Source of the DNA: Thermoplasmatota archaeon
GTDB lineage: Archaea > Thermoplasmatota > JAKEGO01 > JANQNJ01
Assembly: GCA_028279645.1 (NCBI GenBank)
Contig: JANQNJ010000023.1
Coordinates: 11,754 to 35,753 of the forward strand
Direction: 5' to 3'
Length of the DNA: 24,000 nucleotides
Shown here: positions 1 to 24,000 of the stretch, piece by piece
Layout: the number at the start of each line of letters is the position of its first letter
Numbering within the stretch: the first letter of the stretch is position 1
Notes under the pieces: generated by a model
What the model saw: only the letters and a program-made list of their open reading frames with translations
Database searches by the model: none
Told to the model about the DNA's origin: nothing
Translations under genes and position numbers: made by a program

Positions 1-3000
1 ATCGGGATGGGTCACATTTACTCGGATGGAACAATTGACTATTGTGACATTATAGATGCGATAGAACCCTTGGTTATCCGTAGACATCTGTCCGCTGCCG
101 CATTTCCCCAGATAGACATACGCTCCTTTGATCGGGCTGCCTTCCTCATCCTTGACATATCCCGAAAGGACGCCGGGATTCTCCCATTCGACATCGTCTG
201 GCTCGTCAGACCAAGGTTTCATCAATGGATATCTGTCGGTGGCATTACCGTCTCCATCCAGGTAATATGGTGTATCACCGATCCCATCCCCATCCGAATC
301 GGTTCCGTCGTAATCGGACCAGTAATTACCAACAGAGCCATTATCCCAGTAGCTCACGTTATTATCCGTGCTTGCCTGTGCAGTCTCGGGGCTATTATCA
401 ATGAAATCATTGTTCTCGAATAGGTCATCACTGCCATTGGGTGGAGGGGTATCATAAACGTATACGCCATAATTACTATTGTTCTCAATTCTATTGTATC
501 GAATTAGATTATGTCGCGTACTCTGAAGGTAGATACCTGATTCATTATTCGCAGAGATAGAGCATTTCTGGATCGTTAGATTATGAGTTCCTCTGAGCTC
601 AAGGCCGTGTCTCTCGTTCGAATGAAAGCTCGAGGAATTGATAGAACCATTCCCTGTATCTCCATACATGAGGATTCCCGATTGAGCGTTTTCGCTTATC
701 GAACAGTTCTGAATATTGATTTGCTGGCACGTATGAAAGCGGATGCCGGCCTGTCTGGTGCTTCCGCGGAATGTGCAATTGAAGAGCTGAATATCAATAC
801 AATCCGAGAAAAGAGCGCAATAACCACTTGAATTTAGGAATTGAGAATCTTTGATGATCAATCGATTGCATTTCTCTGCGTCGAAGGTAGCGCCCAGACT
901 GCCACTATCGCCAATAACCGTCACGTTTCTGATAACGACATTATCCGCATTAACCTTGAAATGCGATCCTTCTTCATCCAGATCAATGAAAGTCGATGTA
1001 GATCTGTTTCCAATGAGCATTAACTGTTTCTTCAATGAAATGTTACCTATATAGGATCCGGAATAAATCCGGATCATATCCCCAAGTTTTGCCGAATCAA
1101 TAGCGAGCTGAACATTATCGAAATCGGCCCACGAACCATTATCATCATCGACGATCCATGTCCTAGGCGACCCTATCACGAATGATCCGTTCCACAGCTT
1201 CATCAGCGGATATCGATCTGTAGAGTTGTCTCCATCTATGGAATATGGTGTATCCCCGATCCCGTCCTCGTCCGAATCTTCACCATCATAGTCCGACCAA
1301 TAATTACCATACGTACCTGTGTCCCATTTGGTATGACTACCTCTATCGAATGCCTGGACCCCTCCATCATTGTTGTCAATGAGGTTGTTCAAGTAGATCT
1401 CATTGTATTCACAAAATAAAGGAACATTGACCCCATAAAAATCCTGATCGACCATCGTGTTGTTGTCGATAATGTTGTGATCTGATCCGTTCTTCAATTT
1501 GATACCGTTCTCGGCATCCGGGTGGACGGCTTCCCAACCATTGTTGTATTTGATGGTATTGAAGCATATGTGATTGTATGAGCCATCGCTGATGATGATC
1601 CCGCCCTTGGTATTCCTGATGACCTTATTATTGATCAATAGATTGTACTCACCCGATATTGAGATACCCATCCGGAAGTTCTTGGACACCAGATTGTCTT
1701 CAATGAGGTTGTTGGAACCATTGATTACGATACCAGAACCTTCTGTGTTGTTGTGGACATTACAATCGGAAATCGTATTCATATCTGAAAATACGTGAAT
1801 TGCTTCCTGGTCATTTCCAGATCCTGTGATCTCGAATCCAGTGAGCCGGACCATATTCGCTCTAATGGAAACCGCTCTCCAATTCTTGCGTGCGTCGATC
1901 TTGGTTGAAGAGGATCCGTTTCCTACGACTTTCAAACTCTTCTCAATTATCAGTCGTTCCTTATAGGTTCCATTGAAAACCCTTATCTTATCCCCATTTT
2001 CAGCAGCATCCATCGCATCAGGTATATTATCGAAATCAGCCCAGGAGCCATTGTCGTCATCGACGATCCAAGTATCGTAGGCGAACTGTTCCGGTCCGCT
2101 CCAAGGAGCGATCAATGGGTACCGATCAGTGATATCACTGTTGCCTCCGATATTATACGGCTCATCGCCGATCCCATCCCCATTTGTATCACTACCGTCG
2201 TAATCCGACCAGTAATTGCCTACCGAGCCATTGTCCCAAAGGTTGTCATCGTCCTTGTTGTCGTAGGCCTGACTCAACTTGCCATTGTTTATGAACGTGT
2301 TCCAATAGACCATATTCTCTCGAGAGGAATCCGAGCTTGGCGCTCCGAGCTCAACACCGTATTCTCCATTATCTCTGAATAGATTGCCGTAGATCGTCAC
2401 ATCGATGGCGTCATAGTTGAAATCCAATCCATCATCAGAATTATTATGGAATACATTGTTCCGGAAGGTCACCCCATAGCTGATGTGAACGTGAAAACCG
2501 TCCAGGCCGTTGTCGAAGACCTCGCAGTTTTCGAACACGGTCCCTTTATGGATAGCATTTAGATATGCTCCTTGTTTCCCGTTCGAGTAGATACTGCAAT
2601 TACGAATTGTATTATCATATGTGTAGCCGCCGATCCCAAGACCCCGCTCGGTATTATTGAACATCGAACAATCCTCGAGGGTCATGTTGTTACAGTCATC
2701 GGTTGTGTAAAAACCGTAGTCCCCGTTCTCATAGAAGTCGCATTCCTTTATCTGATGCCCACTCGAGTATTCTATCCTGACACCTACGTTGAAACGTTTG
2801 ACATCAACACGTAACAATGAGATATTCGCTCTCTCTACCCATATGCCAATACCATCTTCATCTCCACTTACCAGGATGTTCTTAATAACACAGTTTGAAG
2901 ATTGTACATCTACCGTGATCGATCGATTGTAGGATATTATCGTGGTCCTGTCGGTGCCGTTTCCTATTATCGTCAACTTCTTCTCTATCAATAGATCCTC

Positions 3001-4497
3001 TGTATAGGTACCATTGTACACGAGGATAGTATCTCCGGCCCTTGAATTATCGATCGCTCCTTGAATGGTATTGTACTCGGCCCATGATCCGTTATCGTCG
3101 TCGACGGTCCAGGTATGTACCTCTTCCATGGTAATGTTGTGCCAGGTGTCGTTGCCGATACCGATCGATGATGTGACCGATCTATAGCCTTGAGCATAGG
3201 CAGTGACCTTCTTCGTGCAGTTGCATATCCAGATATCGTTCATAACGTAGGAGCCGTTTGTATCTGTCTTGGTCTGTTGGAGACGATCATGATATTCGAG
3301 ACTGATCAGAACATCCTTTATCGGATCACCTGATCCATCCTCAACATATCCGGACAGCTTGCCATCGTGCTCCGGCTCATAAGGATGCAATGAACCGTTC
3401 CATGGCGCCATCAATGGATGGTCATCAGAAGCGTTTGCATCGCCATTCAGTTCATATGAGATATCTCCGATACCGTCGCCGTCCGAATCCGTGCCGTTGT
3501 AATCGGACCAATAATTACCGACCGAACCGTTGTCCCAGTGCTCGTCGTCATTATCCCCATCCTGGAAACCCTGAGGGGTTTTGTTATTCCCTTTGAACGT
3601 GTTCCAATAGATATGTATGCGAATCGAGCTGGTTAGTTCTAATCCGTATGCATCGTTATCACAAATGGTGTTGCCATAGACATGGACCGAGTCCCCCACT
3701 GCTATGTCAATGCCGTCCTCAGAATTGTTGTGAATATGATTGTTGCGTACGACAATGTTATCCGGGCCGGATATATGAAAACCATCATACTGATTGTGAT
3801 GGACGACGCAATCCTCGACAATGGAACCGTCATCGACCGGGATATAGGCGCCATGGATATGGTTTCCATATATCGAACATCCTCGGACTATAATGTGATA
3901 GGAATAGGAACTCAACCGCAGACCGGAGTCCGAGTTGTTGAAGATAGAACAGTTCAGTATGGTTATGTTGTTACAGCTTCCTTGCGTTCGCATTCCCCAT
4001 CCTGTATTATTGAAGATCCGACAACCTTCAAGATGGTGCCCATCTGTGTATTCCGTGAAGATACCAGTACCAAAGAAGCTCACGTCTGTTTTCTTCAAAG
4101 TGAAGTCGTCTTCTTCGATGATTATACCTATGTATTTGCTGTTACCGTAAACGGAGATGCCTTCTATAGACACATTTGCAGCTTCGACAGTTATGATCCT
4201 GTTGTGACTCTTGCCTTTGATGTATGAATTCCCTGTACCATTCCCGGATAGACTAACTGATCTATTGATATTGATATCCTCATGATATGTCCCGGCGTAG
4301 ATCCTTATGAGATCTCCATTTTCACACTCATCCAGTGCATCCTGAATATTATCATGATCCGCCCCCGCCCAATCATCATCGACAATCCAGGTCTTCCCTC
4401 CAACGGTACCAATGAACACCATCCCTAAGAACAGGATCAACCCGATCACGATCATCCTAACAGGAAAATGACAAGACCTCCCAAAACGAAACCTCAT
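1..4497 (-). CDS. Giant secreted right-handed beta-helix (PbH1/NosD-like) repeat surface protein, paralog C. The 5' end is complete and the 3' end runs off the left edge of the window.
   Basis: It is not in the supplied ORF track because it has no in-window stop. I read plus-strand triplets 1-3, 4-6 and so on up to 4497 and found no tta, cta or tca, so the minus frame is open for 1499 codons. ATG is at 4497-4495. Translation begins MRFRFGRSCHFPVRMIVIGLILFLGMVFIGTVGGKTWIVDDDWAGADHDNIQDALDEC, collinear with the N-termini of the paralogs at 4648-8004 and 8164-13722. There are four complete modules. Each opens with a TW(I/T)VDDD...GD.I.V..G.Y motif and closes with GNYWSDY.G.D.DGDGIGD..Y....D.YPL. 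Two CarboxypepD_reg-like inserts are present. Start choice is less certain: in-frame ATGs also occur at 4581 and 4455. Confidence 0.85.
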   Translation of the reverse strand, partial: MRFRFGRSCHFPVRMIVIGLILFLGMVFIGTVGGKTWIVDDDWAGADHDNIQDALDECENGDLIRIYAGTYHEDININRSVSLSGNGTGNSYIKGKSHNRIITVEAANVSIEGISVYGNSKYIGIIIEEDDFTLKKTDVSFFGTGIFTEYTDGHHLEGCRIFNNTGWGMRTQGSCNNITILNCSIFNNSDSGLRLSSYSYHIIVRGCSIYGNHIHGAYIPVDDGSIVEDCVVHHNQYDGFHISGPDNIVVRNNHIHNNSEDGIDIAVGDSVHVYGNTICDNDAYGLELTSSIRIHIYWNTFKGNNKTPQGFQDGDNDDEHWDNGSVGNYWSDYNGTDSDGDGIGDISYELNGDANASDDHPLMAPWNGSLHPYEPEHDGKLSGYVEDGSGDPIKDVLISLEYHDRLQQTKTDTNGSYVMNDIWICNCTKKVTAYAQGYRSVTSSIGIGNDTWHNITMEEVHTWTVDDDNGSWAEYNTIQGAIDNSRAGDTILVYNGTYTEDLLIEKKLTIIGNGTDRTTIISYNRSITVDVQSSNCVIKNILVSGDEDGIGIWVERANISLLRVDVKRFNVGVRIEYSSGHQIKECDFYENGDYGFYTTDDCNNMTLEDCSMFNNTERGLGIGGYTYDNTIRNCSIYSNGKQGAYLNAIHKGTVFENCEVFDNGLDGFHVHISYGVTFRNNVFHNNSDDGLDFNYDAIDVTIYGNLFRDNGEYGVELGAPSSDSSRENMVYWNTFINNGKLSQAYDNKDDDNLWDNGSVGNYWSDYDGSDTNGDGIGDEPYNIGGNSDITDRYPLIAPWSGPEQFAYDTWIVDDDNGSWADFDNIPDAMDAAENGDKIRVFNGTYKERLIIEKSLKVVGNGSSSTKIDARKNWRAVSIRANMVRLTGFEITGSGNDQEAIHVFSDMNTISDCNVHNNTEGSGIVINGSNNLIEDNLVSKNFRMGISISGEYNLLINNKVIRNTKGGIIISDGSYNHICFNTIKYNNGWEAVHPDAENGIKLKNGSDHNIIDNNTMVDQDFYGVNVPLFCEYNEIYLNNLIDNNDGGVQAFDRGSHTKWDTGTYGNYWSDYDGEDSDEDGIGDTPYSIDGDNSTDRYPLMKLWNGSFVIGSPRTWIVDDDNGSWADFDNVQLAIDSAKLGDMIRIYSGSYIGNISLKKQLMLIGNRSTSTFIDLDEEGSHFKVNADNVVIRNVTVIGDSGSLGATFDAEKCNRLIIKDSQFLNSSGYCALFSDCIDIQLFNCTFRGSTRQAGIRFHTCQQINIQNCSISENAQSGILMYGDTGNGSINSSSFHSNERHGLELRGTHNLTIQKCSISANNESGIYLQSTRHNLIRYNRIENNSNYGVYVYDTPPPNGSDDLFENNDFIDNSPETAQASTDNNVSYWDNGSVGNYWSDYDGTDSDGDGIGDTPYYLDGDGNATDRYPLMKPWSDEPDDVEWENPGVLSGYVKDEEGSPIKGAYVYLGKCGSGQMSTDNQGFYRIYNVTIVNCSIRVNVTHPD
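3121..3363 (-). other. CarboxypepD_reg-like beta-sandwich insert between beta-helix modules 1 and 2 of paralog C
   Basis: Translation is GKLSGYVEDGSGDPIKDVLISLEYHDRLQQTKTDTNGSYVMNDIWICNCTKKVTAYAQGYRSVTSSIGIGNDTWHNITMEE. The G.V.D..G.PI..A.V.L......T.TD..G.Y pattern is typical of carboxypeptidase-regulatory-like domains. A second copy lies at 1-177 (GVLSGYVKDEEGSPIKGAYVYLGKCGSGQMSTDNQGFYRIYNV). Confidence 0.55.
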
Positions 4498-4639
4498 ATC
4501 GAATACCTCCGATGCAATTGACTCAAATGACGACCATCGTTTTTCATGCAGACTCCTCCCCGATGGCGGTATACCTATCATTGTCCCAGAGGTATTATAT
4601 TACAATTGGAAGGCGGTTGGTAGGATATTTAAAGCTTTT
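4494..4639 (-). promoter_or_regulatory. Promoter and leader of paralog C: BRE/TATA-like box, then a 17-codon upstream ORF whose TGA overlaps the main ATG
   Basis: The minus strand reads AAAGCTTTAAATATCC (plus 4624-4639), a good archaeal BRE/TATA match. A second AT-rich box, TAATATAATACC, lies at plus 4591-4602. GGGGAGGAG sits 5 nt before ATG 4547. The uORF (4547-4494) encodes MKNDGRHLSQLHRRYSI and ends in ATATGAGG, where its TGA (4496-4494) overlaps the main ATG (4497-4495). Confidence 0.4.
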
Positions 4640-4647
4640 GGTCTCGA

Positions 4648-7600
4648 TCAATCACTTCTGTTGGTGTAACAACGTCTGAACTGACCTTCCTTTTCGAGCC
4701 TGACCTTGCCGATCCTCTCAAGCATCTTGATGTTGTAGTTCACGGTCTGCTGTCGCTTTTCAAGGATCTTGGCGATCTCCTTCTGGAAGATACCCGGGTG
4801 AGACTCGATGGTCTTCAAGATGTCGATCTGAAGCTCACTCAGTCTGAACTTCTCATCCTTTGGGAACTTCATTCCTGTTGGATAGAAGGCTCTGAACCTG
4901 AGCCCTTCTCTTCGAGATTTTATCAGTTCCATCTTCTCTAGTGTGTAGAGATGATGAGAGAGTGTACCGTTTGTAACCTCAAGTTCCTTTAGGATCTTCG
5001 TATAGTGTACACCAGGATTGGTCTTCACGTAGCCGTAGATCTGGCCCCGGACGAAGTTGTCGAGGACCTCGTCCTTGGAGCGATCCTTCATTCGGGCATA
5101 CATCGATGCGAATGCGCCTATCAATAGGAACTTTCCTGTTTCGGTGAGGGCGATCAACGAAATTACAGACAGGCTGATAATTGCGCCTATCCCGACCTTC
5201 TCTGATGGCGAGAGTGGTCTGATTATGGAACCGTCATCGCTTTCGCTCCTCGGGTCTTCATCATCGGTGGAATTATTCTTAATGAAGATGTAGATAACCT
5301 TGGTATTGGAAAAGTGGTTGCCATCATAGGACCTTAATGAGACGGTGGTATTACCATTAGGGAAATCCGTGATCGGCAATGATATGGTCCACAGGTCGGT
5401 ACCATTGGCGATATTCCAAGTATCATTTGCGATCTTGATATTTACTGAGACTACAATTCTATTATCAGAAGCGCTTCCCGCCAGCGTCAGAACATCAGAG
5501 ACCACGGTTCCATTTAGTGGAGCTGAAATGGATATTGATGGTGGTTTTTGATCTCGAGTGTTACCAGGTTGCATCAACGGATAGATATCTTTGCTATTAC
5601 CACCCCCATCTATTGGGTATGATGTATCCCCTATGCCGTCATTGTTATGATCGGTCCCGTTGTAATCAGACCAATAATTACCTCCGCTCCCACTGTACCA
5701 CGTGTTTTCATTCGAGTCATCATTGCATTGTGATCGAGAGACCTTGTTATCAATGAACATATTTTGAGTGACAACGTTATCTCCAGTTTGGTTCTCGTGA
5801 TTTCTGAAATCTATCCCATAGCCATCGTTATTGGAGATATTGTTGTAGGTAATCGTTATTCTATTCCCAAATATATCTAAGCCCTCAGCCGAATTCCCAA
5901 TTATTGTACAATTATCAATCAGTATGTCATGAGCGGAAATGTCAATGCCTGAAGACCCTGAATTGGAAATTGAACTATTCAGTATCATCGCATGATTAGT
6001 TCCCCATAAATAAAGACCATCATAGTTACTATTCTCAATTGTGCAATTTCGTATAGTTAAATAATCACCGTTATGAAGATAAATACCATGGGCGGCGGAA
6101 TCATTCACAATAGTATCACGGATTTCATTTGTAAGGTTATATGGATTACGACCCTCGATCTTAATGCCATAGGATTTTTCAATTATGCAGGAGGTTATCG
6201 TATAACCTGAATACTCTTCTAACCGAATCCCGTCTGGATTGTTCTTGAATGTACAATTGTCAATGATCACATGATAGAATTCGTTCTCTCTCCTTGGATC
6301 CCGCCCGAAAATGGAGAATTCATCGTTGTTCTTGAAAGTACAATTACGTACTGTTAAATTCGATCCGGAAAATCGCAAACCGTTATAATTACCGTTCATG
6401 GTGGAATTTTGAATAGTAAGGAAGTTGCCTTGATGATAGATCCCTACGCCAGTGTGATCTTTTATGATGCAATCGGATAGAGTAACATGATCTCTTCGAT
6501 TGATCTCGCAACCACTTCCTCTATCTGTCGAAGAAAGAATAGTGAATCCGTGGACAGTGACTCTATTTGCGGATATCAGTAGGGGGTCTTCGTCATCGGT
6601 TTTACCATTTCCAATGATCGTTGTGTTCGCCGAGCCGTTACCGATTAACTTTATCCTTTTTGTAATATTGACGAAGGAATTATAGGTACCATTGAACACG
6701 TAAATCGAATCATATGGGTTCGAATTATTGATGGCGTCCTGTATACTGGTATAGTTGGACCAGTTACCCACATCGTCATCTACAACCCAAACTGTGGGTG
6801 AAGGAAGTTCGATGTCTCTCATCATCGGATAAATATCCTCTGATCCAGATGTTCCCGAGATCGTCATTGGTTGATCACCGGTTCCATCAATATCAAGATC
6901 GGTTCCCGAATAATCAGACCAATAATTTCCTTCGCCGATTTGATACCAACTGGTTCCACCGCAATTGTCTAGGGCTTGGGTCTCGTTGCCGTTGTTCCAG
7001 ATGAAGTCGTTATCATAAACCAGATTCTGTGAGAAGGAATAGTTTCTCGAGAAATGTTTATTTGGCGAGAACCTGACTCCATATCGGGAGTTGTTATCGA
7101 TTGTATTGTGTGTGATCGAAATGTTGTAAAAATGACCTGATCGATCAGGATTGAAATCGATTCCGTAAATATGATTCCGGCTAATTGAATTGTTAGATAT
7201 CTGAACATTGTTCGTGTTATCCATGCAGAACCCAGATCGAACATTACCTACCAATTCGTTATCCAGAACCAGGAGTCCCGCCACATTACCTGTTGTCCAA
7301 ATTCCATTATAACCGTTGTATCTACAAGAATTGTTGATGACTGAAGAATTAAAACTATCATAGATCACTGAAATTCCATCAACATCGTTGTATTCACAGG
7401 TATTGTTCAGAATGAAAGTATTTTCTGAGCTATAGAACATTAATCCTCTTCCTTTGTTTTCAAAGATGATGTTTCCATCGATCCGACTATTGTTCACATA
7501 ATAGAAATCTAATCCACCATCATTATTTGAGACTAGATTATCTTCAAACGTGAGGTTGTAGCAATTCCTTGCGATGACTGCATCATCATTGTTCGCAATG

Positions 7601-8004
7601 TTAAGCTTGTAAAAGGAGCAATGAGAACTATTAAAGAGTTCGATACCGCAATATTTTATTTTATTACTATGGATCTCACCGCTGTTCCTAATTGTCAATG
7701 AGGAAATATGAACATTATCGCTTATGATTCTGATTACATCCCCGATATTATCTCCATCAATAATGGTATTCGAACCGTTTCCAATGATTGTCAAGGGTTT
7801 CGAAATTCGGACACGTTCTATGTAGGTGCCGTTGAATATTCTTATTGTGTCAAATTCCGAAGTTCCATTATAGGCTTCTGCGAGTGTGTTGAAATCCGCT
7901 CCCGCCCAATCATCATCAACGATCCAAGTCTTCCCACTCCCGTTACCCGCCACCAGCACGAGAATAAATAAAAGACCTCCCATGATATACACATAATGTC
8001 TCAT
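4648..8004 (-). CDS. Giant surface beta-helix protein with C-terminal TM anchor and cytoplasmic double winged-helix module, paralog A (1118 aa)
   Basis: Complete ORF in the track. The N-terminus MRHYVYIMGGLLFILVLVAGNGSGKTWIVDDDWAGADF is signal-peptide-like. There are two beta-helix modules with many 20-25 aa PbH1-like coils (I.NN...GI.L..S.N..I.NN). The module ends are GNYWSDYSGTDLDIDGTGDQP...DIYPMM and GGNYWSDYNGTDHNNDGIGDTSYPI...DIYPLM. An Ig-like stalk follows (PPSISISAPLNGTVVSDVLTLAGSASDNR...), then an acidic linker, a hydrophobic segment VGIGAIISLSVISLIALTETGKFLLIGAFASMY, and two wHTH-like domains. Confidence 0.9.
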   Translation of the reverse strand: MRHYVYIMGGLLFILVLVAGNGSGKTWIVDDDWAGADFNTLAEAYNGTSEFDTIRIFNGTYIERVRISKPLTIIGNGSNTIIDGDNIGDVIRIISDNVHISSLTIRNSGEIHSNKIKYCGIELFNSSHCSFYKLNIANNDDAVIARNCYNLTFEDNLVSNNDGGLDFYYVNNSRIDGNIIFENKGRGLMFYSSENTFILNNTCEYNDVDGISVIYDSFNSSVINNSCRYNGYNGIWTTGNVAGLLVLDNELVGNVRSGFCMDNTNNVQISNNSISRNHIYGIDFNPDRSGHFYNISITHNTIDNNSRYGVRFSPNKHFSRNYSFSQNLVYDNDFIWNNGNETQALDNCGGTSWYQIGEGNYWSDYSGTDLDIDGTGDQPMTISGTSGSEDIYPMMRDIELPSPTVWVVDDDVGNWSNYTSIQDAINNSNPYDSIYVFNGTYNSFVNITKRIKLIGNGSANTTIIGNGKTDDEDPLLISANRVTVHGFTILSSTDRGSGCEINRRDHVTLSDCIIKDHTGVGIYHQGNFLTIQNSTMNGNYNGLRFSGSNLTVRNCTFKNNDEFSIFGRDPRRENEFYHVIIDNCTFKNNPDGIRLEEYSGYTITSCIIEKSYGIKIEGRNPYNLTNEIRDTIVNDSAAHGIYLHNGDYLTIRNCTIENSNYDGLYLWGTNHAMILNSSISNSGSSGIDISAHDILIDNCTIIGNSAEGLDIFGNRITITYNNISNNDGYGIDFRNHENQTGDNVVTQNMFIDNKVSRSQCNDDSNENTWYSGSGGNYWSDYNGTDHNNDGIGDTSYPIDGGGNSKDIYPLMQPGNTRDQKPPSISISAPLNGTVVSDVLTLAGSASDNRIVVSVNIKIANDTWNIANGTDLWTISLPITDFPNGNTTVSLRSYDGNHFSNTKVIYIFIKNNSTDDEDPRSESDDGSIIRPLSPSEKVGIGAIISLSVISLIALTETGKFLLIGAFASMYARMKDRSKDEVLDNFVRGQIYGYVKTNPGVHYTKILKELEVTNGTLSHHLYTLEKMELIKSRREGLRFRAFYPTGMKFPKDEKFRLSELQIDILKTIESHPGIFQKEIAKILEKRQQTVNYNIKMLERIGKVRLEKEGQFRRCYTNRSD
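4651..5202 (-). other. TM segment (about 5098-5202) plus 149-aa cytoplasmic tandem winged-helix-turn-helix tail (4651-5097) of paralog A
   Basis: The tail reads ARMKDRSKDEVLDNFVRGQIYGYVKTNPGVHYTKILKELEVTNGTLSHHLYTLEKMELIKSRREGLRFRAFYPTG (wHTH 1) and LSELQIDILKTIESHPGIFQKEIAKILEKRQQTVNYNIKMLERIGKVRLEKEGQFRRCY (wHTH 2). Both follow the ArsR/MarR/TrmB-type helix-turn-helix-wing pattern. The basic residues directly after the hydrophobic stretch (ARMKDRSK) fit the positive-inside rule, which would place the tail in the cytoplasm. Confidence 0.7.
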
Positions 8005-8097
8005 TGAATGCTCCTCCTGATGCAGCCAAAGGGGGCGTCGAAATCCATTTGATCCCCTGTGTATATCATAGAACGTGGACTACGGCTTATATACAAA
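8001..8097 (-). promoter_or_regulatory. Promoter and conserved leader of paralog A: TATA-like box, conserved ATGATATACAC motif, uORF, SD-like GGAGGAG
   Basis: The minus strand reads TTTGTATATAAG (plus 8086-8097), then about 20 nt later ATGATATACACAGGGGATCAAATGGATTTCGACGCCCCCTTTGGCTGCATCAGGAGGAGCATTCAATGA. Most of this is shared with the leader of paralog B. The uORF encodes M(IYTGDQM)DFDAPFGCIRRSIQ. It starts at 8069 or 8048, and its TGA (8003-8001) overlaps the main ATG (8004-8002). Confidence 0.5.
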
Positions 8098-8163
8098 TTG
8101 GAAATGGATTTGGTATACTATTTAATCCTTGTGGTGGTAACGCAATCTAATGATAGGACCTAG

Positions 8164-11100
8164 TTACTCGGTGTTATCTGAGTAACACCGCTTAAGCCGC
8201 CCTTCCTTCTCCAGTCTGACCTTCCCCACCCTTTCCAGCATCTTGATATTATAATTAACAGTCTGCTGCGGCTTCTCCAATGTCTTGGCCACTTCCTTCT
8301 GGAAGATGCCGGGATGATCCTCGATCAGCTTGATTATGTCGACCTGGAGGTCGGTCAGTCGGAACTTCTCCTCCTCGGGGAACTTCATTCCTGTGATGTA
8401 GAACGCTTTGTAGCGCAAGCCCTCGGTCCGTGATTTTATCAAGCCCATTTTCTCCATTGTGTAGAGATGGTGAGAGAGGGTTCCGTTGGTGATCCCAAGG
8501 GCTCTCTTAAGCTTTCCATAATGGGAGCCGGGGAAGGCGGTGAGGTATCCGTAGATCTGTCCGCGGACGAAGTTGTCGAGGACCTCGTCCTTGGAACGTT
8601 CCTTCATACGGGCATAGGCTGCCAATGCACCCGCGAACAAGGCGTATCGTCCTGTCTCTGTCGCTAGAAACATGAGAAAGAGGGATGCGCCGATCCCGGC
8701 CCCGATCGGGATGATCGGGAGTGCGGAATCGGATCCGCCTCCTTCCTGACCTCCATTGCCGCCGCCGCCATTCGAGGAGGTGGTCTTGTTCACATTCAGG
8801 GTGACCGAGGATATATTGGAATAGTGTATGCCATCGAAGGACCGGAGATCGATAGTTACTGATCCGTTGGGTAGCATAGACGATTTGAGATTCAAACTCC
8901 AGTTCGATGTTCCCGATACCGCTTTCCAGGTCCCGTTATCTATTCTGTACTGGACGATCTGCAGGAATCTGTTGTCGGAGGCAGAGCCTTCGATAGTGAC
9001 ATTGCCGGTAACGACCGTTCCGTTCATTGGTCCGTCGATGGAGACCGTTGGCGGTTCGGAATCCCAGGCATAGGTCTTTTCGGTCAGGGGATACCTGTCA
9101 GTGTTGTTCTTAGGGGTGTCCAATGGCACATACCCGATGACATAAGGGACCTCGCCGATCCCGTCGTTGTTGATATCGTAACCCGTGTAATCGGACCAGT
9201 AGTTCCCGATCGTTCCATTGTCCCAGTAATTCTTGCCGTCCCCGCCCTCTGCCGCCTGAGAAGTGAGGTTGCCGGAATTGCCGTAGAACTGATTATTGTA
9301 TACAACGGTGCCCGTGCTCTGACCGATCTCAACACCCAGATCGTTATCGGAGATCAAACAACGGGTCACGGTGATGTTATCTGCCCTGTAGATATAGATC
9401 CCAGATTCGGTGTTGTTGTGAACATAGCACCCATCGACCACGATCTTGATCTTGGTCCTATAGAACCTTAATCCTGAATAGTCATTGTGCGAAGCCTCAC
9501 AAGAAGTGATCGAGACATTGTCCATGTCCCCATCGAATTCAAAACCATAGTATCCAGTGTTCGAGGCAAGGCACTCCTGAACGGTCAGATTCGAGCAATC
9601 CCTTAGGTCGAAACCTGTGTTGTTCGTGCCGTTCACGCGGACATTCTGGATCTTGGTGTCATTACAATTCGCGATGACGATTCCGCGGATGTGTTCTCCG
9701 CTGCCATCGACAGAGATATTTAATAATGTGACATGATCGGACCTGGAGATCTCCAATCCGCCAAGTGAGTTATTGAGCACGACATCTTCAATAACGACCT
9801 TATCAGAAAATGAGATGTCTACACCGTACCAGCTGCCGCTGATATTTGTATTCGATATCGAGATATCGTTCGACCGATATCCGGAGATACCAGATTCCTG
9901 CAATGTGGCTGAAGAGACCATGATGTTATCGCTCTCATAGATACTGATCCCTGTGGACGATATACCACTATCTATCAAATGGTTGCAATTAATGATCGAA
10001 ACGTGTGAGCTGTAATCGATGTTGACAGCAATCTGTGTATCGTCGAAGAGAACGTCATCGATGTCCACATAGGAAGATCTATCAAGATCGATGCCGATCC
10101 GGTTCCTGACGAATTCATTCCTCTTCAAGGTGATGTAGGAACCATTTGCAGTTATTCCAAAGGAGGCGTTAATGATCTTCACATCATTGATCTTACAATG
10201 ATCGCCGTTTATCTCGATGGCATCATTACGAGGGTCATCGTTATGATATTCAATGACCAGGTCCGTGATGGAACATTGATCGGTTTCCACGTTGATGATC
10301 GTAATATTCTCGATCCCTGACAGCACTGTATCAGTACCGTTCCCTTTGATCCGCACAGGTATATCGATATTGATCGTCTCACTGTACTGACCGTCATAGA
10401 CAAGGATGAGCTCGCCACCGACCGACGCATTAAGAGCATCACCGATCGTACTGAAGTTCGCTCCAGCCCAGTCGTCATCCACGATCCAGATAGCGGAGGT
10501 TGGTCTAGGATCTGAACCCCCCCAGGGCTCCATCATCGGGTACCTATCGATCACGATGTCCTCTTCAATGATGTGGGGCTGGTCACCGACACCATCGTCG
10601 TCCTCATATGTCCCGCCGTAGGTCGACCAATAATTACCATGGGAGCCGTTGTCTAGGTAAATCACCTCTTCCGAAGAAGAATCGTAGGTGCATTGCTCCC
10701 ACCCATTATTGTTATCGATGAAATTATTGTGATGGATACTATATTCAGTAGAATCACCGACCAATGTTAGACCTTCTCGGCTATTGTTCCGGATAGTGGA
10801 GTTCGTGAGTACCAATTCTTCAACGTAAAGATAGGCTCCAACACCATCATTATCCTCGATAAGGACCCTATCCATTAGGACAGGATCTGACCACATCATG
10901 CTCATACCGCCCCAATCGTTCCCTGTAACCGTTATATTTTCCATTGTTATCGAGGAATCGTCTATTTCGCATCCGTAACGATAGTTGACAGATAGCGTCG
11001 CGTTTTTCAGAGTTCCTAAAGAGCCATCTACCTCTAATCCAGATTCACCATTGAACGAACAATTGATCCAGTTCAATGAGAAATGATCTGTGCGATCAAT

Positions 11101-13722
11101 GAGCAGCCCCTGTTCTTCATTCTCAGAGAAGGTGCAGTTTTCGATCAATAAATTCGTATAATCTCTTGCCATGATCCCGCTCTCACCATTGAACGATATG
11201 TTGGAGTTCCGAACGATCAAGGTGGCATTCGAGCTATAATCTGCTAATAGCCCTTCATTCCTTGAATCGATTATCATGGAATTATTGATCTCGACAAATC
11301 GGGTGTTCTCGATCATGATCCCCTCTCTTCCCGAATCGGTGATCGAAACGTTTTCGATATTAATTTCCTCGCTACGTTCAATTAGCAGCGCTGTGTCTGT
11401 AGTATTTGAGATGGTGAGATCTCGAATCCGTATATCGTTCGATTCGTGTATATACGACCCGTAATAGCTCGAGGGACTATTATCCCCAACGATCGTTAGG
11501 TTCTCACAATAATATATCATAAATTGACCTATATCGCCGATGAATATCTGATCTTGGAGGTTCTGTAACAGGAGGATGCTCGAACCTTCTGTCGATGTAT
11601 TGTGAATATAGTTATCCTCCATCCTGTCGGACCTGAACCCTCCATCGACGGTGCAATTGGAAATTGTATTATAACGCCCCGTGATCTGTATTCCCTCTTG
11701 GACTGTCTTAGTTATTGATGTATTATTTATCAACCCTTGATCAGAATTTGACAAGAGAACGGCTGCTTCCTCACAGCCCGTAATAGTGCAGTTCTCGATT
11801 GTGATCCGATCGCTGCTGGACCCATATATGGCTCTCAATGAAATGTTCAAGAACGAAGAATTTGAGATGAGGATATCATTGCATCGATACATTTTGATCG
11901 GTCTGGCTATATTCTCCAACGCCAAGGATTCGATCGAGATGTTGTGGCAGTCGTACATGATGAGCTGGCCGACCTCATTTCCGATGGCACTGTTGTTCTT
12001 TTCCTTCAAAATGACGAGAGGCCTGTCTTGAACGGTACAGTTATCAAGTGTGTATGTGTCTGAGTAATCAAGAGAAAATCCCATTGTTGTGGAACAATTC
12101 ACTAATGTGATCTCCTCTCCCAGCGAGATGATCACATCATCCCTTCCATTATCAAAAAATGAACAATTATTTATTGCCACATTATCGGTCAGCCGGATGT
12201 AAATGCCCTCCTCACTGTTGCTATAGACCTGGCTGTCCGATAAGGTAACTGAGTCGGAATGATCACACCTTAATCCAAGTGTACCATTCGATAGTGATGT
12301 CCCCTGGATATCGATGGACTCGGCCTCTTCAATAAAGATGCAATAAGATTCAGCCTGAACATCAAGTTCCTGGAAACTGAACTGGCTCCCGTTGATAATA
12401 AATATTCCGAATGAAGTTCCCTCGATCGAGCAGTTGGATATTGTTACTCGTTCGCATCCAGCTAGGTACATTCCATGGTACCCTCCAATCACCGACCAGT
12501 TAGAGATCTCTATGTCGGTGCAGTTAAGGAGGATCACCTGGCCTTCTCCACCATCCAACTGAATATTTGATCGTTTCTTTAGAAACGTGATCGGGTCACC
12601 CTTGAGGGAGCAGTTATCGATCTTATCGATATTAACAACGGTCCAATATGCCATTCCACTGTTGAATGAGCAGTCAACGAAGGAAAAAGATTCGCGACCT
12701 CTCGAATCGATGTCTATCCCTGAATTATTGAACGTACAGTTGCTGGCGAAGATCTCTTTGGCATTGTCCCGTATACCCTCCAGGGATCCGGTGATGATAC
12801 AATCGTACAGTTCTAAGTTCGAATCGCTTGGTGAGATGCCGTATTCATGATTATCGATCAGTACCGTGTTCGTCATCTCGATGTTAGATCGGCTTACTAT
12901 GAGTCCTGCTTTAAAGTGACCAATGTACGAGTCGGTGATCGAGCCGGTGATGATGTCTCTCATCCGTATGCCGATTCCGGTGCTGTTTGTCACGGTTACA
13001 TTCGAGATCGTCATCCTAGAAGCAGTGTAAATACCTGCAAAATCACCTCGGATATCCGATGCAGATACGTTGGTGACGATCACTTCATCGTTCCCGGAAA
13101 GGATCATGCTCCTCCCGCCATCGAACTGGCAGTCATCAATGGTCACACTATCTGAATCATAGACCCGGACATTGAAATCGGAAGATGAGAACATACTTTG
13201 CTCGATCGATATGTTCCCGCCGTTCCAAACCCATAGAGTACTGTCGCCACCGATATCAGAGGTTCCGGCCGACATATTGCAGTTCCTGAACGTAAGGTCG
13301 CCTGAATAAAGCGCTCGGAAACCGTGACCTGCTGAGTTCACAGTGAGGTTTGAAAAAAGACCAAGGTCTACATACCATAGTTCGATGCCAAATTCCTTTC
13401 TTCCTGAGGATATTGAAAAACCATCCAGTTGGAAAAATGATGCATTTACATCAAGCGTCTTCCCAGTGGATTCGATCTCCGACAGACCGGAACCATTTCC
13501 GATCAGTGATAGGTTCCGATCTACGACGACCTGTTCATGATACCGGCCATCATAGACCCTAATGACGTCATCGGGATCCGCACTGTCCACTGCATCCTGT
13601 ATCCGGTCGAAATCCGCACCTGCCCAGTCATCATCCACAATCCAGGTCCTTCCCCCGCACCCACCTACCACCATTACTAGAATAAGGAAAAGACCTCCCA
13701 TGATATACGCATAATACCTCAT
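8164..13722 (-). CDS. Giant surface beta-helix protein with C-terminal TM anchor and cytoplasmic double winged-helix module, paralog B (1852 aa)
   Basis: Complete ORF in the track. The N-terminus is MRYYAYIMGGLFLILVMVVGGCGGRTWIVDDDWAGADF. One very long beta-helix module of roughly 1000 aa carries dozens of coils marked by .NC(S/T). and ends at HGNYWSTYGGTYEDDDGVGDQP...DRYPMM. A second module starts at AIWIVDDDWAGANF and ends at GNYWSDYTGYDINNDGIGEVPY...DRYPL. Then come an Ig-like stalk (PPTVSIDGPMNGTVVTGNVTIEGSASDNR...), a Gly-rich linker, the TM segment LPIIPIGAGIGASLFLMFLATETGRYALFAGALAAY, and a double wHTH tail. Confidence 0.9.
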   Translation of the reverse strand: MRYYAYIMGGLFLILVMVVGGCGGRTWIVDDDWAGADFDRIQDAVDSADPDDVIRVYDGRYHEQVVVDRNLSLIGNGSGLSEIESTGKTLDVNASFFQLDGFSISSGRKEFGIELWYVDLGLFSNLTVNSAGHGFRALYSGDLTFRNCNMSAGTSDIGGDSTLWVWNGGNISIEQSMFSSSDFNVRVYDSDSVTIDDCQFDGGRSMILSGNDEVIVTNVSASDIRGDFAGIYTASRMTISNVTVTNSTGIGIRMRDIITGSITDSYIGHFKAGLIVSRSNIEMTNTVLIDNHEYGISPSDSNLELYDCIITGSLEGIRDNAKEIFASNCTFNNSGIDIDSRGRESFSFVDCSFNSGMAYWTVVNIDKIDNCSLKGDPITFLKKRSNIQLDGGEGQVILLNCTDIEISNWSVIGGYHGMYLAGCERVTISNCSIEGTSFGIFIINGSQFSFQELDVQAESYCIFIEEAESIDIQGTSLSNGTLGLRCDHSDSVTLSDSQVYSNSEEGIYIRLTDNVAINNCSFFDNGRDDVIISLGEEITLVNCSTTMGFSLDYSDTYTLDNCTVQDRPLVILKEKNNSAIGNEVGQLIMYDCHNISIESLALENIARPIKMYRCNDILISNSSFLNISLRAIYGSSSDRITIENCTITGCEEAAVLLSNSDQGLINNTSITKTVQEGIQITGRYNTISNCTVDGGFRSDRMEDNYIHNTSTEGSSILLLQNLQDQIFIGDIGQFMIYYCENLTIVGDNSPSSYYGSYIHESNDIRIRDLTISNTTDTALLIERSEEINIENVSITDSGREGIMIENTRFVEINNSMIIDSRNEGLLADYSSNATLIVRNSNISFNGESGIMARDYTNLLIENCTFSENEEQGLLIDRTDHFSLNWINCSFNGESGLEVDGSLGTLKNATLSVNYRYGCEIDDSSITMENITVTGNDWGGMSMMWSDPVLMDRVLIEDNDGVGAYLYVEELVLTNSTIRNNSREGLTLVGDSTEYSIHHNNFIDNNNGWEQCTYDSSSEEVIYLDNGSHGNYWSTYGGTYEDDDGVGDQPHIIEEDIVIDRYPMMEPWGGSDPRPTSAIWIVDDDWAGANFSTIGDALNASVGGELILVYDGQYSETINIDIPVRIKGNGTDTVLSGIENITIINVETDQCSITDLVIEYHNDDPRNDAIEINGDHCKINDVKIINASFGITANGSYITLKRNEFVRNRIGIDLDRSSYVDIDDVLFDDTQIAVNIDYSSHVSIINCNHLIDSGISSTGISIYESDNIMVSSATLQESGISGYRSNDISISNTNISGSWYGVDISFSDKVVIEDVVLNNSLGGLEISRSDHVTLLNISVDGSGEHIRGIVIANCNDTKIQNVRVNGTNNTGFDLRDCSNLTVQECLASNTGYYGFEFDGDMDNVSITSCEASHNDYSGLRFYRTKIKIVVDGCYVHNNTESGIYIYRADNITVTRCLISDNDLGVEIGQSTGTVVYNNQFYGNSGNLTSQAAEGGDGKNYWDNGTIGNYWSDYTGYDINNDGIGEVPYVIGYVPLDTPKNNTDRYPLTEKTYAWDSEPPTVSIDGPMNGTVVTGNVTIEGSASDNRFLQIVQYRIDNGTWKAVSGTSNWSLNLKSSMLPNGSVTIDLRSFDGIHYSNISSVTLNVNKTTSSNGGGGNGGQEGGGSDSALPIIPIGAGIGASLFLMFLATETGRYALFAGALAAYARMKERSKDEVLDNFVRGQIYGYLTAFPGSHYGKLKRALGITNGTLSHHLYTMEKMGLIKSRTEGLRYKAFYITGMKFPEEEKFRLTDLQVDIIKLIEDHPGIFQKEVAKTLEKPQQTVNYNIKMLERVGKVRLEKEGRLKRCYSDNTE
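8167..8724 (-). other. TM segment (about 8614-8724) plus 149-aa cytoplasmic tandem winged-helix tail (8167-8613) of paralog B
   Basis: The tail ARMKERSKDEVLDNFVRGQIYGYLTAFPGSHYGKLKRALGITNGTLSHHLYTMEKMGLIKSRTEGLRYKAFYITG...LTDLQVDIIKLIEDHPGIFQKEVAKTLEKPQQTVNYNIKMLERVGKVRLEKEGRLKRCY aligns with the paralog A tail without gaps. By hand count, 110 of 149 residues are identical. Confidence 0.7.
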
Positions 13723-13812
13723 TGATTGCTCCTCCTGTTGCAGCCGAAGGGGGCGTCGATCATCTTTTATCCCCAGTGTATATCATTCGATGGACACCTC
13801 CGGATAAATACG
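13719..13812 (-). promoter_or_regulatory. Promoter and conserved leader of paralog B: TATA-like box, ATGATATACAC motif, uORF, SD-like GGAGGAG
   Basis: The minus strand reads CGTATTTATCC (plus 13802-13812), then about 20 nt later ATGATATACACTGGGGATAAAAGATGATCGACGCCCCCTTCGGCTGCAACAGGAGGAGCAATCAATG. The uORF (13763-13719) encodes MIDAPFGCNRRSNQ. Its TGA (13721-13719) overlaps the main ATG (13722-13720). Confidence 0.5.
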
Positions 13813-13890
13813 AGTTGGTACTTCTTTCGGTATTTTACTTAAGGATTTTGGTGGTGAAAGATCGATATCAGGCTTCTCTGGTCGCCTAGA

Positions 13891-13904
13891 AAAGGTATAT
13901 ATCC
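13891..13904 (+). promoter_or_regulatory. BRE/TATA-like box for the transporter gene (divergent from the paralog B promoter)
   Basis: AAAGGTATATATCC is centred about 27 nt upstream of GTG 13926. That spacing fits a leaderless or near-leaderless archaeal transcript and supports the GTG start. Confidence 0.45.
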
Positions 13905-13925
13905 GCCCTCTGCCTACCCCGAAAC

Positions 13926-15995
13926 GTGGTTCCCGACATCGATGAGGATCAGCCGAAGGGACAGGGTCATCCATCGACTTCCGACAGGAGCGAGGATGCT
14001 CCCTACACTTCTTCAAGCGACAGCGGTTACGACCTGAAGCAGGAGAACGGCGATCCCGGCTACTACGACCAGGACGACGCTGCATTCTCCGAGGGTGAAC
14101 CACCCAAGGAGCCGGCTTACGACGAGGACGAGAAGAAGGAGACCCTCTTCAACCAGTTCCCCAAGAACTTCTGGGTGATCAACGCCCTGGAGCTGTTCGA
14201 GAGGGGCGCGTACTACGGGACCATGGCCATCCTGGCGGTGCATATCCACGACAATCTGGACTACTCTGCCAGCGAGACCGGTCTGCTTCTCAGCATCATG
14301 CTGACATTATTGTACTTCGTCCCGCTCATTGCGGCGGCGTTCGCGGAGAAGATCGGGTACAAACGCACCCTGATCTTTGCCTTCGCTGCGATGGCCGTCG
14401 GGTACACGATGTACAGCGCCGTAAGTCAATTTGCGCTGTTGATCGTGAGCATCCTCTTTCTTGGGATCGGAGCGGGCACGTTCAAACCGATCATATCGGC
14501 GAGCATCGCCAAGATCACCCGAGAGGACCAGCGGAACCAGGCCTTCTCCATCTACTACTGGATGATCAACCTCGGCGCCCTGTTGGTGCCCTGGACCTTT
14601 GCGTTCTTCAGCGGCGCGAACATCTTTGATCCGGAGACCAACGCCGAGTACGTGTTCCTGGGTTCGACCATGCTCGTGGGCATCAACCTGTTCATAACGT
14701 TCACCATGCTTGAGGACCCGTCCCCCCCGAACCCCAAGAAGGATATCTTCGATTCATTGAGGAACCTGACCGTGGTCGCAAGGGACAGACGGTTCTTCAT
14801 CCTTCTTCTTATCTATTCCGGATTCTGGTTCATGTTCGCCATGTGCCACTCCTACCTCCCGCTGTACATGGTGCATTTCCTCGAGATGCCGGATTATTTC
14901 TCGGTGTTCCTGCTTGCAGGGTTCAATCCTCTGACGATAGTCATTGCCGGTCCCTTCCTGAGCACCCAGGTCAAAAAGTACGACTCGCTCAAACTGATGA
15001 TAACCGGCATGGCGATATTCTGCATAGGCCTTGTGATCCTCGGGTTCACCACGATGCCTGCATTGTTCATCGCGGGCATCATCATCTTCTCCCTGGGGGA
15101 GTTCATCACTCATCCAAACTTCATTGCTTACGTTTCCAAGATCGCTCCCAAGGACAAGGTGGCCATCTACATGGGCTATGCCTTCCTGCCATCCGGGATC
15201 GGATACGTCCTGGGTGCAGGGGTAGGCGGAGTGCTCTTCGGATCGGTGGCGGAGGGATGGGAGAGGCCCAAGGTGTTCTGGGCCATCGTCACCTGCATCG
15301 GCCTCGCGACGATAATGCTGTTCACCCTATACGACAGGAAGATGCGCAAGGAGGGGGTCGTGGAGGCGGTCGAGGCGGAGCCTGTCGCTGCCGAGGAAGC
15401 TCCCGGGAAGTTCAGCTCGTTCTCAATGAGCACCGACGTCGTAGCATTGATCGCCGTGATCATGATCCCGGTAGTGTTGTTCGCAGCAATGGGAGCGGGA
15501 ACCAACGCTTACATCGAAACGGACAAGGATGACGGCCCATCAAAGGGAAAAGGCAAGGGAGGTCCCGATCCCGACGAGGTGTTCAAGTTCTCGGAAACCA
15601 ACACGGGCAACCTCAACGAGCAGGAGAGCACGACCCTGAACTACAGTACAGGAGGGTACAACATACGTGCAACGTTCATCCTCACTTGGACGGACGAACC
15701 TGACAACGGTGTTCCAACCTACGAGAACGAAGGAGACACGTTCACGCTCGAGGTCATCGGTCCGGGCAACAACAGGGACTCGGATACAGCCACCAATGAG
15801 CACGATCAGGAGGGGCGCATCGAGCTTACCTTCGAGATCGGTGAGAAGGAATCGATACCGGGAGGCTGGAACGCCACGGTCACCCTAGATGAGGCCGGTG
15901 ATCAGAGCGCATTTGGCGGGGGTACCGGCGTCGTCTTCATCGACGACAGCAACGACTACACCCTCGATGTTGAGATTGAGTACTTGCTGGAGTGA
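13926..15995 (+). CDS. MFS transporter of the POT/PTR2 (proton-dependent oligopeptide transporter)-like type, with an acidic N-terminal extension and an extra C-terminal TM plus extracellular domain
   Basis: ELFERGAYYG (nt 14190-14216) matches the POT signature ExxERFxYYG. GAGTFKPIISASIAKI and FSIYYWMINLGALL match the second POT motif region (KPN... / FYxxINxG). About 12 hydrophobic helices span aa 80-470. There is no in-frame ATG before the ExxER motif, so the GTG at 13926 is the likely start. Confidence 0.7.
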   Translation: MVPDIDEDQPKGQGHPSTSDRSEDAPYTSSSDSGYDLKQENGDPGYYDQDDAAFSEGEPPKEPAYDEDEKKETLFNQFPKNFWVINALELFERGAYYGTMAILAVHIHDNLDYSASETGLLLSIMLTLLYFVPLIAAAFAEKIGYKRTLIFAFAAMAVGYTMYSAVSQFALLIVSILFLGIGAGTFKPIISASIAKITREDQRNQAFSIYYWMINLGALLVPWTFAFFSGANIFDPETNAEYVFLGSTMLVGINLFITFTMLEDPSPPNPKKDIFDSLRNLTVVARDRRFFILLLIYSGFWFMFAMCHSYLPLYMVHFLEMPDYFSVFLLAGFNPLTIVIAGPFLSTQVKKYDSLKLMITGMAIFCIGLVILGFTTMPALFIAGIIIFSLGEFITHPNFIAYVSKIAPKDKVAIYMGYAFLPSGIGYVLGAGVGGVLFGSVAEGWERPKVFWAIVTCIGLATIMLFTLYDRKMRKEGVVEAVEAEPVAAEEAPGKFSSFSMSTDVVALIAVIMIPVVLFAAMGAGTNAYIETDKDDGPSKGKGKGGPDPDEVFKFSETNTGNLNEQESTTLNYSTGGYNIRATFILTWTDEPDNGVPTYENEGDTFTLEVIGPGNNRDSDTATNEHDQEGRIELTFEIGEKESIPGGWNATVTLDEAGDQSAFGGGTGVVFIDDSNDYTLDVEIEYLLE

Positions 15996-16076
15996 ACAGC
16001 AGCTGCCGGGAAAATGCTTGAAGAGAGATCGTAGCTATTAATTGGAGCATCAAGTTATTGCATCAACGGATGTGCT

Positions 16077-16616
16077 CTAACTGAGCTCCTCCTCGATGGA
16101 ATCTGCCAGCTGGATGCACCTGTCGTAATGACGTGTCCTCAGCGAGGTAGCGGCCATTCTGAGGACCGATCGTGCGTGGACGGTATCCTTGCCTATCCGG
16201 TTCGCCCTTGCGATGGTCCTACGGGCCTCCCTGAGCCTTCTCTTCGCCATTCTTGCATCGAAACCATCAGAGGGTGGGGAAGGTACTGGCTTGTGGGCTT
16301 CGGCCCTATGTGACGGGGGTGTCTCGAACGCATCGTCCCGATCTACTTCATGCTCATACCTTGCGGAAACCGGCTGACCGGTTCCAGCCGTCTGCCGCTT
16401 ATGCTCCTTCTCGTGATGTTCGGGCGAGATCCCCATGACGGCTATCAGAACAAGGATCACCAGGAGGACCTGGGTCATGAGGAGCTGGATGATATCCGTG
16501 CTGCTCCACTGCCCGCCGGTCCCCAGGACGATGACGAAAGGTATGACTATGATCAGTATGGATGCGCTTATGCCGATGGTCAGCATACTCCTTCTGGGGC
16601 CTCTGTGACCGGTCAT
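16077..16616 (-). CDS. Hypothetical membrane protein: two N-terminal TM helices, a Pro/His-rich linker and a basic helical C-terminus
   Basis: The ORF lies 63 nt downstream of glnS on the same strand. The TM helices are MLTIGISASILIIVIPFVIVLG and LLMTQVLLVILVLIAVMGI. I recognise no family. The start could be the second Met (MLTIG). Confidence 0.5.
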   Translation of the reverse strand: MTGHRGPRRSMLTIGISASILIIVIPFVIVLGTGGQWSSTDIIQLLMTQVLLVILVLIAVMGISPEHHEKEHKRQTAGTGQPVSARYEHEVDRDDAFETPPSHRAEAHKPVPSPPSDGFDARMAKRRLREARRTIARANRIGKDTVHARSVLRMAATSLRTRHYDRCIQLADSIEEELS

Positions 16617-16679
16617 GGGCTCTCGGTCCCACTAATGCGATGCTGTTGTAATATGTCTTTCGGACCAGGGGTTGAAGGC

Positions 16680-18359
16680 CTACTTCCCCTTCTTCTGCAT
16701 CCGAGCCCATGTGTCCCTGAGTGTAACGCTCCTGTTCAGGACCTGTCGCTTCGAGGTCGAATCCGGATCGACGCAGAAGTATCCGAGCCGCTCGAACTGG
16801 AACCTATCGAAGACCGCAAGGTCGGTTATCGATGGCTCGACCTTCGCGTCCGGGATCACCTTCAATGAATCGGGATTGATGAGATCGGCGAGCTTCGCGT
16901 CCTTCTCGCCGAGCGGGTTCTCGACGGTGAAGAGACGGTCGTACAGCTTCACCTCGGCGTCGACCGCATGACGGGCCGAGACCCAGTGCAAGGTGGCCTT
17001 GACCTTTCTTCCATCGGGGGAATCGCCGCCTCGTGTGGCGGGATCGACGCTGCATCTCAGCTCGGTCACGGTGCCTTCCTCGTCCTTGATGACATCGTTG
17101 CATATCAGGAAATACGCATACCTTAACCGGACCTCGCGGCCGGGTGCCAGTCGGTAGAACTTTCGAGGAGGATCCTCCATGAAGTCGCTGCGTTCTATGT
17201 ACAGTTCTCTTGAGAATGGAACGGTCCTCGTCCCCGCCGACGGGTCCTCCGGATTGTTGACAGCATCGAGCCCTTCATCGTGGTCCTCGGGAAGGTTCTC
17301 GATGACGACCTTCAACGGATCGAGGACGCCCATGAACCTCGATGCTGTTCTGTTGAGCTCATCCCTGACCACCGATTCGAGAAGTCCCAGATCGATGATG
17401 TTCGCCTTCTTTGCGACGCCCACGCGCCTGAGGAACTCCCTGATGGCTGCAGGTGGATAGCCCCTTCTGCGCATGCTCCCTAGGTTCGGCATGCGAGGAT
17501 CGTCCCAGCCTTTCACGTGACCCTCCTCGACCAGCTGCCTCAGCCACCTCTTGCTCATGACGGTGTAGGTCATGTTCAGGCGCGCGAACTCCGTCTGCTC
17601 CGGATGATAGACCTCGAGCTGCTCGAGGAACCAGTTGTACAGCGGTCTGTGGTTCTCGAACTCGAGGGAGCAGAGGGAATGTGTGATCCGCTCGATGGAG
17701 TCGGATTGCCCGTGTGTCCAATCGTACATCGGATAGATGCACCAGTCGTCGCCGGTTCTGGGATGAGGCTGGTGAAGGATCCTGTACATAACCGGGTCGC
17801 GCATGTTCATGTTGGGATGGGCCATGTCGATCTTTGCCCTGAGCACATGAGCGCCGTCTGGGAACTCTCCCGCTCTCATCCTGGTGAACAGATCTAGATT
17901 CTCCTCTACGGAACGGTCCCGGTGAGGGCTGTTCCTGCCGGGCGTGGTCAGATCGCCGCGATACTCCTTGATCTCGTCACCGCTGAGGTCGTCCACGTAG
18001 GCTACGCCCTTGTTGATGAGCATCACGGCCCATTCGTAGAGCTTCTCGAAGTAGTCGGATGCGAAGTAGAGCCGGTCCTCCCAGTCGTAGCCGAGCCACC
18101 GGATATCCTCCATGATCGAGTCGATGAACTCCTGCTCCTCGGTGGCGGGGTTGGTGTCGTCGAACCGCAGGTTGCATAATCCCGTGTAATCCTCGGCTAC
18201 GCCGAAGTTCAACACGATGGACTTGGCATGTCCGATGTGCAGATAACCATTCGGCTCGGGTGGGAACCGCGTATGAACGCGACCCTCGAACTTGCCAGAG
18301 GCGTTGTCCTCGTCGATCTTCGTCCTTATGAAGTCATGCAGCTTCTCTTCTTCGCTCAT
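16680..18359 (-). CDS. glnS: Glutaminyl-tRNA synthetase (GlnRS), bacterial-type, with no eukaryote-like N-terminal extension
   Basis: [71 protein letters not shown] is collinear with E. coli GlnRS as I remember it ([71 protein letters not shown]). The match continues through [28 protein letters not shown](S/T)LEF, the VMSKR class I motif, [13 protein letters not shown]..(L/I)HWVSA, LYDRLF, FQFER.GYF and LRDTWA. I trimmed the start from the track's GTG 18413 to ATG 18359, which aligns with the E. coli N-terminus. Confidence 0.9.
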
Positions 18360-18459
18360 CTGATACTCTCCGTTCCAGGTCGTGCTCACCGACCCGGACC
18401 TCCTCGAAATCACGCTAGGATGATAATAAGGATTTGGGTCGGATCGGGACCACGCACGC

Positions 18460-18810
18460 TCAGAGCTCGAACGTCGTGGTCAGGAGCTTCTGCTCCTCCT
18501 CGCTCTTCATGGTGAACTCCGGGAAGTCGTTCATGTACTCATCGATCCCCAGTTCGGTGATGGAGATCCGATGATCGGGTTCGAGAGCGAGATATCCGCA
18601 TTTCATCAGATAGTCGATGACCTCGGCGTACTGGACCGAATCGAAGCGGGACCGGAGCTCGGGCTCGTGCTGAAGGATCTCGTCCGGAGTGAACGTCACG
18701 GAGGAGGAGCCTTCAACGTGCTCGTAGATCGCCGAGAGGAGGAACTTCCTGTCCTCAAGCTTCTCGAGCATCCTGCCCTTGTAGTCGTCGTGTACCTTTC
18801 CTTCGGCCAT
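18460..18810 (-). CDS. Hypothetical small acidic protein, first gene of the putative glnS operon
   Basis: The track ORF is 18460-18837 with a GTG start. The in-frame ATG at 18810 gives [32 protein letters not shown]... It is on the same strand as glnS and 100 nt upstream of it. A TATA-like box lies about 35-45 nt upstream. No recognisable family. Confidence 0.5.
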
Positions 18811-18842
18811 CTCTATCCAATTGGTTAACACAGCCACATGGA

Positions 18843-18854
18843 CTTATATTTTTT
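18843..18854 (-). promoter_or_regulatory. TATA-like box upstream of the hypothetical gene and glnS operon
   Basis: The minus strand reads AAAAAATATAAG, roughly 35-45 nt upstream of ATG 18810. Confidence 0.35.
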
Positions 18855-19024
18855 GGGACATCGCTCTGTACCGTTCGAATGGATTTAACACATCTATGAG
18901 GCCTAAATCCAGGCCAGAGAGGGAGAAACAAGCTCGAAGGGCGGGTCCAAGCGTCTACCAAGCATGGGTCCGAACATATTCCCGGCGCGGGACGTCCGTC
19001 GTTCCCGGCTATATTATACGTATA

Positions 19025-19111
19025 GAGCCCCGTCGACCGAGAGGCTTAAGAAGTATCTCAGCAGAACCGTTCTGGAGCGAATGTCAGGCTTAACCTCTCG
19101 GGTACGGGGCT
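19025..19111 (-). ncRNA. tRNA-Gln acceptor-stem-mimic long hairpin element, copy 2 (distal to the tRNA)
   Basis: The minus strand reads AGCCCCG-TA-C-CCGAGAGG-TTAAG...CCAGAACGGTTCTGCTG...CTTAAG-CCTCTCGG-TCGA-CGGGGCT-C. The closing 7-bp helix AGCCCCG/CGGGGCT is identical to the acceptor stem of the adjacent tRNA-Gln. The inner 8-bp stem is plus 19037-19044 paired with 19094-19101. The apical 10-mer (plus cagcagaacc, 19059-19068) is shared with copy 1. Confidence 0.5.
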
Positions 19112-19120
19112 ACGTATCCC

Positions 19121-19138
19121 AAAAATTAAAGAAAAGAG
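19121..19138 (-). terminator. Oligo-T tract after hairpin element copy 1
   Basis: The minus strand reads CTCTTTTCTTTAATTTTT immediately 3' of the element. T-rich tracts act as archaeal termination signals. Confidence 0.4.
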
Positions 19139-19225
19139 TAGCGCCGTCGACCATCGTGCTTAAGATGTATACCAGCAGAACCTAGCTGAAGCGCTTTTTA
19201 AGAATAACACGATGGGTACGGGGCT
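19139..19225 (-). ncRNA. tRNA-Gln acceptor-stem-mimic long hairpin element, copy 1 (proximal to the tRNA)
   Basis: The minus strand reads AGCCCCG-TA-C-CCATCGTG-TTATTCTTAA...GGTTCTGCTG...CTTAAG-CACGATGG-TCGA-CGGCGCT-A. The architecture matches copy 2. The inner 8-bp stem (plus 19151-19158 paired with 19208-19215) differs from copy 2 at five consecutive positions, each with the matching complementary change. The closing helix has one C:C mismatch. The 3' flank TCGACGGCGCTACTCTTTT mirrors the 3' flank of the tRNA. Confidence 0.5.
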
Positions 19226-19237
19226 ACGGCTCCCAAC

Positions 19238-19251
19238 ATAAATAAAAAGAG
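19238..19251 (-). terminator. Oligo-T tract directly after tRNA-Gln
   Basis: The minus strand reads CTCTTTTTATTTAT immediately 3' of the discriminator base. Confidence 0.4.
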
Positions 19252-19323
19252 TAGCCCCGTCGAGATTCGAACTCAAGTCGCGAGGTCCAGAGCCTCGCAT
19301 GATAACCTCTACACCACGGGGCT
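19252..19323 (-). tRNA. tRNA-Gln (anticodon CTG)
   Basis: The minus strand reads AGCCCCG TG GTGTAGAGGTTATCAT G CGAGG CTCTGGA CCTCG CGAC TTGAG TTCGAAT CTCGA CGGGGCT A. It has a perfect 7-bp acceptor stem, a 5-bp anticodon stem, and the loop C-T-CTG-G-A with T33 and a purine at 37. The T-loop TTCGAAT is canonical with a G53-C61 pair. T8, A14 and the GG in the D-loop are present. The first pair is A1-U72 and the discriminator is A73. CCA is not encoded. Length is 72 nt. Confidence 0.9.
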
Positions 19324-19386
19324 ATTACGAGCGTCCATGGGTATCGACCACGTCGAAACCTAGAACGAGAAATCTGTAATCCCGAG

Positions 19387-19402
19387 CATATATATATTTA
19401 TT
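19387..19402. promoter_or_regulatory. AT-rich TATA-like tract between the divergent tRNA-Gln and the small membrane ORF, possibly a bidirectional promoter
   Basis: catatatatatttatt lies about 40-55 nt upstream of ATG 19441 on the plus side and about 65-80 nt upstream of the tRNA 5' end on the minus side. No better TATA candidate lies closer to the tRNA. Confidence 0.3.
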
Positions 19403-19440
19403 GTGCAACGGAAGGTTTTTACTTCCATTGGCGCTTGTGG

Positions 19441-19632
19441 ATGCAGATAGCGATGTCCTTTGACTTCATCCTCATGCTGACCTTCTTCATTATGGCCCTG
19501 GTCTTCGGTAATCTGGCCTGGGTAGCGAAGCATGCCTGGAGGGACAGGAGGAGGACAGAGCTGTTCGTCTGGATCGCGGTCGTATCCACCATTGCGTTCA
19601 TGATAACGGCCTGGCCGTACATTCCGGATTGA
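19441..19632 (+). CDS. Small two-TM membrane protein (63 aa from ATG 19441)
   Basis: MQIAMSFDFILMLTFFIMALVFGNLAWVAKHAWRDRRRTELFVWIAVVSTIAFMITAWPYIPD has two clear hydrophobic helices separated by a basic loop. Its stop overlaps the TTG start of the next ORF (TTGA at 19629-19632). Confidence 0.4.
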   Translation: MQIAMSFDFILMLTFFIMALVFGNLAWVAKHAWRDRRRTELFVWIAVVSTIAFMITAWPYIPD

Positions 19633-19883
19633 TCGTTGGAGGACCGCTGTTGACTGATCCTGAAAAGGCTGCATCATGCACCATCGAGGTCGAGCTGGAC
19701 GCTGACCAGATCGAGGCGGTGATGGCGGCCCTACAACCGGATAACACAGGGTTCGTGGACACCACTAGGGACGGCAATATCGTCAGGTTCACAATATCAT
19801 CGGGCTCTGTCAGGTCGCTCCGCCATACCATCGACGATCTCATGGCATGCTTGAAGGTCGCGGAATCCGCCTCAAGGAAGTGA
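19629..19883 (+). CDS. Pcc1-like KEOPS complex subunit (small alpha/beta protein)
   Basis: ASCTIEVELDADQIEAVMAALQPDNTGFVDTTRDGNIVRFTISSGSVRSLRHTIDDLMACLKVAESA fits the archaeal Pcc1 pattern as I remember it: an N-terminal beta strand plus helix, then R.G..(V/L).(F/V).(I/V), then ..(S/D)...LR...(N/D)..(L/M)..(L/V).VAE. The size is right at about 80 aa. There is no in-frame ATG before VMAAL, so a TTG or other non-ATG start is implied. Confidence 0.5.
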   Translation: MIVGGPLLTDPEKAASCTIEVELDADQIEAVMAALQPDNTGFVDTTRDGNIVRFTISSGSVRSLRHTIDDLMACLKVAESASRK

Positions 19884-19900
19884 CTACGGCCCCGGACACC

Positions 19901-19918
19901 TTTCTTTTTAAAAAGAAA
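19901..19918. terminator. Perfect 18-nt AT palindrome (TTTCTTTTTAAAAAGAAA) downstream of the Pcc1-like ORF. T-tracts on both strands make it a candidate bidirectional terminator.
   Basis: The sequence equals its own reverse complement. It lies 18 nt after stop 19883 and about 40 nt before the next gene's TATA-like box. Confidence 0.35.
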
Positions 19919-19958
19919 CCGGCGAAATCGATGGTTATGTGGTGTGGAAGTACGAAAC

Positions 19959-19967
19959 CTATTTAAG
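19959..19967 (+). promoter_or_regulatory. TATA-like box for the KaiC-like ATPase gene
   Basis: CTATTTAAG is preceded by GAAAC. Its centre is about 26 nt upstream of ATG 19989, which fits a leaderless archaeal mRNA. Confidence 0.45.
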
Positions 19968-19988
19968 CAGAACGACCGATTTTGTGCC

Positions 19989-20636
19989 ATGCGCAGGCTC
20001 ACAGATTCCGGTATTCCCGGACTGGACGGGCTCCTGGGAGGGGGCTTCGTCAAGCCGTCCATAACGTTCGTTTGTGGACCGCCGGGTTCCGGCAAGACGA
20101 TATTCGCGTTCCAGGCGCTGTTCCACGGCGCCAACAGAATGGGCGAGAACGGGATGTACCTCTCCATCGACGACCTCGACGATAGTGAGCTCGACCTGAT
20201 GTCGTCCTACGGCTTCTACAGCCACGAGCTGATCACGTCAGGAGCGGTGAGGTACGAGAGCCTAGCGGAGGTATGCTACGGCAAGTCCGACATACTTTCG
20301 GATATCTTCAAGCGGATCGACGCAACAGGCAGCGACCGCGTCGTCCTCGATCCCATCGAGATAATCAACGCTAGCTACGAGCAGTCTGCGATATGGCGGG
20401 TCCTGATGGAGGTTAGGAGGGGGATGAGGGAGAGGGAGTGCCTCGCGTTCCTGTGCGGCTCCGCCGAGAACATGCGAAAGATGTCGTATTTCTGCGACTG
20501 CCTGATCTGGCTCGATAAGGACGAGGACGATGGTGAACGCACCATCACGATCGAGAAGATGCGCGGCACAGGGCACTCCATGGGTCCGAAGAAGATGGAG
20601 ATCTCCGAGCAGGGGATCATGGTCTGGCCGGACTAG
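19989..20636 (+). CDS. KaiC/RadA-like RecA-superfamily ATPase, single domain
   Basis: MRRLTDSGIPGLDGLLGGGFVKPSITFVCGPPGSGKTIFAFQ carries the GIPGLD...GG(F/L) lead-in and the Walker A motif GPPGSGKT, both typical of archaeal KaiC-like proteins. Walker B-like DRVVLDPI follows. The C-terminal ITIEKMRGTGHS matches the K(M/L)RG..H motif. I trimmed the start from the track's GTG 19944 to ATG 19989. Confidence 0.75.
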   Translation: MRRLTDSGIPGLDGLLGGGFVKPSITFVCGPPGSGKTIFAFQALFHGANRMGENGMYLSIDDLDDSELDLMSSYGFYSHELITSGAVRYESLAEVCYGKSDILSDIFKRIDATGSDRVVLDPIEIINASYEQSAIWRVLMEVRRGMRERECLAFLCGSAENMRKMSYFCDCLIWLDKDEDDGERTITIEKMRGTGHSMGPKKMEISEQGIMVWPD

Positions 20637-20715
20637 GCCGTCAGACATCATGTAAGGTATTGGTGCTAGTTTCCCGGTTATCGGATTAGCATCATAGAGT
20701 TCATCATTGTCATAT

Positions 20716-21267
20716 ATGAGGAGTAGAATGGGAGAAAAACGGTTAGGACAATGGTACCAGAATGATCTCGAGATCTACGCAGGTATATTGGTATTGATAC
20801 TAGCCACATTGTTCATATTCTACGCTGCTTATGATACCCTCGCATTCAGTTACAATCTCTTCCATCATGGAGAGGACCCTACCGATTTTATATTCTTCTT
20901 GATCTTCGCAGTAGCTATCTTGATGGCTCCCAGCGCATTGCTTCTGATCCATCCGTCCTGGAAGATCAGATATCAGTTCGATGAGGTCTCGATCACCGAT
21001 CTTGAAAAGGTATTGAAAAGGAAAGGATGGACCTACAAGATGCTCGCTCCATATTCAAGCGAAAAGAACAAATGGACGGTCAACGGACATTACAAAGTAA
21101 CAGGCAACAGGTCGTTTGGCAGGTGCAACTTGACCATAATTGTAAGCACTTCAGACGGCAAGGTCGCACTACTCGAGATCTCTCGTCGTTTCGATACCAA
21201 GGGATCGATATTGTTCAGATTGAAAGAGGATCTTGATGAGGGCATGTTCTCGGATCTGAGTGAGTGA
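20716..21267 (+). CDS. Hypothetical membrane protein (two TM helices plus a soluble domain of about 100 aa), AT-rich gene
   Basis: The TM helices are LEIYAGILVLILATLFIFYAAY and FIFFLIFAVAILMAPSALLLI. The C-terminal domain is YQFDEVSITDLEKVLKRKGWTYKM...KVALLEISRRFDTKGSILFRLKEDL. The start is ATG 20716 (track TTG 20707) or ATG 20728. No family recognised. Confidence 0.5.
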   Translation: MRSRMGEKRLGQWYQNDLEIYAGILVLILATLFIFYAAYDTLAFSYNLFHHGEDPTDFIFFLIFAVAILMAPSALLLIHPSWKIRYQFDEVSITDLEKVLKRKGWTYKMLAPYSSEKNKWTVNGHYKVTGNRSFGRCNLTIIVSTSDGKVALLEISRRFDTKGSILFRLKEDLDEGMFSDLSE

Positions 21268-21294
21268 AGATCAGGTCAATTGTGATCGATCGCT

Positions 21295-23949
21295 TCAAGC
21301 CTCGATCAGCACCGTGATCTCGCCGACCTTCACGGCCTCCACAGGCTGCCCATCCCTTGTGAGAGAATGGTCGATCTCGACGAACTCCTTCAGAACGATG
21401 GTCTCCCCCTCCACCTCAACCGTGGCGCCGTCCTCGATCCCCTGCGGATCGGTGCTGTTGATCGCAGCGATAACGACCTTGGCATTCCCCTTGAACTTCG
21501 GACCGATCTCGGAATGGACCGGCTTCGCCGACACCGCCTTTCGAACGAGGTCGACGTCGTCGACGATATCAAGCGACCCAATTGAGCCAGGACGAGTGAT
21601 CTCCTCTTCATAACCTGCCAATCCTGCGGCTGCTGGACCGACTAGGACGACCTTGGATATCGGCTTGTTGAGAGCGATGCCGTTGTCAGATTTCCACCGC
21701 CGGATGCCGCGGACGATCTCCATGATCATCTCGCCCTTGTTGACGAGATCGTCCGGAAGATCGACGGAGACGGCCTTTGGCCAGGGAGCGATATGGACGC
21801 TCTCGGTACCCTCGATGCGCTTGTAGTGATCGTGATAGACCTCTTCGGTGATATGCGGCAGGAATGGAGCCATCAGCTTGACGGAGCCGGATCCGACGAG
21901 ATACAGGATGTGTCCGACCATCATGTCCGAGACATCGTCTGAATCGTCCTCGGGATAGGTCCGGTGCTTGACTAGCTCGATGTAGTTGTCGGCGACATCG
22001 TGCCAGAGGAACTGCTCCACAGCACGCAGCGTCCTGTCGAAGCGGAACTCGCCCATGGCGTCGGTGCACCCTTCGATCGTACTGTTCAATCTGGAGAGTA
22101 TCCATGCATCAACGGCGCTGAGGTTCGCGGCATCGGGCATGTGCCTGTCTGCATCCCCAAGTTCATAGATACCGGTTCTGTCAAGAGCACCACCAATGAA
22201 CCTGCTAAGGTTGAGGACCTTTCTGATCAGGCGCTCTCCCCGGGTGATATCCTTCCGACGGAATGAATTGTCCTCGCCCAGGGCGCAGTTGGCAGCATAA
22301 TACCTGAGCGGGTCGGCGCCGTGCTTCTCGAGGACCTCGAGTGGATCGATGACATTTCCCTTTGATGCGTGCATGGGGGTGCCATCCTCCGAGAGGATGA
22401 ACCCGTCCATCATGATCTCGGTGAACGGTTTGTCGCCGGTGACCAGCGAACACCTGAGGATCGTGTAGAATGCCCAGGTCCGGATGATGTCGTGGGCCTG
22501 GGGCCTAAGCGACATCGGATATATCCTGTTGAAGAGCGCCTCGTCGCGTTGCCAGAAGGTGTTGTATAGTGGCGATATCGAGGAGTCCATCCACGTATCG
22601 AAAACGTCCTCGCAACCCACAAGCTTACCGCTGCACTTGGGACAGCTCTCAACGGGAGGAGCGTCCTTCGTTGGATCGATATAGCATGCATCCTCGGTCG
22701 GCAGTACCACCTCGCCGCATTCCTCGCACTCCCATAGGGGGATCGGCGTCGCGAAGTACCTCTGCCTTGAGACCACCCAATCCCATTCCAGCGAGTTGAC
22801 CCACTCCTTTAACCGTATCTCCATGAACTTCGGGAACCAGTCCATCTCGTCGGATGCCCTCAGGACCATCTCCTTGAAGTCGATGGTCTTCACGAACCAC
22901 TGCGGGGTCACGATGAACTCAACCGGCGCGTGACATCGCCAGCAGGTACCGACGTTCTGTTCGGTGTCCTCCTGCTTGACCAAGTGTCCTTCCTCGGCAA
23001 GGAGTTCGATCATCTTCGCCTTCGCCTCGGGAATGGGCATACCCGCTATTGGTCCGCCCAGCTCGTTCATACGACCCTGCTCGTCGATGGCGATGTCCAG
23101 AGCGAGCTTGTACTTCTGGATCCATTCGAGGTCGTCCTTGTCCCCGATGCTGCAGATCATGACGACCCCGGTGCCGAAGTCCATGGCCACCTTGTCGTCC
23201 TTGATGATGGAGACCTCCTTGCCGTAGATCGGGGTCGTGGCCTTCTTGCCGGCGAGCTGTTCAGCCCTTGGATCATCCGGATTGACCGCCATGAGCTGGC
23301 ATGTCGCGATAAGTTCCGGGCGTGTGGTAGCGATCTGCAGAGGCTCACCGTCGAGGTCGAAGTTGACGAAGTTCAACTTCGACGTCCTTCCTTCGTACTC
23401 GACCTCGGCATCCGCGAGCGCCGTCATGCAGCGCGGGCACCAGTTGATGGGGTAGGAACCCTTGTATACGAGGCCCTTGTCGAACATCTTGATGAAAGAG
23501 ATCTGCGTCAGCCGACGATAGTATTCGGCATTCGTCTGGTAGTAGACCGTGGGATCCATGGACTCCCCCAGGATCTTGAACTGCCGCGTCATCTCTCCGA
23601 TGTTCGCCTCGGCGAACTCCTCGCACAGCTTGATGAAGTCGTGCCTGTCGATGTCCATCCTCGTGATGCCGTGCTTCTTCTCCACTCTCTCCTCGATCGG
23701 GATCCCGTTGACATCGAAACAGAGAGGGAAGAAGACGTTGTGGCCGCACATCCGCTTATAGCGGGCAACGAAATCGATGTGCGTGTAATGAGCGGCGTGA
23801 CCGACATGCAGACCGCCTGACGCATATCTCGGCGGGTTGTCGATGCTGTACACCGGCGCGTCCGAACCGGGGTCGAAATGGTAGAGCCCGAGCTCCTCCC
23901 ACCGGTCCTGCCATCTCTTCTCAACTTCCAGCTGTTCGTAGTCGCTCAT
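21295..23949 (-). CDS. valS: Valyl-tRNA synthetase, archaeal type (884 aa)
   Basis: EKRWQDRWEELGLYHFDP...YSIDNPPRYASGGLHVGHAAHYTHIDFVARYKRMCGHNVFFPLCFDVNGIPIE is collinear with archaeal ValRS such as the M. jannaschii enzyme as I remember it (IDTPPPFTSGTLHLGH...[24 protein letters not shown]). Other matches are TTRPELIATC..AVNPDD, FGTGVVMICSIGDKDD, WDWV(V/I)SRQR, CPKC and CWRC zinc knuckles, the degenerate KMSKS motif MHASKGNVIDP, and GADPLRYY. Confidence 0.88.
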   Translation of the reverse strand: MSDYEQLEVEKRWQDRWEELGLYHFDPGSDAPVYSIDNPPRYASGGLHVGHAAHYTHIDFVARYKRMCGHNVFFPLCFDVNGIPIEERVEKKHGITRMDIDRHDFIKLCEEFAEANIGEMTRQFKILGESMDPTVYYQTNAEYYRRLTQISFIKMFDKGLVYKGSYPINWCPRCMTALADAEVEYEGRTSKLNFVNFDLDGEPLQIATTRPELIATCQLMAVNPDDPRAEQLAGKKATTPIYGKEVSIIKDDKVAMDFGTGVVMICSIGDKDDLEWIQKYKLALDIAIDEQGRMNELGGPIAGMPIPEAKAKMIELLAEEGHLVKQEDTEQNVGTCWRCHAPVEFIVTPQWFVKTIDFKEMVLRASDEMDWFPKFMEIRLKEWVNSLEWDWVVSRQRYFATPIPLWECEECGEVVLPTEDACYIDPTKDAPPVESCPKCSGKLVGCEDVFDTWMDSSISPLYNTFWQRDEALFNRIYPMSLRPQAHDIIRTWAFYTILRCSLVTGDKPFTEIMMDGFILSEDGTPMHASKGNVIDPLEVLEKHGADPLRYYAANCALGEDNSFRRKDITRGERLIRKVLNLSRFIGGALDRTGIYELGDADRHMPDAANLSAVDAWILSRLNSTIEGCTDAMGEFRFDRTLRAVEQFLWHDVADNYIELVKHRTYPEDDSDDVSDMMVGHILYLVGSGSVKLMAPFLPHITEEVYHDHYKRIEGTESVHIAPWPKAVSVDLPDDLVNKGEMIMEIVRGIRRWKSDNGIALNKPISKVVLVGPAAAGLAGYEEEITRPGSIGSLDIVDDVDLVRKAVSAKPVHSEIGPKFKGNAKVVIAAINSTDPQGIEDGATVEVEGETIVLKEFVEIDHSLTRDGQPVEAVKVGEITVLIEA

Positions 23950-23976
23950 CGGGATCGGTCCGCATACCTCATTTTA

Positions 23977-23996
23977 CATTAATAAAGCTTTATACA
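23977..23996 (-). promoter_or_regulatory. TATA-like region upstream of valS
   Basis: The minus strand reads TGTATAAAGCTTTATTAATG, 28-47 nt upstream of ATG 23949. Confidence 0.35.
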
Positions 23997-24000
23997 GGTG

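Follow-up and report, generated by a model that had tools for sequence, protein, structure and literature searches.

Sediments, oceans and guts harbour abundant Thermoplasmatota, most of them uncultured. A locus from one of these archaea raises the question of what two winged-helix domains do at the cytoplasmic end of giant membrane-anchored surface proteins. Archaeal signal transduction is poorly known, and ArnR and ArnR1 of Sulfolobus acidocaldarius are the only two membrane-bound archaeal transcription factors to have been characterised (PMC10269533). A first-pass annotation of the window (the whole 24,000-nt stretch of DNA analysed) had described three co-oriented paralogs over 13.7 kb and read them as membrane-tethered regulators. 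We located these paralogs, genes A, B and C, on the minus strand, where they together fill positions 1–13722 (Table 1).

Genes A and B are complete, with reading frames uninterrupted over 1118 and 1852 codons. Gene C is open at the left window edge, and the first-pass annotation had left its tail unverified. Database protein P0178 (2278 aa) matches the 1499 visible residues of C with 100% identity, its frame is likewise uninterrupted over 2278 codons, and its gene lies on the same 42,418-bp NCBI contig as A and B. Beyond the window edge, P0178 continues with a fifth beta-helix, a Big_7 domain (residues 1985–2052), a transmembrane (TM) helix and the double winged-helix tail seen in A and B. An in-frame ATG at 4581, upstream of the C start, would lengthen C by 28 aa, and protein P0322 (2306 aa) begins at this codon.

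Table 1 Features of the A, B and C genes and their leaders in the window (positions in nt, residues in aa of the encoded protein).
Feature	Position	Strand	Evidence or remark
Gene C, 5' part	1-4497	-	1499 of 2278 codons inside window; open at left edge
C signal peptide and four beta-helix modules, aa 36-365, 462-797, 809-1100, 1113-1427	within 1-4497	-	Pfam, module motifs
C CarboxypepD_reg domains, aa 381-458 and from 1440	within 1-4497	-	Pfam
C promoter and leader	4498-4647	-	perfect archaeal-type TTTAAATA box (within 4623-4635), CCAATTGTAATATAA element
Gene A, complete, 1118 aa	4648-8004	-	identical to database protein P0058
A winged helix 2, MarR/HTH_24-like, aa 1055-1114	4663-4842	-	HTH_24 2e-10 (1055-1102), MarR 3.9e-8
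A recognition helix of winged helix 2, QQTVNYNIKMLER	4714-4752	-	within MarR-like domain
A winged helix 1, ArsR-like, aa 985-1043	4876-5052	-	PF24266 3.9e-11, 43.3 bits; AlphaFold2 pLDDT >90
A recognition helix of winged helix 1, NGTLSHHLYTLEK	4933-4971	-	within ArsR-like domain
A juxtamembrane element: TETGK 954-958, 12-aa hydrophobic stretch 959-970, basic RMKDRSK 971-977	5074-5145	-	family conservation
A TM helix, aa 937-953	5146-5196	-	hydropathy, dG scale; AlphaFold2 helix 933-951
A acidic low-complexity linker, aa 909-934	5203-5280	-	pLDDT <50 for residues 912-940
A Big_7 Ig-like beta-sandwich stalk, aa 822-908	5281-5541	-	Pfam Big_7 2.9e-6 (822-889); AlphaFold2 strands 823-908
A two right-handed beta-helix modules, aa 26-395, 405-812	5569-7929	-	Pfam Beta_helix/NosD, motifs, AlphaFold2
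A signal-peptide-like N-terminus, aa 1-24	7933-8004	-	hydrophobic helix 2-19 in AlphaFold2 model
A small upstream ORF, MDFDAPFGCIRRSIQ and stop	8048-8001	-	stop overlaps main ATG (ATGA)
A promoter and leader	8005-8163	-	TATA-like TTAAATA (within 8117-8128), TATATAA (within 8085-8096), three CCAA-type repeats
Gene B, complete, 1852 aa	8164-13722	-	identical to database protein P0059
B winged helix 2 (HTH match 1789-1835)	8182-8358	-	Pfam
B winged helix 1 (HTH match 1719-1785)	8368-8568	-	Pfam
B TETGR, short hydrophobic stretch, basic cluster	8590-8661	-	sequence
B TM helix	8662-8715	-	hydropathy, dG scale
B Gly-rich linker	8719-8850	-	part of gene B
B Big_7, residues 1558-1624	8851-9051	-	Pfam
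B beta-helix, aa 1078-1548	9079-10491	-	Pfam, module motifs
B beta-helix region, aa 26-1065	10528-13647	-	Pfam, module motifs
B signal peptide	13651-13722	-	part of gene B
B upstream ORF, MIDAPFGCNRRSNQ and stop	13763-13719	-	overlaps main ATG
B promoter and leader	13723-13925	-	TTAAGTA, TATTTAT elements; region common with divergent MFS transporter gene

All three proteins share one order of parts: a signal peptide, NosD/AlgE-like beta-helices, Big_7, a disordered linker, a TM helix and a basic tail with ArsR-like and MarR-like winged helices. For A and B this order had been proposed from the start, and it agrees with Pfam and with the AlphaFold2 model of A; the earlier estimates of ectodomain size (about 910 residues in A, about 1645 in B) and of a winged-helix pair within 149 aa were also accurate. 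The proteins are probably type-I membrane glycoproteins of a Thermoplasmatota archaeon, with glycosylation predicted from sequence. The ectodomains are acidic (pI 4.2–4.5) and carry 39–78 N-X-S/T sequons, ~4 per 100 aa.

Full-length A was modelled by AlphaFold2 with a mean pLDDT of 84. The model runs from an N-terminal helix (2–19) through two beta-helices (26–395 and 405–812), a sandwich (823–908) and a disordered linker (912–932) to the TM helix (933–951), after which an uninterrupted helix (955–995) enters the first winged helix, followed by the second. Each beta-helix module of A opens with W-[IV]-V-D-D-D and closes with GNYWSDY...DGIGD...YP[LM]. Pfam Beta_helix and NosD were matched with E-values of 1e-55 and 4e-40 in A, 4e-88 and 1e-66 in B, and 4e-106 and 1e-76 in C. 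The top Foldseek match of the A modules was NosD of NosDFYL (7osf_A; target TM-score 0.69, rmsd 3.8 Å), followed by the mannuronan epimerases AlgE4 and AlgE6 (2pyg, 5lw3; target TM-score 0.63–0.66). Beta-helices of the CASH/NosD/AlgE type bind or modify polysaccharides. On the NCBIfam NosD model TIGR04247 (cut-off, 300 bits), A (174.5 bits) and B (205.8 bits) remained below the threshold, and C reached 349.8 bits only through the summing of 8 stretches from several modules. No nosZ, nosF, nosY, nosL or ABC genes were found within the window. The resemblance to NosD in fold is nonetheless genuine.

On the C-terminal side of the TM helix, a conserved TE-x-G-K motif precedes a second hydrophobic stretch of 10–13 aa, with a dG of about +10 kcal/mol compared with about 0 for the TM helix. 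Because this second stretch is too short to cross the membrane, the topology is N-out/C-in, with a single true TM helix flanked by acidic residues outside and basic residues inside; the tail is therefore predicted to be cytoplasmic, as the first reading had assumed. The juxtamembrane Glu is kept in 134 of 143 family tails and a P-L-Y triplet in about 130 of 146, with A, B and C lacking the Pro. In the AlphaFold2 model, the first winged helix begins about 14 residues past the membrane-associated stretch, on a continuous helix. A PGF-CTERM anchor was not seen, as A, B and C contain no PGF motif and about 165 residues follow the TM helix. The small-residue-rich TM helix and the TE-x-G-K motif are compatible with, although not diagnostic of, cleavage by an intramembrane protease of the S2P, presenilin/SPP or rhomboid type; no protease gene was found in the window.

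The tail is confidently modelled as two winged helices, in keeping with the original claim, and in A superposes on ArsR 6j05 (2.6 Å over 70 columns) and MarR 3bpx (1.0 Å over 65 columns). The gathering threshold of PF24266 (HTH_HVO_0163_N; 31 bits) was exceeded by A (43.3 bits), B (33.8 bits) and C (37.3 bits, as P0178), and the profile was also matched by all 112 family representatives scanned. The first winged helix of A matched PDB 5duk_A at 1e-7. Scores on the NCBIfam ArsR/SmtB metalloregulator model NF033788 (55 bits) were below threshold in A (38.2) and B (32.5), and the tail holds one Cys. With MarR PF01047 (cut-off, 24.6 bits), the second winged helix of A scored 33.5 bits with only profile positions 1–47 of 59 aligned, and that of B fell below at 19.9 bits; the tail model of A is without the flanking dimerisation helices of the MarR type. 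Literature searches for 5DUK or COG3398 returned no paper, and HVO_0163 received only a passing mention in the literature searched, as an ArsR-type factor induced by hypochlorite.

The tails are basic (pI 9.5–10, net charge +8 to +16), with recognition helices that are identical between A and B and nearly so in C. Over 151 family tails, an invariant structural core comprises N-G, H-L, L-E and F-Y-P, and many surface positions of the first winged helix are near-invariant. The wings carry R or K at position 1038 (A numbering) in 149 of 150 tails, R at 1039 in 114, and R or K at 1105 in 130 and at 1108 in 113. Variability is seen at exposed positions of the recognition helices (1014, 1016, 1020, 1085, 1086 and 1093). 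Conserved basic wings together with variable recognition-helix positions form the pattern expected of a DNA-binding winged helix. The best whole-tail Foldseek matches were the tandem winged helices of ESCRT-II, ScpB and SelB, which are protein or RNA binders. With an rmsd above 11 Å, the ESCRT-II and ScpB matches reflect no more than the succession of two winged helices.

The fusion is not a singular case. The tail cassette defines an uncharacterised family of about 2000 protein clusters (E ≤ 1e-10), in which it is joined to interchangeable adhesin-like ectodomains of 150–2100 aa, including FG-GAP, CARDB, PKD, He_PIG and Big_9. In neither of the two ectodomain surveys did PAS, Cache, CHASE or HAMP rank among the 25 most frequent families. 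Genome loci were found by an alignment-based scan, a single tail sequence having given no relative as query, and all 80 loci kept are from Thermoplasmatota-type metagenome-assembled genomes. The same domain order is also found elsewhere: beta-helix proteins with the tail recur on at least four other contigs, with independent recurrences of the A-like order in P0060/P0061 (GCA_028279595.1 and a Logan assembly), P0062, P0064/P0323 and P0065/P0325. Among the 150 best family representatives, 23 are at least 1000 aa long, and in most of these the tail lies at the very C-terminus or close to it. A full-text literature search found no characterised example of the architecture, in line with the earlier statement.

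Among the 120 beta-helix relatives listed for A, the tail occurs in only 8, A and B included. Among 113 tail-less relatives examined, 29 finish in a TM helix plus short basic tail, no more than 15 residues from the terminus, some of them PGF-CTERM-like, and 71 are without a C-terminal TM helix, some ending in a dockerin-like manner. Several tail-less relatives end in ...IPGFE-TM-RKKK. Since relatives of A carry plain TM or PGF-CTERM-like anchors at this place, the tail occupies an 'anchor' position.

The neighbourhood of the giant genes is not conserved between loci. Here they are surrounded by MFS transporter and tRNA synthetase genes, and P0062 lies in a defence-island-like region. Two small subfamilies show recurrent synteny: one of ~340 aa lies directly upstream of an SBP_bac_5 and BPD_transp_1 ABC importer on the same strand (17–18 loci), and one of ~450 aa is divergent from an ABC_tran and ABC2_membrane exporter (12 loci). 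A second tandem pair of giant beta-helix genes with tails is also divergent from ABC_tran and 12TM_1. Such transporter-adjacent positions are typical of dedicated regulators. At the DNA level, the ectodomain part is compositionally foreign and the tail part closer to native, a mosaic that suggests a mechanism of rapid surface-domain exchange. GC3 also jumps within A near codon 900.

Shared promoters and leaders had been noted before, and they are real: similar elements precede all three genes, and the leaders of A and B share 85% identity, compared with 56–58% at synonymous third positions of the flanking conserved coding DNA. This excess over synonymous-site identity points to a constrained cis element. 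The small upstream ORF and the ribosome-binding site alone could, however, account for the A/B leader conservation. The CCAA-type repeats are known from three paralogous promoters only and do not establish a binding motif; a strict CCAA...TATA pattern, too strict as formulated, had no match in the window. Leader RNA structure was rejected (folding z-scores −0.28, 0.02 and 0.14), and an Rfam scan matched only a tRNA. A search for relatives of the leader core in metagenomes gave 12 exact-pattern matches, all in unrelated high-GC contexts and attributed to chance. K-mer enrichment upstream of 72 tail genes relative to 490 control ORFs was not interpretable as an operator, because it was dominated by shared ancestry in two small subfamilies and by TATA-like words. 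A bacterial-type promoter and terminator scan, which does not apply to archaea, stayed near shuffle expectation.

From these observations we consider it an evenly balanced proposition that A, B and C act as type-I transmembrane transcription regulators. Of the first-pass proposal, the architecture (one TM helix and a basic double winged-helix tail) stands. It is not unique: the cassette is widespread and the class already catalogued. In such a mechanism, a Sec signal peptide would export the large acidic beta-helix ectodomain on its Ig-like stalk, and the TM helix, TE-x-G-K motif and short interfacial helix would hold the winged-helix pair directly under the membrane. Carried in one chain, the two winged helices would do the work of the usual homodimer by binding two adjacent half-sites on DNA. 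Whether the ectodomain is polymer- or cell-bound, loaded, shed or degraded would set the access of the tail to DNA, which the tail would reach while tethered or after proteolytic release. Given their identical or nearly identical recognition helices, A, B and C would share a single set of targets, among them plausibly their own similar promoters. A bolder version, which we hold to be distinctly unlikely, would give Thermoplasmatota a large, lineage-wide class of Notch-like adhesion receptors: beta-helix, FG-GAP, PKD and CARDB ectodomains would be swapped by recombination onto a resident TM and double winged-helix cassette, and contact or shedding would lead to cleavage at or near TE-x-G-K, releasing a single-chain 'pseudo-dimer' transcription factor.

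Three features speak against a regulator: in the AlphaFold2 model the winged helix is so close to the membrane that little room is left for duplex DNA, the family ectodomains are of adhesin or structural type, and the surroundings of the giant genes differ between loci. Moreover, whole-tail matches that bind protein or RNA, the anchor position and the absence of PAS, Cache, CHASE and HAMP from the 25 most frequent ectodomain families together indicate a possible non-transcriptional role. The main rival, which we rate as doubtful, sees the tail as a cytoplasmic anchoring or coupling cassette that would fix, cluster or position large surface glycoproteins by binding a conserved partner (cytoskeletal, division or membrane-remodelling) or, non-specifically, the nucleoid. 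Precedents exist: in RodZ a membrane-tethered HTH has MreB as its partner, and in ESCRT-II and ScpB the winged helices are protein binders. The presence of one cassette on very many unrelated adhesin-like ectodomains would fit this role, as would its location where related beta-helix proteins are anchored, the strongly conserved juxtamembrane motif, the many near-invariant surface positions of the first winged helix, the ESCRT-II and ScpB matches and the proximity to the membrane. Yet those matches superpose poorly, the sequence matches are to ArsR, MarR and HTH_24 rather than to protein-binding winged helices, the strongly basic tail has wings and recognition helices that are conserved and variable in the manner of DNA binders, and small subfamilies show regulator-like synteny to transporter operons.

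The tail might also bind DNA while sensing nothing outside the cell. Tails of correctly inserted, or conversely of degraded or shed, proteins would then repress or activate the promoters of their own family, a dosage or quality-control feedback matching costly production to envelope occupancy. Similar promoters on all three genes, the unusually conserved A/B leader, recognition helices that imply one shared target and the absence of recognisable ligand-sensor domains among the 25 most frequent ectodomain families favour such feedback, but the small conserved subfamilies adjoin transporter operons instead of surface-protein genes, the CCAA-type repeats do not amount to a motif and the conserved leader stretch coincides with the upstream ORF and ribosome-binding site; we regard it as improbable. 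An artefact (mis-assembly, read-through of two genes or a decaying pseudogene) could be suspected on a metagenome-assembled contig, where the GC3 jump in A could mark a chimeric join. The long uninterrupted frames, the same part order three times in the window and again at independent loci, and the long family representatives with terminal tails all contradict it, and we reject it as extremely improbable because the architecture recurs independently.

Returning to the regulator reading, if the tail binds DNA, the ~2000-cluster family would represent a major and unusually direct coupling of surface contact to gene expression, with a design unlike characterised bacterial cases (type I, single-chain double winged helix, ectodomains up to about 2100 aa). 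If it instead binds protein, surface glycoproteins of archaea would have a cytoplasmic anchor of a new kind. Were the Notch-like version true, it would constitute a contact-dependent, proteolysis-driven surface-to-genome route and supply natural substrates for archaeal intramembrane proteases. The cassette is short (about 150 aa), soluble and easily tested.

Among known systems, the ectodomains find their best structural matches in NosD and the AlgE/AlgG epimerases and share the C-terminal GNYWSDY...DGIGD...YPL signature with Pfam NosD; unlike these proteins, A–C have multiplied modules and are membrane-anchored. RodZ resembles A–C in having a cytoplasmic HTH held by one TM helix with an extracytoplasmic domain opposite, but its HTH is N-terminal, of Xre type and binds MreB, not DNA, making it a model for anchoring and not a relative. 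Notch, SREBP and ATF6 are membrane-tethered regulators freed by regulated intramembrane proteolysis. Regulators of this group share with A–C the type-I topology, an adhesion-type ectodomain of very large size, a single TM helix and action on transcription through the cytoplasmic part (predicted in A–C); they are eukaryotic and unrelated in sequence, and for A–C cleavage is a proposal. ArnR and ArnR1 are likewise membrane-tethered archaeal HTH regulators and control surface structures. ArnR has an N-terminal HTH, C-terminal TM helices and no large ectodomain.

Bacteroides hybrid two-component systems also unite a DNA-binding domain and a large extracytoplasmic domain for glycan sensing in one membrane protein (PMC10269533). 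They signal via histidine-kinase and receiver domains to an AraC-type HTH, whereas A, B and C gave no Pfam match to HisKA, HATPase or Response_reg and have a tail of only about 150 aa. Both bacteria and Sulfolobus offer established examples of regulators that act on DNA while bound to the membrane, and transmembrane transcription regulators (TTRs) have been defined, counted and catalogued, archaea included, by Demey et al. 2023 (PMC10269533). TTRs such as ToxR, TcpP and CadC join an extracytoplasmic domain, a TM helix and a cytoplasmic winged helix in one chain, as A–C do; they are thought to act on DNA from the membrane, and TcpP is subject to regulated proteolysis. ToxR and CadC are type II, their OmpR/PhoB-type winged helix lying at the N-terminus and a small periplasmic sensor at the C-terminus, whereas A–C are type I, with a 900–2100-aa beta-helix ectodomain, a C-terminal tandem ArsR-like and MarR-like pair and a far shorter linker to the membrane. 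No Pfam match to Trans_reg_C, the domain of the ToxR/CadC/TcpP type, was found in A, B or C. As each combines at least one predicted TM region with a predicted DNA-binding domain, A, B and C fall into the operational TTR class (PMC10269533). On the best reading, their architecture adds a type-I design with a C-terminal double winged helix to this catalogued class.

Pfam searches, AlphaFold2 modelling and a full-length database copy of C show that the three-gene architecture described in the first-pass annotation is real and was described accurately. A, B and C each contain several Beta_helix/NosD stretches (Pfam, E 1e-40 to 1e-106). Within the window, A and B also have one Big_7 Ig domain each and C has CarboxypepD_reg domains (Pfam). 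The C-terminus of A and of B, hereafter the tail or cassette, gives two separate HTH matches, the first (wHTH1) to PF24266 (HTH_HVO_0163_N), with HTH_5, HTH_20 and ArsR models matching too, and the second (wHTH2) to HTH_24/MarR. For A and B, NCBIfam returned only sub-threshold ArsR/NosD-type matches and no curated family spanning the whole protein. The ending of C, unverifiable in the window, is supplied by the database protein P0178 (2278 aa), which is 100% identical to the 1499 visible residues and lies on a 42,418-bp NCBI contig shared with A and B. Beyond the window edge P0178 continues with a fifth beta-helix, Big_7 (residues 1985-2052), a linker, a TM helix and a tail as in A and B. The true start of C is uncertain and may be either of two in-frame ATGs, the upstream one being used by the database protein P0322 (2306 aa).

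Positions of features in the window (nt) and in the AlphaFold2 model of protein A (aa)
Feature	Position	Strand	Remark
Gene C	4497..1	minus	open at window edge, 1499 residues visible
Alternative start of C	4498-4581	minus	in-frame ATG 28 codons upstream; MIGIPPSGRS...
Promoter of C	4592-4640	minus	
Gene A	8004..4648	minus	1118 aa
Juxtamembrane element of A (T-E-x-G-K motif and short hydrophobic stretch)	5095-5145		A residues 954-970 region
Upstream ORF of A	8048-8001	minus	MDFDAPFGCIRRSIQ
Promoter of A	8085-8140	minus	
Gene B	13722..8164	minus	1852 aa
Upstream ORF of B	13763-13719	minus	MIDAPFGCNRRSNQ
Promoter of B	13802-13860	minus	
MFS transporter	13926-15995	+	divergent from B
Class-I Glu/Gln-tRNA synthetase	16680-18413		
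tRNA-Gln (CTG)	19251-19323	minus	
KaiC-like ATPase	19944-20636		
186-aa ORF	20707-21267	+	
Valyl-tRNA synthetase	21295-23949		
A model, hydrophobic N-terminal helix	aa 2-19		
A model, two right-handed beta-helices	aa 26-395, 405-812		
A model, beta-sandwich	aa 823-908		
A model, acidic disordered linker	aa 912-932		
A model, TM helix	aa 933-951		
A model, continuous helix	aa 955-995		follows the TM helix after a break of one turn; becomes helix 1 of wHTH1
A model, second winged helix			after wHTH1

The model of full-length A reached a mean pLDDT of 84, and a tail-only model built with 40 homologues exceeded 90 across both winged helices. The membrane region is conserved in detail. Its TM helix comprises 17-20 hydrophobic residues, rich in Gly, Ala and Ser, and is followed by a T-E-x-G-K motif whose Glu is kept in 134 of 143 tails. 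Next comes another hydrophobic stretch, just 10-13 residues long, ended in about 130 of 146 tails by a P-L-Y triplet and then R/K-rich residues; the Pro is lost in A, B and C. Because the Hessa scale gives about 0 kcal/mol for the first segment versus about +10 for the second, the first is the sole membrane span. The second probably lies along the membrane interface as a helix. As a whole, the conserved T-E-x-G-K/P-L-Y element next to the membrane may be such an interfacial helix, or it may serve for oligomerisation or as a protease site. The ectodomains of A, B and C have a pI of 4.2-4.5 and carry 39-78 sequons (N-X-S/T), a density of about 4 per 100 aa, and the tails have a pI of 9.5-10.0 and a net charge of +8 to +16. 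Charge and composition agree on a predicted N-out/C-in topology.

The beta-helix modules superpose best on NosD of NosDFYL (7osf_A, target TM-score 0.69, rmsd 3.8 A), with scores of 0.63-0.66 against the A-modules of the alginate epimerases AlgE4 and AlgE6 and further structural matches to AlgG, phage tailspikes and glycoside hydrolases. Given these matches, 'polysaccharide-interacting beta-helix' would be a fair label for the modelled modules.

By sequence, the tails match regulator families (Pfam, NCBIfam), and the closest solved structure is 5duk_A, a 77-residue 'putative DNA binding protein' (E 1e-7 to wHTH1). Single tail domains superpose on ArsR (6j05) and MarR (3bpx) at 1.0-2.6 A. Across 151 tails there is a near-invariant core (numbered as in A: N-G before helix 3, H1018-L1019, L1022-E1023, G1034, F1040-Y1041-P1042 and Y1090). 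Basic wing residues are kept as well: position 1038 is R/K in 149 of 150 tails and 1039 is R in 114; 1105 and 1108 are R/K in 130 and 113, respectively. The variable positions are exposed ones of the recognition helices (1014, 1016, 1020, 1085, 1086, 1093, 1096 and 1097). Conservation of this kind is what one would expect if the winged helices bind DNA. The recognition helices are identical in A and B (NGTLSHHLYT- and QQTVNYNIKMLER) and nearly so in C; the three proteins would therefore address one target.

The TM helix and tail of A (181 residues), searched against 1.84 billion cluster representatives, matched 4853 proteins at E<=1e-3, of which 1996 reach E<=1e-10 and 150 reach E<=1e-30. Most of these best 150 carry the match close to their very C-terminus or right at it; they range from about 160 to 2278 aa, 23 of them having at least 1000 aa. 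Most complete family sequences have a signal-like hydrophobic N-terminus and one TM helix directly preceding the tail. Scanning a single genome for each prokaryotic species gave 149 relatives and 80 loci kept, all 80 in MAGs labelled Thermoplasmatota, Thermoplasmata, Thermoplasmatales, Methanomassiliicoccales, Proteinoplasmatales or unclassified Euryarchaeota/'Methanobacteriota'. The ectodomains of 55 large members carry FG-GAP_3 (15), CARDB (13), He_PIG (12), PKD_4 (11), Big_9 (11) and NPCBM_assoc (7), as well as CarboxypepD_reg and beta-propeller families; smaller members have PKD, CARDB or Big_1 domains or no recognisable domain. PAS, Cache, CHASE and HAMP are absent from the 25 most frequent families of either set.

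Giant beta-helix proteins with such a tail also occur independently of A, B and C: the tandem pair P0060 (1819 aa) and P0061 (1726 aa), found in GCA_028279595.1 and a Logan contig, P0062 (1842 aa), P0064/P0323 (1490 and 1509 aa) and P0065/P0325 (1600 aa). A member of the NCBI cluster of the last is named just 'right-handed parallel beta-helix repeat-containing protein [Thermoplasmata archaeon]'. The tails of these proteins belong to more divergent subfamilies and differ in their recognition-helix residues. With so many cassette relatives at E<=1e-10 and recurring beta-helix versions, we dropped the earlier view of the fusion as singular. Of the 120 beta-helix proteins listed as related to A, only 8 possess the tail, A and B included. 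Among 113 tail-less relatives examined, 29 have a TM helix and a short basic tail <=15 residues from the end, some being PGF-CTERM-like, and 71 are without a C-terminal TM, some with a dockerin-like end. The tail thus sits in the position of a C-terminal anchor, as an optional add-on. Some tail-less giant beta-helix relatives (P0063, P0093 and P0095) carry GK(I/L)SKETYD-x-IK in a different, short cytoplasmic end after the TM, so surface proteins of this kind have other cytoplasmic C-terminal add-ons.

The neighbours of the giant beta-helix genes with tails are not conserved between genomes. The P0060/P0061 pair is divergent from ABC_tran and 12TM_1 genes with a KaiC-like gene nearby, and P0062 lies in a defence-island-like region amid KAP NTPase, SIR2, HNH, TIR-domain and PadR/HAAS genes. 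In the window, the genes to the right of B are ordinary ones (see the table). The MFS transporter beside B is unusually long (689 aa): its N-terminus is extended by about 90 acidic-rich residues and its C-terminus by about 170 aa beyond the last hydrophobic segment. Two small, widespread subfamilies have recurrent surroundings. Members of about 450 aa, whose tails are closest to that of A (50-57% identity), are divergent from an ABC_tran (DrrA-like) and ABC2_membrane exporter pair in 12 loci, followed by SLOG (LDcluster4) and ARMT1-like genes (18-19 loci). Genes for members of about 340 aa immediately precede, in the same orientation, those of an ABC importer made up of a large SBP_bac_5 protein and a BPD_transp_1 permease (17-18 loci). 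That SBP_bac_5 protein has 1242 aa, Big_7 repeats and a C-terminal TM anchor holding it in the membrane. Such transporter-operon neighbourhoods are typical of dedicated regulators, and in our view this synteny moderately supports the idea that the cassette acts in transcription.

The promoters of A, B and C align, sharing two boxes, TTAA(A/G)TA (in C a perfect TTTAAATA) and TAT(A/T)TA, as well as three CCAA-type repeats about 15-20 nt apart. Two giant genes of another genome (locus L001) have a similar CCAATCT-N4-5-CATATAA element at 4640-4680 and 9950-9975. The TATA-like boxes and repeats may make up an ordinary BRE/TATA promoter, or they may serve as an operator. Over the 71 nt that precede the start codon, A and B are 85% identical, compared with 56-58% at synonymous third positions of the adjoining conserved coding DNA; a folding test found no significant RNA fold in this leader and Rfam no match. 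In both genes an upstream ORF of 14-15 codons is preceded by GGGGAT, contains the AGGAGG of the main gene and ends in a TGA overlapping the main ATG (ATGA); C has no such ORF. The leader constraint may reflect a leader peptide, translational coupling or a protein-binding site.

GC3 is 0.78-0.80 in the host housekeeping genes of the window (13926-23949) and 0.30-0.58 where A, B and C encode their ectodomains, and rises to 0.64-0.65 in A and 0.62-0.74 in B over linker, TM and tail. A and B are therefore compositional mosaics. Identity between their proteins changes strongly along the length: it is 64% for the first 45 residues, 24-28% across the beta-helices, 49% for Big_7 and 67% for the tail. 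This suggests imported or exchanged foreign ectodomain DNA joined to a more native tail, with conserved 5' and 3' ends. The 186-aa ORF, which has no Pfam match, resembles the giant genes in GC3 (0.55, neighbours about 0.8).

The best-supported reading, which we give an even chance, is that A, B and C are type-I transmembrane transcription regulators. The ectodomain would be exported, glycosylated and displayed at the surface, and its state would be the signal. The single-chain winged-helix pair would replace an ArsR/MarR-type homodimer and bind two adjacent half-sites, while membrane-tethered or after proteolytic release; the disordered stalk, small-residue-rich TM helix and conserved juxtamembrane motif suggest such release. 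The first-pass annotation's proposal of surface-to-genome sensors is reasonable but unproven. Alternatively, the cassette may be a cytoplasmic anchoring or partner-binding module of surface proteins, or a non-specific nucleoid tether. This is the main rival, and we consider it unlikely. It is favoured by the promiscuous fusion to adhesin-type ectodomains, by the tail's anchor position and by winged helices close to the membrane, and RodZ, ESCRT-II and ScpB are precedents for HTH or winged helices in anchoring or partner-binding roles. The top whole-tail Foldseek matches are indeed tandem winged helices that bind protein or RNA (ESCRT-II subunits, ScpB, TFIIIC/RPC34 and SelB), but at an rmsd of 11-17 A they have just the layout of two winged helices in a row in common with the tail. 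The regulator-family matches, wing conservation and transporter synteny are on the side of transcriptional regulation. That the tail binds DNA as an internal feedback on the output of these costly proteins seems distinctly improbable. Since the architecture recurs independently, mis-assembly or an artefactual fusion can in practice be discarded.

Set against known systems, A, B and C are not of the ToxR/CadC type, because they have no Trans_reg_C match and the opposite topology, nor hybrid two-component systems, because they have no kinase or receiver domains. They are not NosD proper, since A and B score under the cut-off and no nos genes are present, and they lack the defining features of PGF-CTERM proteins. 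Their tails score above the Pfam threshold of PF24266, whose eponym in Haloferax is known solely as an ArsR-type factor induced by hypochlorite (PMC10294847). In databases the cassette family bears automatically assigned names, for example 'winged helix-turn-helix transcriptional regulator'. As far as our searches show, the type-I design, with an adhesin-sized ectodomain and a C-terminal tandem winged helix, is uncharacterised in the literature searched; the family is large and lineage-wide, and its short, soluble cassette would make it directly testable. The class of transmembrane regulators is already known, its general concept established and catalogued: 1,384 were reported in 404 archaeal species (Demey et al. 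2023, PMC10269533), a study that names as characterised archaeal cases only the Sulfolobus motility and pilus regulators and makes no mention of Thermoplasmata, PKD or beta-helix domains. Its operational definition is a TM region and a DNA-binding domain in one protein (PMC10269533), and because A, B and C combine the two, as predicted here, they are transmembrane transcription regulators in that sense.

Follow-up and report, generated by a model that had tools for sequence, protein, structure and literature searches.

A bacterial-type glutaminyl-tRNA synthetase gene beside an archaeal-type tRNA-Gln in a Thermoplasmatota archaeon

Can an archaeon charge its own tRNA-Gln directly, using a synthetase of bacterial type? 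Reviews from 2008 to 2022 describe archaea as lacking glutaminyl-tRNA synthetase (GlnRS) and give as the reason an unusual archaeal tRNA-Gln (A1-U72, A73), which has co-evolved with the amidotransferase GatDE and is not charged by the E. coli or yeast enzyme (PMC2330236, PMC7373986, PMC9499178, PMC8762117). Those from 2020 to 2022 present GluRS plus GatDE as the only archaeal route (PMC7373986, PMC9499178, PMC8762117). In our literature searches we came across no publication that describes a GlnRS from an archaeon. Archaeal proteins are already labeled as GlnRS in public databases, so that the novelty here lies in recognition and interpretation, and not in a new protein family. The question is raised by a stretch of 24,000 nucleotides from a Thermoplasmatota archaeon (contig JANQNJ010000023.1, positions 11,754 to 35,753; hereafter the window), in which an earlier note, made from the sequence alone, had pointed to a GlnRS gene. 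We propose, with a probability of roughly 85%, that this gene encodes a functional bacterial-type GlnRS, native to and vertically inherited in a deep-branching Thermoplasmata archaeon, which was anciently acquired from bacteria and charges the adjacent tRNA-Gln. The relevant features, in window coordinates, are as follows.

16680 to 18359, minus strand: glnS, a bacterial-type GlnRS of 559 aa, from profile searches, alignment with E. coli structures and residue comparison.
18460 to 18837, minus strand: an open reading frame of 125 aa, or 116 aa if begun at 18810, lying between glnS and the tRNA gene and called as a gene in an independent contig (L082).
19018 to 19236, minus strand: two tandem units of about 114 nt each, directly 3' of the tRNA gene, repeat family D1 in a repeat search.
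19252 to 19323, minus strand: tRNA-Gln(CUG) of archaeal type, from ARAGORN, Rfam tRNA (57 bits), its sequence and comparison with linked tRNA-Gln genes elsewhere.
19944 to 20636, plus strand: a KaiC-family ATPase, a context gene (Pfam PF06745, 116.8 bits).
21295 to 23949, minus strand: valS, an archaeal ValRS (NF009687, 950 bits), the taxonomic anchor of the contig.

The window gene encodes an intact GlnRS of bacterial type. Its reading frame extends from stop to stop over 16680 to 18413 on the minus strand, and the ATG at 18359 is favored over an in-frame GTG at 18413 and over 18389 (the start in P0001) because the N-terminus then aligns with those of the homologues. The protein scores 732 bits against the glnS equivalog model TIGR00440 (cut-off, 425.8; residues 28 to 552, profile positions 1 to 523 of 524). 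It is not an archaeal GluRS, as its scores lie under the cut-offs of both the archaeal GluRS model TIGR00463 (348.8 against 401.75 bits) and the archaeal/eukaryotic-type GluRS model NF003169 (306.1 against 516). Its three Pfam domains (tRNA-synt_1c, tRNA-synt_1c_C and tRNA-synt_1c_C2) comprise the class I Rossmann catalytic domain (PF00749, 348 bits) and two C-terminal β-barrel anticodon-binding domains, both matched (PF03950 and PF20974). The HIGH motif (residues 41 to 44, H41-H44) and the VMSKR motif (267 to 271) are as in E. coli. Positions R30, Y211, C229 and Q255 (E. coli numbering), which we take to form the glutamine pocket in E. coli GlnRS structures, are the same in the window protein and in all 201 aligned sequences. 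Among the anticodon contacts, which read C34, U35 and G36, residues R341, R402, R410, Q517 and R520 are invariant throughout the comparison set (9 archaeal sequences, 92 clade members and 76 bacterial sequences), and R412 is conserved as Arg in the window protein and 8/9 archaeal sequences, being mostly Lys elsewhere. Across the archaeal sequences checked (9 or 16), the catalytic, pocket and anticodon residues are identical save at three positions; the last His of HIGH and V267 and M268 of VMSKR vary in one or two of the 16. The description in the earlier note of a bacterial-type enzyme, collinear with E. coli GlnRS and free of the eukaryotic N-terminal appendage, is borne out by the glnS score, by 56% full-length identity to the E. 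coli protein and by the structure alignments given below.

Both glnS and valS are located on the same NCBI contig of 42,418 bp, and all named homologues of the window ValRS belong to Thermoplasmata or Methanomassiliicoccales (52 to 61% identity). GC content is 0.581 in glnS and 0.579 in valS, GC3 is 0.779 in both, and their relative synonymous codon usage (RSCU) is correlated at r = 0.92. A separately deposited Logan contig (SRR20820740; L082) matches window positions 18148 to 24000 with 0 mismatches in 5,853 nt, covering valS, kaiC, the tRNA gene and the start of glnS. An exact look-up of the GlnRS product (P0001) gave no contig, whereas the ValRS product did give one. It is scarcely credible, then, that an assembly or binning error joined a piece of bacterial glnS to archaeal DNA. 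It is true that MAG proteins of Planctomycetota, TA06 and Chloroflexi, about 70% identical, are among the closest named matches and that there is a GC step near 13.7 kb of the window, but glnS and valS both fall in the high-GC half and share GC3 and codon usage, while the compositional outliers are giant β-helix genes with archaeal HVO_0163-type HTH domains, similar in kind to β-helix genes beside the closest glnS relative, L083. Moreover, the junction is reproduced exactly in the separately deposited contig, the flanking tRNA-Gln is of archaeal type, and the same gene occurs in twelve other archaeal loci, some on contigs of 100 to 350 kb. ValRS relatives, composition and the exact junction in a second assembly thus uphold the view that the contig is archaeal and the gene no binning contaminant, as well as the claim that glnS is well ameliorated and resembles neighboring housekeeping genes in GC and codon usage.

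The gene neighborhood reported earlier was confirmed in part. An archaeal ValRS and a KaiC-like ATPase are present, the latter matching archaeal KaiC NCBIfam models at scores under their cut-offs, but a "Pcc1-like" neighbor was not supported: five small nearby open reading frames searched against Pfam at E ≤ 5 yielded no Pcc1 and nothing significant. The tRNA-Gln is of archaeal type, as had been claimed from A1-U72 and A73; it carries A1-U72, G2-C71, C3-G70, G10 and A73, encodes no CCA and is followed by an oligo-T tract past its 3' end. With glnS located 892 bp downstream on the same strand, this tRNA-Gln(CUG) is the presumed substrate of the neighboring GlnRS. The open reading frame between them had no Pfam or NCBIfam match and no tblastn match in other archaeal glnS loci. 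Each of the tandem units is flanked by copies of the tRNA-Gln 5' and 3' ends and folds into a long hairpin (z-scores of -4.55 and -4.65), the inner helix differing between units by compensatory changes; the tRNA 3'-end motif matches twice, against 0 expected. The units matched no Rfam family, a relaxed threshold giving only chance-level snoRNA matches; the tRNA-Gln 3' end had no exact match in viral contigs; and the gapped arm pattern of the hairpin found one match in JGI metagenomes, by chance, inside a high-GC coding region. Their place in a glnS/tRNA module is uncertain. Repeats of tRNA ends next to the tRNA gene give a hint that glnS may first have come in by recombination at tRNA-Gln. Beyond the tRNA, the gene neighborhood is not conserved: tblastn of ten window proteins against 81 loci (80 glnS loci and the E. 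coli region) returned only weak β-helix matches in L021.

GlnRS is widespread and old in Thermoplasmatota. Sixteen archaeal sequences were identified and verified, 63 to 81% identical among themselves, several of them on contigs of 100 to 350 kb. In GTDB, glnS is present in five species representatives of Thermoplasmatota, in two cases on contigs as long as 353 kb and 113 kb. Assemblies with glnS include GCA_054001055.1, GCA_975956975.1, JAZGAR01 (SCS1bin.31), CAWEDU01 (MFD03804.bin.2.29), CAYHBA01 (ERP119294_co1_428) and DAIRED01. Seven further relatives are found amid archaeal markers (PolD DP2, MCM, TBP, L18Ae, prefoldin, class I LysRS, PurP and DTD2). Loci L088 and L090 have in common the gene order HGPRT, class I LysRS, tRNA-Gln, glnS, tRNA-Gln. 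Locus L084 is truly bacterial, with KpsF and KdsC-like genes and a tRNA-Arg(ACG). In a neighbor-joining tree (552 columns, 100 bootstraps), all archaeal GlnRS fall into one clade of moderate support (69/100) that lies inside bacterial diversity and also holds the Planctomycetota/TA06 group. Monophyly of the archaeal enzymes alone received 2/100, and the window GlnRS sits on a long branch in an unstable position. Because support is moderate for the mixed clade and very low for archaea alone, we claim neither a single transfer nor a specific donor. Nesting within bacterial diversity, next to Planctomycetota-type enzymes, nevertheless supports a bacterial horizontal origin as the likely source of archaeal GlnRS. 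The earlier proposal of a horizontal acquisition therefore stands as regards bacterial origin, but not as regards a transfer within this genome, given the 16 archaeal sequences at 63 to 81% identity, and its caveat that GlnRS might turn out to be common in the lineage, lowering the novelty, came true with the same 16.

A recent, private acquisition by this one organism, as implied by the earlier note, would account for the long branch, and for a nearest relative (P0070, at 73% identity, with P0002 of 832 aa and 1207 bits set aside) that is about as distant as the Planctomycetota enzymes at 70%. Such an event is very unlikely. P0070 is itself archaeal, codon usage is fully ameliorated, and linkage of glnS with tRNA-Gln is common to other archaeal loci. 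In addition, the closest relatives of valS from this contig are likewise no more than about 60% identical to it, and the long GlnRS branch therefore reflects a deep host lineage.

That linkage is pronounced and lends indirect support to glutaminylation of tRNA-Gln by the enzyme. Of 13 archaeal loci, 11 have a tRNA-Gln gene at a distance of about 2 kb or less from glnS, against 5 of 78 loci in bacteria (Fisher p = 6e-9), and in L085, L088 and L090 glnS is flanked by genes for the CUG and UUG isoacceptors. The position of E. coli Asp235 is occupied by Asn in all 16 verified archaeal sequences and in 84/92 clade members; it is Asp in 46/75 non-E. coli bacterial loci. Among GTDB loci and the window, where a tRNA is linked, plus E. 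coli, G3-C70 occurs with Asp (6/6) and C3-G70 with Asn or Val (7/7). Asn at the residue reading base pair 3-70 appears to match the C3-G70 pair of archaeal tRNA-Gln. Asn at 235 and Ser or Lys at 130 are also found in the Planctomycetota subclade, and are not archaeal-specific adaptations. The E. coli glutamine identity set comprises pairs 1-72 and 3-70, position 73, the 10-25 pair and the anticodon (PMC9976931). As U1-A72, G2-C71, G3-C70 and G73, with Leu136 and Asp235 as readers, that set is largely absent here: the window tRNA shares only G2-C71 and G10, and of the two readers Leu136 is kept. The tRNA recognition rules of the window enzyme probably differ from those of E. coli.

We propose that an ancestor within Thermoplasmatota took glnS from bacteria long ago, and that the donor enzyme may have resembled those of Planctomycetota or other PVC bacteria, with Asn in place of Asp at the residue that reads the 3-70 pair. 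The GlnRS would then attach glutamine directly to the adjacent archaeal-type tRNA-Gln (A1-U72, G2-C71, C3-G70, A73), so that Gln-tRNA(Gln) would be made in a single step, either replacing or accompanying the archaeal route through non-discriminating GluRS and GatDE. According to a passage of PMC2330236 citing Tumbula 2000, archaeal tRNA-Gln is not charged by the GlnRS of E. coli or yeast, and charging of an A1-U72/A73 tRNA by the window enzyme is therefore something that we infer. An alternative hypothesis takes the protein to be a GlnRS-derived paralogue with another role, GluRS-like or as a regulatory tRNA-binding protein, with Gln-tRNA(Gln) supplied by GatDE alone. It draws on the archaeal identity nucleotides (A1-U72 and A73, compared to bacterial U1-A72 and G73) and on the failure of heterologous GlnRS with archaeal tRNA-Gln described in that passage of PMC2330236. 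However, all glutamine-pocket and catalytic residues checked are those of E. coli GlnRS, the anticodon-reading arginines and Gln517 are invariant, and the protein scores far over the glnS equivalog cut-off and under those for GluRS. Some linked tRNAs have also shifted toward bacterial GlnRS identity, with G73 in L001, L085 and one L090 gene and G1.U72 in L085, and a paralogue of this kind is therefore improbable in our judgment.

A reading with more to recommend it, if still short of an even chance, is that a functional GlnRS works alongside GatDE and a non-discriminating GluRS that the cell has kept, in which case the routes would be redundant and GatDE would not have been replaced. GatDE recognizes the A1-U72 pair of tRNA-Gln (PMC2330236), and of the 15 linked tRNA-Gln genes A1-U72 is preserved in 13, and together with A73 in 10, both being features that GatDE uses (PMC2330236). 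A gatE transcript is also listed for one MBG-D/Thermoprofundales MAG (supplement of PMC6461988), a MAG not linked to any glnS-bearing genome studied here. Against coexistence, both isoacceptors in some lineages are without A1-U72 (G1.U72, L085) or carry G73. Loss of A1-U72 or gain of G73 in both isoacceptors is easier to explain if the tRNA is no longer under constraint from GatDE. Somewhat more tentatively, Thermoplasmatota may possess a self-contained direct-glutaminylation module, in which a bacterial-derived GlnRS is physically coupled to the tRNA-Gln isoacceptor genes of the genome, GatDE has been displaced in at least some lineages, and tRNA-Gln identity has been pulled in the bacterial direction (G73, weakened G1.U72). 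If true, such a displacing module would be the first natural case of archaea giving up the indirect pathway to Gln-tRNA, and would run counter to the view that archaeal tRNA-Gln stands in the way of acquiring a GlnRS.

On our preferred reading of a functional, anciently acquired GlnRS, this locus and its many Thermoplasmatota relatives would mean that the supposed tRNA-Gln barrier to GlnRS has been crossed in nature. The locus is relevant to the replacement of indirect aminoacylation routes, and it supplies a naturally occurring GlnRS/tRNA pair whose identity set is non-standard. Candidate recognition determinants are Asn at 235 and loop 130-138 of the enzyme and, on the tRNA side, A73 or G73. 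As enzyme and presumed archaeal-type substrate are encoded side by side, the hypothesis is directly testable.

Among known systems, the archaeal indirect route (non-discriminating GluRS plus GatDE) yields the same product, Gln-tRNA(Gln), from the same kind of tRNA (A1-U72), but does so in two steps with transamidation, a mechanism unlike that of GlnRS, and an archaeal GluRS is not what the window gene encodes. The cytosolic GlnRS of eukaryotes (human 4ye6, 473 bits; yeast 4h3s, 439 bits) share the catalytic and anticodon-binding core with the window protein and are less similar to it than the bacterial enzymes. The human protein aligns only from its residue 263 (263 to 772, to window residues 26 to 550), and the eukaryotic N-terminal appended domain of about 200 to 260 aa is absent from the window protein, where only about 25 residues precede the core. 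The Deinococcus-type GlnRS/YqeY fusion (NF011291; PDB 2hz7) is the top-scoring NCBIfam model (841.6 bits), through its GlnRS core; the match covers profile positions 11 to 561 of 769, and the window protein ends 3 residues later, without the C-terminal YqeY domain. The NCBI name "GlnRS/YqeY domain fusion protein" on several homologues of 557 to 566 aa is therefore probably a misnomer, as judged from domain coverage in the window protein.

The E. coli enzyme (PDB 1gtr, 1qtq, 1o0b) is collinear with the window protein from end to end, with 56% identity, the same three Pfam domains and 686 bits (window residues 5 to 554 against 5 to 551). The HIGH, VMSKR, glutamine-pocket and anticodon-contact residues are identical, and so is Leu136, which acts as a wedge in opening the 1-72 pair. 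The two differ at the acceptor end. Asp235 is replaced by Asn236 in the window enzyme, the same substitution as in PDB 1qrs (D235N), which we take to be a relaxed-specificity mutant of E. coli GlnRS, and the acceptor-end loop has Lys for Arg130, Asp for Thr135 and Thr for Gln138. An E. coli-type substrate has U1-A72, G3-C70 and G73, and the presumed substrate of the window enzyme has A1-U72, C3-G70 and A73. The closest bacterial relatives are the GlnRS of Planctomycetota and other PVC bacteria (e.g., P0010 on a 97-kb contig and L063 from Omnitrophota), which are about 70% identical, fall in the same clade and share with the archaeal enzymes Asn at 235 and Ser at 130. Unlike the window enzyme, they reside in bacterial hosts whose tRNA-Gln has U1-A72 and G73, yet acceptor pairs 2 to 7 of the tRNA-Gln linked to the Omnitrophota gene (GCCCCG) are the same as in the archaeal tRNAs.

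The glnS frame encodes a full-length GlnRS of bacterial type without a eukaryotic appendage, as the earlier note had read it, and its neighbours on the contig include the following.

16680-18413, minus strand: glnS open frame, a stop-to-stop reading frame
19252-19323, minus strand: tRNA-Gln(CUG), with A1-U72 and A73; CCA is not encoded
21295-23949, minus strand: valS, encoding a ValRS with archaeal relatives; on the same contig as glnS

Starting from the ATG at 18359, the 559-aa product has an N-terminus that lines up with those of its homologues. It scores 732 bits against the NCBIfam glnS equivalog (cut-off 425.8), falls short of the cut-off in each of the two archaeal GluRS models and has all three Pfam domains of the Glu/Gln class I synthetases. 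Alignment is end to end with the GlnRS structures of Pseudomonas (707 bits) and E. coli (686 bits; window residues 5-554 against 5-551), with weaker matches to those of Deinococcus (521 bits), human (473 bits) and yeast (439 bits). Because human GlnRS aligns only from its residue 263, the window enzyme lacks the eukaryotic N-terminal domain; likewise, it lacks a YqeY tail, since it covers only positions 11-561 of the 769 in the GlnRS/YqeY fusion model. HIGH and VMSKR are conserved, as are R30, Y211, C229 and Q255 of the glutamine pocket (E. coli numbering) and the anticodon-reading R341, R402, R410, Q517 and R520. By every sequence-level test the protein is a GlnRS, and it is neither a YqeY fusion, a eukaryotic GlnRS nor an archaeal GluRS. 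Among the protein matches of 557-567 aa, NCBI calls many (P0010, P0013, P0026, P0040, P0064, P0091) "glutamine--tRNA ligase/YqeY domain fusion protein", although this length leaves no room for a YqeY domain; the name is probably misleading and taken from the best-scoring model, NF011291.

Contamination or chimerism as the source of this gene arrangement is effectively excluded. ValRS and GlnRS come from one 42,418-bp NCBI contig, the named ValRS relatives are only Thermoplasmata and Methanomassiliicoccales (52-61% identity), and glnS matches valS in composition (GC 0.581 versus 0.579; GC3 0.779 in both; RSCU r=0.92), which bears out the archaeal setting and the housekeeping-like codon usage described previously. 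A separately deposited Logan contig (L082, run SRR20820740), running from valS through the KaiC-family ATPase gene kaiC, the tRNA gene and orf125 into glnS, of which it includes the first 212 nt, reproduces this junction with 0 mismatches in 5853 nt against window positions 18148-24000. The closest GlnRS relative, P0070 (73% identical), adjoins giant beta-helix genes in a locus (L083) that also holds L18Ae, prefoldin and SRP54-family GTPase genes. A "Pcc1-like" neighbour named in the earlier note was sought with Pfam among five small ORFs near glnS and not found.

The remaining window genes include three giant proteins in tandem.

1-4599, minus strand: giant beta-helix protein, at least 1533 aa
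4648-8004, minus strand: giant beta-helix protein, 1118 aa
8164-13722, minus strand: giant beta-helix protein, 1852 aa
13926-15995, plus strand: MFS/POT-like transporter, 689 aa
20707-21267, plus strand: ORF of 186 aa, no family match; also a gene call in the separate contig L082

In the two complete giant proteins, a signal/TM-like N-terminus leads into many right-handed beta-helix/NosD repeats and a Big_7 domain, then a TM segment and, at the C-terminus, winged-helix DNA-binding domains of HVO_0163 type and MarR-like type; HVO_0163-type HTH domains occur in all three. The proteins resemble membrane-tethered regulators whose extracellular portions are very large. Their genes have a GC3 of 0.45-0.57, far under the 0.78 of the housekeeping genes, and similar genes flank glnS in L083 and in a further glnS locus, L086. 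The transporter bears an acidic N-terminal extension of ~70 aa, and its ~190-aa C-terminal extension past the 12-TM core has no family match. GC (0.44) and GC3 (0.55) of the 186-aa ORF are much below those of the flanking valS and kaiC.

A scan of GTDB species representatives placed five Thermoplasmatota genomes among the best 80 glnS loci, and in two of these genomes the contig bearing the gene is 353 kb or 113 kb long; the protein matches include several GlnRS entries named "Thermoplasmata/Thermoplasmatales archaeon" (e.g., ex4484_30). When genomic surroundings were sampled for nine GlnRS relatives of uncertain host, seven were archaeal by their neighbours (PolD DP2, MCM, TBP, class I LysRS, PurP, DTD2, CPxCG zinc fingers) and two bacterial: L084, with KpsF, KdsC-like genes and tRNA-Arg(ACG), and L091, with HSP90 and PEGA. 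Neighbour-joining of 201 sequences put the 16 archaeal GlnRS, without exception, within one 92-leaf clade (bootstrap 69/100) that also contains a Planctomycetota/TA06-labelled subgroup of ~10 sequences; archaea-only monophyly is unsupported (2/100), and the window GlnRS is an unstable long branch. Identity among archaeal GlnRS is 63-81%, and two loci (L088, L090) have in common the order HGPRT - class I LysRS - tRNA-Gln - glnS - tRNA-Gln. Given these archaeal contexts, the shared clade, the identity and the shared gene order, glnS has long been inherited in a sizeable share of Thermoplasmatota and is bacterial in origin. Of the horizontal acquisition proposed earlier, the bacterial derivation therefore stands, and acquisition by this genome alone does not, with 16 archaeal sequences in one clade. 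GlnRS is common in this archaeal lineage. The original observation is confirmed and its interpretation supported, once corrected to an ancient, lineage-wide acquisition.

The gene also keeps company with tRNA-Gln genes. In 11 of 13 archaeal loci, glnS has a tRNA-Gln gene no more than ~2 kb away, versus 5 of 78 bacterial loci (Fisher p=6e-9); for the two archaeal exceptions, <1 kb of upstream sequence is available. In L085, L088 and L090, a CUG isoacceptor gene lies upstream and a UUG isoacceptor gene downstream. A tRNA-Glu(CUC) gene is found directly 3' of glnS in the archaeal loci L008 (7759-7832) and L087 (11814-11910), the latter with an apparent ~20-nt intron and the ARAGORN label tRNA-???. 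Copies of tRNA ends occur beside several of the archaeal tRNA-Gln genes.

19018-19236, minus strand: two tandem ~114-nt hairpin units, immediately 3' of the window tRNA-Gln gene
L001 1226-1336: tRNA-Gln-end fragments/hairpins beside tRNA-Gln(CUG)
L021 4652-4720, 4870-4900, 4969-5041: tRNA-Gln-end fragments/hairpins beside tRNA-Gln(CUG)
L088 6884-6978: tRNA-Gln-end fragments/hairpins beside tRNA-Gln(CUG)

Both window units are bracketed by copied tRNA ends, the 5' end (GTAGCCCCGTACCC) at the start and the 3' end with its trailer (TCGACGG(C/G)GCT...) at the close, and each folds as a long hairpin (z -4.55 and -4.65), with compensatory changes between units in the inner helix (CCAUCGUG/CACGAUGG versus CCGAGAGG/CCUCUCGG). 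Searches of Rfam, of viral contigs and of JGI metagenome contigs gave no match to the units. In L021 there is, besides, an incomplete second copy of tRNA-Gln whose 3' end diverges. Because the copies carry the same discriminator as the tRNA of their lineage (G for L001, A for L088), the fragments suggest that the tRNA gene was a site of local duplication or recombination; the window units could be scars of such recombination or a structured RNA.

According to reviews of 2008, 2020 and 2022, archaea have no GlnRS, and archaeal tRNA-Gln is the proposed barrier (PMC2330236, PMC7373986, PMC9499178, PMC8762117). A full-text search of the literature readable without subscription returned no report of an archaeal GlnRS; NCBI already annotates the enzyme in Thermoplasmata MAGs. 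A known enzyme family is thus present in a domain where recent reviews deny its presence. All 15 linked archaeal tRNAs have the archaeal-type acceptor stem (A/G)GCCC(C/U)G, with A1-U72 in 13 and G1.U72 in both L085 genes; as discriminator, 10 carry A73 and the other 5 carry G73, namely the two genes of L001, the two of L085 and one of those in L090. The bacterial tRNA-Gln genes of this data set have U1-A72 and G73, with L049 (A73) the sole exception, and in the Omnitrophota locus L063 acceptor pairs 2-7 are identical to the archaeal ones. Since A1-U72 is reported as a recognition feature of the amidotransferase GatDE (PMC2330236) and G73 is one of the identity elements for E. coli GlnRS (PMC9976931), the G1.U72 and G73 variants would fit a tRNA constrained by GlnRS and no longer by GatDE. 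We tentatively propose, at roughly one chance in three, that in these archaea the glnS/tRNA-Gln module has taken over from the GatDE route and is reshaping tRNA-Gln identity.

When E. coli GlnRS is bound to its tRNA, G2 and G3 are read in the minor groove by Asp235, Leu136 prises the 1-72 pair apart and the loop of residues 126-138 secures the acceptor end. The D235N mutant has relaxed specificity, and PDB 1qrs is an E. coli GlnRS variant with Asn at this position. Asn occupies position 235 (window Asn236) in the window and all other archaeal GlnRS and in 84 of the 92 clade members. Asp is the residue in 46 of the 75 bacterial loci other than E. coli and Asn in 20, the latter mostly Planctomycetota, Verrucomicrobiota, Omnitrophota, Cloacimonadota and Latescibacterota. 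In a set made up of the window, those GTDB loci that have a linked tRNA, and E. coli (included although its tRNA-Gln genes lie ~9 kb from glnS), G3-C70 is paired with Asp235 in 6/6 and C3-G70 with Asn or Val in 7/7. Residue 235 tracks the 3-70 pair across bacteria and archaea, His going with a U3-A70-like pair (15 loci). Most of the clade has Ser, Lys or Thr in place of Arg130, which 69 of 76 bacteria carry, and often Asp or Asn in place of Thr135. As the archaeal GlnRS have these features in common with the Planctomycetota subgroup, they seem to have come with the donor enzyme as pre-adaptations and not to have arisen after transfer, in a pattern that is correlative and drawn from a small sample. 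Compared with the E. coli system, the window enzyme's presumed substrate lacks the E. coli-type identity set, which is why the enzyme would probably work like a GlnRS with modified acceptor-stem rules.

Follow-up and report, generated by a model that had tools for sequence, protein, structure and literature searches.

A conserved family of tRNA-Gln-derived hairpins in Thermoplasmatota: putative acceptor-stem minihelix RNAs

Two tandem hairpins, W1 and W2, lie beside a tRNA-Gln gene in a 24-kb stretch of Thermoplasmatota DNA (the window, meaning the whole stretch that was analysed), and sequence comparison indicates that they belong to a previously undescribed, lineage-conserved family of tRNA-Gln-derived hairpins. 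The base of each hairpin copies the acceptor stem of the neighbouring tRNA-Gln, including the U at position -1 and usually the discriminator, and one long irregular helix takes the place of the D, anticodon and T arms. Our preferred reading, to which we assign a probability of about 45%, is that the hairpins are tRNA-Gln-derived acceptor-stem minihelix RNAs which would be made together with the tRNA and probably excised by RNase P and tRNase Z.

On the minus strand the tRNA-Gln(CUG) gene is followed by a spacer (CTCTTTTTATTTATGTTGGGAGCCGT), W1, a second spacer (CTCTTTTCTTTAATTTTTGGGATACGT) and W2; past W2, on the same strand, come an orphan ORF and then glnS. The order tRNA, T-tract, hairpin, T-tract, hairpin given in an earlier note on this DNA was thus retained: T5 tracts follow the tRNA and W1, and no T-tract lies 3' of W2. 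The features are as follows.

19388-19402, minus strand: TATA-like, AT-rich box AATAAATATATATAT, located some 65-80 nt 5' of the tRNA and recognised from its sequence only; candidate promoter of the array
19252-19323, minus strand: tRNA-Gln(CUG) of archaeal type (A1-U72, A73), identified by both ARAGORN and Rfam (RF00005, 57 bits); parent or template of the hairpin caps
19226-19251, minus strand: spacer 1, 26 nt, T-rich (CTCTTTTTATTTATG...), a homologue of spacer 2 through repeat D2; possible roles are tRNA trailer, oligo-T terminator and/or TATA-like box
19140-19225, minus strand: hairpin W1, 86 nt, plus a discriminator-like A at 19139; fold z -3.3, covariance model R1 65.7 bits
19218-19225, minus strand: W1 5' cap AGCCCCGT, equal to tRNA positions 1-8 (sequence; inverted repeat I2)
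19208-19215, minus strand: W1 inner stem, 5' arm CCATCGTG (fold; covariation)
19173-19182, minus strand: apical 10-mer GGTTCTGCTG in W1 (shared-block comparison)
19151-19158, minus strand: W1 inner stem, 3' arm CACGATGG, with the conserved TCTTAAG before it (fold; covariation)
19140-19147, minus strand: W1 3' cap ACGGCGCT, the tRNA 3' acceptor strand with one change that gives a C-C mismatch
19112-19138, minus strand: spacer 2, 27 nt, T-rich (CTCTTTTCTTTAATTTTTGGG...) (sequence; repeat analysis)
19026-19111, minus strand: hairpin W2, 86 nt, plus a C at 19025; fold z -4.7, covariance model R1 61.8 bits
19104-19111, minus strand: W2 5' cap AGCCCCGT (sequence; inverted repeat I1)
19094-19101, minus strand: W2 inner stem, 5' arm CCGAGAGG (repeat D3)
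19059-19068, minus strand: apical 10-mer GGTTCTGCTG in W2 (shared-block comparison)
19037-19044, minus strand: W2 inner stem, 3' arm CCTCTCGG (fold; covariation)
19026-19033, minus strand: W2 3' cap ACGGGGCT, giving a perfect 8-bp closing helix (sequence; fold)
18460-18810, minus strand: orphan 116-aa ORF between W2 and glnS, context outside the conserved module
16680-18389, minus strand: glnS, bacterial-type glutaminyl-tRNA synthetase (Pfam PF00749, PF03950, PF20974)

A homologue search with the orphan ORF found none and offered no route to relatives; its low-confidence structure model gave weak matches to MarR/DtxR-like folds, and the product is possibly a winged-helix protein. A TATA-like box, AAAAAATATAAG, lies just upstream of this ORF. 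The glnS operon of the earlier note is presumptive. The GlnRS encoded in the window is 69-72% identical to Thermoplasmata GlnRS and to bacterial GlnRS alike. A second assembly record, Logan SRR20820740, matches the locus over 3.66 kb at 100% identity; it possibly derives from the same reads.

Sequence and fold together confirmed that both hairpins are capped by tRNA-Gln acceptor-stem sequence. They share the 5' start (G)TAGCCCCGTACCC and the 3' end GGTCGACGG(G/C)GCT, and their minimum free energy folds are single long rod-like hairpins (-29.6 kcal/mol for W1 and -39.7 kcal/mol for W2; the z scores above are relative to dinucleotide shuffles). The closing helix, earlier described as 7 bp of tRNA acceptor sequence, has this origin but measures 8 bp, with U8 paired to A, and in W1 it contains a C-C mismatch (CGGCGCT). 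The internal loop above it is AC opposite UCG, not TA opposite TCGA as first proposed. The 8-bp inner stems, CCATCGTG/CACGATGG in W1 and CCGAGAGG/CCTCTCGG in W2, differ at five positions, and all five differences are compensated in the opposite arm, exactly as had been claimed. The identical apical 10-mer, GGTTCTGCTG, does occupy the same position (nt 44-53) in both copies; the shared block is longer than 10 nt and reads CGCU-CAG-N3-GGUUCUGCUG-N2-AUAC. As a whole, W1 and W2 form a 97-nt direct repeat with 72% identity and 114-nt spacing.

The hairpins are not tRNAs, as the earlier note had stated: ARAGORN made no call on them, the Rfam tRNA model matched only the true tRNA when 18950-19400 was scanned with cmscan at E<=10, and the folds are single rods. 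Both carry an acceptor-stem-like helix (the 7-bp AGCCCCG/CGGGGCU plus A or C, with the one C-C mismatch in W1). The T-arm-like elbow of t-elements and mascRNA was not found; there is no T-loop, and beyond a small internal loop the cap is continued by a helix of 8-13 bp. Together with TCG at 19148-19150, the W1 3' cap gives a copy of the tRNA 3' end, TCGACGGCGCT. Beyond the caps, the likeness to the tRNA is only local, comprising CTTAAG...TCGACGG in W1 and, in the 5' arm of W2, AGAGGTTA, which is identical to the tRNA D-loop 8-mer and stands in the same register (repeat D3); full-length homology between hairpin and tRNA was not significant without the caps (z -1.2 to +1.95). Because this D-loop 8-mer is in register, the divergent 5' arm of W2 points to an exchange with the tRNA that would have been followed by compensation in the 3' arm.

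The Rfam scan proposed in the earlier note matched the hairpins to no known RNA family. For C/D or H/ACA guide sRNAs only sub-threshold matches were obtained (snR73 at 16 bits against a cutoff of 37, sR35 at 12 against 60), and the hairpin sequences contain no C/D boxes, k-turn, H/ACA pocket or bulge-helix-bulge motifs. Tandem G-A pairs without a 3-nt bulge occur in the upstream hairpins of one relative (L142). An ORB-like replication origin was considered for the second subtype (TTCCAGTGAAGCC) and set aside, the spacing to the G-run being wrong and no orc1/cdc6 being present in the window. The integron attC and type III antitoxin-repeat analogies were dropped as well, since neither cassettes nor a conserved partner protein are present. 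No trans targets of the inner-stem sequences were found within the window.

Homologous hairpins of 26-88 nt were found in tandem with tRNA-Gln, on the same strand, at six other Thermoplasmatota loci, so that seven lineages carry the family (the window, L001, L095, L027, L137, L141 and L142). This agrees with the earlier suggestion of a small-RNA family derived from tRNA-Gln, the RNA itself being putative. Two subtypes were distinguished. Subtype 1 (GUGUUAU...UCUUAAGCAC) comprises the window, L001 and L095, and its covariance model R1 recovered an untrained, decayed copy, L001c (E 2e-4). Subtype 2 (GGCUAUUG...GUGAAGCC) comprises L027, L137 and L141, and its model R2 found an untrained copy at 5471-5537 of L141 (E 1e-4), downstream of a second tRNA-Gln. 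The relatives' hairpins have fold z scores of -2 to -6. Every copy has the orientation of its tRNA. Copies upstream of tRNA-Gln reuse the tRNA 5' end, whereas those downstream reuse up to 15 nt of its 3' end, usually with the discriminator; shorter upstream copies are present in L141, L142, L095 and L001. In L141 hairpins flank both tRNA-Gln genes, which lie one on each side of glnS, and in L141 and L142 upstream and downstream hairpins bracket the tRNA. The tRNA-plus-hairpin unit has been duplicated whole in L027 and L141, L027 has a pseudo-tRNA at 4969-5041 that Rfam missed, and decayed copies include L001c and L095b (fold z +0.4). Such head-to-tail arrays evolve via tandem duplication, copy decay and sequence exchange with the adjacent tRNA.

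The family is patchy, being absent from L086, L089, L091, L092, L093, L002 and the tRNA-Gln of L012, and therefore dispensable. Scans of the 24-kb window and of some 152 kb from related archaeal loci detected no copy away from tRNA-Gln, and control loci from bacteria and viruses, about 1.1 Mb in total, contained none at all. The matches listed by a metagenome pattern scan (AGCCCCKTNCC...TCTTAAR...CGGGGCT) were three chance ones within bacterial genes. A high-scoring GlnRS match, P0003, proved to be a bacterial locus with a duplicated domain and was set aside as a relative. At the L012 tRNA-Glu a hairpin followed by a copy of that tRNA's own 3' end lies 206 nt downstream.

The caps follow the local tRNA. 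Hairpin 3' ends copy 11-15 nt of it, including T-stem bases that differ between lineages (the variants are TCGA-CGGGGCT, GGC-CGGGGCT and ATCCGGA-CGGGGCTA), and direct repeats of the tRNA 3' end, 12-15 nt long, bracket each spacer-plus-hairpin. When counted from the sequences, the local A73 or G73 is present in 10 of 15 copies, and the T at -1, found in all real tRNA-Gln genes, is kept by most hairpins. In L141 the hairpin upstream of the UUG tRNA has U6-A67, that before the CUG tRNA C6-G67. The acceptor pairs 1-72, 2-71 and 3-70 of tRNA-Gln are reproduced in about half of the copies, and several copies are mismatched at 1-72 or 2-71. Since the caps are often imperfect (W1, L095a, L095c, L137a, L027b), exact acceptor mimicry is not strictly maintained.

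The earlier inference of selection on pairing was borne out beyond the window. In subtype 1, 81% of the cells were paired, compared with 39-56% in slid controls; five pairs showed double changes, and the covariation score was reached by 0 of 500 shuffles. In subtype 2, 82% of the cells were paired and 5 of 500 shuffles reached the score. A compensated block appeared again between paralogues of a second genome, L141 (GGGC/GCCC versus AGAAC/GUUCU). Between L001 and L095 the lower arms of the hairpins are 92-96% identical and the tRNAs 94%, whereas identity is 56% in the apical loop and 47-68% in the spacers and flanks. Between the window and L001 the corresponding values are 81-86% for the lower arms (W1 compared with L001b), 75% for the tRNA and about 50% for the spacer. 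The same irregularities, a U-G wobble, a bulged A and a U-U, persist across lineages, and L027a and L027b, only 72% identical, both have fold z < -4. These comparisons support selection on hairpin pairing. A perfect duplex whose sequence is strongly conserved is nevertheless met with more often in DNA or protein recognition than in a simple RNA helix, and the transcribed strand could not be read from G-U versus A-C pairs or per-strand folding energy: the four copies with U19-G67 are balanced by four with C11-A75, and the minimum free energies of the two strands are alike.

Under the preferred reading, we infer that transcription of the array follows the tRNA strand and begins at the promoter of the tRNA and/or at the AT-rich boxes in the spacers. 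The tRNA-like acceptor helix of each hairpin would then be offered to RNase P and tRNase Z, and the excised product would be a minihelix RNA of 64-88 nt that may receive CCA. Two roles are conceivable for the released RNA. It could be confined to punctuating, insulating or stabilising the transcript of tRNA-Gln, or a protein that binds tRNA-Gln could recognise it in trans as an imitation of the tRNA-Gln acceptor end. The T-arm and elbow on which archaeal RNase P usually relies are missing from the hairpins, which makes them a poor fit to this enzyme. The T5 tracts after the tRNA and W1 could mean that archaeal transcription ends before the hairpins. The 26-27 nt spacers are too short for a canonical TATA box with a start exactly at nt 1, and the starts predicted from AT boxes are mixed, falling near nt 1 in L001, L095 and L142 but, in the window, some 5-10 nt into the hairpin. 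An extension of this reading, which we consider unlikely, is that the expressed acceptor-end mimics co-evolved with a horizontally acquired bacterial-type GlnRS as the lineage switched from archaeal transamidation to direct charging. Freed by the tRNA-processing enzymes and CCA-tailed, the hairpins would bind GlnRS or a further reader of the tRNA-Gln acceptor stem, for example a non-discriminating GluRS or GatDE, would perhaps even be charged by GlnRS, and would tune or insulate Gln decoding.

Several other explanations were weighed. The hairpins could be non-functional or selfish DNA palindromes that arose by tandem duplication of tRNA-Gln, decay and gene conversion with the neighbouring tRNA; template-switch mutation would then make compensated changes in one step, with no selection on RNA. 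This account, which we regard as doubtful though deserving serious attention, is favoured by the birth-and-death arrays (the L027 pseudo-tRNA, L001c and L095b), the patchy presence among genomes with about 85% identical GlnRS, the concerted evolution seen in caps that equal local tRNA ends and in the L027 and L141 duplications, the absence of strand asymmetry and the related scar at the L012 tRNA-Glu. However, the inner stem has no tRNA counterpart to convert from and is still conserved at the levels given above for L001/L095 and window/L001, while in the loops and flanks of these loci drift has lowered identity to about 50%; the retained irregularities and the stable folds of the old paralogues L027a and L027b also speak against it. 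Much less probable, in our view, is the footprint of a mobile element, either MITE-like with acceptor-stem-like ends or an integrative-element remnant leaving att duplications at tRNA-Gln. The hairpin ends are inverted repeats (AGCCCCGT/ACGGGGCT and beyond), tRNA 3'-end direct repeats bracket the units, and conserved arms around a variable interior are MITE-family-like; archaeal tRNA fragments left by integrating elements are also well known (PMC9897764). The earlier note had named many genomic copies with target-site duplications as the sign of a MITE, but no copy lies off tRNA-Gln in the sequences searched, and the flanks of W1, W2, L001a, L001b and L095c share no direct repeat. L095a alone has a flank repeat, GAAAC on both sides. 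The hairpins keep the same position across lineages with lysK-tRNA-glnS synteny (L095, L137, L141), no integrase or transposase lies near them in the window, and no similarity was found in phage and plasmid collections. Forty inner-stem motif matches in viral contigs included none that was full-length under R1 (best 19.6 bits, partial) and were attributed to chance. The arm-to-arm covariation exceeds what integration scars explain, and a MITE identity is unlikely. An att-duplication scar is likewise unlikely: the 3'-end direct repeat is there, but the DNA it bounds is only about 100 nt and the window has no integrase.

The earlier note raised another explanation, in which GlnRS would bind the hairpins in the glnS leader as a tRNA-mimic operator or decoy acting in cis and so control its own production, in the manner of ThrRS at E. 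coli thrS. In the window, L001, L095, L141 and L142, glnS does follow the hairpins on their own strand, and the matched acceptor pairs 1-72, 2-71 and 3-70 in about half of the copies would suit such a role. However, promoter-like AT boxes sit downstream of the hairpins in the window (AAAAAATATAAG), L001 and L141, and therefore the hairpins are probably outside the glnS mRNA. The L027 array is divergent from glnS, in L137 an opposite-strand GTPase gene separates the two, one L141 copy lies downstream of glnS after the second tRNA, and in L086, L089 and L093 a tRNA-Gln stands directly upstream of glnS without any hairpin. Since the arrangement of array and glnS varies and hairpin-free tRNA-glnS loci exist, the constant partner is the tRNA gene. 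A T-box class was rejected too: Rfam gave no T-box match, and features such as a Gln codon loop or UGGN pairing to NCCA occur in some copies only, with no consistent specifier. We judge the operator improbable. The hairpins might instead be transcript-end structures of the tRNA-Gln unit, namely a terminator, an insulator or an exonuclease block, with no role as free RNA. Their position between tRNA-Gln and the next gene, the T-tracts (T4-T6 for hairpins) that follow the tRNA, W1, L001c and L095c, the hairpins on both sides of the tRNA in L141 and L142, and the free length of the apical part (26 to 88 nt overall) are in line with this. Yet oligo-T alone suffices for archaeal termination, many copies (W2, L001a, L095a) have no following T-tract, and a protective hairpin needs neither tRNA-identical caps nor a sequence-conserved irregular inner stem, which makes this explanation unlikely as well.

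Comparison with known systems places the hairpins apart from each. MALAT1 mascRNA is a tRNA-like processing signal, as is the tRNA-like structure that precedes 5S rRNA in Haloferax. Plant mitochondrial t-elements are such signals too (PMC1920247). Like these, the hairpins are non-tRNA, gene-adjacent structures with an acceptor-like helix, and cleavage by RNase P and/or tRNase Z is known or thought to occur in those systems. However, all of those signals keep a T-arm or elbow, whereas the hairpins are straight rods whose cleavage is only predicted, and which copy the exact ends of one neighbouring tRNA in tandem arrays with it. In murine gammaherpesvirus 68, the TMERs likewise are short units in which a tRNA or tRNA-like gene precedes one or two stem-loops, separated by tRNase Z; they are eukaryotic viral, Pol III-transcribed and feed the miRNA pathway, and their hairpins lack the acceptor mimicry seen here. 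The E. coli thrS operator and the Gram-positive T-box mimic or read the anticodon arm inside an mRNA leader. They share with the hairpins a tRNA-related RNA structure near an aminoacyl-tRNA synthetase gene; the hairpins mimic the acceptor end and follow the tRNA gene, not glnS. GlnRS microhelices are among the synthetase substrates used in vitro. Acceptor-stem minihelices and microhelices serve in this way, e.g., for AlaRS (PMC11392972). These laboratory constructs have, like the hairpins, an acceptor stem and discriminator and no anticodon arm, whereas the hairpins are genomic and conserved, carry an irregular extension and are at most putative substrates for charging. Archaeal integration fragments also lie next to an intact tRNA gene and copy part of a tRNA end, but here both ends are present and paired in a unit of <90 nt, with cross-lineage covariation and no element body. 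MITEs and REP-like elements are likewise short intergenic palindromes with conserved arms and a variable centre; the hairpins differ in showing no dispersed copies in the loci searched, in using one tRNA species only and in having caps that change with that tRNA.

According to a 2022 review, no known archaeon has GlnRS (PMC9499178). At the loci described here bacterial-type glnS stands on clearly archaeal contigs next to archaeal tRNA-Gln genes, some of which have switched their discriminator to the bacterial G73. An acceptor-end mimic RNA at this locus is an obvious candidate player in the integration of a foreign synthetase. The arrays are a source of false or missed tRNA calls and, even with non-functional hairpins, would still record tRNA gene birth, decay and concerted evolution. 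If expressed, the hairpins would be the first natural acceptor-stem minihelix family derived from, and co-evolving with, one specific tRNA, in which a tRNA gene would have been turned into a differently shaped RNA with its processing ends retained.

Reading 18,700-19,600 on the minus strand reproduced the layout described in the earlier note, in which tRNA-Gln is followed by two hairpins, W1 and W2, and then by glnS.

Features of the tRNA-Gln/glnS array in the window
19388-19402, minus strand: AT-rich box (sequence reading of 18,700-19,600)
19252-19323, minus strand: tRNA-Gln(CUG) (ARAGORN and Rfam RF00005, 57 bits)
26 nt, minus strand: T-rich spacer between tRNA-Gln and W1 (sequence)
19140-19225, minus strand: hairpin W1 (sequence, fold)
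27 nt, minus strand: T-rich spacer between W1 and W2 (sequence)
19026-19111, minus strand: hairpin W2 (sequence, fold)
18460-18810, minus strand: orphan 116-aa ORF, downstream of W2 and upstream of glnS
16680-18389, minus strand: glutaminyl-tRNA synthetase gene glnS (Pfam PF00749, PF03950, PF20974)

The 3.66 kb around the array are identical in a second assembly record, and the contig is archaeal, carrying an archaeal-type tRNA-Gln (A1-U72, A73), Pcc1, a KaiC-like ATPase and haloarchaeal-type HTH domains. The orphan ORF had no homologues among 5.8 billion proteins; its structural model (pLDDT 65, low confidence) is helix-helix-wing in layout, its MarR/DtxR-like matches are weak and non-significant, and the product may be a winged-helix regulator. 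Since 22 of the 105 glutamine codons counted over six long window ORFs are CAA, a tRNA-Gln(UUG) must exist elsewhere in the genome; it is absent from the window and is part of the same locus in the related loci L001, L095, L137 and L141. Elsewhere in the window, about 3.3 kb (400-3700) contain no ORF longer than 82 aa and have a lower G+C (0.43-0.47) than the right half (0.55-0.58), which is unusual in a compact archaeal genome; this stretch has no Rfam matches and no tandem repeats. Two very large paralogous proteins of 1118 and 1852 aa (4648-8004 and 8164-13722, both minus strand) have an odd architecture: numerous right-handed beta-helix/NosD repeats plus an Ig-like domain, joined to winged-helix DNA-binding domains of HVO_0163 and MarR type at the C terminus.

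W1 and W2 form a 97-nt direct repeat with 72% identity and a spacing of 114 nt, and each folds as one long hairpin (-29.6 kcal/mol, z -3.3, and -39.7 kcal/mol, z -4.7, respectively). Both start with (G)TAGCCCCGTACCC and end with GGTCGACGG(G/C)GCT, corresponding to U at -1 plus positions 1-8 of the tRNA at the 5' side and to its last 11-12 nt at the 3' side. The acceptor-stem cap proposed previously was thus confirmed, but the closing helix is 8 bp long rather than 7 and contains a C-C mismatch in W1, and the internal loop described as TA versus TCGA is actually AC opposite UCG. The compensated block held: the inner 8-bp stems, CCAUCGUG/CACGAUGG and CCGAGAGG/CCUCUCGG, differ at five positions, all five of which are compensated.

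The glnS loci of related archaea were fetched, most of which have tRNA-Gln genes adjoining glnS. Six of these loci contain hairpins with tRNA-Gln acceptor caps, in tandem with the tRNA and on the same strand. Subtype 1 has ...GUGUUAU... and ...UCUUAAGCAC... in common with W1, subtype 2 reads ...GGCUAUUG...GUGAAGCC..., and shorter hairpins of the family lie upstream of tRNAs in four loci.

Hairpin copies in the related glnS loci
L001: subtype 1 at 1228-1291 and 1519-1582; decayed copy 1611-1672; upstream copy 1324-1392
L095: subtype 1 at 1742-1805 and 1934-1997; decayed copy 1840-1902; upstream copies 1347-1420 and 1442-1508
L027: two subtype-2 copies
L137: subtype 2 at 1910-1977
L141: subtype 2 at 3393-3457; upstream copies 3180-3205 (26 nt) and 5217-5289
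L142: two upstream copies of 40-41 nt and one downstream copy

Most upstream copies fold far better than shuffled sequences (z -2.2 to -6.1), the exception being L095 1347-1420 (z -1.6). When a covariance model was trained on six subtype-1 copies, it picked up the decayed copy of L001, which was not in the training set (E 2e-4), and gave no further match across ~1.0 Mb of loci, bacterial glnS loci among them, and 0.3 Mb of sequence from viral and metagenome pattern matches. The model trained on four subtype-2 copies found one untrained copy (L141 5471-5537, E 1e-4), 87 nt downstream of tRNA-Gln(UUG), the second tRNA-Gln there. These searches support the family and its specificity. No copy matched Rfam. 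Presence is patchy, also among genomes with ~85% identical GlnRS; the family is hence dispensable. At L142, a tRNA-Gln(CUG) (~3071-3173, plus strand) whose anticodon loop is followed by an intron of ~30 nt escaped both ARAGORN and Rfam (gathering threshold); the two upstream hairpins and the downstream one bracket it.

In the subtype-1 alignment 81% of the cells are paired, compared with 39-56% when the partners are slid; double changes occur at five pairs, and the covariation score was reached by none of 500 shuffles. For subtype 2 the corresponding values were 82% and 5 of 500, with three Watson-Crick types at two pairs. The two downstream copies of L141 repeat the compensated pattern of W1 and W2, with inner blocks GGGC/GCCC and AGAAC/GUUCU between kept flanks (CUCG, UAUUG, GUrAAG, CUCGAU). 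The most telling comparison bearing on constraint is that of the orthologous arrays of L001 and L095, where the tRNAs are 94% and the lower arms of the hairpins 95.5% and 92% identical, whereas identity drops to 56% in the apical loop, 68% in the tRNA-hairpin spacer and 47-56% in the outer flanks. For window versus L001 the identities are 75% in the tRNA, 81-86% in the W1 lower arms and ~50% in the spacer. Conservation extends to irregularities common to the copies (a U-G wobble, a bulged A, a U-U). Because nothing in the tRNA corresponds to the inner stem, conversion from the tRNA gene cannot account for the conservation of that stem.

The caps track the tRNA beside them. Downstream copies carry 11-15 nt of its 3' end, including T-stem bases that differ between lineages (TCGA-CGGGGCT in the window, GGC-CGGGGCT in L001 and L095, ATCCGGACGGGGCTA in L137), and 10 of 15 copies, counted from the sequences, have the local discriminator (A, except in L001 and L095, where it is G). 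In upstream copies it is the tRNA 5' end that recurs, over 9-13 nt. At L141 each upstream hairpin agrees with the tRNA it precedes, with C6/G67 for CUG and U6/A67 for UUG. Outside the caps, overall homology between hairpins and tRNA was not significant. The divergent 5' arm of W2 holds AGAGGTTA, an 8-mer of the tRNA D-loop at an equal offset from the 5' end (repeat D3), for which the simplest history would be that W2 exchanged sequence with the tRNA gene and the 3' arm then compensated. At L027, an ARAGORN-called tRNA-Gln (4969-5041, minus strand) without an Rfam call is identical to the neighbouring true gene over its first 57 nt and has a broken 3' end (…CACGGGCGGAACA); it is a pseudo-tRNA inside the array. 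Together with the decayed hairpins, this implies that the arrays evolve by duplication, decay and concerted evolution.

Related motifs were also seen in tRNA leaders. That of the window tRNA-Gln (19324-19362, minus strand) has a short palindrome, TCGAC-GTG-GTCGA, built on tRNA-end sequence, and TCGAC occurs five times within 350 nt (twice in the leader, and in the tRNA, W1 and W2). In the tRNA-Gln leaders of L137 (1745-1800 and 4714-4750) the palindrome GTGGTGGCACCAC follows an AGCCC(C/T)T fragment. At L012, a 12-bp hairpin (CCUUUUCAUCUG/CAGAUGAAAAGG, region 8000-8055) lies 206 nt downstream of tRNA-Glu (7759-7832) and is directly followed by a copy of the tRNA-Glu 3' end with the first trailer bases (CCGTTGGGAGCACTTCTT); the pattern may therefore extend beyond tRNA-Gln.

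The best-supported reading, at a probability of about 0.45, is that the hairpins form a family of minihelix RNAs derived from tRNA-Gln. We infer that transcription would proceed together with the tRNA or next to it, on its strand, and that RNase P and tRNase Z would meet a tRNA-like acceptor helix accompanied by U at -1, a discriminator and a trailer rich in pyrimidines; cleavage by these enzymes would set the RNA ends. Once excised, the RNA could have a purely cis role, punctuating, insulating or protecting the ends of the tRNA transcript, or could imitate the tRNA-Gln acceptor end in trans with a putative protein partner. Against this stand the lack of a T-arm, the often imperfect caps, the absence of strand asymmetry between G-U and A-C pairs, and the oligo-T after the tRNA and W1, which might halt transcription. 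No T-tract follows W2, and a role solely as terminator or insulator seems improbable. The main rival, that the hairpins are non-functional palindromic by-products of a duplicating, decaying tRNA array, kept tidy by gene conversion and template-switch mutation, is unlikely though worth serious weight; the chief argument against it is the mosaic conservation, high in the lower arms and low in loop, spacer and flanks.

The proposal that the hairpins are an operator on glnS mRNA did not survive comparison of the loci and is very unlikely. Their constant neighbour is tRNA-Gln, not glnS: the array of L027 is directed away from glnS, an opposite-strand GTPase gene separates the two in L137, and in L141 hairpins surround tRNAs on both sides of glnS. 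At L086, L089 and L093 glnS starts 20-50 nt after the end of a tRNA-Gln that has no hairpin, a spacing suggestive of co-transcription of the two, and L091 and L092 have no tRNA near glnS. This varied layout, the hairpin-less loci and the AT-rich, TATA-like boxes that separate the last hairpin from glnS or the orphan ORF argue against a cis operator. The order class-I lysyl-tRNA synthetase, tRNA-Gln(CUG), hairpin(s), glnS is kept in L095, L137 and L141. In L137 and L141 tRNA-Gln(UUG) comes after glnS; in L141 a 5S rRNA gene (6512-6633) appears after another 1.3 kb.

Among known systems, mascRNA and the Haloferax 5S tRNA-like element, both tRNA-like processing signals, are close analogues, as are the herpesvirus tRNA-hairpin units. 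Such processing signals, e.g., plant mitochondrial t-elements (PMC1920247), are closest by mechanism, but their defining T-arm is absent from the hairpins, which fail the tRNA model outright. A MITE or an integration scar is the least credible origin, since target-site duplications and the integrase-bearing body of such scars (PMC9897764) are absent and no dispersed copy, away from tRNA-Gln, turned up in the window or in about 152 kb of related archaeal loci; phage and plasmid collections contained no DNA similar to the hairpins. We rate the hairpins among tRNA-derived or tRNA-mimicking structured elements, and a search of the literature gave no description of hairpins of this kind.

The glnS-adjacent tRNA-Gln genes of L001 (1125-1195, 1415-1485), L095 (1536-1606, 1639-1709), L086 (3907-3978) and L093 (2392-2463) have G73, the identity base of bacterial GlnRS, and those of the window, L027, L137, L141, L142, L089 and L012 the archaeal A73; L093 and L095 have a second, quite different tRNA-Gln type nearby. 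The window GlnRS is 69-72% identical to GlnRS of Thermoplasmata/Thermoplasmatota MAGs and of many bacteria. The bacterial-type enzyme is encoded on clearly archaeal Thermoplasmatota contigs in the window, L001, L002, L012, L027, L086, L089, L093, L095, L137, L141 and L142, where an archaeal-type tRNA-Gln nearly always adjoins glnS. According to a 2022 review, GlnRS is absent from all known archaea (PMC9499178), which makes the window locus unusual in its own right. The hairpins are of note mainly for their location, next to an archaeal gene for a synthetase that archaea reportedly lack.
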